From the NCBI GenBank assembly GCA_964016885.1, contig OZ024743.1, forward strand, positions 203,732,001 to 203,796,000: DNA of 64,000 nucleotides, given 5' to 3'. Positions 1-64,000 of this stretch are shown in pieces (positions within the stretch are counted from its first letter, which is position 1; each line of letters starts with the position of its first letter). A model generated the notes under the pieces. The model saw only the letters and a list, made by a program, of their open reading frames with translations. It was not told the DNA's origin and ran no database searches. The DNA is from Eledone cirrhosa (Eukaryota). The position numbers were made by a program, and so were the translations under genes.

Positions 1-414
1 AAACCATTTAATCAGAAGTTCACTATACCCGAGACATACTTATCTAAGTATTCTCCAGTGCGCTAGCCCTATATACTGCACCTGACAATAAACGAGTAAA
101 AGCATAACAACCACTGGCTACAAACCTCTTTATCCAATCGCCCATAAGTTCAGCTTTATGTCTACCGTTGCCTAGGTAACTGCTTTTGCGTGTACCTTCG
201 AAATGTCGGTCAATAACCTCTACGCCAAGTCGTGATCCACAGGTACTCCAGATCTGGTCATACCAAGGTCTTTTGTTTCCATATTTCTAATACAAGACTT
301 TATTATTTTCAAATAATTTTAGAAATAATCAAGAATTTTGAGGGATTAAGAAATATAGCTAACTTTTACATTACTCAGCTGATGTTTGGAGATTAACTTG
401 GCTAAGTTTCTTAC

Positions 415-625
415 ATTCAGTATCGTTAGAGCGTCGGACAACATGCTTTGTGGTATATACTTACGGCCTTTTATATTCTGATTTGAAATCCCACCCCGGT
501 TAGCTTTGCCTTTCATCCTTACAGGGTCGATAAAATAAAGTACATTATTCACTGAGGTTGCTTTAATCGAATTTCCCCTCCACAAAAATGGTTGGGCTTA
601 TGCCAAAAATCAGAAGCCATTATAT
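415..625 (+). mobile_element. tRNA-derived SINE, family A (degenerate copy)
   Basis: Matches other family-A copies in the window: degenerate A/B boxes, core CCTTTCATCCTTACAGGGTCGATAAAATAAAGTAC, tail TTATGCCAAAAATCAGAAGCCATTAT. Confidence 0.8.
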
Positions 626-919
626 CATGACGGGAGGTTTTTAAATAAACATGAATACTATAAAATATCATAGAAGCAGCGGCAGATTCAAGTTTTTTGT
701 ATCAAAAGGAAAGCCAACTCACAATGTCCGGTATTTCTGCAGAAATGGGGACATTAACCTCCAGGAAACGCAAAAATCAGATCATTTTCGCCGTCAGAAT
801 ATCTTAACTTTCAGGTATGAATGAGCGTCTCAGTTGCTCCTCTTTTTAATTTCACACCACCACCACCCATCCAATTTATGTCAGTGCTTCTGTAAGAATA
901 TTTTAATTTGTTACATGTG

Positions 920-1305
920 AGCATAGCTGTGTGGGTAAGGAGATTTCTTCGCAACCACTTGATCTCGGGTTCTGTCCTGCTGCGCAGCGACATGGTTAAC
1001 TGCCTTCTGCTATAACCTCAGGTTGAATAATCCCTTGTAAGTGAAATTTTGTAGAGGGAAACAGTAGAAACTCGTCGAATGTATGTGTGTATGTGTGTGT
1101 GAGCTCGCGTGTCACTGTTTCTATGTTAACGTTCGTGTTTGCGTTTGTATCTCTTTCTTATAACTTAGTGGTTCGACAAAAAGAGATCGATAAAATAAAT
1201 GCCTACCAGCCTTGCAAACATAAGTACTGGGGTTGATATGATCAACTTCAAAGTGATGCTCATTCATGACCGCCGTCTGATTACTGAAACCAGTAAAAAG
1301 AATAC
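920..1305 (+). mobile_element. degenerate SINE-like repeat(s)
   Basis: tRNA-like head (TAGCTGTGTGG...GGTTCTGTCC), internal (GT)n, and GATAAAATAA...GTACTGGGGTTGAT resembling the family-A core. Confidence 0.4.
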
Positions 1306-2384
1306 AAGTGTAAAAGAAAAAAACATATGAACAGACATATGTTTGTGAATGTGTACTTATCGCAGTTACTAAACTAAAGTAAACTAACCAAAAGCTTCCT
1401 AACTTTAGACTAACCAACATACTTCACCGTTCGTCTCAATCGAATAACCCTCTTTTTTCTGCTCGCTCATATTCTCTTTGCACTCGTAACTTCTTCCTTT
1501 CTAAAATTACCTCCCTTTCACTGTTCAACCTCATTTCCGTTTACGACAACGTCGCTCCTTCGAATGAGCAACGACTAATTCTCTGCGATTTGTTGCCATT
1601 CATTTTTGTGAGTCCATTCTGGAATGGTATAAATACGAAGAAAAATATGAATCCCTCGTTGTAAAATCTCCCAATGTTATACGAACATAAGAAACAAAGC
1701 ATCAGATATATTATGAGTTCTGCAAACCCAAACATGATTTATAGTTTCTCGATAGCAAATAAAACACCAGCTGCTAGGGGCTCTGATATTTTCCTCTATT
1801 CACCACAGCCTCTGTCGCTACATATACAATCGCTATAAACATCCAGACTCAACAACAACACTCCAGAATTCTAATTTAGTATCATCCTTCAAACTATGTG
1901 TATATCGAACTCTCCAGAACACTTGCATGCTGCTCTTCATTCTAAGACTTCTGTAGCTCTATTTCAGTCCAGATTGCATACACTAAAAGAACAGCAGCCG
2001 CATCAATAACCTTCCTAGCTCAAGCACTGGGCTGGGTTGCACAGAACGCGAGATCAGAACTGTACAACAACGTCTTCCTTGTCACCACCGGAACTTATAT
2101 CATAAACGAACTATAACAATAACAACAACCACATTACTGCTAATTCTTCCTTAGAGCTAAAAACAAATACTTATATCACATAGACGTACATAATAACAGC
2201 ACAGCCAACAACAAAAATGAGAGTAGTAGCATTACTAATGTTTCTGTAGGGCAAAAACGCAGGCACATCACACAGCAGTAGCGATAACAAAAGCAAAATA
2301 TTACTTGCTAGGCTTTCCGTAAACCTAAAATATAGGGACATCTCATACTGACATACACATATACGCTTATAAACTATAAGTCGA

Positions 2385-2640
2385 TCTCCGACAGGTTTGC
2401 GGTCGAGCTATGGAGCAGTAGAGGCTTCTGGTTTCCTTGGCCCTAGGGCCACCTCCCTACTAACCACCATCGGCACAGAGTTGGCTGCCCGCGACGGGAG
2501 CCTCGCGAGCTGGAATGGCTCTTGCAAAGCGTCTCCCTCACCACACTCCGGGGAAAAACCTTCTCTAATCTGTTCGCCGAGGCTGTGGGCGGCCGGAGTG
2601 GGGGACCCTCATTTGATCATAATAGTGAGATATGGAGAAA
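2385..2640 (+). mobile_element. 3' fragment of an RLE-type (CRE-like) non-LTR retrotransposon
   Basis: With frameshifts translates to GAVEASGFLGPRATSLLTTIGTELAARDG / EPRELEWLLQSVSLTTLRGKTFS, the typical C-terminus of CRE-like RLE domains. Homologous to 6000-6228 (-). Confidence 0.7.
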
Positions 2641-2859
2641 ATCGGAGAGATTGGGAGTTTGGTTCCTTTATGTTCTGACCTGCTGTATTCCTTTACCGCA
2701 CCACATGTTACATACACACACTAGTGCAATACAAAATACCTCCTCTAAATATCCACCTCAGCCAGAGGTACAAAAATCAAACCTCACACAAACTACAAAT
2801 ATAACAAAAGAAACACAAACGATAAAAGACATACATACGAAACGCTCTCTACCCGACAT

Positions 2860-3796
2860 TAACAACAACAGCATCAACAAAAACTGCTACAATAATAATA
2901 TAAACAGCATCAACCGCAATAATAACAGCACAATTAGCTACAAAAAAACAATAACATCAACAATGATAAAAAATCAACAGCAACAACTATAACTATACCA
3001 GCAATAATAAAAATAACAATAACAATAACAACAACAGCACCAAGAATAATAACAGCACAAACTGCAACACAAACAATAAAACAACAATAACAACAGCAGC
3101 AGCACTAACAGTAACAGCAACAACAACAACAACAGCAGCACTAACAGTAACAGCAACGATAACAATAAAAACAACAGCAGCACTAACAGTAACAGCAACA
3201 ACAACAACAACAACAACAGCAGCACTAACAGTAACAGCAACAACAACAACAACGGCAGCACTAACAGTAACAGCAACGATAACAATAACAACAACAGCAG
3301 CACTAACAGTAACAGCAACAACAACAACAACAGCAGCACTAAAAGTAACAGCAACAACAACAACAACAACAACAACAGCAGCACTAACAGCAACAACAAC
3401 AACAACAACAACAGCAGCACTAACAGTAACAGCAACAACAACAACAACAACAACAGCAGCACTAAAAGTAACAGCAACAACAACAACAACAGCAGCACTA
3501 ACAATAACAGCAACAACAACAACAACGGCAGCACTAACAGTAACAGCAACGATAACAACAACAGCAGCATTAACAGTAACAGCAACAACAACAACAACAA
3601 CAACAACAATAAAGCACCATCACCAACAATATCAATATCAACAACACTAACAATAACACCACCACCATCACCAACAACAACATCAACAACATCACCACCA
3701 CCACTTTCAACATCACTAACAACAACAACAACAACAACACCAACAATATCAACAACAACAACTTTCACTACCAAAAACATCATCAACAACATCACC

Positions 3797-3857
<61 letters not shown>

Positions 3858-3978
3858 GCATCACCACCAACAACAACAACATCACCGCCACCAACACCAA
3901 CAACACCAACAACAACAAATCACCACCACCAACAACAACACCAACAACAACAACATCAACAACAACACCAACACCATC

Positions 3979-4016
<38 letters not shown>

Positions 4017-4250
4017 CCTCACCAACAACAACACCACCACCACCAACAACAACAACAACACCACCACCACCAACAACAACAACAACATCACCACCACCAC
4101 CACCAACACCAACAACAACAAATCACCATCACCAACAACATTACTAACAACAATAACAACAACACCATCAACAACAACAACAACACCATCAACACCAACA
4201 ACATCACCAACAACAACAACATCACCACCAACAACAACAACAACATCACC

Positions 4251-4308
<58 letters not shown>

Positions 4309-5085
4309 CCATCACCAACAACATCACCAACAACAACAACATCACCAACAACAACATCACCAACAACAACACCATCACCAACAACAACATCACCATCAAC
4401 AACATCACCACCACCAACAACATCAACAACAACAGCACCACCAACAACAATAACAACACCATCAACACCAACAACATCACCAACAACAACAACACCATCA
4501 ACAACAACAACAACATCACCAACAACAACAACATCACCAACAACAACACCACCACCAACAACACCACCACCACCAACAACAACAACAACATCACCACCAC
4601 CAACACCAACAACACCAACAACAACAAATCACCACCAACAACAACAACACCAACAACAACAACATCAACAACAACACCAACACCATCAACAACAACAACA
4701 ATACCACCACCACCAACAACAACAACAACAACAACATCACCACCAACACCAACAACACCAAAAACAAATCACCACCAACAACAACACCAACAACAACAAC
4801 ATCAACAACAACACCAACACCATCAACAACAACAACAATATCACCACCAACAACAACAACAACAACAACCTCACCAACAACAACACCACCAACAACAACA
4901 ACAACACCACCAACAACAACAACAACATCACCACCACCAACACCAACAACACCAACAACACCAACAACAACAAATCACCACCAACAACAACAACATCAAC
5001 AACAACACCAACATCAACACCATCAACAACAACAACAACATCACCAACAACATCACCAACAACAACAACGACAACGGCAACAACT
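2860..5085. repeat. compound (AAC/CAC/CAT/CAG)n trinucleotide expansion with higher-order units
   Basis: Seen directly. Unit CAGCAGCACTAACAGTAACAG(CAA)n repeats at ~3090-3600, and the marker CAACAAATCACCA recurs 5 times at ~3910-4985. Confidence 0.95.
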
Positions 5086-5454
5086 CGTTAATAAAGTGGT
5101 TATATTTTATTACAATCTGTAGAAAGAAATAGTGTGGACTAATAAAAGACATTATTAAATATTAGTTATTGTTACCGTTTGTTCTAAATGTTATTTTCGC
5201 TTAACAAATCATTCACGATCAGCGGTATTCATCTGGGAGTCATGAATAATTAATGAATCAATGAACTAATTAAGGTCCAATTAATTATTGGATTGGAATG
5301 ATGAAATTGGGAATTGTAACGTTCGTGTAATTTCCCTTTTTATTTTTTTATAATTAATTTTTATACAATTTCTCAAGAAAAATAAAAAACGGCAAGAGGA
5401 GGGAATGGCATGGATTCTAGTATCAATGAAGAATGAGAAGAGAAAGGGGAGGAT

Positions 5455-6228
5455 TATTGGGCTCTGGGCCCAGGGTGCGGTGGTGGAGTTGTTGCGCCCC
5501 GCGGAAACACCGCAAAAGGCATTCCCGCGGACAAGACCGCAAAAGGCATTCCCGCGGACAAGACCGCAAAAGCATTCCCGCGGACAAGACCGCAAAAGCA
5601 TTCCCGCGGACAAGACCGCAAAAGCATTCCTGCGGACAAGATCGCAAAAGCATTCCTGCGGACAAGAACGTAAAAGCATTCCCGCGGACAAGAACGCAAA
5701 AGCATTCCCGCGGGCAAGACCGCAAAAGCATTCCTGCGGACAAGAACGCAAAAGCATTCCCGCGGGCAAGACCGCAAAAGCGTTCTTGCGGACAAGAACG
5801 CAAAAGCCTCCCCGCGGACAAGACCGCAAAATCGTTCTTGCGGACAAGAACGCAAAAGCATCCCCGCGGACAAGACTGCAAAAGCATTCCTGCGGACAAG
5901 AACTGGAAAGCATTCCCGCAGACAAGAACGCAAAATCATTCCCGCAGACAAGACCGCAAAAGCATTCCTGCGGACAAGACCGCAAAAGCATTCCCGCGGA
6001 CAATGGTCAACGACACCCGCTGCCAGAGCCACCACAATTTGCGGGGCTCCTTCCTGAGACGTTCCAATCTTGCGGAGGAGCTCGACTGTACGGGGTCCAA
6101 TTGCACCTGCGGTTTCGTCGGTGACTGGTGCGAAGAGGAAGCGGCCGGACAGGCCCCGGTATTTGTTTATTTTCCGTTCCTCTGCGAGGCGGGCCGAACT
6201 CAAGGACGTTTGAAACGAATTCATAGCT
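5455..6228 (-). mobile_element. 5'-truncated RLE-type (CRE-like) non-LTR retrotransposon
   Basis: Minus strand reads ARLAEERKINKYRGLSGRFLFAPVTDETAGAIGPRTVELLRKIG, then after a frameshift EPRKLWWLWQRVSLTIVRGNAFAVLSAG. The 5' end abuts a (CAA)-rich tract. Confidence 0.75.
5497..6002. repeat. 26-bp GC-rich minisatellite (~19 units)
   Basis: Unit CCGCGGACAAGACCGCAAAAGCATTC repeated in tandem with few substitutions. Confidence 0.95.
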
Positions 6229-6469
6229 GCCGTTGTTGTTGATGCTGTTGATTTTCTTTTTCCTTTTCGTCTTTTTCTTTTTTTTCAACCCCAAAACTAG
6301 CCTCATCAATGGTTCTATGGTTAAGGAATTCTTTAGTATGAACCCTTGAGCTAATTGATAAATTCATCAGAGGAGTATTTGTTCCGGCTCTCTGCGCTCT
6401 GAATTTAAATCTTGTCGAGGTCAGCTTTGATATTCCTCCTTGTGGGACCGTAAGATAAAGTAGCATTCA

Positions 6470-6720
6470 AGGATGGTGGATTATTGGAATTATTTAAGCG
6501 TTGGATGGGATGCCTTGTGGTATATGTTCTGACTGTCTGCGAACTGTGTTCAAATCCCACGTGATTGGACAGGGCCTCGTATCATTAAAACCCCCAAAAC
6601 ACTCATAGAAGGTCGGCTAAACCTGCATAATTTGTCTCTCAACAAGGGGATTCTATGCGGTCATCCGATACTGTAAAAATGGCAGCTAAGTATATCCCTT
6701 TCAAAGTAAATCCTGCCCTC
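6470..6720 (+). mobile_element. degenerate tRNA-derived SINE-like element
   Basis: GGTGGATT head and B-box-like GTGTTCAAATCC; the body differs from family A. Confidence 0.4.
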
Positions 6721-7354
6721 TGGTCGTATTTTAGAGTGGAAAATTACATAGTGCTATCCTAGGCATAACTGCGCATAAGAACATTTGTGACTGTTATAAC
6801 TTGAATATCTTTGATCATAAGTAAGCTTGATGAGGGCCGATTTGGAGCTAAACATCAACACTGCGCAGATATAAATACCTTTATATTGAAACAAATAGTT
6901 CTGTAAACTACGAATCTGAGTATCGTATCGCGCCAATAATACGTATATATACATACTACCTCAGCATATTACTGGTATCTACTAAGTAGATACAAGGTAC
7001 ACACGCACAACTTACATAGTGCCATCAGTCGAAACGTAAACACCATCTTAAAAGGAAAATTAAACACTTCCATATAGAAACAAGTGTTTATGTGGTTGCT
7101 GTCGTCATCGTCTTTGTTGCTGTTTAGTCTCATAGAGAACACTGCTGGTCAAAGGCGTCCCATTTGTGACCACTCCAAACTCTTTTCTAGACATATCCCT
7201 AGGTGTATATTATCCAATATAGATTGCAATTTTATTTTTGGGACAGTAAGGTGTATTTTGATGGAGATTTGTCTGCTATTTCTAGCATGTTCAGTGGTCA
7301 CGTACTAAGCTATTTGCTGGCTCCGCATACCAGTATGTTATAGTTGTGAGGAAT

Positions 7355-7665
7355 ATTGTGGTGGATGACGGTGGTGTTTGTTGTGGTATTGTTGGTGCTG
7401 GTATTGGTGGTGGATGCAGTGGCGAGGGCGTTTGGTGGCGGCAGTATGGCGGCGGTGGTGCTGGTGTTGGTGGTGGATGCAGTGGCGGTGGCGGCGGCAG
7501 CGGCGGTGGTGGTGGAGTTTTGGTGGCGGTCTTTTCGGTGATAAGGGCCCTTCGTTGTTTGTATTGGGCTGAAAGAAGAGGGTGGCTTTCGTGTTCTGTT
7601 GATGTGATAGCGATGATAATGGGTATCACAGATGAAAGTAACGGCAATCATGCCGATGACGACTG

Positions 7666-7739
<74 letters not shown>

Positions 7740-7872
7740 ATGGTGATGATGATGATGATAATGGTGGTGGTGGTGGTGATGGTGGTGGTGGTGGTGATGG
7801 TGGTGGTGGTGGTGGTGGTGGCGGCGGTGGCGGTGGTGACGGTGGTGATGGTGGTGATGGTGGTGACGATGA

Positions 7873-7904
<32 letters not shown>

Positions 7905-7959
7905 AGGAGAACGATGATGATGATGATGACGATGATGATGAGGAGGATAATGGTGGTGG

Positions 7960-7993
<34 letters not shown>

Positions 7994-8230
7994 GGTGAGG
8001 AGAATGATGATGACGACGATGATGATGATGACGATGATGATGATGATGAAAGTGAGAGGCGGTATTCCTCGTCTCCGTCGTGGTGACGCCGGCGATTACT
8101 GAAATAATGATGATTATGATGACGATGATGTTGATGGTGGTGGTGGTGGTGGTGGTGCTGGTGGTGGTGGTGGTGGTGGTAATGATGGTGCTTATTCTGC
8201 TGCAGTGATGGTGTTGGTGGTGGTGCTGGT
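7355..8230. repeat. compound (GGT)n/(GAT)n trinucleotide tract
   Basis: Seen directly; explains the poly-D/G/H/M/V ORFs in all frames. Confidence 0.95.
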
Positions 8231-8538
8231 GGATATATATACTGCTGGGGGTGGGGGTGGGGGGTTTACAATTCATACACATACAAACACGAAAGAAAAC
8301 ACACACCACGCACTCGCACATACATACACAGACATAAAGACAACCACATTCCATACACACACATACACATACAAATAAACAAGCACACACACAAATATAG
8401 TTGCCATTTGGTGCTATTCCACGTTTCGATGGACGCGCACAGTTTCATTCCAACATTCTGTCTTTATAACAGGGATTAATTGAATAAATGGTAGAATGAA
8501 TGAAGAATGAAGATATGTAGGAATGAATTATTACATCA

Positions 8539-8588
<50 letters not shown>

Positions 8589-8807
8589 ACATACATACAT
8601 ACATACATACATACATACATACATACATACATACATACATACATACATGGTGGCTGCCAACTCGTTTTCGAGTACGGCCACTACTTTATATCCATGTAGG
8701 AGAACCCCTACTGATGCGCTAAACGAGTGTGACATACATACATACATACATACATACATACATACATACATACATACATACATACACACACATATATATT
8801 TATATAT

Positions 8808-9088
8808 ATAACGGGGGAGTTGTGGTAAGGAACCAGATGGACCATAACGCACCAGACTACTCAATACTTAGGGTAGTAGAGTGGGTAATAGGAGAAAGTA
8901 TGACCCCGACGGCAGAGGTCAAGCCGTTTCGACGGCTATTTCTGGACTGAAATAGTCCAGAAATAGTCCAGAAATAGCCGTCGAAACGGCTTGATCTCGG
9001 CCGTCGGGTCATACTTTCTCCTATTACCCACTCTACTACCCTAAGTATTGAGTAGTCTGGATCTGGTTCCTTACCACAACTCCTCCGT

Positions 9089-9092
<4 letters not shown>
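8808..9092. mobile_element. ~280-bp fold-back element in (TA)n, probable inverted PLE pseudo-LTR
   Basis: Arms ~8808-8947 and ~8965-9092 are near-perfect reverse complements (one ~17-nt deletion), flanked by (TA)n. A related single arm lies at 15105-15240. Confidence 0.6.
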
Positions 9093-9167
<75 letters not shown>

Positions 9168-9380
9168 GTAAAAGGTAAACAGAAATAGCAACACAATCGG
9201 TACAGTATATAGAAGGAATATATTAGTTTAACGCTTGAAATAGCAGGAAGAGGGTCTTAATGATCAAAAGAAAGAATGAGAAATTAGAAAGATTGAAGGG
9301 ACGGGCGGGGTAGAATTGGAAAAGATGTTTTTAGAGAAAAATAACAGGTCCATTCATGTTTCCATCTCTCTCTCTCTCTC

Positions 9381-9510
<130 letters not shown>

Positions 9511-10166
9511 TATATGTTCTGTGTCTGTGTGTGTTATAAAGGACTGAACTATTGCAGGAATAAATATATATGTATATATAAAATTATAAGAAACGAAGCA
9601 GGCTGTGTGGTTACTGTAAACAAAGTTTAAGATGGTAATATTGATAAACAAGAGAAGAAACCCTTCATCAGCTGTTAACTGCAGATCATAGATGTTTCGG
9701 CGCTTAAAACAGGACATCGAAATCGATCAGCAGATATATATATATATCATATAACTAATTAATTATTATTTAGAAGACTGATGGATTAATATTAACATTA
9801 AGGAATAAATTCATTTCTGTAGTTTGTTTATAGGAAACACGTATATAGTGGCCCCACGAGAGGGAAAGGTACTTTCAATGCGTCTCCGTCGCTCTCCTCC
9901 GGTGTAACAGTTTCTTTATTCTGTTCGCTGGGACGATAAAGCAACGTATACCTGGGGTTCTATGTATCGGAGAGGCAGAGTGGATGAAAGGGGTGGAGCC
10001 GCATGACAACCATTCGTTAACTGGATCTGGCTGTTTCTGTTGGTCACTATATATACACCCACCCACGTGCATACACTAAAAATCAAAGTTATCGAACAAA
10101 TATAAAAAAGAAAGAAAGAAACACAGACAGAAAAAGAAAGAAAAAGAAAGACAGAAAAAGAAAGAG

Positions 10167-10208
<42 letters not shown>

Positions 10209-10372
10209 TAAACGAGTATTAAAATTAAAGAACAATGTTAATTGTTCGAGAATAAAAGAATACAGGTATAAAATTAACGAAGGAATAAAATATAGAAATT
10301 TCTTCGTATGTTTTATTGAAGGAATGAGAGGACATTGACTATGACCGTTGCAGGACATGTGAGACTTGTGCC

Positions 10373-10415
<43 letters not shown>

Positions 10416-10449
10416 ATAAGTTGACGGACCTAGCATAGGTATATATATA

Positions 10450-11740
10450 TATATATAGTCTCCATCTGTATTAAGACAGTATATCCAATGCTTACATCCA
10501 GTTGCTGTCTGAAGACAATATATCCTGTCCATGTATAAAGACAATGTTTCCAGTTCTTGTTTTAAAACATTGGTTATTCTTTGTATTAAGAAAATATATC
10601 CTGTCTTTGTATTCAGAGAATGTATCCAATCTATAGTATTAATGCCAAGTCTAACCCTTGTATTAAAATATTTCATTCAGTCCTTGTATCAAAACATTGT
10701 TTAGTCCTTGTATTACGACACTCTCCTCTTTTTGTATTAAAACAATATACCTAGTCTTTGTATTGAGATATTGCCCATTTCCTATATTAAGACAATGTAT
10801 CTAGTCTTTACTTTAAGACAATGTTTTTTAATTATTGTATTGCGGCATTGTCTAGCTCATGTATTAATGCATCTTCTAGAGCTTGCATTAATAGACGGTA
10901 GTTTTATTAAGATATTTTATCCAGTTCTTATATTTAAATATTGCCCAATATTTATGTATAGGCAATGTATGCACTCCTTGTATTAAAATATTGTTCAATA
11001 CCCGTATTAAAACAATATACCAAATCCATGCTTTAAGATAATCTGGCCAGCCCTTGTATTGAGATAATGTGTCCATTCCTTGTATTAAAACATTGTCCAA
11101 TCCTTATCGTATGCCTATAGCACGCCACTGCTTGGCTCCCGTATTAAGACAATATATCCATTCCTTGAGTTAAGATATTGTCTAGTCCCTCTATTAAAGA
11201 CAATATCATAAGGGTGCATATAGTACTAACTTGACTGATAGACATTATTAGAAGTAGCACTAACATAGCTATGTCACTGCTACCTCTAAAGACAATAAAC
11301 CCACTCCTTTATGTTGATATTGTCTAGTCTCTGTATTAAAGACGATCTATCCATTCCCTGTGTTAAGATATTATCTAGTCTCTATATTAAGATAATATAT
11401 CCAGCCATTGAATTAAGACATTATGTAGCTCCAATCTACTAAGAATATATATCCACACCTTGTGTTAAGATATTGTCTAATCTCTGTATTAAGACAATAT
11501 ATTGTGTAAGGTAATATATTGTCTAGTCTCTGTATTAAAGACAATATATTGTGTAAGATATTGTCTAGTCTCTATATTAAGGCAATGAATTCATTCCTCG
11601 TGTTAAGGTAATGTATCCATTCATTGCATTACGTCGTAGTTCTGTTGTATGAAGACATTTTTCAGTACCTGTATTCAGACACTGTCTAGTTGTTTTGTAT
11701 TAAGGCATTGATCAGTCCTTTGTATCAAGACAAATCATTT
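10450..11740. repeat. degenerate ~25-bp minisatellite with two alternating unit types
   Basis: Recurrent GTATTAAGACAATATATCCAxTCCTT and GTATTAAGATATTGTCTAGTCTCT over ~1.3 kb. Confidence 0.8.
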
Positions 11741-11769
11741 AGTATTTGCTTTACATTAAGTAAGGGTCA

Positions 11770-12130
11770 AAGCAAATATTCAGATTGAACTTCTTTAAAT
11801 CGATGTGGTCAGGAAAATTGTGGTAGTAAATTCAAAAGAGTTGATTCTCTATGGATGAAGGATTGAACAAGTGTGGTTAGTATAGAGCATGAGATTGAAA
11901 CAGAGCAAGAAATTGGTTAATTCCCTTGATATTTGAAATCCCTATAAGACAAGTAAGTTTGATACGGTTGATGTTGGACATAACGGACGTGTGTAGGAAA
12001 ACGTTGGGTGGAGAGTGAATTCCTGAATATTGATTTCCTGGTGAACGACAATTAGATATTTGTTTAGTGTGAGGTCAGTCCGATGAGATACAGTACGGGT
12101 GTTGAGGAAAATGTTTTGGGTGGAATTTGG
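11770..12130 (-). pseudogene. possible highly decayed PLE linker/GIY-YIG remnant
   Basis: Fragmentary minus-strand translation (TFSYTRPLCPT ... IHRESTLL ... QFS*PH) loosely resembles a PLE linker and endonuclease; many stops. Confidence 0.25.
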
Positions 12131-12444
12131 TGGAGATGCTATAGAACTAGCTAGAAATATGTTATAAAGATTATGTTTATATTGTCTGTTGTCTGTATTA
12201 AGATAAGGACTGCGGTATGTGTAATACGTCGATATCTAGAAGTATTTTAAAACAGCATCATAGCATAATACAAATGAACAAACCAAATAAAGAAATCATG
12301 GAATAGAATTAACGAATATTAAAGGAATAGAGAACAAGGATAAAGGAATGTTAATGGAATGAAAGAATAGATTAAAGGAACAAGTAACGAAACGAAAGAG
12401 TAATGTAAAGGCTTAAATTAAAAAAAAACGTAGGAATTTTTTTA

Positions 12445-12730
12445 TTCTTATTCCTGAGAGGGATATGGGGGCAGAGTCATCAAACACTCCTTCCAGCAGG
12501 TATGTCAGAAGCAACCGTCTCCAACTGATCCGGGTTAATCCCCAAGCATGACCAGCCAAACTCGTGGATGTTATCCGACAATCTTGTTGGTTTCGTCCGT
12601 AAAATCTGTCCAGCGATTCTTTCCTAAGACCTTCTAACCACATGACCATAGTATCGGAGTTTGATCTCTCAATTCGGAGACGTCGCGGCTCTACCTGGAG
12701 TGACTCTCTGATCTCCGAGTTACACGCTCT
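12445..12730 (-). mobile_element. 3' fragment of an RTE-clade LINE
   Basis: Minus strand LSDNIHEFGWSCLGINPDQLETVASD resembles the RTE (Expander/Rex3-like) C-terminus; short repeat tail follows. Confidence 0.6.
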
Positions 12731-13170
12731 AAATAGGAATCGAATAAAAGAATTAGAATGGAATGAAGAAATAAAATAATAAAATAGTTATTAGTATGAA
12801 GGTATAGAATAAACCATTGAATTAACACTATAGAAAAAATTAGCAAGTGGAAGAATGATTTAAATAAATAAAGGACTGCCATAATGTAGGAATAAATAAA
12901 TATAAGAAGAAAAGGAATATATATTTTTTATACAAAAAGAAGAATAAAAGAATAGATAGCAGAATAAAGGTCCATATATAAGCAATACAAGTGTAAAGAA
13001 ATATAAGCATACGAATTATATAAACAGTAGGAATAACTAACGAAAATACTACATATAAGAATGTAGGTACGAAGGAATGATGGTATACAAGAATATTAAC
13101 AAATAAGATGATAGATAACAGATTTTTCTAACGTAAGCTTACAATTATATATTTAAGGGAAATAATAAAG

Positions 13171-13201
<31 letters not shown>

Positions 13202-13408
13202 TGTATGTATGTATGTATGTATGTATGTATGTATGTATGTATGTATATACGTACGTACGGATGGATGGATGGATGCATGTATGTGAGCGTATGGTTGTGT
13301 GAATGCGTCCGTGTGTGAAGCTATCTATGCATACATATATACAGACAGCCAAAACGCATGGTCACTCACACGTATGCACATACGCAGGCGCACATGTATA
13401 TATATTCA

Positions 13409-13443
<35 letters not shown>

Positions 13444-13464
13444 GTATATATATATATGTATATA

Positions 13465-13509
<45 letters not shown>

Positions 13510-13669
13510 ATATATATGTATATATATATGTGTGTATATATACAGATATATAATATATATATATATATGTATATATATAAATAAATATACATATATATAT
13601 ACATACATGTATATATACATATATATAATACATACATATATATATACATATATATAATACATACATAGA

Positions 13670-14127
13670 AAGTTATATTTAAAATTGTTGGGTTACAACT
13701 AGTAAATATTTATAACTGATATAAAAGCACTCGACAAATATTTGGAGTATATTTACAATATTAAATAAATGGAAACTATATTTATAAAACCATATTTATT
13801 TCATTATATATATTTCGGGGATATCATATTAACAATATGCTATGCCTTCCTCAGACAAAATACAATATAAACAGTTTTATAGATAAAAAGATTCGACATA
13901 CCGTTATAACACCGACTTCCATTTGAAGAGGTTTAAGCTGCCAGCTTAAACCTCTTCAAATGGAAGTCGGTGTTATAACGGTATGTCGAATCTATTTATC
14001 TATAAAACTGTTTATATTGTATTTTGTCTGAGGAAGGCATAGCATATTGTTAATATGATATCCCCGAAATATATATAATGAAATAAATATGGTTTTATAA
14101 ATATAGTTTCCATTTATTTAATATTAT
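13670..14127. mobile_element. inverted PLE pseudo-LTR pair (palindrome centred at 13941) with hammerhead motif
   Basis: Arms ~13757-13940 and 13942-14125. Homologous to the termini of the PLE at 20125-23540. CTGAGGA at 14028 and GAAA at 14066. Confidence 0.8.
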
Positions 14128-14147
14128 AATACATACATATATATATT

Positions 14148-14203
<56 letters not shown>

Positions 14204-14485
14204 TATTTATTAAAATAACAGATTAAAGTTTAAGCAAAGAATCGCTGCTTTCACCCTTAACGGGATTCATATATATATATATGTAAGTATGTATGTATAT
14301 ATGTATATATATATATTTATTTATATATATACATTATGATACGCTAAAATACAATATAAGACTGTAAAATAATATATACACTGCAATGTATCCAACGCTT
14401 TGTATATCTTTATATATTTGTATTTGTTATATATCAAATGTACAAACACGTGTAACATTCTTTTCATGCATAAACCTATACGATG

Positions 14486-14546
<61 letters not shown>

Positions 14547-15104
14547 GTATGGCTAATACTTTCGAATATGAATCCAAAGGCAAATACTTATATATATATA
14601 TAAATAAAAAAAAACTTTTTTGTACTGTTGACCATGTTATTCTTCACTCTTTCTATATATATTTGCTCCCGGGTCATCTTGTGTTGTACTGGCCGCTCTC
14701 TCTCTCTATATATATAGACAGAGAGAGAGAGAGAGAGAGAAAGAAAGAGAGAGAGAGAGAGAGAGAGAGGTCCGTACAACACAAGATGACCCGGGGGCAA
14801 ACAGTTAAAACGCTAGAAAAGAGTAAAACAGTTAAAACAGGGTAAAAGAAAAAAAGGGAAGCAATATAGAAAAAGAAAACAACGTGTTGACAAAATATAC
14901 CTGAAAAGTAAGAATATTGTGCCCAGAGAAAATATATGCAGCAAATATAACGAACATGAATCTGACGCTTCATGTAAAACCTTTTATCAAAATAGGGTAT
15001 GGAAATAGAAGAATAAGAAATAAGAAAATCTGTAGGAACGATACCGAGTTGAAGAACAAAGTGGATTGAATGGTTACAAACACACACATATATATATGAG
15101 TTCA

Positions 15105-15386
<282 letters not shown>

Positions 15387-15706
15387 TTGTAAATCGACCT
15401 TCAACTGCAGTACAGCAGGTACAATTCGATTTGTTTTGAGGCAATCACAGAGCACTCAATGGAACGAAAGTTAAAACAAACATTAAGTCCAGAGTTTAAA
15501 ATATGTGACACCAAGAGAACCGACCGAAGGCACAAACTATACGTTATATATATAGTGTGAGATAGATAGATAGATAGAGGGAGAGAGAGAGAAAGAAAGA
15601 GAGAGGGAAATGAAAGACAGTCTGTGGTGTTGAAACGGGGGAGACCGCTTGGCGCCGGAGTCATGATTTTAGCTATCTCCCCCCCCCCCTCTCTTTATAT
15701 ATATAT

Positions 15707-15774
<68 letters not shown>

Positions 15775-15929
15775 GATAACAAAATATCGTTATAGGTAAT
15801 CTAGTTAGAGGTTGTGAATACTTCGAATTGTGGAGTTTTAGCGTACGGCGTTGTTTGACTCAACAAAAGGTTTCCGAGTTTATAACCTCTCTTGCATTCC
15901 TATGTAAGTTTATCTTGGAGTAATAATAT

Positions 15930-16276
15930 TGAAAGAGTGAAGAATAACATGGTCAACAGTACAAAAAGGGGTGGGGGGTATTTACAGTCTTAACAATTGT
16001 TTCACTGATTAAATTGTCTAAAAATTGCTGAACACTTGAAGCTGTGCCATTCAATTTTAAATAGGTTGTTAGCTTAACCAGATCTTCAGTAAAAACTGTT
16101 ACAATATGCTCAGTTTCCAGGAATTCAAATTACAACATCATTAATAAAGATTGAGTGGCACAGCTTCAAGTGATCAGCAAGTTTTAGACAACTTAATCAG
16201 AGAAACAATTGTTAAGACTGTAAATAAAAACCCCCTTTTTTGTACTGTTGACCATGTTATTCTTCACTCTTTCTAT
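15930..16276. mobile_element. inverted-repeat PLE pseudo-LTR-like element with long-stem hammerhead motif
   Basis: Arms ~15930-16060 and 16143-16276. Minus strand has CTGAAGA-tctggttaa...ttaatcagt-GAAA. The terminal ~40 nt also occur at 14615-14655. Confidence 0.6.
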
Positions 16277-16377
16277 ATATATATATATTAATATATATTA
16301 TAGATTCGTCTTTATATATGTATATATATATATATATATATAATGAGATCTAAATCACTGGATATCGATCTAAACCC

Positions 16378-16408
<31 letters not shown>

Positions 16409-16446
16409 CATTATTATTATTATCATCATTATTATACATACATACA

Positions 16447-16810
16447 GGGCGGTGGATTGGCAGTATCGGTAGAAAGTCGGACACCATGTTTTGCAACATA
16501 CAGTTACAGCCCTTTATGATCTGAGATCAAATCCTGCCGAGGTTAACTTTGCCCTTCATCCTTACGGAGTCGATAAAATAAAGTACCAGTCACGCACTGG
16601 GGTCGATTTAATCGACTTCCCTCAATATATGCTGGCTTTGTGCCTATGTAAGAAACCATAGGGCGGTGTATTGGCAGTGTAGGTAAAGAGTCGGACAACA
16701 TGCTTTCCAGCATAGGGGTTAACATAGCCTTTCATCCTTATGGTGTTGATAAAATAAAGTACGAGTTACGCACTGATATAATTGCTGGCCTTGTGCCGAA
16801 ATTAGAAACA
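16447..16810 (+). mobile_element. two head-to-tail SINE-A copies downstream of (ATT)n
   Basis: A box TGGCAGTATCGG, B-box-like GAGATCAAATCC, core, tail GCTGGCCTTGTGCC...TAGAAAC. The second copy is internally deleted. Confidence 0.85.
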
Positions 16811-16829
16811 AAAATCATACATACATATA

Positions 16830-17550
16830 GAACATCTTATACAAAATCACTGGGGGCTAGATTGCTATAGAAGCATCTTTCCCTTGGGATAAAAAAATAT
16901 CCATATTGCAGTTTCGTCACGTTGTCCGTATATACGAATATTTAGATCTAAGTATGCGTGCTGGATTAATTTCTTGCTCCATGCGGGTGCAATGAAAAAT
17001 GATCCCACTTCTGTTAACAGGTATATAGTTATTATTTTCTTATTCTTGTGACGCTAAACTCCACCGGTTGCAGACTGCGCATCAACATGAGATACCTCTC
17101 TCCACAAAGTTCGATCACCAGCAGCAGAGTTCAAAAGCAAAGATCAGGTCCAGTCCATAAGTTGACATTGTCAAGCCATCGGTTTTGGATGCCGGCCTTT
17201 GCTTCTCTTACCAGCCAACCGTCCTTCCAGGCATAACCTACTCACACCACGAGTTGATCTTTTTATATGACCTTATAGATTGAGTACTCTTGACTTGACA
17301 ATTAATGTAATTGGTCTAAGTTTTGTAATGTTGAGCAGCTCACTGATACAGATACTATCGCTGTATACTATACAGAAAAAATCCTCCCAAGAGAAAACCG
17401 TTCTGTTAACGATGGCCATATCAATCTATTGAGGGGCTCTCTGTTATTCTTTGGAGTATGAAACTGCAGTAAGGATTTTTTTTTTTTTTAACCCTAGGGA
17501 AATATGCTTCTATAGAAAGCTACCCCTCGGTTATTTTGTATAAGATGTTC
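16830..17550. mobile_element. element bounded by ~90-bp inverted repeats, TA-flanked (MITE or inverted PLE ends)
   Basis: GAACATCTTATACAAAAT...TGCAGTTTC at 16830-16915 is the reverse complement of 17460-17550. Confidence 0.65.
17045..17330 (-). mobile_element. 3' fragment of an RTE-clade LINE nested in the inverted-repeat element
   Basis: Minus strand RWLDNVNLWTG...AGDRTLWREVSH, a typical RTE C-terminus. Confidence 0.6.
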
Positions 17551-17659
17551 TATATGTATTTAATTCTCTGAATTATGATTTTTTTTAGCGATTCTTTTCA
17601 TAAATATGTTATACATATTCTGACAAAATTACTTATGTGTATATATAAATGTGTGCGTG

Positions 17660-17849
17660 TGAAAGCGCGTGGTTGAGTGGTTAAAGAACTGGATTCGCAA
17701 TCGTGAGGTTGTTAGTTTGATTCCTGGACCGGTTGATGTGTTATGTCTTTGTGTCTTTGAGCAAGACACTTTATTTCACGTTGCTCCTTCTTCCTGGACT
17801 TGCGACCGGTAGATAGTATTAGCAACGAGGGCTGGGATCTTGTCGATCG

Positions 17850-17850
<1 letters not shown>
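17660..17850 (+). mobile_element. tRNA-derived SINE family B (CORE-like)
   Basis: A box TGGTTGAGTGG, B-box-like GTTTGATTCC, TTGAGCAAGACACTT core-like motif. A second copy lies at 27560-27722 (-). Confidence 0.65.
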
Positions 17851-17914
<64 letters not shown>

Positions 17915-18559
17915 CTAAATTCCAGACCTATAAATACATATCTACATACAAATAAAATGTCTGGACATGCAATCTACGCATTTCAATATAGACATGACAT
18001 GTACATACATACATAGATGTTGACGCATACATACATACATACATACATACATACATACATACATACATACATACATACATACATACATACATAGATATTG
18101 ACTCATGCATAAAATTACATACTCTGTTACATATTTTAAGGCAGTTAATCCACTTTACCTATGTCCAACCTACAAAACAAAGACACCCTCATTGTGCTGT
18201 TCCTCTCATATATTTCATGAGTTAACATTTAATCTGCTGCTTCAAGTACATAATAAAGAATTTTGTCGAAAACTATTAAACATTGTATTTCAAAAATCTA
18301 CCGTTGTTTGTTATACATCTTTTTATAAAAGTGTCATAAAATTCATTGATTAACTTATTCCCCCTCTCTCTACCTCTATTCACCCCTCAAGCACCACCAC
18401 ACCTGTGCCCTCCCGATTCCACACACCCCTCTCACTTGTTTATAACTTTTATTTTCCACTTCATGTTCAATTTTCAATTTATTTTTATTTCTATTTTTCT
18501 CGCTAATTCCCCTCTCACTCCTAGTGGGATTTCCCCTGCCACCCCACCACCCCACACAC

Positions 18560-18600
18560 ACTCCCCTGATGAAGGGATTAAGCCCGAAACGTCGCAACCA
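18560..18600 (+). ncRNA. minimal type I hammerhead ribozyme motif (PLE-associated)
   Basis: CTGATGA-agggattaagccc-GAAAC-GTC. Stem II is GGG/CCC, with the palindromic stem III typical of PLE hammerheads; stem I is degraded. Confidence 0.55.
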
Positions 18601-18703
18601 CCCCACCCCCACCCCACTCTCACCAAGCGTGAAACTAATAATATTTGTAACATTTACTCCTGCGTTTGTCTGGGTTTTTTTTGTTTTGTTTACTGTTATT
18701 TCG

Positions 18704-18769
<66 letters not shown>

Positions 18770-19353
18770 TCGGCGCATGTTTCTCAGACATGACATCCTT
18801 AATTTAATTTTGGTTATATATACACCTCCTAAATAGTTGAGCTTACATCAGTTGAAAGGACTTGGCTGCTATTTCTAGCTATCGATAATCCTATTCACGC
18901 CACTGGGATGACAGTGGCGTGATGTATATATATAATTTTTTATACTACACGTGCTTTTCGTCATTCACATATTTGCATTTAGTGTGTAAACACTAATGTT
19001 AATTCTCCTCCGTTGCTGATGATCCGAAATTTTACTACTGTGATTTACCGATTAATGGTGAAATATATTTCTTTATTTAATGAAATATATACAAAGGAGA
19101 TTAATCATTACTGTAAGGTATCTATACTTGAAGTTCTTGTTAAATTTTTTATTGTTAATTTGTTACCTACGTAACTATGTGTGCTTACACTATTTACAAA
19201 TTATCCCCTGTGATTGTTTGATGTGTTTATTCTATATATAAATATATGTCAATCGATTTTTAATTGAATGCTAATAAATGCTCGGATCTATCCCTTATTC
19301 TACAAAGGGTATGGCGCATGTTTCTCAGACATGACATCCTTAATTTAATTTTG

Positions 19354-19389
<36 letters not shown>

Positions 19390-19392
<3 letters not shown>

Positions 19393-19520
19393 TATTAAAA
19401 TAACTTTCACCCTTAACGGGATCTTCTGAAGATTCCGTTAAGAGTGAAAGCAACGATTCTTTGCTTAAACTTTAATCTGTTATTTTAATAAATATTTGCT
19501 CTATGGTTTTTATATATTTT
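19390..19520 (+). mobile_element. PLE pseudo-LTR-like fragment with hammerhead core and partial inversion
   Basis: CTGAAGA-ttccgttaagagt-GAAA preceded by its own partial reverse complement. Same family as 14205-14270 (-). Embedded in (TA)n. Confidence 0.55.
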
Positions 19521-19593
19521 ATATATATATATTATCCTTATCGAGCCCTCTTCAGATTTTAGTCTTCACATTTATTATTATTACTATATATAG

Positions 19594-19631
<38 letters not shown>

Positions 19632-19671
19632 CTATATATAGTAATATATATATATATATATATATATATAG

Positions 19672-19787
<116 letters not shown>

Positions 19788-19800
19788 AAACGTTTAATAG

Positions 19801-20102
19801 AAATATCCAAGGGTGAGAGCTCTCAGCCCATTGGACGAGTTTGGTATAAATAGTTACAACAGTGGCATAAACATGTACTTAAATCTCTTTGGGTTCTGGA
19901 CCCCAACTCATTCATATATATATATAAATAGTTACAACAATGACATAAACAGGTACATAAATTTCTTGATACTTTTCTTATGACACGCTGAATGAGGTGG
20001 GGTCCAGAACCCAAAGAGATTTAAGTACATGTTTATGCCACTGTTGTAACTATTTATACCAAACTCGTCCAATGGGCTGAGTGCTTTCACCCTTGGATAT
20101 TT
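19801..20102. mobile_element. fold-back element (~112-bp arms) in (TA)n
   Basis: 19801-19913 is the reverse complement of 19990-20102; the spacer holds a diverged partial copy of the arm. Confidence 0.65.
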
Positions 20103-21679
20103 ATATATATATATATATATATATACGATATTAATAAATGGAAACTATATTTATAAAACCATATTTATTTCATTATATATATTTCAAGGATACCAAGTTA
20201 CATTATGGTATGCCTTCATCAGACAAAATACAATATATAACAGTTTTATAAATAGATATTGACGTACCCCTTTTAAAAAATTGACCGTTGTTTTGGGAGG
20301 CCATCAGGATAGTGATTTGTTTACTTTAGTAAGTCATAGTCTTAAGAGTAAGTAAAAAGATGGAGAGAGAGAGAAACGTGGAGAAAAGAAAGGGAGAGAT
20401 AGATAAAGAAAAAGAAGAAAACAAAAAGAAAAGAGAACAGAGGAAAAATAACGGGGAGATATCAAACCATCAGACAGAGAAAAAAATCCAGAGAGAGATA
20501 TATAGAGATAGAGAGAGGGGGGAGAGAACGAAAGCCTTAAGTTATGTCATATTAAGTTGAGTTAACAATTGGGATGAAAAGCATAAATAAAATTAGAAAT
20601 ATTAATATTCATGAATGGAATATAGATATATAATATGAGAAATTACACATTGTTTAATTATGATTAGATATTTAGCTATACATGAATAGATATGTGTGTG
20701 CATCTTCAATTGGTATACACGCGTCACTCATGCATATATACAGACAGACATATAATCATAAAAAAGCATATAACACATGTATATGTATGTCAACACACAC
20801 ATATAGATACATTAGCCGTATATAGATATAATCAACATATAACATAGTACAATTGAGTATATAAAATACAAAAGGATTATATTTTGGAAATATAATTATA
20901 TCAATATAACTTAAAAAGCAAACGAATTCTACAAATAACAAAATACTAAAATATCTCAAAATATTATAGAATATTTTAAGTTAAAATAATATGTTTAATA
21001 TATTTAGTATAGAAATTAATCTTACGTATATTTTAATCAAGATATTGAAAGGACAAACATTTGAAAATTATGAGAAGCTATCAGAATAAAAAATAAATCT
21101 AATAAAAATTATGAGAAACTATCAGAATAAAAACAAATCTAATAAAAATAAAAATATAAAATGAAAAATAAAATGAATCTAATAAAAAAATAAATAAATA
21201 AAATGAATCTAATAAAAAAAAATATAAATCTAATAAAAAATAAAATATTATATCAATATAACTTAAAAAACAAGGATTCTACAGATATCAAAATATTAAA
21301 AAGTTTTAAAATAAAAATAAAAAATAAAGAAATTTTAAAAAAATTTTTAAATTTTTTTAAAAATTTCAAAAAATTAAAAAAAAATTTTTTTAAATCTTTA
21401 AAATTTCAAAAATTTTAAAACTTTTTTAAAAAATTTAAAACCTCTTAAAATATAGAATATTTTAAGCTAAAATAATATGTTTAGTATAGAAATTTATCTT
21501 ACGTATATTTTATTCAAGATATTGAAAGGATAAACTTTTCTAGAATAGTTTATTATATTTATAATTATATTTATGAAGAAAATTTATACTTGGGTATGAA
21601 GGAATCTAATGATTTATCGACAGGTTAGATATATTAACTAAATTACTTAATTAATTAAACTACATTTTAAATTTATATT

Positions 21680-23130
21680 TATATTTAAACGTTGAGTTCA
21701 ATCTATGTCTACAGCAACTGAATAAATTATTCCTTAAATTAAGGGAATTTTTGGTCTTTAATATAAAAAATATTTTCTCTATACAAAGGTCACAATTTTC
21801 TGAAGAGGAATTAAAAGGAGTAGCTTCTGAAATAATATTCCAAATCAGCGAATATTCAACATTATCTCGTTTTAGGTCCCATAATAGGCTAGATAGCGAA
21901 GTTGAAGATTTTTTGTTTGGATCTGTAAAAGAATTTTTATGATTATTGAAGCGGGATTTAAATTCTGTAGAGGTAGAACCGACATAGTTAAATGAATTTA
22001 AATTAGTTTTAACATTACAATTTTAAACTACATTTTTAGCTAAGCAGTTGTTATTTAACGGACAGTTGGATTTATTTCTACAGTTACAGTTATTCGATTG
22101 AATATTGCTTGGGTTATTATTGGTATTTTGGTTAGGTTTTAAATTTCTATTATTAATTCTATTAATATTTTGCGCTAAATTTTTGGTGGAAGAGTAGGTT
22201 AATTTTATAGTATGTCTATTAAAAATTGAGTAATATTTAGGTGTTCTAGGGAATCGTTTGTCAAGAGCTTTAAAGAATAGTTTAACAATAGGGGTTTTAA
22301 TATTTAGTGAGAAAGGGGGAGCGAACCATAATATATTCCTAGTTCTATTTCTTTTTCGGCTTTCGGAGTTATAGTAATATTTTCTATTATGGTTGCTGAA
22401 ATTGTTACCATAATTAAAGTTGTTATTATTTTGGTTATTTTGTATATTATTATTATTATCGATGTATTTAATTTTATTTCTATACCCAGCTCTACCTAAC
22501 GCTTCATTGTAATAATGCGCTTTTTCATCAAATATATTCTTATTAGATGAAATTCTTGAAATTCGTTTTTGAACAGAGTTCACTATTGTATTTTTAACGG
22601 ATCTGGGGTGATTAGAGTTAAAATTGATATAATTTAAGTTCTCATTTAGTTTGTGAAATGGATAATGAAGACATGTGTTGAGATTTAGTGTTACATCTAG
22701 AAAATTGACTATTTTATGGTTATTCTCTATTTCTACTTTTAGATGAAGGTAATTAAAAAATTGTATAATTTGTTTTCTTTTTCTATTTAGTTCACAGCTA
22801 TTATTTTCTATAAGTCACGATATCGTCACGATATAAGCCTCCGGTTACATCTGGTATTTTTCTATGTAGAGAATTAATTATAAATAGCCCCACAAGGTCC
22901 GTTATCTAAGCTGAGTCTGAAGATCCCATAGTTATGTCGAAATTATTATTTCTATCTGTCCTAGTCCAGAGTAGGTTATTAAATTCTATTAATGTTTTCT
23001 GTGCCGATAATATAATGTGCATTTCATTGCTAGTTAGGTCTGTATGTTTAAATGCGTAAGTTAGTGCCTTATTCAGTAGATTAGGAGTGATAGATGAGTA
23101 GTAGTTAGCAATATCCAACTGAATAAACTT
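21680..23130 (-). pseudogene. disrupted PLE ORF: RT, CxCx5Cx5C linker, GIY-YIG endonuclease
   Basis: DIANYYSSI...FDITMGS...GLYRDD (RT); WFAPPFS; CNCRNKSNCPLNNNC; YVGSTSTEFKSRFNNH...CDLC...CRH. In-frame stops and frameshifts. Confidence 0.85.
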
Positions 23131-23142
23131 ATTATTATAGTT

Positions 23143-23292
23143 ATTTCCAGCATAGTTACGTCCCTTTATGATCTGAGTTCAAATCCCGCCGAGGTTGACT
23201 TTGACTTTCATCCTCACGGGGTCGATAAAATAAAGTACCAGTAATGCACTGGGTAATTGCTGGCCTTGTGCCTAAAGTAGAAACAATTATTA
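23143..23292 (+). mobile_element. 5'-truncated SINE-A at the PLE inversion junction
   Basis: B box GAGTTCAAATCC, core, tail GGCCTTGTGCCTAAAGTAGAAACAATTATT. Confidence 0.85.
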
Positions 23293-23344
23293 TAGTTATA
23301 TTTAATTTCTTTAAACCAATCGATAACCTCACTATTATATATTG

Positions 23345-23409
23345 TATTTTGTCTGATGAAGGCATACCATAATGTAACTTGGTATCCTTGAAATATATAT
23401 AATGAAATA
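23345..23409 (+). ncRNA. type I hammerhead ribozyme in PLE pseudo-LTR (mirror copy on - strand at ~20166-20230)
   Basis: Stem I TATTTTGT/ATGAAATA (two G-U), CTGATGA 23353-23359, stem II AGG(C)ATACCA/TGGTATCCT, GAAA 23390-23393, palindromic TATATA stem III, AUA cleavage triplet. Confidence 0.7.
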
Positions 23410-23536
23410 AATATGGTTTTATAAATATAATTTCCATTTATTAATATCGTATATCTACTCCAAATATTTGTCGAGTGCTTTATATCAGTTATAAAAATAT
23501 TTGCTTGTTGTATCCCAACAATTTAAATAAAACTTT

Positions 23537-23637
<101 letters not shown>

Positions 23638-24109
23638 GAGGTGAGAGCATATGCTGTATATTTATATACAATAAACATACGAGAGCCTCGCTAACAAAGA
23701 GAATTTCTTTTTTTCTCTTTTGCACTATGAACATGGCACAGATATATGGAATAGTGAGTAGTGAATTGCAAAATTGGAGTAAAAACCACTTGAAAGTAGG
23801 AACAAATACATTAGGTTATTCCAGAGTGGGGCAGCCGCAAGACCTCGCCAGCTTTTAGTAAAAGACAACATTCATGACATCTTTCGAAGGATGTTTATAA
23901 TGTCTCATCCAGAAATTTCATCAAAAGACCTCGTCTTAGCTGTTCCATTTATGGAGAAATAGACACACAGCTTGGTCACTCAAATATAAGATTGATTCAA
24001 TTTTAACGCAAGAGGAAAGTAAAATTGTCTCCATGTGTTTCATGTAGACATTGCGTATGAATATATTGAATACTGAACTTGTGGAATACTAGAAACTTTT
24101 ATCTTAGTA

Positions 24110-25044
24110 CTAGCAGTAAAGCCCGGCGTTGCTCGGGGTCGCTCAGTAGCTGTGTTAAAGTTACAATGTTAAGTTTCTTTTTTGGCTTAAAAACTGTAGT
24201 GTCTACTGTGCAGACTTGCATGTGGTGTTTTTGATTAATATTCCCTCAACCAACAATATGCCTTATGAAGTTAATAAAACATAACGATAACCCGAATGTT
24301 ATAACAAAAGAGGATGCTGGGGATAAAAAACTGCACTGGTTATTTATTAACAAAGATCGAAAATGTAAACACTGCAACGCAGAGAAAAACACTAGCGTAA
24401 CCAAATTATCAGTTATGTCTGTCTGCACGCCTATATCACCTCTCTGCACGACTGTCTGTCTGCACGCCTATATCACCTCTCTGCACGACTGTCTGTCTGC
24501 ACGCCTATATCACCTCTCTGCACGACTGTCTGTCTGCACGCGTATATCACCTCTCTGCACGACTGTCTGTCTGCACGACTGTCTGTCTGCACGCCTAACG
24601 ACGAAATATTTGCTTGTTTTACGTAGTCTTTAAATAGACTTATTTTCAAGTAAAAATATTGTTTTAAAATGCTTTTAAATGGAAATGAAGCAAAACGGAA
24701 GCTTAGTGTTCGAACTGATGAATTTTGCAGGTCAATATTTTGCTGGCTCGACAACTGTTAATGTCATTTTAAACGCTGAGAAAGCCAGCGTAATTTTTTA
24801 CGTAAGACGCTCAATGTAAACAGAACAAAGGGAAATAACTGATCACTTACGCTCAAAAATCGATACATTATATTCGATTTCGTCACATAGGGTGGGTCAA
24901 TTTGAAATTTTTTTTTCCGATGTCTTCGCTAGGGCTCAATGTACAAGTATAGCAATTTCGGTGCAATTCCGTGAGAGATTCTAAGAGGAGATGTGTGCCA
25001 AAAATCGATAGACAGACAGACAACCACAGTTTTATATATATAGA
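24110..25044 (-). mobile_element. non-autonomous Helitron (Lep1-like)
   Basis: Minus strand starts TCTATATATATAA with nearby (CTGT)n and ends with the hairpin CCCGAGCAACGCCGGG followed by CTAG. Inserted between A and T. Confidence 0.75.
24419..24595. repeat. 37-bp minisatellite inside the Helitron
   Basis: CTGCACGCCTATATCACCTCTCTGCACGACTGTCTGT, about 4.5 copies. Confidence 0.9.
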
Positions 25045-26461
25045 TTAGTTTAAATGTTTGTATCTAATATATGCATTCGGTTCCAAAATGTTTAATCTTT
25101 TTAAATTCTCCTCCATATGTATTGGTTACTAAAAAGCTTCTATATTATTTCTGTCAATCATTGCTCAACATCAAATCCCTTTTCTATGGTGACTATTTCA
25201 AATGAAGTTGCCTCTCTAATTTCAGGGTTTTAGACATATACTGTTTTTTTTTTTTGTAGGAGTTTTCGGCCAGCACAAAGTATTCTTAATAACAGTGCCA
25301 AAAGCACCTGACTACTCTGAATTGGACACTGGGATAATTAAATGTCTCTAAATATTATACATTTCAGCCCTTTTGTGTATCATTGTATTGGGTACCATCA
25401 AAGTACGGCTTAACAAAAAAGTATGTGCTATTTTCATGGGGAACTGATCTGAAGAAAGCTCAAACAGTGCGCCCAGAGTGAGTGCACTGTACCGTGGCGA
25501 GTAGATTACTGCTATGTAAGAAGTAAGGAGTTAATTCTTAAAGCTGTAGTTTTTCTTTTATCTCACCTTTAGTTATTTTAGCAGAAAGATACATGGAATC
25601 AAGATATCACAAGTGTTTTATATTTCTCTGTTTTGGCTTTTTGTAAAACAAAATAAAAAAATTGGAAACAGAAAATACTTTCTAAGTCACACTTTACTAT
25701 TGAGGTGGGCAGTTGAAAACCATATGAGAGAAGAGGGAAGGGGAAAGCTACAGACTGATAACAGCTATATCAGATAAATAACAAGATAAAATGGCGTTTA
25801 CAAACGACAATATATTAGAATCCTTTACAATTGTTTCGGATCATAAAACCAGCATATTTTCCTATTCTAGAAGCTATCTTAGAGATGCTGTGTATTTTCC
25901 CATTTTGTATATTCCCTTGGAGAATATCTCTACATTGAAATTAAACAACCTGTTTCATTCCTGTATATCGGAAAGCAAATTTGAAAAAATAACTGATTAT
26001 GATTGTTTGTAAAATATACTGCATTGTTCTCATTAATTGATATTGAAACGTCGTAATACTATTTTCTACTATTGTACTCATACGAATTAGAGTGTTAATT
26101 AATTATGTTTAATTCAATTAAGTTCAAATTTCCTGAGCTACAATAAATATGTTGACAGTGTGACATTGCTTCCCTTTGATCACAACCATAGTGTTAAATT
26201 GATTTCAACACGAACGTGTCTGTGTCTAGTAAAATTATATTGCAGATGAAAAAAAGAAACCCGTAACCTATTTATCTGATCTTTACCAAAAATTGATATA
26301 AAATTCTTACCGTTTTGACTCCAGTATGTTTATATATTATGAGTGCAAAAATGCATTAAAGTAACTTACTGTGACGAAGAGGCAAAGCCAATACAAATTA
26401 ATATATTCCTCGTGTCAATTGAATAGATGAAAATGTAGCACATTTTACAGCAACCAATCAG

Positions 26462-27306
26462 ATGTCAGTTATAACAATTGTTTCTACTTTTGGCCAGCAA
26501 TTATCTCAGTGTGTTACTGGTGCTTTATTTTATCGACCCCGGAAGGATGAAAGGCAAAGTTAACCTCGGCGGGATTTGAACTCATACCATAAAGGGCTGT
26601 AACTCTTTGTTGCAAAGCATGGCGTCCGACCCTCTACTGATACTGCCAATCCACCGCCTGGGGGATGTCAGTTATAATAATGATGTCTAGTAGAGGCACA
26701 AGGTCAGTAATTTGGGAGGAGGGCAAAATCGATTAAATCGATCCCAGTGCATTACTGGTGCTTTAGTTTATCGACCCCGTAAGGATGAAAGGCAAAGTTA
26801 ACCTCCGCGTGATTAGAACTCAGACCTAAAAGACCGTAACTCTATGCTGCAAAGCATGGCGTCCGAGCTTCTACCGATACTGCCAATCCACCGCCCTTAT
26901 GTCTGTTATAATAATGGTTTCTTATATAAGCACAAGGCCAGTAATGTGGGGGGAAGGGAAGGTCAATTAAATCCACACCAGTGCATCACTGGTACTTTAT
27001 TTTAAAGGCAAAGTTAACGCCGGCGTGATTTGAACTCAGATCATAGAGAGCCGTAACTCTTTGCTGCAAAGCATGGCGTCCGACCCTCTACCGATATTGC
27101 CAATCCACCGCCCTTATGTCAGTTATAATAATTGTTTCTACTTTTGGCACAAGGCCAGTAATTACCCAGTTCATTACTGGTACTTTATTTTATCGACCCC
27201 GTAAGGATGAAAGGCAAAGTCAACCTCGGCGGGATTTGAACTCAGATCGTAAAGGGACGTAACTATGCTGGAAAGCATGGCGTCCGACCCTCTACTGATG
27301 CTGCCA
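26462..27306 (-). mobile_element. four stacked SINE-A copies
   Basis: Copies at ~26475-26658, 26678-26897, 26910-27113 and 27128-27306, each preceded on + by ATGTC(A/T)GTTATA. Confidence 0.9.
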
Positions 27307-27559
27307 AGTAATAATAATGAAATTATTGTGTACAGTGCTCATTATATTTCAATTTGTTTCCGCATGTGTTTGTTTCATTATTGTCACGATACTTCCCTAC
27401 TTCAATCTTCGAATAACAGGCAACAGGAAAATTCAAATCTACTATTAAAGAAGCTTACACAGACGTTCACTAATCGATAAGATCCCAGAAACTCATTCGC
27501 TTAATGAGTTGGGTGGAGCTCATTAAATGGGATCGAGGAAACAATACTTCCATTGGTCT

Positions 27560-27722
27560 TTCCAGTTGCTAATACTATCTACCGGTCGCAGATCCAGGTA
27601 GACGGAGCAACAAGAAATAAGTGTCTTGCTCAAGGTAATAATGTATAGCCTGGTCCGGGAATGGAATTGACAACCTCGCGATTGCGAATTCAATTCTCTA
27701 ACCACTCAGCCATGCGCCTTCA
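27560..27722 (-). mobile_element. SINE family B copy
   Basis: Reverse-complement homolog of 17660-17850. Confidence 0.65.
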
Positions 27723-27737
27723 CACACACACACAAAC

Positions 27738-27782
<45 letters not shown>

Positions 27783-28159
27783 TTCTAATGAGGGTCCAAT
27801 AAGATCCTAAAATCGATTAAAGATGTTTATCATTTTTTTCAGTTTACAAACTTGGTGGTTAGGGTGTTGATATGGTGTTTGATATACGGACAGGGATGCA
27901 CGCCACTTTATTTCATGTTATTCTAATCCAATTAGTTGCGACGACAATAGTACCATGTTCTATCGGCCTTTGCCTTTTCCTCAGACAACATTGTTGATGT
28001 GGAGAGGGGAGAGTAACATGCATGAGAGATTACTGGCTTCTTTTATAACACCTTGCGCCGTGAAGCGGAACTTTCGAGACCAGCCCAATGTCAGATATGA
28101 GCGAAGAGGACTTATTTTTCATTTAAACATCTCCCACTGCATGCATTAAACGTTTCATT

Positions 28160-29082
28160 ATTTTGGCAGTTACGGTAGAGGGTCGGACCCCATGCGTTGC
28201 GGCATAGAGTTGCGTCCCTTTACGAACTGGGTTCAAATCCTGCCGAGGTTAACTTTGCCTTTCATCTTTACGGGGTCGATAAAATAAAGTACCAGTAATG
28301 TACTGAATAATTGCTGGCTTTGTGCCAAAAGTAGAAACAATTATTTTTATTTGTTGTCCTAAATTATATTTCTAGTTTTGTCATGTATATATTTATCTTT
28401 AATTAATTTTCATCACTCTCACTTCAACCATGGTTAACATTTTTTTTTTTCATTGTTTACTATTATTTATTGGCAGTACATTAGCGTCAGACAATATGCT
28501 TTCCAGCATTTGTTCTAGCTCATTACATTCTGGTTTCAAATCCTGCTGAGATCAACATTGGCGTGTATCCTTCTGGGTTAAAATATAGTATTAACCAAAG
28601 TTGCTTACGGCAGGATTTGAACTCTGAATGTAAAAGAAAAAAAAACAGACCAAATACCGTGAAGAATTTTAGCTGACGCTCTAACAATTCTACCAATCAA
28701 TCGCCAAAATAATATTTCTACTCTTGGCACAAGGCCAGCAATTACCGCCAATGCATTACTGGTGCTTTATTTTATCGACCCCGTTAAGGATGAAAGGCAA
28801 AGTTAACTTCGGCGGATTTGAACTCAGAATGTAAAGGGTCATAACTCTATGCTGCAAAGCATGGTGTCTGACGCTCTACTGATACTACCCAACCACCGGT
28901 TTATGATTTAGGCATAAAGCCAACAATTTGGATGGAGGGGAAAGTCGATTAATTTGACTCCGTAAGGATGAAAGGCACAGCTAACCTCGGCGAAATTTGA
29001 ACTCAGAATGTAAAGGGCCGTAACTATTGTATATGCCGCAAAGCATGCTCCCCTACGCTCTGCCGATACTGTCAATCCACCG
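28160..29082. mobile_element. cluster of ~5 SINE-A copies (2 on +, 3 on -)
   Basis: + copies at ~28165-28345 and 28470-28580; - copies at ~28595-28706, 28710-28898 and 28905-29082. Confidence 0.8.
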
Positions 29083-30647
29083 GGAAAGTAATAATGTCAC
29101 ACTGCAAATAGTTATAAATGACTGAGTGTAATTCTGTAGTTCTCGATGAGTTCTTTGAACGAAATAACGGCTTTTGGTGGACTCCCAGTTTGATTAAATA
29201 TATTGATAATCACTATCGAAACTTTGAGTGTCTTGTTCTATATATAGTTATTCTAATAAAGGACCTCTATGGTTTAAATAGGTTTTAAATACATATGACA
29301 AGCCATATGCCCAGACAATGGTCCAGCGATTCCATCAGGAGTTGAAATTTCAATGAAGATAGAAGATAGGATTATATTCTAAGTGGTTGCACAATTTTCT
29401 CTGAACAGGCAACCACAAGACATATATATAAGTATGTGCGTGGAAATAAGTATGTACATGTGCAATCATATAATAAGAACAATAGAACAACTGACGTTTT
29501 CATAGGTTTTTACTCCATTACTCCAATCTTGTGTTGCTTTTTTTTTTTAAGCTTCACAAGTTAAATATGTTACACGTAGCGAGAGGGGGCTGGGAAGCGT
29601 AGGAGAATATTTCAGGAAGTGTTAGAAAGTGGGAGGAGGGGGGTTAGAAGTCTGAAGGATAATTGAAATACAGAATTGCAAAATAAGTTAAGTTGAAAAA
29701 AATAAGGTTCCTAATAAAACCGAATAAACTTTTTTAAATTAAATATTGAGTTATTTTAGAGGAGCAGGAATGAATTAAATTGAAGTGGAAATGTTTGCAA
29801 TATTTACTAGACAAAAATAAGTCATTTTGCCGATATTGAGACAGACTCAAGAATGGACACAACGCAACACTTCATTAAAACTTAAGAGTCTTGTGTAAAA
29901 TACCTTACGTCCAACTCTATCTAAAAGATAGCCTTTGGCATCAAATTCAAGATTTTCCAAAATGAGGAAAATTTCAAAAGAAATTAAAATATCGGAGAAT
30001 TTCAATGATATTCCAAATATGTGGTTGCTGTGTATTCATCTTGCAGCTGGGATGATTTTTTTTTTTTAATCGAATTTATTTTTTTGGTGGTATTTTGAAT
30101 TCAACAAACTGACAGGAGATTTTCAAATTAAATATTTCTCAGATATATAGGAAATACGATCCAGATTTTCCAGTGTGTGGTTCAACAAATTTTACCACTG
30201 TCCATAATATTTTACAATATATTATGCCCTCATTTTTTGTCGCCAAACGTATTGTGAGAGATGCAATGTTTCTTCTCTCGTGATGCCCAAGTGAATAGGT
30301 GGGCTGTGCATATCTGCACCTAAATATTAATTAATGATTTTAAATCCGTGGACGGATTTTAAAATTATTTTTGAGTATTAAAAATGTTTCAATAAAACAT
30401 AAAATATTATGCCCAATTGTATATTCCAATGAAATATACGTTTACATTTTTATTTTTATTGTATTTTTATTGTATTTTTATTTAGTATACAATGATTAAA
30501 TGCGCGATTTGTATAAACATAGTGAAATACCATATCATTTAAGATGACTTTTTGCAAGAAACCCAAGTATGTTTTTATTTATATGAAGCTTTTAGTTTCT
30601 AGACACCAAAAAATGTCTAGTGACTCTGTCTCAATTGAAGAATAAAC

Positions 30648-31125
30648 GGTTACAATCTAATAATGGTTTCTTATATAGGCACAAGGCCAGCAATTTGGAG
30701 GCAGGGGTAGTCGATTAAATCTACCCCAGTACGTTACTGGTACTTTCTTTTATAGACCCCGTAAGGATGAAAGGCAAAGTTAATCTCGGCGGGATTTGAT
30801 CTCTGATCATAAAGGGCCGTAACTCTATGCTGCAAAACATGGCGTCCGACTCTCTACCGATACTGTCAATCCACCGCACGGTTATATCTAATAATGGTTT
30901 CTTATATAGGCACAAGGCCAGCAATTTTGGGGCAGGGGAAAGTCGATTAAATCGACCCCTGTACGTTACTGGTACTTTATTTTAACGACCCCGTAAGGAT
31001 GAAAGGCAAAGTTAACCTCGGTGGGATTTGAACTCAGACTGTAAAGGGACGTAAGCTATGCTAGAAAACATGGCGTCCAACCCTCTACCGATACTGCCAA
31101 TTCACCGCCATTTACAATCTAATAA
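30648..31125 (-). mobile_element. two stacked SINE-A copies with a triplicated target site
   Basis: TTA(CA/T)ATCTAATAAT at ~30650, 30882 and 31112 flanks two full-length copies. Confidence 0.9.
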
Positions 31126-31834
31126 TAATAACAGAATTGGAGCACTCTATATGATAAATAATATTAAGAAAAACAGATTCCTTACTAGAAATCATACATC
31201 TACACGCAGTTCCATAAATAGCCCTACAAAAAAACAATTCAAATTCTATGCAATGCACATTCAAGTCAATAGCTCAAATCACAGTATAGTCTCTACAAAA
31301 TACATCCACGCAACATTTCACTCAATAAAAACTCTTACATAGCTCACATTCTACACAATTCTAGAGCCCAAAAGACAATACTGCACACACATCAAGTACA
31401 GTGAAGTAAAAGCCTGTTGTGATAAAAAAAAAACGTACGAAACTATTTAAAAAATTATGGTACTAATAAGACTACCACCAAATGCAACGCCAAAAGTGAA
31501 AGAAAAATCTAAATTGAAATCATATAAGGATCCCAGCAACTACAACTGATTCTTATTTGTGTTTTGTATGGCATCATTAAACAAAATGAATTGCTTACAT
31601 ATCATACAACGCAACGGAAGAGAAAATATATATAAACAAAAACAACGTGAAATAACATTAACACTAAAAATAGAGTAAATATATTCATTCATAACAGAAT
31701 TACTGCCAACTTGAGTAGCATATATGTTTCGTTTTATAGTATCCACTTAAGTAACCTCTATTCGAAAGTATCGCCTTCTTCAGAAGAAATCTCTTCCCAA
31801 AACGTTAACAACTAAAAGAATATATCTGTTTTTT

Positions 31835-32050
31835 AATGATTTCGTGCTTAGGAATACGTCTATCAATCTATGGGGAGGGGAAATCGATTATATCAAAAAC
31901 AGTACGTGAGAGGTACTTATTTTATCGACCCTGGAAATATGAAATGCAAAGTTGACCTCGGCAAGATTTGAACTCAAAACATAAAGGGCCGTAACTAAAT
32001 GCTGCAAAGCATTTTCTTCGGTGTTCTAACGATTCTGCCAATCCACCACC
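31835..32050 (-). mobile_element. SINE-A (older, diverged copy)
   Basis: Core TTATCGACCC...GAAATGCAAAGTTGACCTCGGC, with B- and A-box complements. Confidence 0.75.
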
Positions 32051-33009
32051 ATTACTTGCTTCATAATGCTATCAAAATAAAAACAAAATTAAAAGTGTAG
32101 ATGGAACAAATAAACAGTTTGCTAAAGTCTCACGTTCTGTTCTACTACTCTACAATACGGTTCGCTGCACACATGATTACTATTAAAAGTGTGGAGGAAA
32201 AATACAAAGTAAAACGATATATAAATGCGAACACACTTGCGATCGTGCAGTGGTTTATAATAAACATTAAGTCTCTGAAGATTAAAATAGAACATTTTAA
32301 AGAAAGTATATAAAATAAAACAAAACGATTACACATAAAACTAGAAACAAATGAAAGCATCATAGCAGAACCAATAGAAAATACATGAGGAAATGCAACA
32401 GAAAGAAAACAATATATCTGAAATATCGTCATATACAAAAGAGAAGCAACTAAAATAATTCAGGGCCCAACACATAAGAAATAAACAAGGCATTTCAGAT
32501 AAAGAAGAACTGTGAAAAATATATATCAAAATCTATAACAATGAAGATAATAAAAACCATGTAAATATTCAACCAAACATTCAACCAAACATTCAACCAC
32601 AACAAAAATTTATCCTAAGTTAATACCGTGGAGAACTTAACAGGAACAATTAAGAAATTAGAAGAGAGCAGAAGAAAATTGACAAACACTAACGAATAAA
32701 ACACCAGTCGAAGACTCACACGAACCAACATTTCCACGAATAATATATATATCTAACAATGGTCTTTAAAAACATTTGTTCACTGAAATAAACTACCCGA
32801 ATATGAATAACTGAGTGCGCTAATCTATCTATTTAATTGCTGTGCTAATATCAAGGTAAACGGGAATTGATATTCAGATCAAGTTTTGAAATATAAAAAG
32901 AAAACGAAGTTATATTGCATAAACTTGAAAAAAAAGGCAAATAAAACTTATCTTCATTTAGCAAATGAGGGACCCAATCTAAAAAGAAAGAAAATAATAA
33001 ATTTAGAGG

Positions 33010-33200
33010 TATAATTGTTTCCACTTTTGGCGCAAGGCCGGCAATTATCCCAGTGTATTACTGATACTTTATTTTATTGTCACCGTAAGGATGAAAGGCA
33101 AAGTTAACTTCGGCAGGATTTGAACTCAGACCATAAAGGGCCGTAACTCTTTGCTGCAAAGCATGTCTTGAGACACTTTACCGTTACTGCCAATCCCTCA
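33010..33200 (-). mobile_element. SINE-A
   Basis: Full head-core-tail similarity to other copies. Confidence 0.85.
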
Positions 33201-33679
33201 CCCAATACCAATAAAACCTTTTCATCCTTGAAGCAAAGGGGGTTGAACAACTGTCAAAGTAGAAATATCTTTAAATTATATGTAGGATGTTAGGTGTAAA
33301 AGTGAGAACGGTGCGGATAACAATAACACATGTTATCATAAAAATATACATTAAAAAAATATATAATCCACATTTTACTTTTTTGTGTGGACGGTCGGGA
33401 GAGGGCAACCACTTACCATTTTACGACAATCGTACAACTTACACAATAAACACTCTCCGTCCAAACACACACGGTATACTATATACAATCATTACCTAAC
33501 AAATCATACAACACAATCTTCACAGAAACGCCATCGATTAATATAATACAATATATATTCTACAAAACACCTTACAATCTAAACTATAATAAAGGAAGGT
33601 CTGCGGGACTGCGTACGGTTTTTTTTTTTTTTTATCTCGTTAGTAAAATAAGTTGGATTATTTTGAATAAATATTTTTT

Positions 33680-33850
33680 TTTATATTTTAGGCACAAGGC
33701 CAGCAATTACCCAGTACATTACTGGTACTTTATTTTATCGACCCCGTAAGGATGAAAGGCAAAGTTAACCTCGGCCCGATTTGAACTCAGATCGTAAAGA
33801 GGCGTAACTATGCTGGAAAGCATGTCCGACCCTCTACCGATACTGCCAAA
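33680..33850 (-). mobile_element. SINE-A
   Basis: Full head-core-tail similarity to other copies. Confidence 0.85.
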
Positions 33851-34127
33851 TGAATATTACATAATGTATCTACTAAATTTCGTAAACAAAAATAATTTCG
33901 CAAAAATAAATAATTTAAAATTGACTTCTTTTCAAAGTTGCACTTCATGGATTACGTTACTGATTACATAAAACAGTGTAACACAGTCTTCGTTCAATTT
34001 CTGTGTATATTGTCAATTACAATTTTATTTGATGTATCATATCTACATGTATATATACTTGCGTATAATATCAATATAGACACTACACATGCTACCAGAA
34101 AACCACTCGAAGGGTGGTTTTTCTGCT

Positions 34128-34225
34128 AGTAATAATAATAATTGTTGCTACTTTTGGCACAAGGCTAATAACTACCCCAGTACGTTACTGGTGCTTTATT
34201 TTATTGACCCCGTAAGTTAACCTCA

Positions 34226-34273
<48 letters not shown>

Positions 34274-34444
34274 TGTTTCTAATTTTGGCACAAGGCCAGC
34301 AATTACCCAGTACATTACTGGTACTTTATTGTATCGACCCCGTAAGGATGAAAGGCAAAGTTAACCTCGGCGGGATTTGAACTCAGACCGTAAAATGCTG
34401 GAAAGCATGGCGTCCGACTCTCTACTGATACTGCCAATCCACCA
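34128..34444 (-). mobile_element. two SINE-A copies separated by (AAT)n at the foot of the LINE array
   Basis: Truncated copy at ~34141-34226 and near-full copy at 34272-34444, each ending in (ATT)n on the - strand. Confidence 0.85.
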
Positions 34445-34464
34445 ATAATAATAATAATAATAAT

Positions 34465-37400
34465 ACTTTCTTTATTAACCACAAGGGTTTACATAAAGTA
34501 GACATTAAGGACAGTACAGGACAATACAGGACGGTACAAATGGCATTTCTGCGTGTAAAAAACAAAAACAGAGGATGTAACAAAAAAAATAACATTGGAT
34601 TTCTGGAAGTTGTCCATAGGCCCCGGCCCGAAAGTTCTTCCGAAGAGACTGGCTAGTTGATTTTCGTCGACGCCTAGAGTTTCCCCAAGTACGTCGTCGC
34701 TCTTCCCCTCCACTAATCCTCTATAGAACGCCAAGGTGGCGTTTCCACCGATCACATTGCCCGATTGGTCGAGGGCTGTGAGCGCCTGAAGACATTCCAG
34801 TCTCCAAGCGCTCACTTTCGGTCTTCGCTTGACCCAGGACTGCAGCTCCGTCAAGGAGACGAGCTGGGGAAAGACGCGTCTAGCAAACGGCGACCATACC
34901 TGATCACCGTAGAGGAAGAGGTGGAGATGTCGTAGCCTGAGCGCGTGTCTGCGCATCATCAGCCACGGCATGCCCAGCGATCCACGTAGCAGGTGTTGAC
35001 AGCAGATGGACCGCCTGACCATCGGAGCGCGTCCCTTCGACAAAAAGCGAAAGATCAAACGCTCCAGCGCAGTCAGGCGGGACTTAGGACAAGGTACAAC
35101 GGTCAGGTGGTAGTAGATGACGGACGCGAAGTACGCGTTAGCCACCTCCGCTCGACCTTTCAGGGATAGCTCCCTCTCCTGGGTGAGAGAAGCCACCCTG
35201 CTCGTCACCTCGTCCCAGTTTTTGTCCGTCTGGAGGTCCGGACCGAACCAGACCCCTGGCAATTTAACCAGTCCGTCCGTCCATCGCCCGACGACGCTGT
35301 TGGACGGCATGGACCTACCTCTCCAGGTGCCGAGCTGCAGGCCCACTGACTTTTCCTGGTTGATCATTGCTCCTGTCACCGCTTCGTATTCTCTTAGTAT
35401 AGTGCCGATCGCCTAGATGTGTTTGGCGTTCGACACCACTACGGTGACATCATCCGCATATGCTGACATGGATCTTCCGCATCCTAGTTCGCGCGGGACC
35501 CCCCTCAACGACTCCAGTTTGTGCAGTAATGGCTCGAGAGTCAATACTTACCAGAGGGACGAGAGGGGACATCCTTGAGCGCATGATGTTGAACGGTTCC
35601 TAAATGTGACCATTCACTCTCACCACAGAGCAGATGTCGCTGTGTATGGCAGCGATCCAGCCTCTGAAGACGTGCCTAAAGCCAGCCGCCCTCAGGACTG
35701 CCGATAGGTAACGATGGTCGACCCTATCGAAAGCTTTCGACTGATCTAAATGGATCAAGGACCCACCTGTGCCAGGTTCCCTAGCTACCCTCTCTACGAT
35801 GTATCGCATGAGGTGGAGGTTGTCGTGGATGGATCTGTCGGGAATGGCGCATGTCTGCGCCTCTCCCACCAGATCACCAACGAAAAGCGCCAACCTCTTT
35901 GCTAGCACCTTGGCCAAAATCTTGAACTCTGTGTTTAGCAGAGTTATGGGTCTGAAATTATCTATGTTATCCCCCTTGTTCGGATCCTTTCTCAGCAGTG
36001 CCACCGCCCTTCGGGTCACAGAGCTGGGAATTCTCCCGTTCTGTTGCCAGTTGCAGTAGACGTCCGCCAAGAGGCCTCCGAACAAGTCTGGTATCTGTAC
36101 GTAAAGTTCATAGGAGAGACCGTCCAAACCAGGCGATTTACCCCTTGTGCAGCAAGTCATTGCCTCCCGTACTTCAGCGGCTGCTATCGGCTTTTCGCAA
36201 CGCTCCGCCTCAGTGGCCGAGAGCCGCGGCAGTCCGTCGAGGTGGACACTAAAGTCCATCCCTCGACCCGGCCCGCCGATGCCCCCGAACAGCTGAGCGA
36301 AGTGTCGCTGAAAAGCTTCACACATTTTCCCGGGATCGTGTACATGCGCCCGTCGTGGTCCATCAAAGACCTGATCGTGACTTTGTTGCCACGACACGCC
36401 TCCGCCACTCGGGCCCATTGAACGGCTCTTGCACCTTCCTCCCCTATCCGCTAATCCCATACAGTCCCAGCGTGCATCTAAGATCCCGTTCCAGTCGCCC
36501 ACTCCACTAAATTGCGGGACGTTCCAAGAAAGGTCTCCAGATGCCGGAAGAAATCAGGGCGCCCTGCTCCTGTCGGGGCATAGACGGCCTCTAGCCTGAA
36601 AGTTTGCCCGTCTCCACTGGTCACGTCTAGCACCACCAACTTACCTTCTGGGTCCAGGAAGATGGCCCGTATGGCGAGATCCAAACCTCTCCGAAAAAGC
36701 ACGGCAACTCCTCCTCCCGATCCAGGACGCTGGGAGATGCGTACACATCGTAGCCGTCGAAGATAGGTGCGAAGGCCCGTGCTTCGGAGATTCTGGTCTC
36801 GCTGATGGCCACTACATCTATGTTTAGTGACCTGAGGTCGTTGAGCAGGTGGCCCTGCTTCCATGACGACTCCAAGCCACGCACTTGTATGCTGCCTATT
36901 CTGAGTGAGGTCATGTTGAAATGCAGTGGAAAAAATGGGAAAGACCACTTACCTTACTTCTCGTAGAGGAAGGATGGTTTCTCCATCCTTCTCACTGCTT
37001 GTTTCCTCCTCCGGAAGGATATCCTTATAAATCCTCCTGGAGAGTACTTGTCAGAAGTCTCCGATGTCTTTGGGGAATTTTTGTTTTAGTGTCGTGCACG
37101 TTTTCTGTGTGATGCGAGTGATTTGTATGTGATGCGAGTGATTTGTTTGTATGATGGTGTTGGTGTTTGTGGTGGTGGGGTTGGTGATGCTCGTGTGGAT
37201 GGTGGCATAGCTGTCCTAACTTTTTTGTTTGATAGTTTATTTGTTTCCCTCTGTATTTTGTTTTTGGAGGGGGAAGGAAGGGGATTTTTTTCTTTTTTGG
37301 TTTCTTTTTCTTTTTTTCATTTTTCCTGATACCGTTTCCCACTCCTCGTCGTCACAATCTATCTCCAGTTGCGATAGGTCGGGGAGTGGAAAAAACTCCA

Positions 37401-38888
37401 CAGGCGTTGGTTTTCGTTGTGGCGTAGTGGATGGTGTAGGCGCTGGTGCTAGTTCTGGCGCGTTGGGTGGTGGTGGTGTTGGTGTTGCTACTGTAGCTGG
37501 GGTTGTTGCTGTTACAGTTGTTTCTGTTTTTGCTGCTACAGTTGTTGCTGCCATTTCTGCTGCTGGTGGTGTTGCTGGTTGAGTCACTAGCGTGGGTAAG
37601 AGAGATGGCCTCAACCTTTTAGCCTGAGGGCAGAAAGCCCTTAGGTGGGTTCCTTCACCACAAACGACAGACCTAGGCCTTCTGTCCTCGACGATTACGG
37701 TAGGGTGGCTTCCGTCAGTGAGGTCTATTACCTCTGGGATCTCCTCAATGCTTTTTTGGTCCGCTTGGATCAGGAGCTCCATCCGAGATCCGGACCAGTT
37801 CTCCTGCTTTTCTTTCGCTATTTCGATTATCTTGGTGTTGGCCTCGATGCCGGCGAGGACGGCAGCCATTAGCCAGGGAATTTCGATGGCCGGTGGAACG
37901 TGGGTCACCCTGATCTTCACGAGTCTCTGGCCACCATAGCTTGGGACGAGTGTGAAGTCGTCACTTCTTAATGGGGCCACGGAGTGTTCTCTGGCCTCCT
38001 GTGGTGTTCCAAAGAACACGTCCACGGTTCCATATATCTGCCCAAGTCTGATGTGGGGTTTTTGCCCACACATTTCCCAAAGCATTTTGGATTTGGGACT
38101 CGGATGCCCGTTCCACTCGGCGCAATTTTATGTGAATCGTTCAATAAGACACGGTGCATAGGCGCCGATGCTCCATTTTATTAAGTGGGGGGGGCTGACC
38201 CTGTACCCATCTTTCTTTACCATTCTCTTGGCTTCATCTAATTCCTCCTGAGTTACTTGGATTGCTTCGCACTTTTTTGCTACTCTGGCAAAAGACAGGG
38301 TGGTTTTCTTATTCTCATTGTTGTTGTTGTTGTTATCGTTATTTTTGTTATTGTTATTTTTAGTTTCAGTTGTGGTGGTGGTGGCGTCAGTGGTGTTCCG
38401 TGTGGAAGAGTCCATTCTGGGTGAATCCATTTCGATGTCACGAGATAATTTATTTTTTTCTTTTGTTTCTGTTGTCGCTGTGGTGGATGGTGGTGGTAGC
38501 GGCTTCAACACCTGCAGTCATTGGTAATGGCGGGAAATGAATGTCTGCATGAGACAAATTTAAATTGTTGCTACTGCTTATATTTTTAGTGTTGGCAAAC
38601 GTAGTAATATTTACAATGGTGGTGTCGGTGTGAGGTGTTAGTTTGTGAGGAAGTTGTGACTCTGAGTCATCCAAGATATTTTTTCAAAGAAATTTTTTGT
38701 TTGATAATTATAAAAGTTTAAATTTTGGGCTCAAGGCCCCAATCTTTTTGAGTGTTCTTTTCCGAAAGCAAATTTTGTGACCTTATAAATAGTTCAACAA
38801 AAATTTTCCATACATGGCAATTTTAAACAAACGAAAACAACAAATCTTTGCGGAGCTCAAGATAATACGATTTCCTACGTAGGTCGCC
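34465..38888 (-). mobile_element. Tx1-like LINE copy 1 (family-A ORF2, divergent ORF1; internal deletions)
   Basis: ORF1 remnants at 36949-38674. ORF2 from 36914 with APE (GDWN) and RT (FRPITLLN, LDQSKAFDRV). Two deletions of ~0.6 kb. Bounded by (ATT)n. Confidence 0.9.
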
Positions 38889-38906
38889 AATAATAATAAT
38901 AATAAT

Positions 38907-41900
38907 GATTTCATTTATTCGCCACAAGGGCCGACATATAGGGGACAATACAAAAGAATGGGACAGTTGGGTTTTACAAAAAAATCGAGTAAACAATATG
39001 AATAACAATAACAAAGTAACAATAAATTTACAACAACAAAAAATTCCCCAATAGGGGGGATGACCACCCAGGGTTCGCTCAGGTACACCACCAATCCTGA
39101 ACGACCCGACGCTTCGAGAGCACCCTCGAAGGGCACCCCTCTCCGCCTCAAATTTACCTACCTACATGACCAGATTAGGCCCACTCACACATTCACCCAC
39201 CTTTCAGCAAATGTACTGGGGAGAAGCACTTCTCTCTCCACCCTCATCTTCCCTTCCAGGTGAAACTTGAAAAAGTTGATGAGGGATTGGCCGAAGAGAA
39301 AAGTGTCTGTCTTCAGCCCTTTCAACCTCGTCCACCATACAACCTCTTTCGCTACTGCCACCAGACAGAGGAAAATTGCTGCCCTTCCTAGCCAAAAGAA
39401 GGCGGCGGTTCGATCTTCACTATGTACACGGCCGGTAGCCGGATCCGTTCTACACGCGACAACAGCTGTTCAAAATAACTCCACAAGTCAGTAATGCACG
39501 GACATTGGACGAGTGCGTGCAAAACAGTTTCGTCGCTCTGCGCGCATCTCGGGGAGGTCCGTCTGACAGCACTTCCGTGCCTGTAGAGTTTATCTCGAAC
39601 CGGCATGACCCCCGGTAGCACTGCCAAGCGAGGGATTTTTGGAAATTATCCATCGTTCCCGGCTCGAAAGTCCTTCGGTACAGACTTGTTGGTTCGACTT
39701 CGTTGACTCCCAGAGCCTCTCCGTGTGCGTCGTCGCATTGCCCACCACTAATCCTCTATAGAACTCGAGAGTGGAAGTTCCACTGACCGCATTGCCCGCC
39801 TGGTAGAGGGCAGTGAGTGCCGGGCTACATTCCAGATGCCAGTCACCCAGTCTCGGTCTCTTCTTGACCCAGGACTGCAACTCAGTCAAAGAAACGAGCT
39901 GCGGAAAGGCCCGTCTGACAAACGGCGACAACACCTGTTCACCGTTTAGGCAGAATATCTGGAGATGCCGCAGCCTCAGCACGTGCCTGCGCATCATTAG
40001 TCACGGCATGCCCAGCCCTCCACGTAGAGGGTGCTGTCAGCAGATGGACCGCCTCACCAGCGGAACTTGTCCCCTCCACAAGAATTTGAAGAGGAGCCGC
40101 TCCAAGATGGCGAGGCGCGAATGGGGGCAAGGGACGACAGTCAGACGGTAGTAGATGACGGACGCGATGTACGCGTTCGCCACCTCCGCCCCACCTTTCA
40201 GTGATAGCTTCATCCCAGCCCATTTCTGGGTGAGACTGACTACCCTGCCCGTCACCTCGTCCCAATTGTTATCCATCTGGAGGTCTGGCCCGAACCAAAC
40301 CCCTAGCAACTTTACCGGTCCGTCCGTCCAGCGCCTAACGACGCTGTTGGACGGCATGGACTTGTGTCACCAGATGCCGAGTTGCAAGCCACCCACTTTT
40401 CCGGGTTAAGGTTTGCTCCCGTCAACCTTTCATATTCCTCCAATAAGTTGCCGACCACCTCGATTTCTAAGGTGTCCGACACCATCACGGTGATGTCACC
40501 CGCATAAGCCGACACAGCCTTTCCGCATCCCGGTTCGAGCGGGATGCCCTGCAACAGCTCCAGCTTCCGCAGTAAAGCCTCGAGAGTCAATAAGTACAGA
40601 AGGGAGGAGAGAGGGTACCCTTGACAGACCGATCGGGAGACCTGAAACGGTTGCGAGAGGTGGCCATTAATTTTGACCATCGAGCAGGTGCCGCTGTGCA
40701 TTGCAGCGATCCAGCTTCTGAAGACGGGGCCGAAGCCAGCCGCCTTGAGGACAGCCTCTAGGTATCGATCGTCGACCCTATCGAATGCTTTCGATTGATC
40801 TAAATTTATCAGAGACCCACCGAAGCCAGGTTTACACCATACCCTCTCTATGGTGTATCGCATTAGGTGGAGGTTGTCGTGTATGGACCTGGTTGGGATT
40901 GCGCAAGTTTGCGACGCCCCAACCAAATCCCCAGCAACAAGCGCCAACCTCTTCGCTAACACCCTGGCCAAAATCTTAAACTTTGTCTTGAGCAGAGTTA
41001 GGGGCCTGAAATTGTCTAATGTGTCCCTCTTGTTCTCGTCTTTCCTTATCAGAGTCACTACGCCCCGGCTCACAGAACTGGGAATACCCCCGTTTTGCTG
41101 CCAGTTGCAGTAGAGGGCTTTGAGGAGATTGAAGAACAAGTCTGGCATATTTACGTAAAGCTGTAGGGCAGACCATCCAAACCGGGTGACTTGCGCCTCA
41201 TCTAGCCGACAAGGGCGCCCTGAATCTCGGCTGATGTAATTGGCCTTTCGCAGCGGACAGCGTCAGCCGTCGAGAGTTGCGGCAAGCCATCGAGGTAGGG
41301 ACTGAAATCCGCCACCATCTCTGACCCGCCACTTCCCCCGAACTACCGAGCAAAATGTTGGCGAAAGGCAAAATGATGGAATCGCTCAGCTCGTGCCCGT
41401 CTCGGTCCGTCAAAGACCGAATCGTGGTTTATTACCACGCTGCGCCACTGCCACGCGAACTCATCGAACAGCTTTGGTTCCCTCGTTTCTCAGAGCACGC
41501 GCCTTAGCTCTGACAATGCAACCTTCGTGTTTCGCATTGAAGAAATGGTCTAATGCCATTCTCGCCGCTAGCACATCAGTTGCAATGCCACTACCAATAG
41601 CCTCGTCTAACTTATCTACCAACTCCCCCTTCTTTCTATTTTTCTCTAATACTACTTCTTTGCTAAACTCTATCGACATTACTCTAATCTCTCTTTTGAG
41701 AGCCCCCCACCATCTATTGTTGACGACTCCCCATGTCAACTTTTTCTTAACTAAATTGTTGACCTGGTCCCTGTAAGCCTTACGTGCTGGAAATGACATG
41801 TTTAGCTTCCAGTAACCACGTCTAAACCTACGCGTCTTATTTAGGTCGAACATACAGATCACAAATTTGTCATCTGAGTAGGTGACCGTTTCAAAACGTG

Positions 41901-44721
41901 GACAGCTTACACTATTTCTGTCTATTTTCCTAATGAATATCCTGTCTATATACGATCTAGATGACCCTATGCGGTTAGCCCAGGTCCACACTGGCGCATT
42001 AGGGAAATCTAGTCGGTACCTGTCAGGCATTTGGAACTGGCTGATCAGGTTCTTGAGGCTTTTGCACCTCCCGCTCTTATCAGATACTCCCACACAGTCC
42101 CAGCGTGCGTCTAAGATGCCCTTCCAGTCCCCCGCTAACAGTAAAGGGCGAGACGTACCCAGAAAGGCTTCCAGGCGTCTAAAGAAGTCCGGCCGTCCTG
42201 CCCCAGTAGGAGCATAGACGGCCACCAGTCTAAAGGCACGACCTTCGTTATTGTTCACGTCCAGGACCACCAACTTCCCGTCTGGGTCCTGGAAGATCGA
42301 CCATACCTCGAGATCCAGGCCTTTCCTAAACAGCACTGCCACCCCGCCTCCCATTCCCGACCGGCTAACAGATGCAAAGATCTGATAGTCGTCGAAAATG
42401 GGGGCTAGTGAGCGCATGTCGGAAATCCTGGTCTCGCTGACAGCAATTACATCTATTTCTAGAGACCTGAGGTCGTTGAGCAGGTGACCCTGCTTCCAGA
42501 ACGATCCCAGGCCTCGAACATTTAAACATCCTACTCTTAATACGGCCATGTTGGCAGATTAAAAAGAGAGAGAGGAAAGGTTTACTTACATTCCGGGCTC
42601 TTGTAAAGGTCGGGTTGTTCGACCTCCATAGTTGGTGGGGTTTATTTTGGAAACCCCTTTAAAAGTCTTGAAGTGGATTTTACGTTCGGGGTTCCCAGGA
42701 AAGTTGTCTCGTATTTCTTTGAATATGTCGATCGACATTCGCACCAGAACCAGATCTTCCGGCACGCGAAATGTGCTCGATTTAAAGATGTCCCCCTCTT
42801 TTAGTATATTTTCAGTTCCCTGTTGGCCCTCCTGACGAGCACGAAGTTTTGTATGTTTTGTTGGTGTGATTTTATTTGTTTGCGTGGCTGTGGTGGTGAT
42901 GGTTTTGGTGGTGTTGTTTCGGTTGTATCTGTGTTTGTTGTGAGTGCGGTGTCTGTGGTTTCAGATGTTTGTGTGTATATTTGTTCTTGCGTCTGTTTCG
43001 GTTGTTTGCGTTTGGGGGATTCTGGTGATGGTGATGGTGGTGTTGATGTTGGTGTTATTGGAGAGATGTTTGCGTGGGTGGTGTCTGCGTTTTTTATTGT
43101 GGGTGATTTTGTGCTTTGTTGAGCTTTTTTTTTCTTTTTGTGTTTCCTTTTTTGTATTTTGGGGGATTTTGGTTTCCCTCATCTTCACTACTGGTAGATG
43201 AGGGGTCTGTGTCTGTAAGTGTGTCTGTATGTATGTTTATGGTTTTATTGGTGTGTGTATTTGGTGGGGGGGGGATTTCAAGCTTTCCTCGTTTCCCCCC
43301 CTGGGTGGTCAATTTTGTTGGTGGTCTTTCTATTGGTGTTGTTGTTGGGGGTTTTGCCGGTGCTGGTGTTGGTTGTGGTCCTCGCCCCGGCGTCGGCAGC
43401 AGTGGAGTCTTTCAACCTCTTGCCTCTTTCAGCAGTTGAGGGCAGAAGGCTCGCAAATGGGTCTTTTCCCCACAAACAAAACACTGCGGCCTTTTGCCTT
43501 CGGTCATAATGTGAATGACCGTCCCATTCTGAAGGTGGATGTGGTCCGGGATTGTCTTCACATTCTCGGGCCTGATCTGGAGAAAGATCTCCAGGTCAAC
43601 CCCGGACCAGTCCTCTCTGGCCGTTCTGGTCACTTCTATAGGGATGGTATCCGTCCCCTCCATAATCACACATCCCAGAAGCCACCACATGTCAAGTCCT
43701 GCTGGGATTCTGGGAATGCGGAGACGGGCCGTTCCTTTTCCCATGTGGGAGGGGTACATTATGACCTTGCTGGTTTTTCAAGGAGTCATAGCGTGTTTCA
43801 TAGCGAGGGCTTCTGACTTGAACAACACCGAATTGGTGCAGTACCCTCTGCCCCTCTCTATGTATTCGGTGTCTTCTCTGATGCACATCAGTGCGACTTC
43901 GACATCTGCTTGTGGGATTAAAGCTGCCCTTTTGGTTTGTGCTGAAATGCATCTATAATGCACCGTTCTGCGCTCCACTGCCTCAATAGCTTCTACCGGG
44001 ACAGTTAAGTTGGCCCAGGTTTGCTCTTGCTTGATGAGCTTCCATGCCTTGGCCAACTTTTCATCTTTGTTTGAGAGGTCCATGTTAATGCATGGCCTCT
44101 GTTTTGCTGCTGCCGCAGCGAAAGTGTTCTTCTTGTTTTCGTTGGGGGTGTTGTTGTCGTTGTCGTTATTCTTGTTGGTGTTGTTGTTATCACTGTCGCT
44201 GATATCATTGTTGTCTTTGTTGCCACCGTTTTTCTCGGTGCAGTTGGTATTGTTGCTGTTGGTGTTGTCGCTATTTGTTTTCATGTTAGTGGTGTTGATA
44301 TTGTTGTTGCATTTGTTATTTTTTATTTTTGTTATCTGTATTTTCGTTGTCGCTGTTACTGTCATTTTTTTCAAAATTAGAGTTCTCATTGGTATCATTG
44401 GTGTCTTTGTTTACATTGTTTGTGGTGGTGTTTGTGTTATCAAATTGTGTTAATTTCGCTGTAGCGCTCCTCTCAACTTCTACGTCGTTGTCGCACGCCC
44501 GCAGACATATCACTGGGGTCGTAGCTCAGCCATGTTTTTTTTTCTCCGTAAATTTTTTAAAATGTAAAAAAAGTTCAAATATTTGGGCCAAAAGGCCCAA
44601 ATATTATACTTTGCCCTTTACAGGGCAAAGTCTAAGGGCTTATATCCCTTACACAACAAGAAATATTTAACAACAAATAAAGCGACTTACTGGGAGCGAG
44701 CAAAATACATCCGATTAGACC
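38907..44721 (-). mobile_element. Tx1-like LINE copy 2 (family B), full-length, frameshifted
   Basis: ORF1 44533-42586 with CCHC (CFVCGEKTHLRAFC). ORF2 from 42549 with APE, RT (SAYAGD) and C-terminal CCHC-like region. Bounded by (ATT)n. Confidence 0.9.
41461..42549 (-). pseudogene. ORF2 APE endonuclease domain of copy 2
   Basis: LNVRGL...SETR...VYAP...GDW...IDRIF...SDDK, followed by WKLN. Confidence 0.85.
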
Positions 44722-44747
44722 AATAATAATAATAATTATAATAATAA

Positions 44748-44977
44748 GTGGCAGTTAAAAAGGATTTGGAACTGCCATGAGATCAAGGTCGTTCCGATTG
44801 TCATAGGAGCACTAGGTACTATTTCAAAGATTTTCCAAGGATGGTTAAAGAAGATTAGTCCAGCCCTGTTTTTTGGAACACTTCCAAAGGCATGTTTGCT
44901 GGGAACAGCAAGAACCCTCTGATACGTCCTGAACAACTGCTGCTTGATATTCATTTGAACAAACTGTGACTCAAAGA

Positions 44978-44978
<1 letters not shown>
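44748..44978 (+). mobile_element. 5'-truncated R4/Dong-like RLE retrotransposon fragment in (TAA)n
   Basis: Translates KWQLKRIWNCHEIKVVPIVIGALGTISK...LPKACLLGTARTL*YVL, the R4/Dong-type C-terminus. Flanked by (TAA)n on both sides. Confidence 0.8.
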
Positions 44979-45031
<53 letters not shown>

Positions 45032-45269
45032 TTTTCTATATTAACCACAAGGGTTTACATAAAGTAGACATTAAGGACAGTACAGGACAATACAGGACGG
45101 TACAAATGGGCATTTCTGCGTTTAAAAAAAACAGAGGATGTAATAAAGTAACAAAGGAAAATTCCCCAATAGGGGGGAGACTTCCGAGGGACATTTGTGG
45201 AGAAAGCCCATTAAAAGATAACAGTGACCCTCACCACCAGGGCAAGTGCCCTCTCCCAGTTTTCCACCT

Positions 45270-48200
45270 TTAATTTACAGACACATACTCAGAGAAGGCC
45301 CATTCATTCGAGCCATACTTGCTTCTCTCACCCATCTTCAACAAAATGCTGGGAAGAGAGCACTTCCCTCTCTACCCTGATTTTCCTTTTCAAATGAAAT
45401 TTGAAAAAGTTAATCAGGGCATCACCGAAGAGGTAAGTGCTCGTCTTCAGCCCTTTCAAACGTGTCCACCATACTATCTCTTTCGCCATGGCCACCAGAC
45501 AGATAAAAACTGCCTGCCCTTCCCGGCTAAAGGAAGAGGGCGGGGAAATCCTCACGATGGACTCAGCTGATAGCTGGATCCGTCCTACACGTGACAGCAG
45601 GTGTTCGACATAAACCCACAAGTCAGCAATGCTCGGACACTGGACGAGTGCGTGCAGGACGGTTTCGTCGCCCTGTGCGCATCTCGGATATGCCCGACTG
45701 ACGGCACCTCCGTGCCTGTAGAGTTTATCCCGAACTGGCAAAGCTCCCCGGTAGCACTGCCAGGCCAGGGATTTCTGGAATGTGTCCATAGGCCCCGGCC
45801 CGAAAGTCCTTCCGAAGAGAGTGGCTAGTTTATTTTCGTCGACGCCTAGAGTTTCTCTAAGTACGTCGTCGCTTTTCCCCTCCACTAATCCCCCATAGAA
45901 CGCCAAGGTGGAGTTTCCACCGATCACATTGCCCGATTGGTCGAGGGCTGTGAGCGCCTGAAGACATTCCAATCTCCAAGCGCTCCCTCTCAGTCTTCCC
46001 TTGACCCAGGTCTGCAGCTCCGTCAAGGAGACGAGCTGGGGAAAGACGCGTCTAGCAAACGGCGACCACACCTGAGCAACGTCGAGGAAGAGGTGGAGAT
46101 GTCGTAGCCTGAGCGCGTGTCTGCGCATCATCAGCGACGGCATGCCCAGCCCTCCACGTAGCGGGTGATGACAGCAGATGGACCGGCTGACCATCGGAGC
46201 GCGTCCCTTCCACAAGAAGCGAAAGAGCAAAGAGCTCCAGCGCAGTCAGGCGGGGCTTAGGACAGGGTACGACGGTCAGGCGGTAATAGATGACGGACGC
46301 GATGTACGCGTTAGCCACCTCCGCTTGACCTTTCAGGGATAGCTTCCTCTCGGCCCATTTCTGGGTGAGAGAAGCCACCCTGCTCGTCAACTCGTCCCTG
46401 TTTTTGTCCGTCTGTAGGTCTGGACCGAACCAGACCCCTAGCAATTTAACCGGTCCGTCCGTCCAGCGCCCAACGACGCAGTTGGACGGCATGGACCTGC
46501 CTCTCCAGGTGCCGAGCTGCAGGCCCACTGACTTTTCCTGGTTGATCATTGCTCCTGTCACTGCTTCGTATTCTCTTAGTGTAGTGCCGATCGCCTCGAT
46601 GTGTTTGGCGTTCGACACCATTACGGTGACATCGTCCGCATATGCTGACACGGATCTTCCGCAACCTAGTTCGCGCGGGACACCCCTTAACGTCTCCAGT
46701 TTGTGCAGTAATGGCTCGAGAGTCAATACGTACAATAGGGACGAGGGGGGACATGCTTGCCGGACCGAGCGCATGATGTTGAACGGTTCCGAAAGGTGAC
46801 CGTTCACTCTCACTACAGAGCAGATATCGCTGTGCATGGCAGCGATCCAGCCTCTGAAGACGTGCCCAAAGCCAGCAGCCCTCCGGACTGCCGCTAGGTA
46901 ACGATGGTCGACCCTATCGAAGGCTTTCGACTGATCTAAATTGATCAGAAGCCCACCCGTGCCAGGTTCCCTAGCTACCCTCTCTACGATGTATCGCATG
47001 AGGTGGAGGTTGTCGTAGATGGATCTGTCGGGAATGGCGCATGTCTGTGCCTCTCCCACCAGACCACCAACGACAAGCGCCAACCTCTTTGCTAGCACCT
47101 TGGCCAAAATCTTGAACTCTATGTTTAGCAGAGTTATGGGCCAAAAATTATCTATGTTATCTCCCTTGTTCGGATCCTTTCTCAGCAGCGCCACCGCTCC
47201 TCGGCTCACAGAGCTGGGAATTCTCCCGTTCTGTTGCCAGTTGCAGTAGACGTCCGCCAAGAGGCCTCCGAACAAGTCTGGCATTTGTACGTAAAGTTCA
47301 TAGGGCAGACCATCCAAACCTGGCGATTTACCCCTTGTGCAGCCAGTCATTGCATCCTGTACTTCAGCGGCTGTTATCGGCTTTTCGCAACACTCCGCTT
47401 CGGTGGCCGAAAGCCGCGCCAGTCCGTCGAGGTAGACACTAAAGTCCATCCCTCGATCCGGCCCGCCACTGCCCCGGAACAGTTGAGCGAAGTGTCGCTG
47501 AAAAGCTTCACACATTTGCCCGGGATCGAGTAGCATGCGCCCGTCGTGGTCCACCAAAGACCGGATCGTGGCTTTGTTGCCACGACGCGCCTCCGCTACT
47601 CGAGCCCATTGAACGGCTTTCGTCCCCTCGTGTCTGAGAGCAGGCACTCTAGCTCTGACAACGCAGCCTTCGTGCTTTGCATTGAAGAATTGGTCAAGGG
47701 CCAATTTCGCCGCAAGTACATCGGTCGCGATGCCTTTGCTAAGCGCCTCGTCTAATTTTCTAACTAATTCTCCCTCTGCTCTATTTTTCTCTATTGCTAA
47801 AGCCTTACTAAACCTAATGGACTCTATTCTAATTGCTCTTTTCAGAGCCAACCACCACTTGTTGTTGACGATGGCCCCCGTCAACGCCCGCTTAACTAGT
47901 TCGCTAATCCGGTCTCTGTAGGCCTTGCGCGCTGGTAAGGACGCGTTTAGCTTCCAGTAGCCGGGTCCTCGTCTATGAAGCCTATCTAAGTCAAGCACAC
48001 AGATCACGAATTTGTGGTCCGTGTAGCTGACTATCTTGAATTGTGGACAGCCTATGCTAGACCTATCTATTTCCCTACAAAATACTCTATCTAAATATGA
48101 TCTGGATGACCCTATGCGATTTGTCCAAGTCCACATTGGTACATTCGGGAAATCCATTCGGTACCTGTCAGACAGTTCAAAACGCCTGAGCAGGTTGGTG

Positions 48201-48694
48201 AGCCTCTTGCACCCTCCTTCCCTCTTGCACCACTCCACACAATCCCAGCGTGTATCTAAGATCCCGTTCCAGTCGCCCACTAACACTAAAGAGCGGGACG
48301 TTCCAAGATAGGTCTCCAGACGCCGGAAGAAATCAGGCCACCCTGCTCCTGTCGGGGCATAGACGCCCACTAACCTGAAAGCTTGCCCGTCTCCGCTGGT
48401 CACGTCCAGCACCACCAACTTACCTTCTGGGCCAGGAAGATGGCCCGTATGGCAAGATCCAAACCTCTCCGAAAAAAGCACAGCAACTCCTCCCCCCGAT
48501 ACCGGACGGCAGGGAGATGTGTACACATCGTAGCCGCCGAAGATCGGTGCGAAGGCCCGTGCTTCGGAGATTCTGGTCTCGCTGATGGCCACTACATCTA
48601 TGTTTAGTGACCTGAGGCCGTTGAGCAGATGACCCTGCTTCCATGACGACCCCAAGCTACGCGCATTTATGCTGCCTATTCTGAGTGAGGTCAT
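45270..48694 (-). pseudogene. ORF2 (APE + RT + C-terminal CCHC) of copy 3
   Basis: 880-aa ORF with GDWN, YLDR, TDH, SPGLDG, LDQSKAFDRVD and SAYADD; continues in the 45328-46230 frame to RCAQGDETVLHALVQC. Confidence 0.9.
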
Positions 48695-48729
48695 GTTTAA
48701 AATAGAGTAGAAAAGATGGGAAAGACCAC

Positions 48730-50851
48730 TTACCGTACTTTCGGTAGAGGAGGGATGGTTTTTCCATCCCTTTTCACTTGATCGTCTGGTGAAGGGACCG
48801 TTGAATCGTCCCTTCGGTTGGGCGTCAGCTCTTCTATGAGTATGTCCGAATATACTCTTCGGTTGAGTGTCCCTCCTAGGTCTCTGAAATCACCAACTGC
48901 GTTGGGGAATTTCGTTTTAATGTTTGTGTATTGTTTCTGTGCTATTTTTAGCAGTCTTATGTTAGTTGGCGTTTTGATTGGTGCTGGTATTATGTAGTCG
49001 TGTTGTGAAATGTCTGTGTGTTCAATTATGTAAGTCATTAGTTTCTTGTTGTGTGTATTTATTGCCGTGCATTTGTTTTTCTGGGGGTGGGGTGTGGTTC
49101 TGATATTTTCTTGTCGTTGTTGCTGGGTGTGTGTGTTTTGTTGTTGTGTTTGCGATGTTGGTGCTTGTAGTGGTGGTGTTGAAGTTGTTGTTGGCGGTGG
49201 GGTTGTCGCCGGTGGTGATGGTAGTGCTAGTGTGGGTGGTGATGGTGTTGGTGGTGTTGCTGCTGTGAGTCTCTTTGCAGTAGCCTTTACCCTTTTTTCA
49301 TTTCTTTCCTCCCTTTCCAAAGGCGACGATGCGCTGCTTCTGCATTTGTGCCTTCTTACGACCTTTGCCATCTCTCTCCCACCTCACACTCCATGTCTGA
49401 TTCTGTGAGGTTGGGGAGGGGTACCAGCTCCACTCTTTCACTTGTTGTTGTTGGTGATGTTTGCAGTGGAGTTGCTGTTGCAGCATCAGTTGGTATTACT
49501 GTTGTTGTTAATATTTCCACTGCTGCTGCTGTTCTTGATTTCCGTGGCGTGGGTATGGGTGCAACGGAGCTATCCTTCCTGGTTGCCGCTTGTCCTGTTG
49601 CTGGTAGCCGTGGAGCTGGTTTCGGAAGGAGGGGGGGTTCTCCTTTCTCAGGGTCTTCTCGTTGCAGAAGGCCCTGAGGTGAGTCTTCGATCCACAGCGA
49701 AATCATTTCGGGCGTTTGCCCTCAACACTTATGGGCAGTTGAGTGCCGTTATCGAAGTCTATCACATCCGGGATAGCTTCGATGCACTCCTGGTTGGTTT
49801 GGATTAACATCTCAATGGAGGTGCCGACCTAATCTTCTCTTACTTTTTTCTGTACTTGCAGAACTGTTTTGTCCTCGATTCCGACGAGGACAGACGCGGC
49901 CAGCCAGAAGGGGCCTTCCCGGGGGGGGACGTGGGTCAGTTTGACCCTCACAATTTTTTGCCCGCAGTAGGAGGGCACCAACACCATTTCCTCGCTCCTT
50001 AGGGTCACTAAGGATTGAGCCTTTGCCTCCTGGGGTGTGGCAAAAAGTACGTCTACGGTGGCATATTTCTTGCCTCGGGTGATGTGCGTTTTCCGCTGCC
50101 ACACAGACCCCAAGGCTTTTTGTATTTGAGCCTCTGTGGCTCTTTCAACCCTACGGGATTTTGTACTTACTGTACGGTACGTGACCGTACAGTGCTGTTG
50201 GGTTTCGAAAAATGTTTCCGCTGCCTTGCAGATTGCTCGGTGTCCAGTTTTTGTCACCATCTTTTTCGCTTCCTCTAATTCCTCATTTGTTATGAGGATG
50301 GTTTCCAGGTTCTTTGCGATACCTGCAAACGAGATTGCTTTTTCTTTGCTGCTGTTGTTGTTGTTGTCGTCAGAGCTGCTGTTACTTTTGTTGTTGCTGC
50401 AGGTACTACGACTACTGCCGCCACCGCTGTTGCTGTGATTGTTGTTGTTGTTGCTGCTGCTAATGCTGTTGTTGTTTATGCTGCTGCTGATGCTGTTGCG
50501 GCTGCTACTGTTGTTTTCATTTTCACTGTTACTGTTGTTATTACGGCTGCTACTGCTATTATTCCTGACGTCAGACGAATGGAATGGGTTTTCGTATTTC
50601 CCGCACACCTGTTTCGTCGTTGTCGTCGTCGTCGTGGAGAAATCTTGCACGCTTTGCACGAGACTTTTCTTTTCTGTCGTGGCTTGCGAAAGAGAAGGGA
50701 GGGAGAGAGACACATTTAAAGAAGGGAGGGAGAGAGACACATTTAAAGAAGGGGGGGAGAGAGACAATCTTCTCTCTGCTGTAGTGACGATTGAGGCAGA
50801 AGAAGACGGAATGAGTGGGAGTGACCTATGAAAATTCTTTTTCGTAGCCAT
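48730..50851 (-). pseudogene. gag-like ORF1 of copy 3
   Basis: Asn/Ser-rich N-terminus, conserved SFAGIAK block, CFRCGSKTHLRAFC knuckle, Thr/Pro-rich linker, FPNAVGDFR block. Frameshifted. Confidence 0.8.
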
Positions 50852-51085
50852 GTTGTTTTTTGTTTAAAATAAATATTGGGCACAAAACCCCAATAAGCAG
50901 TTATTTAACTCCGAAGGGCCAAATAACGGGCAGAAAGACCCCTCTCACGAGGAGGAGGGTGTTTTTGTCTACAAGTTGGTTAAAGTTTTAAACAATTTAC
51001 AATTGTTATAGCGGTCAAAATTTACAATACCTTACAGAGCCGAGCCTCCGTCAACCATAGCATTCAATAATAACAATAATAATAA

Positions 51086-51130
51086 TTGTTTCTTCTTTAG
51101 GCACAAGACCAGCAATTACCCAGTGCATTT
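51086..51130 (-). mobile_element. SINE-A 3' fragment between copies 3 and 4
   Basis: TTGTTTCTTCTTTAGGCACAAGACCAGCAATTACCCAGTGCATT matches the SINE-A tail. Confidence 0.8.
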
Positions 51131-54100
51131 GATTTCTTTATTGGCCACAAGGGCTGACATCAAGAAAAAACATCACAGACGGAACAGGATGGTACGATGT
51201 GGGTTTTGTGCGTGTAAATATTTTTATTATTTATATAAGAAAAGAAAAATGACATAAAACATATATATACATAAACAATAAAATGAAAATTGAAACAATG
51301 AAAAATTGCCCAATAGGGGGGAAACCTCTGAGGGTGACTCGTGGCGAAAACCACACATAAGACCACGGCCACCCTGACTACCAGGGCAAGCGCCCTCTCT
51401 CAATTTTTCCATCTCTCAAACTACAGACGTATATTCAGAGTGGTCCCGTTCACTCGGACCATTCTCGCTACATTCACCCACCTTTCAACAAACTTGCTAG
51501 AAAGCAGCACTTGCCTCTCCACCCTGCTTTTATCTTCAAGTGAAACTTGAAAATGTTAATCAGGGATTCGCCGAAGAGGAAAGTGTTTGTCTTTAATCCT
51601 TTTAACCTTGTCCACCACACAATCTCTTTTGCCATGGCCACCAGGCAGATGAAAACCGCCTGCCCTTCCTCCTCAAAGGAAGACGGCGAGACCATCTGCA
51701 CAATGGACTCAGTCGACAACCAGATCAGTCCCCACACGTGACAGCAACTGTTCGACATAGCTCCACATGTCAGCAATGCTCGGGCACTGAACGAGTGCGT
51801 GCACAACGGTTTCCTCGCTATGCGCGCATCTCGGACAGGCTCGGCTGACGGCACTTCCGTGCCTATAGAGCTTATCTCGAACCGGCAGCGCTCCCCGGTA
51901 GCACTGCCAGGCCAGGGATTTTTGGAAGTTATACATAGGCCCCGGGCTGAAAGTTCTCCGGAAGAGAGCAAGCATCTGATCTTGTTCGACGCCCAGGATC
52001 TCTCCGAGAACGTCGTCGCTCTTCCCCTCCACTAGTCCTCTATAGAACGCCGAGGTGGATGTTCCACCGATACTGGAGCCCAACTGAGAGAGGGCAGTGA
52101 GCGCCTGGAGACATTCCAGTTTCCAAGCGCTATCCCTCGGTCTTTTTCTGACCCAAGACTGCAGCTCCGTCAAGGAGACGAGCTGTGGAAAAATGTGCCT
52201 GGCAAACGGCGACCACACCCGTTCACCATCAAGGAAGCACCAGAGATGTCGTAGCCTCAGCGCATGTTTGCGCATCATCAGCCATGGCATGCCCAGTCCT
52301 CCACGCAACGGGTGTTGACAGCAGATGGATCGTCTGACCATGGGAGCACGTCCCTTCCACAAAAAGCGGAAGAGGAGGCCTTTCAGGGACAGCTTCCTCT
52401 CAGCCCATTTCTGGGTGAGGGAGGCCACCCTGCTCGTCACCTCGTTCCAGTTTTTCTCCATCTGTAGGTCCGGTCCGAACCAGACCCCGAGCAATTTAAC
52501 CGGTCCGTCCGTCCAACGCCCCACGACGCTGTCGGACGGCATGGACTTGCCTCTCCAGGTGCCTAGCTGCAAGCCCACCGACTTTTCCTGGTTTATCTTT
52601 GCTCCTATCACCGTTTCGTATTCCTTGAGAGCGGTGCCGAGCATCTGGACGTGTCTGGTGCTCGACACCACCACGGTGACGTCGTCAGCGTAAGCCCACT
52701 CGGATTTCCTGCATCCTAGTTCGCGTGGGACTCCCCTCATCGCCCCCAGTTTGTGCAGTAACGGCTCGAGAGCCAATACGTACAAGAGGGACGAGAGGGG
52801 ACAACCCTGGCGGACTGAGTGCATGATGCTGAACGGTTGCGACAGATGACCATTCACGCTCACAACTGAGCAGATGTCGCTGTACATTCTTGCGATTCAA
52901 CGCCTGAATACGGGCCCGAAACTGGCTGCCTCGAGGACCGCCGCCAGGTACCGATGGTCAACACTATCGAATTCTTTGGATTGATCAAAGTTGATCAGGG
53001 CCCCACCCTTGCCAGGTTCCTTAACCGCCCTCTCTATGATGTATCGCAAGAGGTGGAGGTTGTGGTGTATGGATCTGTCCGGGATGGCGCATGTCTGCGC
53101 CTCTCCCACCAGACCCTTGACGACAAGCGCCAACCTCGTTGCTAACACCTTGGCCAAAATCTTGAACTTTGCGTTTAGCAGGGTTATGGGCCTGAAATTA
53201 TCAATAACATCCCCCTTGTTCGGGTTTTTTCTCAGTAGCGCCACTGCTCCCCGGCTCACAAAACTGGGAATGCTCCCGTTCTGCTGCCAGTTGCAGTAGA
53301 CGTCTGCCAAGAGGTCACCGAACAAGTCTGGCATAAATGCATAAAGCTCGTAGGGCAAACCTGGCGATTTACCTCTTGTGCAATTAGCCATCGTTATTGG
53401 CTTTTCGCAACAGTGTGCTGCGGTCGTCGTGAGCCGAGGCAGTCCGTCGAGGTATGCACTGAAGTCCATGTCCCGATCCGGGCCGCCGGCGCTCCCGAAC
53501 AGTTCAGTAAAGTGCTGCTGAAAAGCTTCACACATCCGCTCGGGTTCGAGCATCACGGACCCGTTTTGGTCAGACAAAGACCGAATTGTGGCTTTGTTGC
53601 CACGTCGCGCCTCTGCCACCCGGGCCCATTGGACGGCTTTTGTCCCCTCGTGTTTCAGAGCACGCGCTCTAGCTCTGACAACGCAGCCTTCGTGTTTTGC
53701 GTTGAAGAATTGGTCGAGTGCCAATCTCGCCGCAAGCACGTCGGTTGCGATACCTGTCCTAAACGCCTCTTCTAGCTTTCTGACTAGCTCTCCCTCTACT
53801 CTATTTTCCTCTATCACTACTCCTTTAATTGCCCTTTTCAGGGCGAATCACCACCTGTTGTTGACGACCGCTCCCGTCAAGGCCCGCTTAACTAATACGC
53901 TAATCCGGTCTCTGTAGGCTTTGCGCGCCGGGAAAAACGCGTTCAGCTTCCAGTAACCAGGCCCTTGTCTATGAAGCCTGTCTATGTCGATCTCACAGAT
54001 CACAAATGTGTGGTCTGTGTAGTCGACTATTTTAAATTGTGGACAACTTATACTAGCATTATCTAGTTCTCTGCAGAATACCCTATCTAGATACGATCTG

Positions 54101-57041
54101 GATGACCCGATACCGTTTGTCCATGTCCACATTGGCACATTCGGGTGATCCAGTCGATACCTGTCAGACAGTTCAAAATGTCTGAGCAGGTTGGTGAGGT
54201 TCTTGCACCCTTCTCCCCTATCCACTAGCCCCACACGATCCCAGCGTGCATCCAAGATACCGTTCCAGTCGCCCACTAACACTAAAGAGCGGGACGTTCC
54301 AAGAAAGGTCTCTAGACGTCTGAAGAAATCTGGCCGTCCTGCCCCTGTTGGGGCGTAGATGGCTACTAGCCTGAAAGCATTGCCTTCGCTGCCGGTCACG
54401 TCCAGCACCACCGACTTACCTTATGGGTCTAGGAAGATGGCACGTATCGCGAGATCCAAGCCTCTCCGAAAAAGGACGGCAACCCCTCCCCCGATCCTGG
54501 ACTGCTGGGAGATACGTATACATGGTAGCCGACGAAGATCGGCGTGAAGGCCTGTGATTCGGAGATTCTGGTTTCATTGATGGCCAGGTGACCCTGCTTC
54601 CAAGATGACCCCAGGCCACGTGCATTTATACTGCCTATTCTGAGTACAGCCATGTTGGATGAGAAACGGGGCAAGTGAGAAAGGATCACTTACCTTGTTC
54701 GTGTGGTGAAGGGACAGTAGAAGCGTCCCTTGTGCTGGTCATGGGTGTTTCCAAGAGGATGTCAGTGTATATCCTCTTGGCAACCGCCCCTCTGAAGTCT
54801 CCAACTGCGTTGGGGAATTTTTGTTTTAAAGGTTTGTACTGTTCTATTGAAATTTCGATGATGCTTATGTTTGTCAGGAGAGTTCTTGGTGTTGGTGGGG
54901 TGTAGTAGTTTTTTTCTGTGACGTCTGTGTGCTGCTTTATATATTGTATGAGTTCTTTTTTTGCCATGTTTATGGCTGTGTACTTTTGGGGGGAGGGGTG
55001 ATTTTGTTGCTGTTTTCTTCTTGTTGCGGTTTGGTGTGTGTGTCTTGTTGTGTTTGCGTTGTTGGTGTTTGTGGTGGCGATGGTGGTGGTGTTGCTGCAA
55101 GTTTCCTTGCTGCCTTTACCCCTCTTTGTATGCCTTCGCTGTTGGAGGGTGAATCTAATGTTTTTTTTTGTTTTTTGTTTTTTGTGGCAGACTGTTTGCC
55201 ACGTCACTCCCGCCTCAAACTCCATGTCGGATTCTGTGGCGTCTGGGAGGGGTATGTGCTCCACTGCCGTTGGTGGTGGTAGTGGAGCCTCTTCGGCAAT
55301 TTTGTTGCTGGTGTAGCTACTTCAAATGTAGCTATTGGTGTTGCCGCTACTGATGATGCTGCTTTAGTTATCCGTGGACTTGGTACTGGTGCTACGGACG
55401 TTGCCCTCCTACTCACCGTGGAAGGGGCTTCTTCGTTTGTTGCCTGCCCTGCTCTTGGCAGCAGCGGAGCAGGTATTGGAAGGAGGGGGGCCTTCTTCGC
55501 TGTCTTCTGCGGGTAAAAGGCCCTGAGGTGACCCTTCGACCCACAGAGATAACATTTTGGCCGTCTTCCTTCTACACTTATAGGGAGTTGGAGTCCTTCC
55601 TCGATGTCTATGATATCGGGGATAGCGTCGATACATTCCTGGTCAGTTTGTATAAGCATTTACATGCCTATACCTGACCAGTTCTCTCTCCCTATTTGTT
55701 CTACTTGCAGCATGGTCGCTCTGTTCTCGATTCCTGCAAGGAGAGACGCGGCCAGCCAAGGTATGGGCACGTCGGGTGAGACCTGGGTCACACGAACCTC
55801 ACAATTTTCTTCCCGCAGTAGGAGGGCACCAAGACTATCTCCTCACTCTTTAGGGTTTCCAAAGAGTGAGACTTTGCTTCCTGGGGTGTGGCGAAAAGTA
55901 CGTCTACTGTGGCGTACTTTCTGCCTCGGGTGATGTGGGTTTTGCCGGCCCAGACGCACCCCAAGGCCTTTTGGATTTGAGCCTCCGTGGCACTCTTTAT
56001 TCGATGTGAGATTTTACTTACGGTGCGGTAAGTCAGCGTCTGTAGCTGCTGGTCCTTGAAAAAATCTGGTGGAGTGTTCAGGGAAACTCTATTTGTGCTT
56101 CTTGTCACCATGGCCCTTGCGACTGCCATCTCCTCCACTGTGACTAACACTGTCTCGATATTTCGGGCGACACCTGCAAAAGAAGTGGTCCCTTTTTCAG
56201 CAGCACCACTATTGCTGCCGCTACTGGTCTTACTGGTGGTGATGAGATCGCTATTACAGGTATCGGTGTCATTGTTGTTGTTTTCGTTGGTACAGTTGTT
56301 GGTGTTGTTGTTTTCGTTGATACTCTTGCTGTTGTTACTGTTATTGTGGCTGTTGTTATTATTGTTGTTTTTGTTGATACTGTTCCTACTATTATTGTTG
56401 TTGTGGCTGTTGTTATTGTCATTGTTATTGTCGTTCTCGACCTTACCGCTGTTATTTTTGTTATTGTCGTTCTCGACCTTACCGCTGTTATTTTTGTTAT
56501 TGTCGTTCTCGACTTTACCGCTGTTATTTTTGTTGTTGCTGTTGTTATTGATGGTGTTGTTGTTGGTGTTGTTGTTGGTGTTATTGTTGGTGTTGTTTGT
56601 GTTAGAAATATTTGTTAATTTTAAATCTGTAACAATCTTTTTTTCCTTTGTAATATTTTCGTTTGTATTTCCTTTGTAATATTTTCGTTTGTATTTCCTT
56701 TGTAATATTTTCGTTTGTATTACCTGGAACGCTGTCTTGTTGACATGCTGATAAAGTCTCTCTCTCTCTCTCTCTCTCTCTGTTGTCTGACAGCGTCTCT
56801 CTCTTTCTTGTGTTATCCATGTTGAAATTTTTCAAAAAAAACATGTTTACACAAATACGAATACGAATACGACACCCTGTAAAGGGGTGCGGTATTATTT
56901 ACTAGTGAACCCCTGTATGAGGTGGGTCACTTCTTCTAAACTTTTATTAAATGTAAAACTTGAATAAAAGGTTTAGAACGGTTGAAAACGAGGTAAAACG
57001 TTGAAAAAAAAACTGGAGGCGATAAGAAGCGTGGCTTCACC
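51131..57041 (-). mobile_element. Tx1-like LINE copy 4 (family C), full-length, frameshifted
   Basis: ORF1 ~56820-54686 (CYLCGSKGHLRAF). ORF2 from 54653 with AYADD and CPRCAHSEETVVHALVQC. Confidence 0.9.
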
Positions 57042-57058
57042 AACAATAATAATAATAA

Positions 57059-57117
57059 TTGTTTCTACTTTGGCACAAGGCCAGCAATTATCCAGTGCAT
57101 TACTGGTACTTTATTTT
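57059..57117 (-). mobile_element. SINE-A 3' fragment between copies 4 and 5
   Basis: TGTTTCTACTTTGGCACAAGGCCAGCAATTATCCAGTGCATTACTGGTACTTTATTTT, flanked by (AAT)n. Confidence 0.85.
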
Positions 57118-57126
57118 AATAATAAT

Positions 57127-60100
57127 GCTTTCTTTATTAACCACAAGGGTTTACACAAAGTAGACATTAAGGACAGTACAGGACAATACAGGACGATACA
57201 AAAGGGCATTTCTGCTTGTAAAAAAACAAAAAACAGAGGATGTAATAATAGAACAATGAAAAAATTCCCCAATAAGGGGGAGACTTCCGGGGGACTTTCG
57301 TTGAGAAAGCCCATTAAAAAGCCACAGTGACCCTGACCACCAGAGCAAATGCCTCTCCCAGTTTTCCATCTTTAATTTACAGACACAGACTCAGAGTAGG
57401 CCCATTCACTCGGGCCATTCTCGCTTCTCTCACCCATCTTTCAACAAAATGCTGGGAAGAGAGCACTTCCCTCTCTACCCTGATTTTCCTTTTCAAATGA
57501 AATTTGAAAAAGTTAATCAGGGCATCACCGAAGAGGTAAGTGCTCGTCTTCAGCCCTTTCAAGCGTGTCCACCATACTATCTCTTTCGCCATGGCCACCA
57601 GACAGATAAAAACTGCCTGCCCTTCCCGGCTAAAAGAATAGGGCGGGGCATCCTCACGATGGACTCAGCTGATAGCCGGATCCGTCCTACACGCGACAGC
57701 AGGTGTTCGACATAAACCCACAAGTCAGCAATGCTCGGACACTAGACGAGTGCGTGCAGGACGATTTCGTCGCCCTGCGCGCATCTCCCATATGCCCGGC
57801 TGACGGCACCTCCATGCCTGTAGAGTTTATCCCGAACTGGCAAAGCTCCTCGGTAGCACTGCCAGGCCAGGGATTTCTGGAAGTTGTCCATAGGCCCCGG
57901 CCCGAAAGTTCTTCCGAAGGGATTGGCTAGTTGATTTTCGTCGACGCCTATAGTTTCCCGAAGTACGTCGTCGCTCTTCCCCTCCACTAATCCTCTATAG
58001 AACGCCAAGGTGGAGTTTCCACCGATCACATTGCCCGATTGGTCGAGGGCTGTGAGCGCCTGAAGACATTCCAATCTCCAAGCGCTCCCTCTCGGTCTTC
58101 CCTTGACCCAGGTCTGCAGCTCCGTCAAGGAGACGAGCTGGGGAAAGACGCGTCTAGCAAACGGCGACCACACCTGAGCAACGTCGAGGAAGAGGTGGAG
58201 ATGTCGTAGCCTGAGCGGGTGTCTGCGCATCATCAGCGACGGCATGCCCAGCCCTCCACGTAGCGGGTGTTGACAGCAGATAGACCGCCTGACCATCGGA
58301 GCGCGTCCCTTCCCCAAATAGCGAAAGAAGCAAACGCTTCAGCGCAGTCAGGCGGGGCTTAGGACAAGGTACGACAGTCAGGCGGTAGTAGATGACGGAC
58401 GCAATGTACGCGTTAGCCACCTCCGCATATGCTGTTACGGATCTTCCGCATCCTAGTTCGCGCGGGACCCCCTCAACAACTCCAGTTTGTGCAGTAATGG
58501 CTCGAGAGTCAATACGTACAAGAGGGACGAGAGGGAACATCCTTGGCGGACCGAGCGCATGATGTTGAACGGTTCCGAAAGGTGACCGTTCACTCTCACC
58601 ACAGAGCAGATGTCGCTGCGCATGGCAGCGATCCAGCCTCTGAAGACGGGCCCAAAGCCAGCCGCCCTCCGGACTGCCGCTAGGTAACGATGGTCGACCC
58701 TATCGAAAGCTTTCGACTGATCTGAATTGATCAAGGACCCACCTGTACCAGGTTCCCTAGCTACCCTCTCTACGATGTATCGCATGAGGTGGAGGTTGTC
58801 GTGGATGGATCTGTCGGGAATGGCACATATCTGCGCCTCTCCCAACAGACCACCAATGACAAGCGCCAACCTCTTTGCTAGCACCTTGGCCAAAATCTTG
58901 AACACTGTGTTTAGCAAAGTTATGGGCCTAAAATTATCTATGTTATCCCCCTTGTTCGGATCCTTTCTCAGCAGCGCCACAGCTCCTCGGCTCACAGAGC
59001 TGGGAATTCTCCCGTTCTGTTGCCAGTTGCAGTAGACGTCCGCCAAGAGGCCTCCAAACAAGTCTGGCATTTGTACGTAAAGTTCATAGGGCAGACCATC
59101 CAAACCAGGCGATTTACTCCTTGTGCATCCAGTCATTGCCTCCCGTGCTTCAGCGGCTGATATCGGCTTTTCGCAACACTCCTCCTCAGTGGCCGAGAGC
59201 CGCGGCAGTCCGTCGAGGTAGACACTAAAGTCCATCCCTCGATTCGGCCCGCCACTGCCCCCGAACAGTTGAGCGAAGTGTCGCTGAAAAGCTTCACACA
59301 TTTGCCCGGGATTGAGTAGCATGCGCCAGTCGTGGTCCATCAAAGACCGGGTCGTGGCTTTGTTGCCACGACGCGCCTCCGCCACTCGGGCCCATTGAAC
59401 GACTTTCGTCCCCTCGTGTTTGAGATCACGCACCCTAGCTCTGACAACGCAGCCTTCGTGCTTTGCATTGAAGAATTGGTCAAGGGCCAATTTCGCCGCA
59501 AGTACGTCGGTCGCGATGCTTTTGCTAAGCGCCTCGTCTAATTTTCTAATTAGTTCTCCCTCTGCTCTATTTTTCTATATAGCTAAAGCCTTATTAAACC
59601 GAATGGACACTATTCTAATCGCTCTTTTCAGAGCAAACCACCACTTGTTGTTAACGATGGCCCCTGTCAACGCCCGCTTAAAGTTCGCTAATCCGTGTCT
59701 GTAGGCCTTGCGCGCTGGTAAGGACGCGTTTAGCTTCCAGTAGCCGGGTCCTCGTCTATGAAGTCTATGTAACTCAAGCACACATATCACGAATTTGTGG
59801 TCCGTGTAGCTGACTATCTTGAATTGTGGACAGCCTATGCTATAACTATCTATTTCCCTACAAAATACTCTATCTAGATATGATCTGGATGACCCTATGC
59901 GATTTGTCCAAGTCCACATTGGCACATTCGGGAAATCCAATCGGTACCTGTCAGACAGTTCAAAACGCCTGAGCAGGTTGGTGAGGCTCTTGCACCCTCC
60001 TCCCCTATCCGCTAATCCCACACAGTCCCAGCGTGCATGTGAGATCCCGTTCCAGTCTCCCACTACCACTAAAAAGCGGGACGTTCCTAGAAAGATCACC

Positions 60101-62657
60101 AGACGCCGGAAGAAATCAGGCCGCCCTGCTCCTGTCGGGGCATAGACGTCCACTAACCTGAAAGCTTGCCCGTCTCCGCTGTCACGTACAGCACCTCCAA
60201 CTTATCTTCTGGGTTCAGGAAGATGGCCCGTATGGCAAGATCCAAACCTCTCCGAAAAATTACACCAACTCCTCCCTCCTATCCCGGACGGCTGGGAGAT
60301 GCGTACACATTTTAGCCGCCGTAGATCGGTGCGAAGGCCCGTGCTTCGGAGATTCTGGTCTCGCTGATGGCCACTACATCTATGTTTAGTGACCTGAGGT
60401 CGTTGAGCAGGTGGCCCTGCTTCCATGACGACCCCAAGCCACGCGCATTTATGCTGCCTATTCTGAGTGAGGTCATGTTGAAAAGGAGTGGAAAAGATGG
60501 GAAAGACCACTTACCTTACTTCTCGTAGAGGAAGGATGGTTTCTCCATCCCTTTTCACTTCATCGTCTGGTGAAGGGACCGTTGAATCGTCACTTCAGCT
60601 GGTCGTCGGCTCTTTTGTGAGTATATCCGAATATACTCTCCGGATGAGTGTCCCTCCTAGGTCTCTGAAATCACCAACTGCGTTGTGGAATTTCGTTTTA
60701 ATGTTTGTGTATTGTTTCTGTGCTATTCTTACCAGTCTTATGTTCGTTTTGTGTTTTGATTGGTGCTGGTATTATGTAGTCGTGCTGTGAAATGCCTGTG
60801 TGTTCAATTATGTAAGTCATTAGTTTCTTGTTGTGTGTATTTATTGCAGTGAATTTGTTTTTCTGTGGGTGCGGTTCCGCTATTTTCTTGTCGTTGTTGC
60901 TGGGTGTGTGTGTTTTGTTGTTGTGTTTGCCATCCCTCTCCCACCTCACACTCCATGTCCGAATCTGTGAGGTCGGGGAGGGGTACCAGCTCCACTATTT
61001 CACTTGTTGTTGGTAATGTTTGCAGTGGAGTTACTGTTGCAGCTGCAGTTGGTATTACTGTTGTTGTTAATATTTCCACTGCTGCTGCTGTTCTTGATTT
61101 CCGTGGCGTGGGTATGGGTGCAACGGAGCCATCCTTCCTGGTTGCCGCCTGTCCTGTTGCTGGTAGCAGTGGAGCCGGTTTCGGAAGGAGGATGGTTTTC
61201 TCCTTTCTCAGGGTCGTCTCATTGCAGAAGGCCATGAGGTGAGTCTTCGATCCACAGCGAAATCATTTCGGGCGTTTGCCCTCAACACTTATGGGCAGTT
61301 GAGTGCCGTTATCGAAGTCTATCACATCCGGGATAGCTTCGATGCACACCTGGTTGGTTTGGATTAACATCTCAATGGAGGTGCCGACCCAATTTTCTCG
61401 TACTTTTTTCTGTGTTTGTAGTACAGTTGTTTTGTCCTCGATTCCGACGAGGACAGACGCGGCCAGCCAAGAAGAGCCATCCCGGAGGGGGGGGGGGTCA
61501 GTTTAAGCCTCACAATTTTTTGCCCGCAGTAGGAGAGCACCAACACCATTTCCTCGTTCCTTGGGGTCACTAAGGATTGAGCCTTTGCCTCTTGGGGTGT
61601 GGCAAAAAGCACGTCCACGGTGGCATATTTCTTGCCTCGGGTGATATGCGTTTCCCGCTGCCACACAGACCCTAAGGCTTTTTGTATTTGAGCCTCTGTG
61701 GCTCTTTCAACCCTACGAGATTTTGTGCTTACTGTAGTGCTGTTGGGTTTCGAAAAAATTTTCGGCTGCCTTGCAGATTGCTCGGTGTCCGGTTTTCGCC
61801 ACCATCTTCTTTGCTTCCTGTAATTCTTCATTTGTTATAAGGATGGTTTCCAGGTTCTTTGCGATACCTGCAAACGAGATTGGTTTTCTTTCTTGTTGTT
61901 GTTGTAGTCGTCGTCAGAGCTGCTGTTACTTTTGTTGTTGCCGCTGGTACTACGACCGCCGCCGCCGCTGTTGCTGTGGTTGTTGTTGTTGTTGCTGCTG
62001 CTGCTGCTGCTGATGTTGTTGTTGCTGTTGTTGCTGCTGCTGCTGCTTGCTGCTGCTGTTGTTTATGCTGCTGCTGATGTTGTTCCGGCTGCTACTAGTG
62101 TTTTCCTTGTCACTGTTGCTGCTGCTGCCGTTATTACGGCTGCTACTGCTATTCTTCATGACGTCAGATGAATGAAATGGCTTTGCGTATTTACCGCACA
62201 CATTTTTCGTCGTTGTCGTCGTCGTGGAGGAATGTTCCACGGTATGCACGTTCTCTTGGTGAAAACTACCAGAAACTATATTTTTCTTTTTCTTTAAGGG
62301 CGTCGCTTGCGAAAGAAGCGACACCACATTTAGAGAAGGGAGGGAGAGAGACAATCTTCTCTCTGATGTAATTACGATTGAGGAAGAAGAAGACGGAAAG
62401 AGTGGGAGTGACTTGTGAACATTCTTTTTTATAGCCATGTTTTTTTTTTTACGGTTTAAAATGAATATTGGGCACAAAACCCCAATAAGCGGTTATTTAA
62501 CCCCGAAGGGCCATATAAAGGGCAGAAAGACTCCTCTCACGAGGAGGAGGGTGTTTTTATCTACAATTTAGTTCAAGTTTTAAACGATTTACAATTGTTA
62601 TAGCGGTTAAAAATTACTATACCTTACAGAGCCGCGCCTCCGTCAACCAGGGCATTC
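57127..62657 (-). mobile_element. Tx1-like LINE copy 5 (family A), intact ends, internal deletions
   Basis: Closely similar to copy 3 from the 5' UTR to the 3' end. A deletion removes the DD of the RT YADD motif. Confidence 0.9.
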
Positions 62658-62687
<30 letters not shown>

Positions 62688-62689
<2 letters not shown>

Positions 62690-64000
62690 TTTCATTTATT
62701 GGCCACAAGGGCCGACATATAGGGGACAATACAAAAGACTGGGACAGTGGGGTTTTACAGAAAAATCGAGTAAACAATATGAATAACAATAACAAAGTAA
62801 CAATAAAGTAACAATAAAATTACAACAAAAAATTCCCCAATAGGAGGGATGACCACCTAGGGTTCGCTCAGGTACCCCCACCAGTCCTGAACGACCCAAA
62901 GCCTCGAGAGCACCCCTCTCCTCTTCAAATTTACCTACCTACAGCCGCATGATCAGAGAAGGCCCACTCACTCGGGCCATTCCGCCACATTCACCCACCT
63001 TCAGCAAATGTACTGGGGGGCAGCACTTCTCTCTCCACCCTCACCTTCCTTTCCAAGTGAAACTTGAAAAAGTTGATGAGGGATTGGCCGAAGAGAAAAG
63101 TGTCTGTCTTCAGTCCTTTCAACCTCGTCCACCATACAACCTCTTTCGCTACTGCCACCAGACAGAGGAAAATTGCTTGCCCTTCCTGGCCAAAAGAAGG
63201 CGGCGGGTCGATCTTCACTATGGACTCGGCCGATAGCCGGATCCGTTCTACACGCGACAACAGCTGTTCAACATAACTCCACAAGTCAGTAATGCACGGA
63301 CACTGGACGAGTGCGTGCAGAACGGTTTCGTCGCTCTGCGCGCATCTCGGGCAGGTCCGTCTGACAGCACTTCCGTACCTGTAGAGTTTATCTCGAACCG
63401 GCAGTGACCCCCGGTAGCACTGCAAAGCGAGGGATTTTTGGAAATTACCCATCGTCCCCGGCTCGAAAGTCCTCCGGTACAGACTGGTTAGTTCGACTTC
63501 GTTGACTCCCAGAGCCTCTCCGAGTGCGTCGTCGCACTCGCCCCCCACTAATCCTCTATATAACTCGAAGTTCCACTAACCGCATTGCCCGCCTGGTAGA
63601 GGGCAGTGAGTGCCTGGCAACATTCCAGATGCCAGTCACCCAGTCTTGGTCTCTTCTTGACCCAGGACTGCAACTCAGTCAAAGAAACGAGCTGCGGAAA
63701 GACCCTTCTGACAAACGGCGACCACACCTGTTCACCGTTTAGGCAGAATATCTGGAGATGCCGCAGCCTCAGCGCGTGCCTGCGCATCATTAGCCACAGC
63801 ATGCCCAGCCCTCCACGTAGAGGGTGCTATCAGCAGATGGACCGCCTCACCAGCGGAACCTGTCCCCTCCACAAGAATTTGAAGAGGAGCCGCTCCAAGA
63901 TGGCGAGGCGCGAACGGGGGCAAGGGACGACAGTCAGACGGTAATAGATGACGGACGCGATGTACGCGTTCGCCACCTCCTCCCCACCTTTCAGTGATAG
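62688..64000 (-). mobile_element. Tx1-like LINE copy 6 (family B), cut by the window edge
   Basis: 3' UTR and ORF2 C-terminus (CPRCAQSDETVLHALVQC) closely similar to copy 2. Confidence 0.9.

Follow-up and report, generated by a model that had tools for sequence, protein, structure and literature searches.

A LINE lineage of the L1 group is the likely driver of an abundant SINE in the octopod Eledone cirrhosa

A LINE lineage of the L1 group likely mobilizes SINE-A, a very abundant element of the octopod Eledone cirrhosa. The two occur together in the window studied here, by which we mean the whole stretch of 64,000 nt that was analysed (contig OZ024743.1, positions 203,732,001 to 203,796,000). 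We consider the partnership likely because the elements have similar 3′ tails, use the same target, leave duplications of the same length and start point and overlap in age, and because the strongest rival LINE fails as a partner. With less assurance, we favor a model in which the LINE enzyme depends on a hairpin when it recognizes its template. An earlier note on this DNA had proposed a stringent LINE/SINE partnership; the partnership is borne out by tail, target, scar and ages, while stringent recognition of a stem-loop is retained here as a model. The pairing would point to a probable source of mobility for this very abundant SINE of octopods, would account for same-strand arrays of LINEs and SINEs in microsatellites and, as an animal pair with young open-frame LINE copies, would be experimentally tractable.

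On the minus strand, from 34.1 kb to the right edge of the window, six L1-group LINEs stand head to tail, and the simple repeats between them hold nested copies of SINE-A (Table 1). The CTTGT loops that the earlier note had reported for families A, B, C and SINE-A are all present on this strand, as are the spacing of 12–13 nt between stem and repeat and the common GAAA; behind family C, at 51131, a SINE fragment rather than (ATT)n comes next. Families A, B and C are 74–81% alike in ORF2 and on this measure make up one lineage. In the family A copy at 45031..51065, ORF2 encodes an APE endonuclease, RT and zf-RVT, and a frameshift near 46100–46250 splits the frame. Same-strand order is also found behind 185 ATT-type LINE ends (overlapping loci counted in), where 21 SINEs run in the direction of the LINE and none in the opposite one.

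Table 1. Elements of the LINE/SINE-A array, in window positions
Feature	Position	Strand	Hairpin	Loop start	Remarks
SINE-A, 5′-truncated	34143..34225	-			array end
SINE-A, near full-length, short subfamily	34274..34443	-	34298-34286	34294	in (ATT)n run behind LINE
LINE, family A ORF2 and 3′ end, other 5′ region	34465..38888	-	34489-34477	34485	internal deletions
LINE family B, full-length	38907..44721	-	38932-38920, one stem mismatch	38928	ORFs broken
LINE 3′ fragment, presumably Dong/R4-like	44746..44980	+			75% to L075 copy; tail-to-tail with family A, same microsatellite
LINE family A, full-length	45031..51065	-	45055-45043	45051	
SINE-A, 3′ fragment	51087..51130	-		51107	abuts family C
LINE family C, full-length	51131..57041	-	51154-51144, 3 bp	51151	ORFs broken
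SINE-A, 5′-truncated	57060..57118	-	57083-57071	57079	within (ATT)n run behind family A
LINE family A, full-length	57127..62657	-	57151-57139	57147	ORFs broken
LINE family B, 3′ part	62688..64000	-	62713-62701	62709	zf-RVT; runs on past right window edge

Several further features of the window and of the other retroelements accompany this array. The ORF2 and 3′ end of family A occur with two different 5′ regions and ORF1s (38888 versus 62657 and 51065), which suggests 5′-end swapping as in mammalian L1. Tandem multimers of SINE-A, with short and long subfamilies mixed, lie on the minus strand at 26462–27307 and 30646–31126, and their spacers are repeated, 11–20 nt long and open with the target motif. 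The window also holds a 2.1-kb array rich in (CAA)n (2975–5084) and a 26-nt unit in 19 copies (5498–6003). The clade labels CR1, RTE, Dong/R4 and Penelope of other elements are tentative and based on their motifs, and the Dong/R4-like label of the fragment at 44746..44980 likewise on its C-terminal motif. Dong/R4-like LINEs also stand tail-to-tail with Tx1-like ends in the same microsatellite at L008, L021, L075 and L142, reading it as (TAA)n on their own strand, and an RTE-type family is similarly placed against the (TATC)n group (L034); the same microsatellite targets are used by unrelated LINE clades from opposite strands. A CR1-type family (L091–L120, L273–L292) has a 945-aa frame, copies that are mostly 98–100% alike, a longer 3′ hairpin and an element-made (ATT)n without target duplication, and a 3′ fragment of it lies at about 27319–27350 of the window (minus strand). 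An RTE-type ORF on the minus strand of L052 (2580–5000) has a PHD finger behind the RT (Pfam PF00628, E 1e-5) and ends in (ATG)n. We discounted the Dong/R4-like, RTE-type and Penelope-like elements as candidate partners of SINE-A.

The array LINEs belong to the L1 group (L1 plus Tx1), as shown by their domain set, two ORFs, 5′ truncation and target duplications. Pfam matches in ORF2 are Exo_endo_phos, RVT_1 and zf-RVT (APE endonuclease, RT and a C-terminal cysteine zinc motif), and the best solved relative is human L1 ORF2p (E 1e-42, against 5e-19 for R2). A young copy, L374, carries two ORFs with frames of 715 and 1204 aa, and truncated copies of the array lineage have target duplications of 13–20 nt. 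ORF1 of the young copy contains one C-x2-C-x4-H-x4-C (CCHC) motif by pattern, for which Pfam gave no zf-CCHC match, and Pfam found no Transposase_22 in ORF1; a CCHC knuckle without Transposase_22 is consistent with Tx1 (PMC5203782, available part). Matches to the LINE protein in the homologue search included no named Tx1 element, the sole named close homologue being from Argonauta hians (56%). We describe the LINEs as Tx1-like, a putative assignment drawn from the ORF1 knuckle and target preference. Among young family A copies, an ATT run lies 5′ in 36/39 and 3′ in 38/39, against a background of 7.4% for the ATT motif. A sister LINE group at about 30% DNA distance (L151–L190, L203–L232) instead targets (TATC)n, with a TATC run at 30/39 of its copies, and keeps the same 3′ end; the group is young, and copies of one (TATC)n-targeting family are 99–100% identical. 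This change of target within the lineage, (ATT)n in one group and (TATC)n in the other, makes the endonucleases worth comparing.

SINE-A is non-coding and dispersed, occurs in forms of 183 and 214 nt, and includes 5′-truncated copies with duplications. Neither ARAGORN nor Rfam found a tRNA head in it, and box-like (A/B) motifs were seen by eye against the consensus; it is presumably a Pol III transcript. It may resemble the named octopus SINEs (OK, OR1, OR2) or the MetaSINE superfamily. Variation among subfamilies lies in the 6-nt spacer and in the outermost pair of the stem, and the inner stem, loop and GAAA are constant. A 580-kb sample contained 56 SINE ends, 10 LINE ends of the ATT type, 6 of the TATC type and 3 of the CR1 type, and rough extrapolation from the 56 to the 3.0-Gb genome gives about 300,000 copies. 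SINEs make up 11.6% of the Octopus vulgaris genome according to the available part of PMC13282606, and the supplement of PMC4824008, file 1 aside, contained no match to SINE-A.

The tail of SINE-A resembles the LINE tail of this lineage more than any other that we sampled. Ends of other retroelements came from targeted searches and from the three largest contigs, sampled at even spacing in 58 stretches of 10 kb each (580 kb in all), and the comparison held the last 25 nt in register and used 2000 base shuffles of the LINE end; the motif was picked after inspection, so that all p values are optimistic. Three SINE ends were 14–18/25 identical (56–72%) to six LINE-family ends of the lineage (p ≤ 0.009 each). 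None of 11 other retroelement ends of the genome matched better (7–12/25, lowest p 0.047), and one CR1/L2-type end gave a local, out-of-register match (p 0.004–0.04). The SINE end is equally close to the (TATC)n-targeting and the ATT families. All LINE families have AATAAA directly behind the stem, whereas the SINE has none. A genome-wide search with hybrid patterns found no LINE with the exact stem of SINE-A, and the combination of SINE stem and LINE spacer matched four times, always in SINE copies. Among 59 of 80 distant metagenome L1/Tx1-like loci examined, many of them without a 3′ end, no hairpin preceded AATAAA, and several of these loci end in poly(A); the lack of the motif in these distant relatives may mean that it was gained within the present lineage. 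We also saw short ends flanked by ATT in which the loop has 6 nt or the stem is altered (L109, L133, L234, L049) and which may be further LINE families or another SINE.

The shared end can be drawn as a small hairpin, for which covariation of the inner pairs is suggestive only. We aligned 15 representative ends (11 LINE and 4 SINE, leaving out the 6-nt-loop type of L109 and L133). Of 45 cells for the three inner pairs, 44 are paired, which agrees with the stem-loop first proposed; its description as covarying holds less well, given that the outer, fourth pair forms in 6/15 ends and fails in 9/15 and that no more than two double changes are independent, one in family A (G-C to A-U) and one in the SINE (C-G to G-C), the latter also readable as the loss of one pair. 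The rough post-hoc chance of two such changes is 0.004. The covariation check gave a score reached by 0/500 shuffles, which has no reading as a probability because the rows are related, and which comes from the two events alone. Nor could it be confirmed that the stem changes are largely compensatory, as had been claimed: the outer pair is an A.C mismatch in family C and U.U in 45/112 short-subfamily SINE copies, and the family B copy at 38928 has a mismatch. Two middle positions of the loop (C-x-x-G-U) vary between families with the pairs kept. Folding of the last 60 nt predicted stem pairing of 0.58–0.96 in five LINE end types, 0.28 in the sixth and 0.20–0.59 in SINE ends (0.20 in the U.U subfamily), and in seven such ends the fold showed no gain over shuffles (z -1.76 to +0.38). 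Medians for full-length SINE RNA were 0.05–0.06, and in one full-length SINE the hairpin was present in the minimum-energy fold and missing from the centroid. Several LINE ends also yield a predicted longer lower stem of pyrimidine tract and A-rich spacer; the consensus fold lacks this stem, which is likely compositional.

Insertion scars link the two elements independently of the hairpin. SINE-A and the array-lineage LINEs leave duplications of 13–20 nt whose first base lies immediately behind the element. From all gathered loci, a non-random sample, we took 160 distinct SINE copies whose 3′ end is intact; 75 of them have a duplication of at least 10 nt from that base, compared to a mean of 19.5 and a maximum of 29 in swapped-flank controls, and 63 of the 75 duplications, mostly 11–21 nt long, include letters other than ATT. 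The 3′ flanks open with the ATT motif in 122/160 copies and with TATC in at most 1/160, and 96/160 have two or more ATT units, so that the SINE's target is looser than that of the LINE. Duplications of 13–20 nt with unique letters are found for LINEs at L034, L073, L029, L206, L221, L260, L378 and L381. The bulk count for ATT-type LINEs (27/41, control 24.6) shows no excess and is uninformative because their flanks are pure repeat. Comparison of target duplications, one of the checks proposed earlier, thus gave the same length and start point for SINE-A and the LINE lineage. Because the duplications of both begin at the element end, (ATT)n is mostly duplicated target and not an element-made tail.

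The proposed comparison of ages also agreed, as a young open-frame LINE family stands beside young SINE copies. The best 40 hits to the family A end were all 100% identical over 731 nt, and a frame of 1195–1204 aa is present in 28/39 family A copies examined. For the SINE, nearest-neighbor identity in the sample was 78–100%, with an identical twin over 100 nt for 8/52.

These observations are consistent with a model in which the LINE enzyme copies SINE-A, probably by way of the predicted 3–4-pair hairpin and GAAA at the RNA end. The endonuclease of the ATT-type ORF2p would nick an ATT run while the protein grips the last 25 bases of the RNA. The RNA would read through into its own ATT flank, its AUU would pair with the nicked strand, and reverse transcription would begin exactly at the element end, for which reason no tail would be added. 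Each insertion would leave ATT runs that attract the next, building same-strand arrays. LINEs keep AATAAA in the spacer, and the SINE has let its spacer drift while keeping hairpin and GAAA. Choice of template and partner would need both the end motif and AUU read-through: the motif cannot be the sole key, since the young TATC group has it, yet SINE-A avoids (TATC)n. More tentatively, this animal lineage of Tx1-type LINEs may have evolved a stringent 3′ recognition of its own (3-pair hairpin, C-x-x-G-U loop and GAAA), with no tail and with priming by read-through into the target microsatellite, and may drive this SINE of some 300,000 copies. If true, SINE-A would count among the main components of octopod genomes, and the sister groups, one for (ATT)n and one for (TATC)n, would offer a natural test of template choice in the L1 group, with RNA motif and target pairing as its two keys.

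A rather unlikely alternative keeps the partnership and relaxes the recognition, so that AUU read-through, perhaps with GAAA, would be all that the enzyme needs for pairing at the nicked target. The common 25 bases would then be the relic of an old template switch, which LINEs keep for 3′-end processing around AATAAA; that signal sits right behind the stem in all their families, as in distant poly(A)-ending relatives. Weak covariation, poor predicted pairing in the whole SINE RNA and a motif common to families with another target all fit such a history, and in the available text of PMC4494074 SINEU, which Tx1 drives, ends in poly(A) and is paired by target alone. Against it, the SINE has lost AATAAA and still keeps the inner stem, loop and GAAA across subfamilies, and both double changes fall on partner positions with pairing kept.

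It is improbable that another LINE moves SINE-A, whether the (ATT)n-tailed CR1-type family, the (TA)n-flanked CR1/L2-type family or one that went unsampled. The CR1-type family is young (93–100%) and ends in (ATT)n, but its hairpin is different and longer, it matches the SINE at 9–10/25 in register, its duplications (2/22) equal the control (1.9), and the ATT motif lies 5′ in 5/22. The CR1/L2-type family, despite its local match to the SINE end, likewise reaches 9–10/25 in register, and in 12/12 copies (TA)n follows. The repeats at RTE-type ends are different ones, and that of the Dong/R4-like elements is read from the opposite strand; the survey, of 580 kb plus targeted searches, is far from complete. 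Coincidence or convergence of short A/U-rich ends beside the same microsatellite seems more improbable still: the likeness spans only about 25 bases, but 6/6 LINE-family ends and 0/11 others fall below p 0.04 in the anchored test, and the scar does not depend on the motif.

The stem-loop model favored here for the array lineage is that of stringent L2, CR1 and RTE pairs such as eel UnaL2/UnaSINE1, for which the need for the 3′ stem-loop was shown by experiment; unlike SINE-A and its LINE, those pairs belong to other clades and carry element-made terminal repeats. Among L1-clade elements, a 3′ end in common between LINE and SINE, as here, is described for monocot LINE1-1_ZM with ZmSINE2/3 and Chlamydomonas L1-1_CR with SINEX-3, and these pairs, like the hairpin predicted here, combine a conserved loop with a stem that varies and with a conserved motif of 4 nt on its 3′ side (PMC3472496 and PMC3747384, available parts). 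The plant and algal pairs have about 50–80 nt in common, poly(A) or poly(T) ends and hairpins of -11 to -18 kcal/mol (same parts of these sources), whereas the present pair is from an animal, with about 25 nt in common, a 3–4-pair hairpin, no tail and a microsatellite target. The contrast that the note drew with mammalian L1, which relies on poly(A), survives in a milder form, since stringent L1-clade pairs in print (PMC3472496, part available) make the equation of the L1 group with relaxed recognition less absolute.

Crocodilian SINEU and Tx1-Mar were, as here, paired through the same target and overlapping ages, but SINEU has snRNA heads, poly(A) ends and a DNA-transposon target, and the available part of that report gives 5′ heads in common and no 3′ motif (PMC4494074). 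Insertion into one particular microsatellite, as here, is also described for other L1-group LINEs, namely Kibi, Koshi and crocodilian Tx1 families, and such Tx1 elements are known from fish and crocodilians; their targets are (TC)n, (TTC)n, (TTCC)n and (TTTC)n, compared to (ATT)n and (TATC)n in our two sister groups, and the same available text names no partner SINE for them (PMC4494074). The searched literature describes 13 recently active L1-Tx1 families in O. vulgaris. Within the searched literature, which included available parts of PMC4824008, PMC13282606, PMC4758252, PMC10294476, PMC5203782, PMC5786205 and PMC8967140, we found neither an animal Tx1/SINE pair with a common 3′ end nor a partner for SINE-A. 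Stringent L1-clade pairs are known from plants and algae, and Tx1-driven SINEs from crocodilians.

What the first reader, a model, noticed from the sequence alone, without database searches (positions are those of the whole stretch)
36915..60514. Invariant GTAAGT splice donor on the ORF1 stop codon: ORF2 may be an intron
Seen: all five ORF1/ORF2 junctions have GTAAGT overlapping the ORF1 stop (+ strand ACTTAC at 36947, 42584, 48728, 54688, 60509). It is followed by an AG-free pyrimidine tract and AAC-ATG of ORF2 at a fixed 38-40 nt, although the flanks diverge between families. Family-A 3' UTRs carry a strong acceptor-like site, a U-rich tract plus GCAG|AAATG (+ strand CT at 34549, 45116, 57212). 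Splicing in copies 3 and 5 would replace the stop with an open ~20-codon tail (RNAHLYRPVLSCTVLNVYFM*). Inference: a spliced ORF1-only subgenomic mRNA, analogous to copia gag splicing, could set the ORF1:ORF2 ratio. I do not know of this as a conserved LINE feature. Caveats: the equivalent acceptor reads CGCAC in copy 4 and is unclear in copy 2. Alternatives are U1 binding or a reinitiation signal.
Basis: partly seen in the sequence, partly recalled or inferred. Interest (0 to 1): 0.8.

Follow-up and report, generated by a model that had tools for sequence, protein, structure and literature searches.

The report
Conserved splice donor inside octopus LINEs
In a large family of octopus-type jumping genes, a splice-start signal sits on the end of the first gene in every lineage compared, but no matching conserved splice-end signal and no spliced copy turned up, so it likely acts as a docking site for the cell's U1 splicing particle rather than cutting out the second gene.

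Summary
The window holds a tandem array of Tx1-like LINEs inserted in (ATT)n, in a 3.0-Gb genome of octopod type. GTAAGT lies at all five ORF1/ORF2 junctions. Across 14 lineage representatives from the genome (ORF1 proteins 27-52% identical to the family-D protein), only the 5' splice-site positions -2 to +6 are conserved, while the ORF1 reading frame over them differs between families. This points to selection on the nucleotide motif itself. The spacer is 27-52 nt, not fixed. The GCAG acceptor exists only in family A. No spliced genomic copy was found among 2,417 D/E/F junctions, nor in the A1 and C searches. No run on record as RNA holds the element, so splicing is untested. Best reading (0.42): a U1-binding site that likely guards the unspliced RNA. 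Close rival (0.33): a spliced ORF1-only mRNA with another acceptor, the best candidate being ORF2's own TAG stop. Distant Tx1/L1 relatives lack the feature (2 of 25, 0.67 expected).

The parts
34465..38888 (-). Copy 1: LINE with family-A ORF2 and 3'UTR (internal deletions) and a divergent, frameshifted ORF1
   Evidence: ends approximate
38907..44739 (-). Copy 2: family C LINE, broken ORFs
   Evidence: 5' end approximate
45031..51065 (-). Copy 3: full-length family A (A1) LINE; ORF2 starts at 48694 (endonuclease, RT, zf-RVT), frameshifted
51131..57044 (-). Copy 4: family B LINE, broken ORFs
57127..62657 (-). Copy 5: family A (A2) LINE with an internal deletion
   Evidence: 5' end approximate
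62687..64000 (-). Copy 6: 3' part of a family C LINE; its junction lies beyond the window (L050) and also carries the donor
36947..36952 (-). 5' splice-site motif, copy 1 (ORF1 stop at +2)
42584..42589 (-). 5' splice-site motif, copy 2 (family ORF1 stop at +6; -1 G changed to T in this copy)
48728..48733 (-). 5' splice-site motif, copy 3 (ORF1 stop at +2)
54688..54693 (-). 5' splice-site motif, copy 4 (ORF1 stop TGA at +6)
60509..60514 (-). 5' splice-site motif, copy 5 (ORF1 stop at +2)
48695..48727 (-). Pyrimidine-rich ORF1-ORF2 spacer of copy 3 (same build in the other copies)
45116..45140 (-). Family-A-only acceptor-like site in the 3'UTR (also at 34549 and 57212)
51421..51423 (-). ORF2 stop TAG of copy 4: candidate acceptor (TAG in B, C, C2, D, E, E2, F; copy 6 at 62939-62941; family A has TAA, 45275-45277 in copy 3)
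48281..48300 (-). Second candidate acceptor at about ORF2 nt 413 (TAG kept in all 8 main families and in G, I, J and L261)

Best explanation
A 5' splice-site motif on the ORF1 stop is conserved across all lineages of this LINE group compared here and likely works as a binding site for U1 snRNP on the unspliced RNA, where it would guard the full-length transcript against premature 3'-end formation, with splicing at most a minor side product. Shown: the conservation pattern, the frame shift of ORF1 over the motif, the lack of a conserved acceptor, and the lack of spliced copies. Inferred: U1 binding. Inferred and weaker: protection against the poly(A) signals of the A-rich ORF1 end. ORF2 keeps its own AUG in every family and is likely translated from the bicistronic RNA.
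For: Only positions -2 to +6 are conserved over 14 lineages, and they match the 5' splice-site consensus (consensus recalled). The motif is the top-scoring of about 300 GT sites in 7 of 8 families, third in A1, on a crude score of my own. ORF1 reads over it in two frames, ending R-stop or G-K-stop, and the tree implies at least two frame changes, so the protein does not explain it. ORF1 homologues from Argonauta hians, Octopus sinensis and an ENA record end in E-G-K-S, L-G-K-K-W-K-Q-N and Q-G-K, which is compatible with the same motif; their DNA was not seen. No acceptor is clearly conserved. There are 0 spliced copies among 2,417 D/E/F junctions. In 7 of 8 families an AATAAA or ATTAAA lies 227-381 nt before the ORF2 AUG, and the last 1.9 kb of ORF1 holds 0-5 such hexamers against 0-1 in 3.4 kb of ORF2. 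Precedent: U1 at the EVD donor blocks premature termination (PMC5580714, section 8).
Against: No direct evidence of U1 binding or of premature polyadenylation. Family B has no canonical hexamer in that part of ORF1. The hexamers lie upstream of the donor and may be by-products of Ile-Asn codons; in EVD the protected sites are downstream. Suppression of an upstream signal by a downstream donor is recalled from HIV-1 and was not checked. A perfect donor ahead of about 250 AGs would be expected to splice at some rate. Absence of spliced copies is also expected if ORF2-less RNA is poorly mobilised in trans.
Confidence: 0.42

Rival explanations
1. The donor is used to splice a share of transcripts into an ORF1-only mRNA (ORF2 or its start removed), but the acceptor differs from the one proposed: most plausibly ORF2's own stop codon TAG in families B-F (GCAG in A), or the site at ORF2 nt 413. 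The spliced RNA makes no active ORF2p and so would rarely be copied.
For: The ORF2 stop is TAG in 7 of 8 families, mostly followed by G. Among about 100-120 YAG sites it ranks at or near the top for upstream pyrimidines in D, E, E2 and F; in A, which lost the TAG, the GCAG site ranks first. A stop follows within two codons in the ORF1-matching phase in B, C, C2, D and E, against a background of 3.5%. In copia elements donor quality matters more than acceptor quality (PMC5580714, section 8).
Against: The phase match failed the independent test: L261 and, as far as their 3' ends could be assigned, G, I and J have the stop in the other phase; A's stop is also in the other phase, and E2 and F have none. 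Synonymous pyrimidines before the ORF2 stop are not enriched (24 of 47 against 48%). In B and C the site ranks only mid-field (10-14 sites higher). The nt-413 TAG is one of 7 such invariant columns. A pattern built to catch this junction found 0 among 2,417 D/E/F matches, and a C pattern gave 4 hits, all unspliced. Unspliced RNA already encodes complete ORF1p, unlike EVD.
Confidence: 0.33
2. One reading: all families splice from the donor to a 3'UTR acceptor equivalent to GCAG.
For: In family A the site is the most pyrimidine-rich of 121 YAG sites, and the tail is open in copies 3 and 5.
Against: No AG at the homologous place in B, C, D or F. The A1 search that would catch this junction gave one hit, a 1-nt deletion.
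Confidence: 0.04
3. A mini-intron from the donor to an AG at ORF2 +14 or +19 fuses ORF1 to ORF2 in frame.
For: Such AGs exist in most families; +14 fits phase 2 and +19 fits phase 1.
Against: The intron would be only 41-47 nt in E and F. L261 lacks both AGs yet keeps the donor. ORF2p made from such an RNA would copy it in cis, yet no spliced copy was found. The ORF2 AUG is kept in every family.
Confidence: 0.04
4. The motif serves translation termination/reinitiation or is a DNA-level factor site that only resembles a donor, as the L1 5'UTR donor lies in a RUNX3 site.
For: It overlaps the stop, beside an unstructured pyrimidine spacer and a good AUG context. L1 precedent: PMC5860796, section 10.
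Against: The conserved span equals the U1-pairing span and does not follow the stop when the frame shifts. Pairing with the genome's 18S 3' end beat shuffles in only 1 of 12 spacers. None of 60 copies begins inside the spacer, as an ORF2-only transcript would give.
Confidence: 0.1
5. Neutral inheritance: the motif is kept by common descent plus stop-codon constraint.
For: The families share one ancestor; 25% of fourfold sites are also invariant; two positions are fixed by the stop in most families.
Against: Six positions invariant over the 8 main families gives about 0.25^6 = 2e-4, or 0.015 if only three are counted as free (my arithmetic). Neighbouring bases and spacer length drift freely.
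Confidence: 0.08

Closest known systems
Tx1-clade non-LTR retrotransposons (Kibi, Koshi, crocodilian Tx1; L1-Tx1 of Octopus vulgaris)
   Same: Two ORFs, AP endonuclease + RT + zf-RVT, CCHC knuckle in ORF1, insertion in microsatellites (PMC4494074 passages; PMC13282606 lists 13 recently active L1-Tx1 families).
   Different: No conserved donor at the ORF1 stop appears in the passages read, and distant relatives lack it (2 of 25).
Ty1/copia donor-U1 system (EVD, Oberlin et al. 2017, PMC5580714)
   Same: A conserved 5' splice site at the boundary of structural and catalytic genes, with a weaker acceptor side; U1 has both a splicing role and an anti-termination role there.
   Different: EVD is an LTR element with one ORF, needs splicing to create the gag stop, and its spliced RNA is documented. 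Here ORF1 has its own stop and no spliced product is shown.
Human L1 splicing and SpIREs (Larson et al. 2018, PMC5860796)
   Same: A LINE with a conserved internal donor.
   Different: The L1 donor is in the 5'UTR, kept as part of a RUNX3 site, and spliced copies are about 2% of full-length L1s (131 of 6,609; these retain ORF2). Here the donor is at the ORF1 stop and spliced copies are 0 of 2,417.
HAL1 (ORF1-only half-L1 elements; recalled, seen only in search listings)
   Same: What a retroposed ORF1-only spliced RNA would look like.
   Different: No such copy was found at the donor junction.

Membership tests
Tx1 clade (L1 group) LINE | ORF2 with AP endonuclease and RT | tested here: met
   PF03372 and PF00078 above cut-off
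Tx1 clade (L1 group) LINE | C-terminal zinc-binding domain in ORF2 | tested here: met
   PF13966 27.7 bits, cut-off 27.5
Tx1 clade (L1 group) LINE | Separate ORF1 with CCHC knuckle | tested here: met
   C-x2-C-x4-H-x4-C invariant in 5 families; Pfam PF00098 only weak, E 0.015
Tx1 clade (L1 group) LINE | Target preference for a repeat | tested here: met
   (ATT)n for A, B and C; (ATCT)n for D, E and F
Tx1 clade (L1 group) LINE | RT phylogeny places it with named Tx1 elements | not tested
   No named reference set was held; the label 'Tx1-like' rests on the features above
Copia-type subgenomic splicing | Conserved 5' splice site at the structural/catalytic boundary | tested here: met
Copia-type subgenomic splicing | Spliced subgenomic RNA detected | not testable with these tools
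   No run on record as RNA
Copia-type subgenomic splicing | Splicing is needed to create the structural gene's stop | tested here: not met
   ORF1 ends in its own stop in unspliced copies
Copia-type subgenomic splicing | Conserved acceptor | tested here: inconclusive
   The 3'UTR site is A-only; the two other candidates are unproven
SpIRE / HAL1-type spliced copies | Genomic copies joined at the donor | tested here: not met
   A2 and B untested

The most novel reading that the evidence does not exclude
A whole LINE lineage makes a spliced ORF1-only mRNA in which the intron runs from the ORF1 stop to the ORF2 stop codon itself, so that ORF2 is a facultative intron: a LINE counterpart of copia gag splicing, conserved across octopods.
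Probability: 0.25. Interest if true: 0.78.

Novelty: new variant of a known kind. Interest (0 to 1): 0.52.

Why it matters
LINEs are copied from unspliced RNA, and published work on human L1 treats internal splice sites as a cost. A lineage that keeps a near-perfect donor through frame shifts and strong ORF1 divergence implies a benefit: either U1-based protection of its RNA or a spliced route to set the ORF1:ORF2 ratio. Young, intact-ORF families exist in this genome, so one RNA data set or one reporter can decide between these.

Tried and rejected
RNA evidence: no RNA holder was listed. Laying contigs of X1, X2, X5 and X7 on a family-A copy and of X6 and X1 on a family-D copy showed no joint at the donor among the rows shown (in one search, 15 of 503 joints were shown). 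X2, X5, X6 and X7 look like DNA by my reading of their cover, and X1 barely holds the element; this is no evidence either way. 18S 3'-end pairing: significant in 1 of 12 spacers. Mini-intron fusion: see rivals. ORF2-only transcript from a pyrimidine initiator: 0 of 60 copies start in the spacer. Internal deletions in copies: none of 8 breakpoint pairs printed reads as a clear GT..AG intron. HUSH evasion: in PMC8770142 (passages) protection survived deletion of the 5' splice site, so it gives no support. Phase-matched stop after the ORF2 TAG: failed the independent test. Word-indexed protein searches with ORF1 alignments found nothing; the full HMMER scan did. A per-position mismatch count at the end had an offset bug and is not used. 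Earlier-findings look-ups were empty.
Full report
What the region is. From about 34.4 kb to beyond the window end lie six LINE copies head to tail on the minus strand, separated by (ATT)n. ORF2 carries an AP endonuclease, RT and zf-RVT; ORF1 has a CCHC knuckle. The genome is 3.0 Gb. The closest named proteins come from Octopus sinensis, O. vulgaris, O. bimaculoides and Argonauta hians, so the host is of octopod type. I call the elements Tx1-like; no tree with named references was made. The window has three ORF2 families: A (copies 1, 3, 5), B (copy 4) and C (copies 2, 6).

The observation. The five motifs, spacers, AUG contexts, family-A acceptor-like sites and the open tail are as described. 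Within family A, 27 of 29 oriented loci (30 fetched) keep GTAAGT, which only shows descent. To test selection I searched the genome for non-A ORF2 starts (4,647 matches) and fetched 60 of the first 100 listed, all from contig C1, chosen to cover the families. They fall into B, C, C2, D, E, E2 and F plus single copies G-K; a further lineage (L261) came. ORF2 proteins are 66-94% identical, fourfold sites between clades 0.50-0.60, and 70 of 284 fourfold sites are invariant over the 8 main families. ORF1 proteins are 27-52% identical to the family-D protein. 58 of the 60 copies keep GT at the junction. Over 14 representatives, -1G, +1G, +2T and +6T are invariant, -2A, +3A and +5G are 13 of 14, +4A is 11 of 14, and neighbours vary. 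Five of the 14 (G, H, I, J, L261) are single copies whose deviations may be copy mutations, and the lineages are related, not independent. The motif is the best donor-like site of about 300 GT sites in 7 of 8 families on my crude score. ORF1 stops at +2 in A, D, E and F and at +6 in B and C; the tree puts at least two frame changes on this. The motif therefore stays while protein, frame and spacer length (27-52 nt) change. That it is a U1 site is inference from its match to the recalled consensus.

How far it reaches. ORF1 homologues from other octopods and an ENA record end in G-K or close to it (3 of the 6 hits that matched the C-terminal profile), compatible with the same motif in the B/C frame; their DNA was not seen. 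Among distant Tx1/L1-like loci from metagenomes (80 fetched, 25 with a definable ORF1 stop), 2 have a strong donor near the stop against 0.67 expected. So the feature is lineage-specific.

The acceptor. The GCAG site is in family A only; B reads GCAC, and C, D and F have no AG there. A scan of 92 conserved AG columns in ORF2 ranked nt 413 first, but it is one of 7 invariant xTA-G columns. ORF2's stop is TAG in 7 of 8 families, with a pyrimidine-rich approach that ranks at or near the top in D, E, E2 and F and mid-field in B, C and C2. In B, C, C2, D and E a stop follows at once in the frame ORF1 would have after splicing. This looked strong, but L261 failed the prediction, as do A and probably G, I and J, while E2 and F have no such stop, and synonymous pyrimidines are not enriched. 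The acceptor is unidentified.

Spliced copies. Patterns of the ORF1 end followed by bases that differ from the unspliced junction gave these results. A1: 1 hit, a 1-nt deletion. E/F: 2 hits, both unspliced with small changes. D: 0. D/E/F with a second pattern: 1 hit, the same unspliced copy. D/E/F with a pattern built for the ORF2-stop acceptor: 0. C: 4 hits, all unspliced. The D/E/F denominator is 2,417; those for A1 and C were not counted, and A2 and B were not tested. Some exon starts would escape these patterns. Human L1 spliced copies are about 2% of full-length copies (PMC5860796, section 7), but they keep ORF2 and move in cis, so the comparison refutes a spliced ORF1-ORF2 fusion more firmly than an ORF1-only RNA.

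Mechanism. Both negatives, no conserved acceptor and no spliced copy, are what a U1 site acting without splicing predicts, and each needs an extra assumption under the splicing model. In the EVD retrotransposon U1 at the donor blocks premature termination as well as enabling splicing (PMC5580714, section 8). Here canonical poly(A) hexamers are commoner in the A-rich ORF1 than in ORF2, and one lies 227-381 nt before the ORF2 AUG in 7 of 8 families. I commit to U1 docking that guards the full-length RNA at 0.42, with the spliced ORF1-only mRNA at 0.33. The claim that the motif is a selected U1-type site is the sum of these and the minor splicing rivals, about 0.8. No RNA data were available to decide.

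Literature. Ten full-text searches listed no paper describing a conserved donor at a LINE ORF1 stop; the library lacks most subscription papers and Repbase reports, and I read no supplements. Seen: PMC5860796 abstract and sections 7 and 10; PMC5580714 abstract and section 8; passages of PMC4494074, PMC8770142, PMC13282606 and PMC9115989; abstract and outline of PMC10901741; the others as listings only. HAL1, the HIV-1 donor effect and cis preference of LINE proteins are recalled.

Verdict. New variant of a known kind; interest 0.52.

Noticed in passing
window 48418-48423, 36639-36644, 54414-54419 (ORF2 nt about 271): A second GTAAGT inside ORF2 of families A, B and C2. The LINE-derived piece in an O. 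sinensis tectonic-3-like gene model (P0004) ends at ORF2 residue 90, where this donor lies; the model's support is unknown.
   Followed up: partly
3' of the ORF2 stop, e.g. window 51415-51423 and 45269-45277: An off-frame stop follows the ORF2 stop within two codons in most subfamilies, with different stop codons (background 3.5%); it does not track the ORF1 phase, and its cause is unexplained.
   Followed up: partly
L170 (family G) spacer; also C2, H, K: The spacer looks like a complete 47-nt intron (donor, branch-point-like motif, pyrimidine tract, TAG) in the single G copy; C2, H and K also have a TAG before the AUG.
   Followed up: partly
L141-L169 against L115-L140: Two target preferences in one lineage: D, E and F insert in (ATCT)n, while A, B and C insert in (ATT)n, often in mixed tandem arrays.
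   Followed up: partly
L148, L149, L158, L164: Copies with long open ORF1 and a full 1,145-codon ORF2; family D copies reach 99% identity to their majority sequence, so these families are young.
   Followed up: no
window 36996-38888: Copy 1 joins a divergent ORF1 and 5' end to a family-A ORF2; A-like sequence starts shortly before the donor.
   Followed up: partly
L204, L238, L188: In one unrelated L1-like group from metagenomes, donor-like sites lie at or near the ORF1 stop in 2-3 of 4 loci; not significant over all 25 loci.
   Followed up: partly
L189, L190, L245, L250: Some distant relatives have a T-rich tract ending in AG shortly before the ORF2 AUG, i.e. an acceptor-like site.
   Followed up: no
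L037, L045, L046, L054, L063, L071 and window copies 1, 4, 5: Internal ORF2 deletions are frequent and mostly differ from copy to copy.
   Followed up: partly
window 2975-5084: A 2.1-kb degenerate (CAA)n array of about 700 units.
   Followed up: no
window about 16450-16810, 23140-23300, 26470-34450, 57040-57120: Many copies of a short interspersed repeat of about 150-190 nt, one lying between LINE copies 4 and 5.
   Followed up: no
L112-L114: The genome's 18S rRNA matches are about 2,870 nt long.
   Followed up: no
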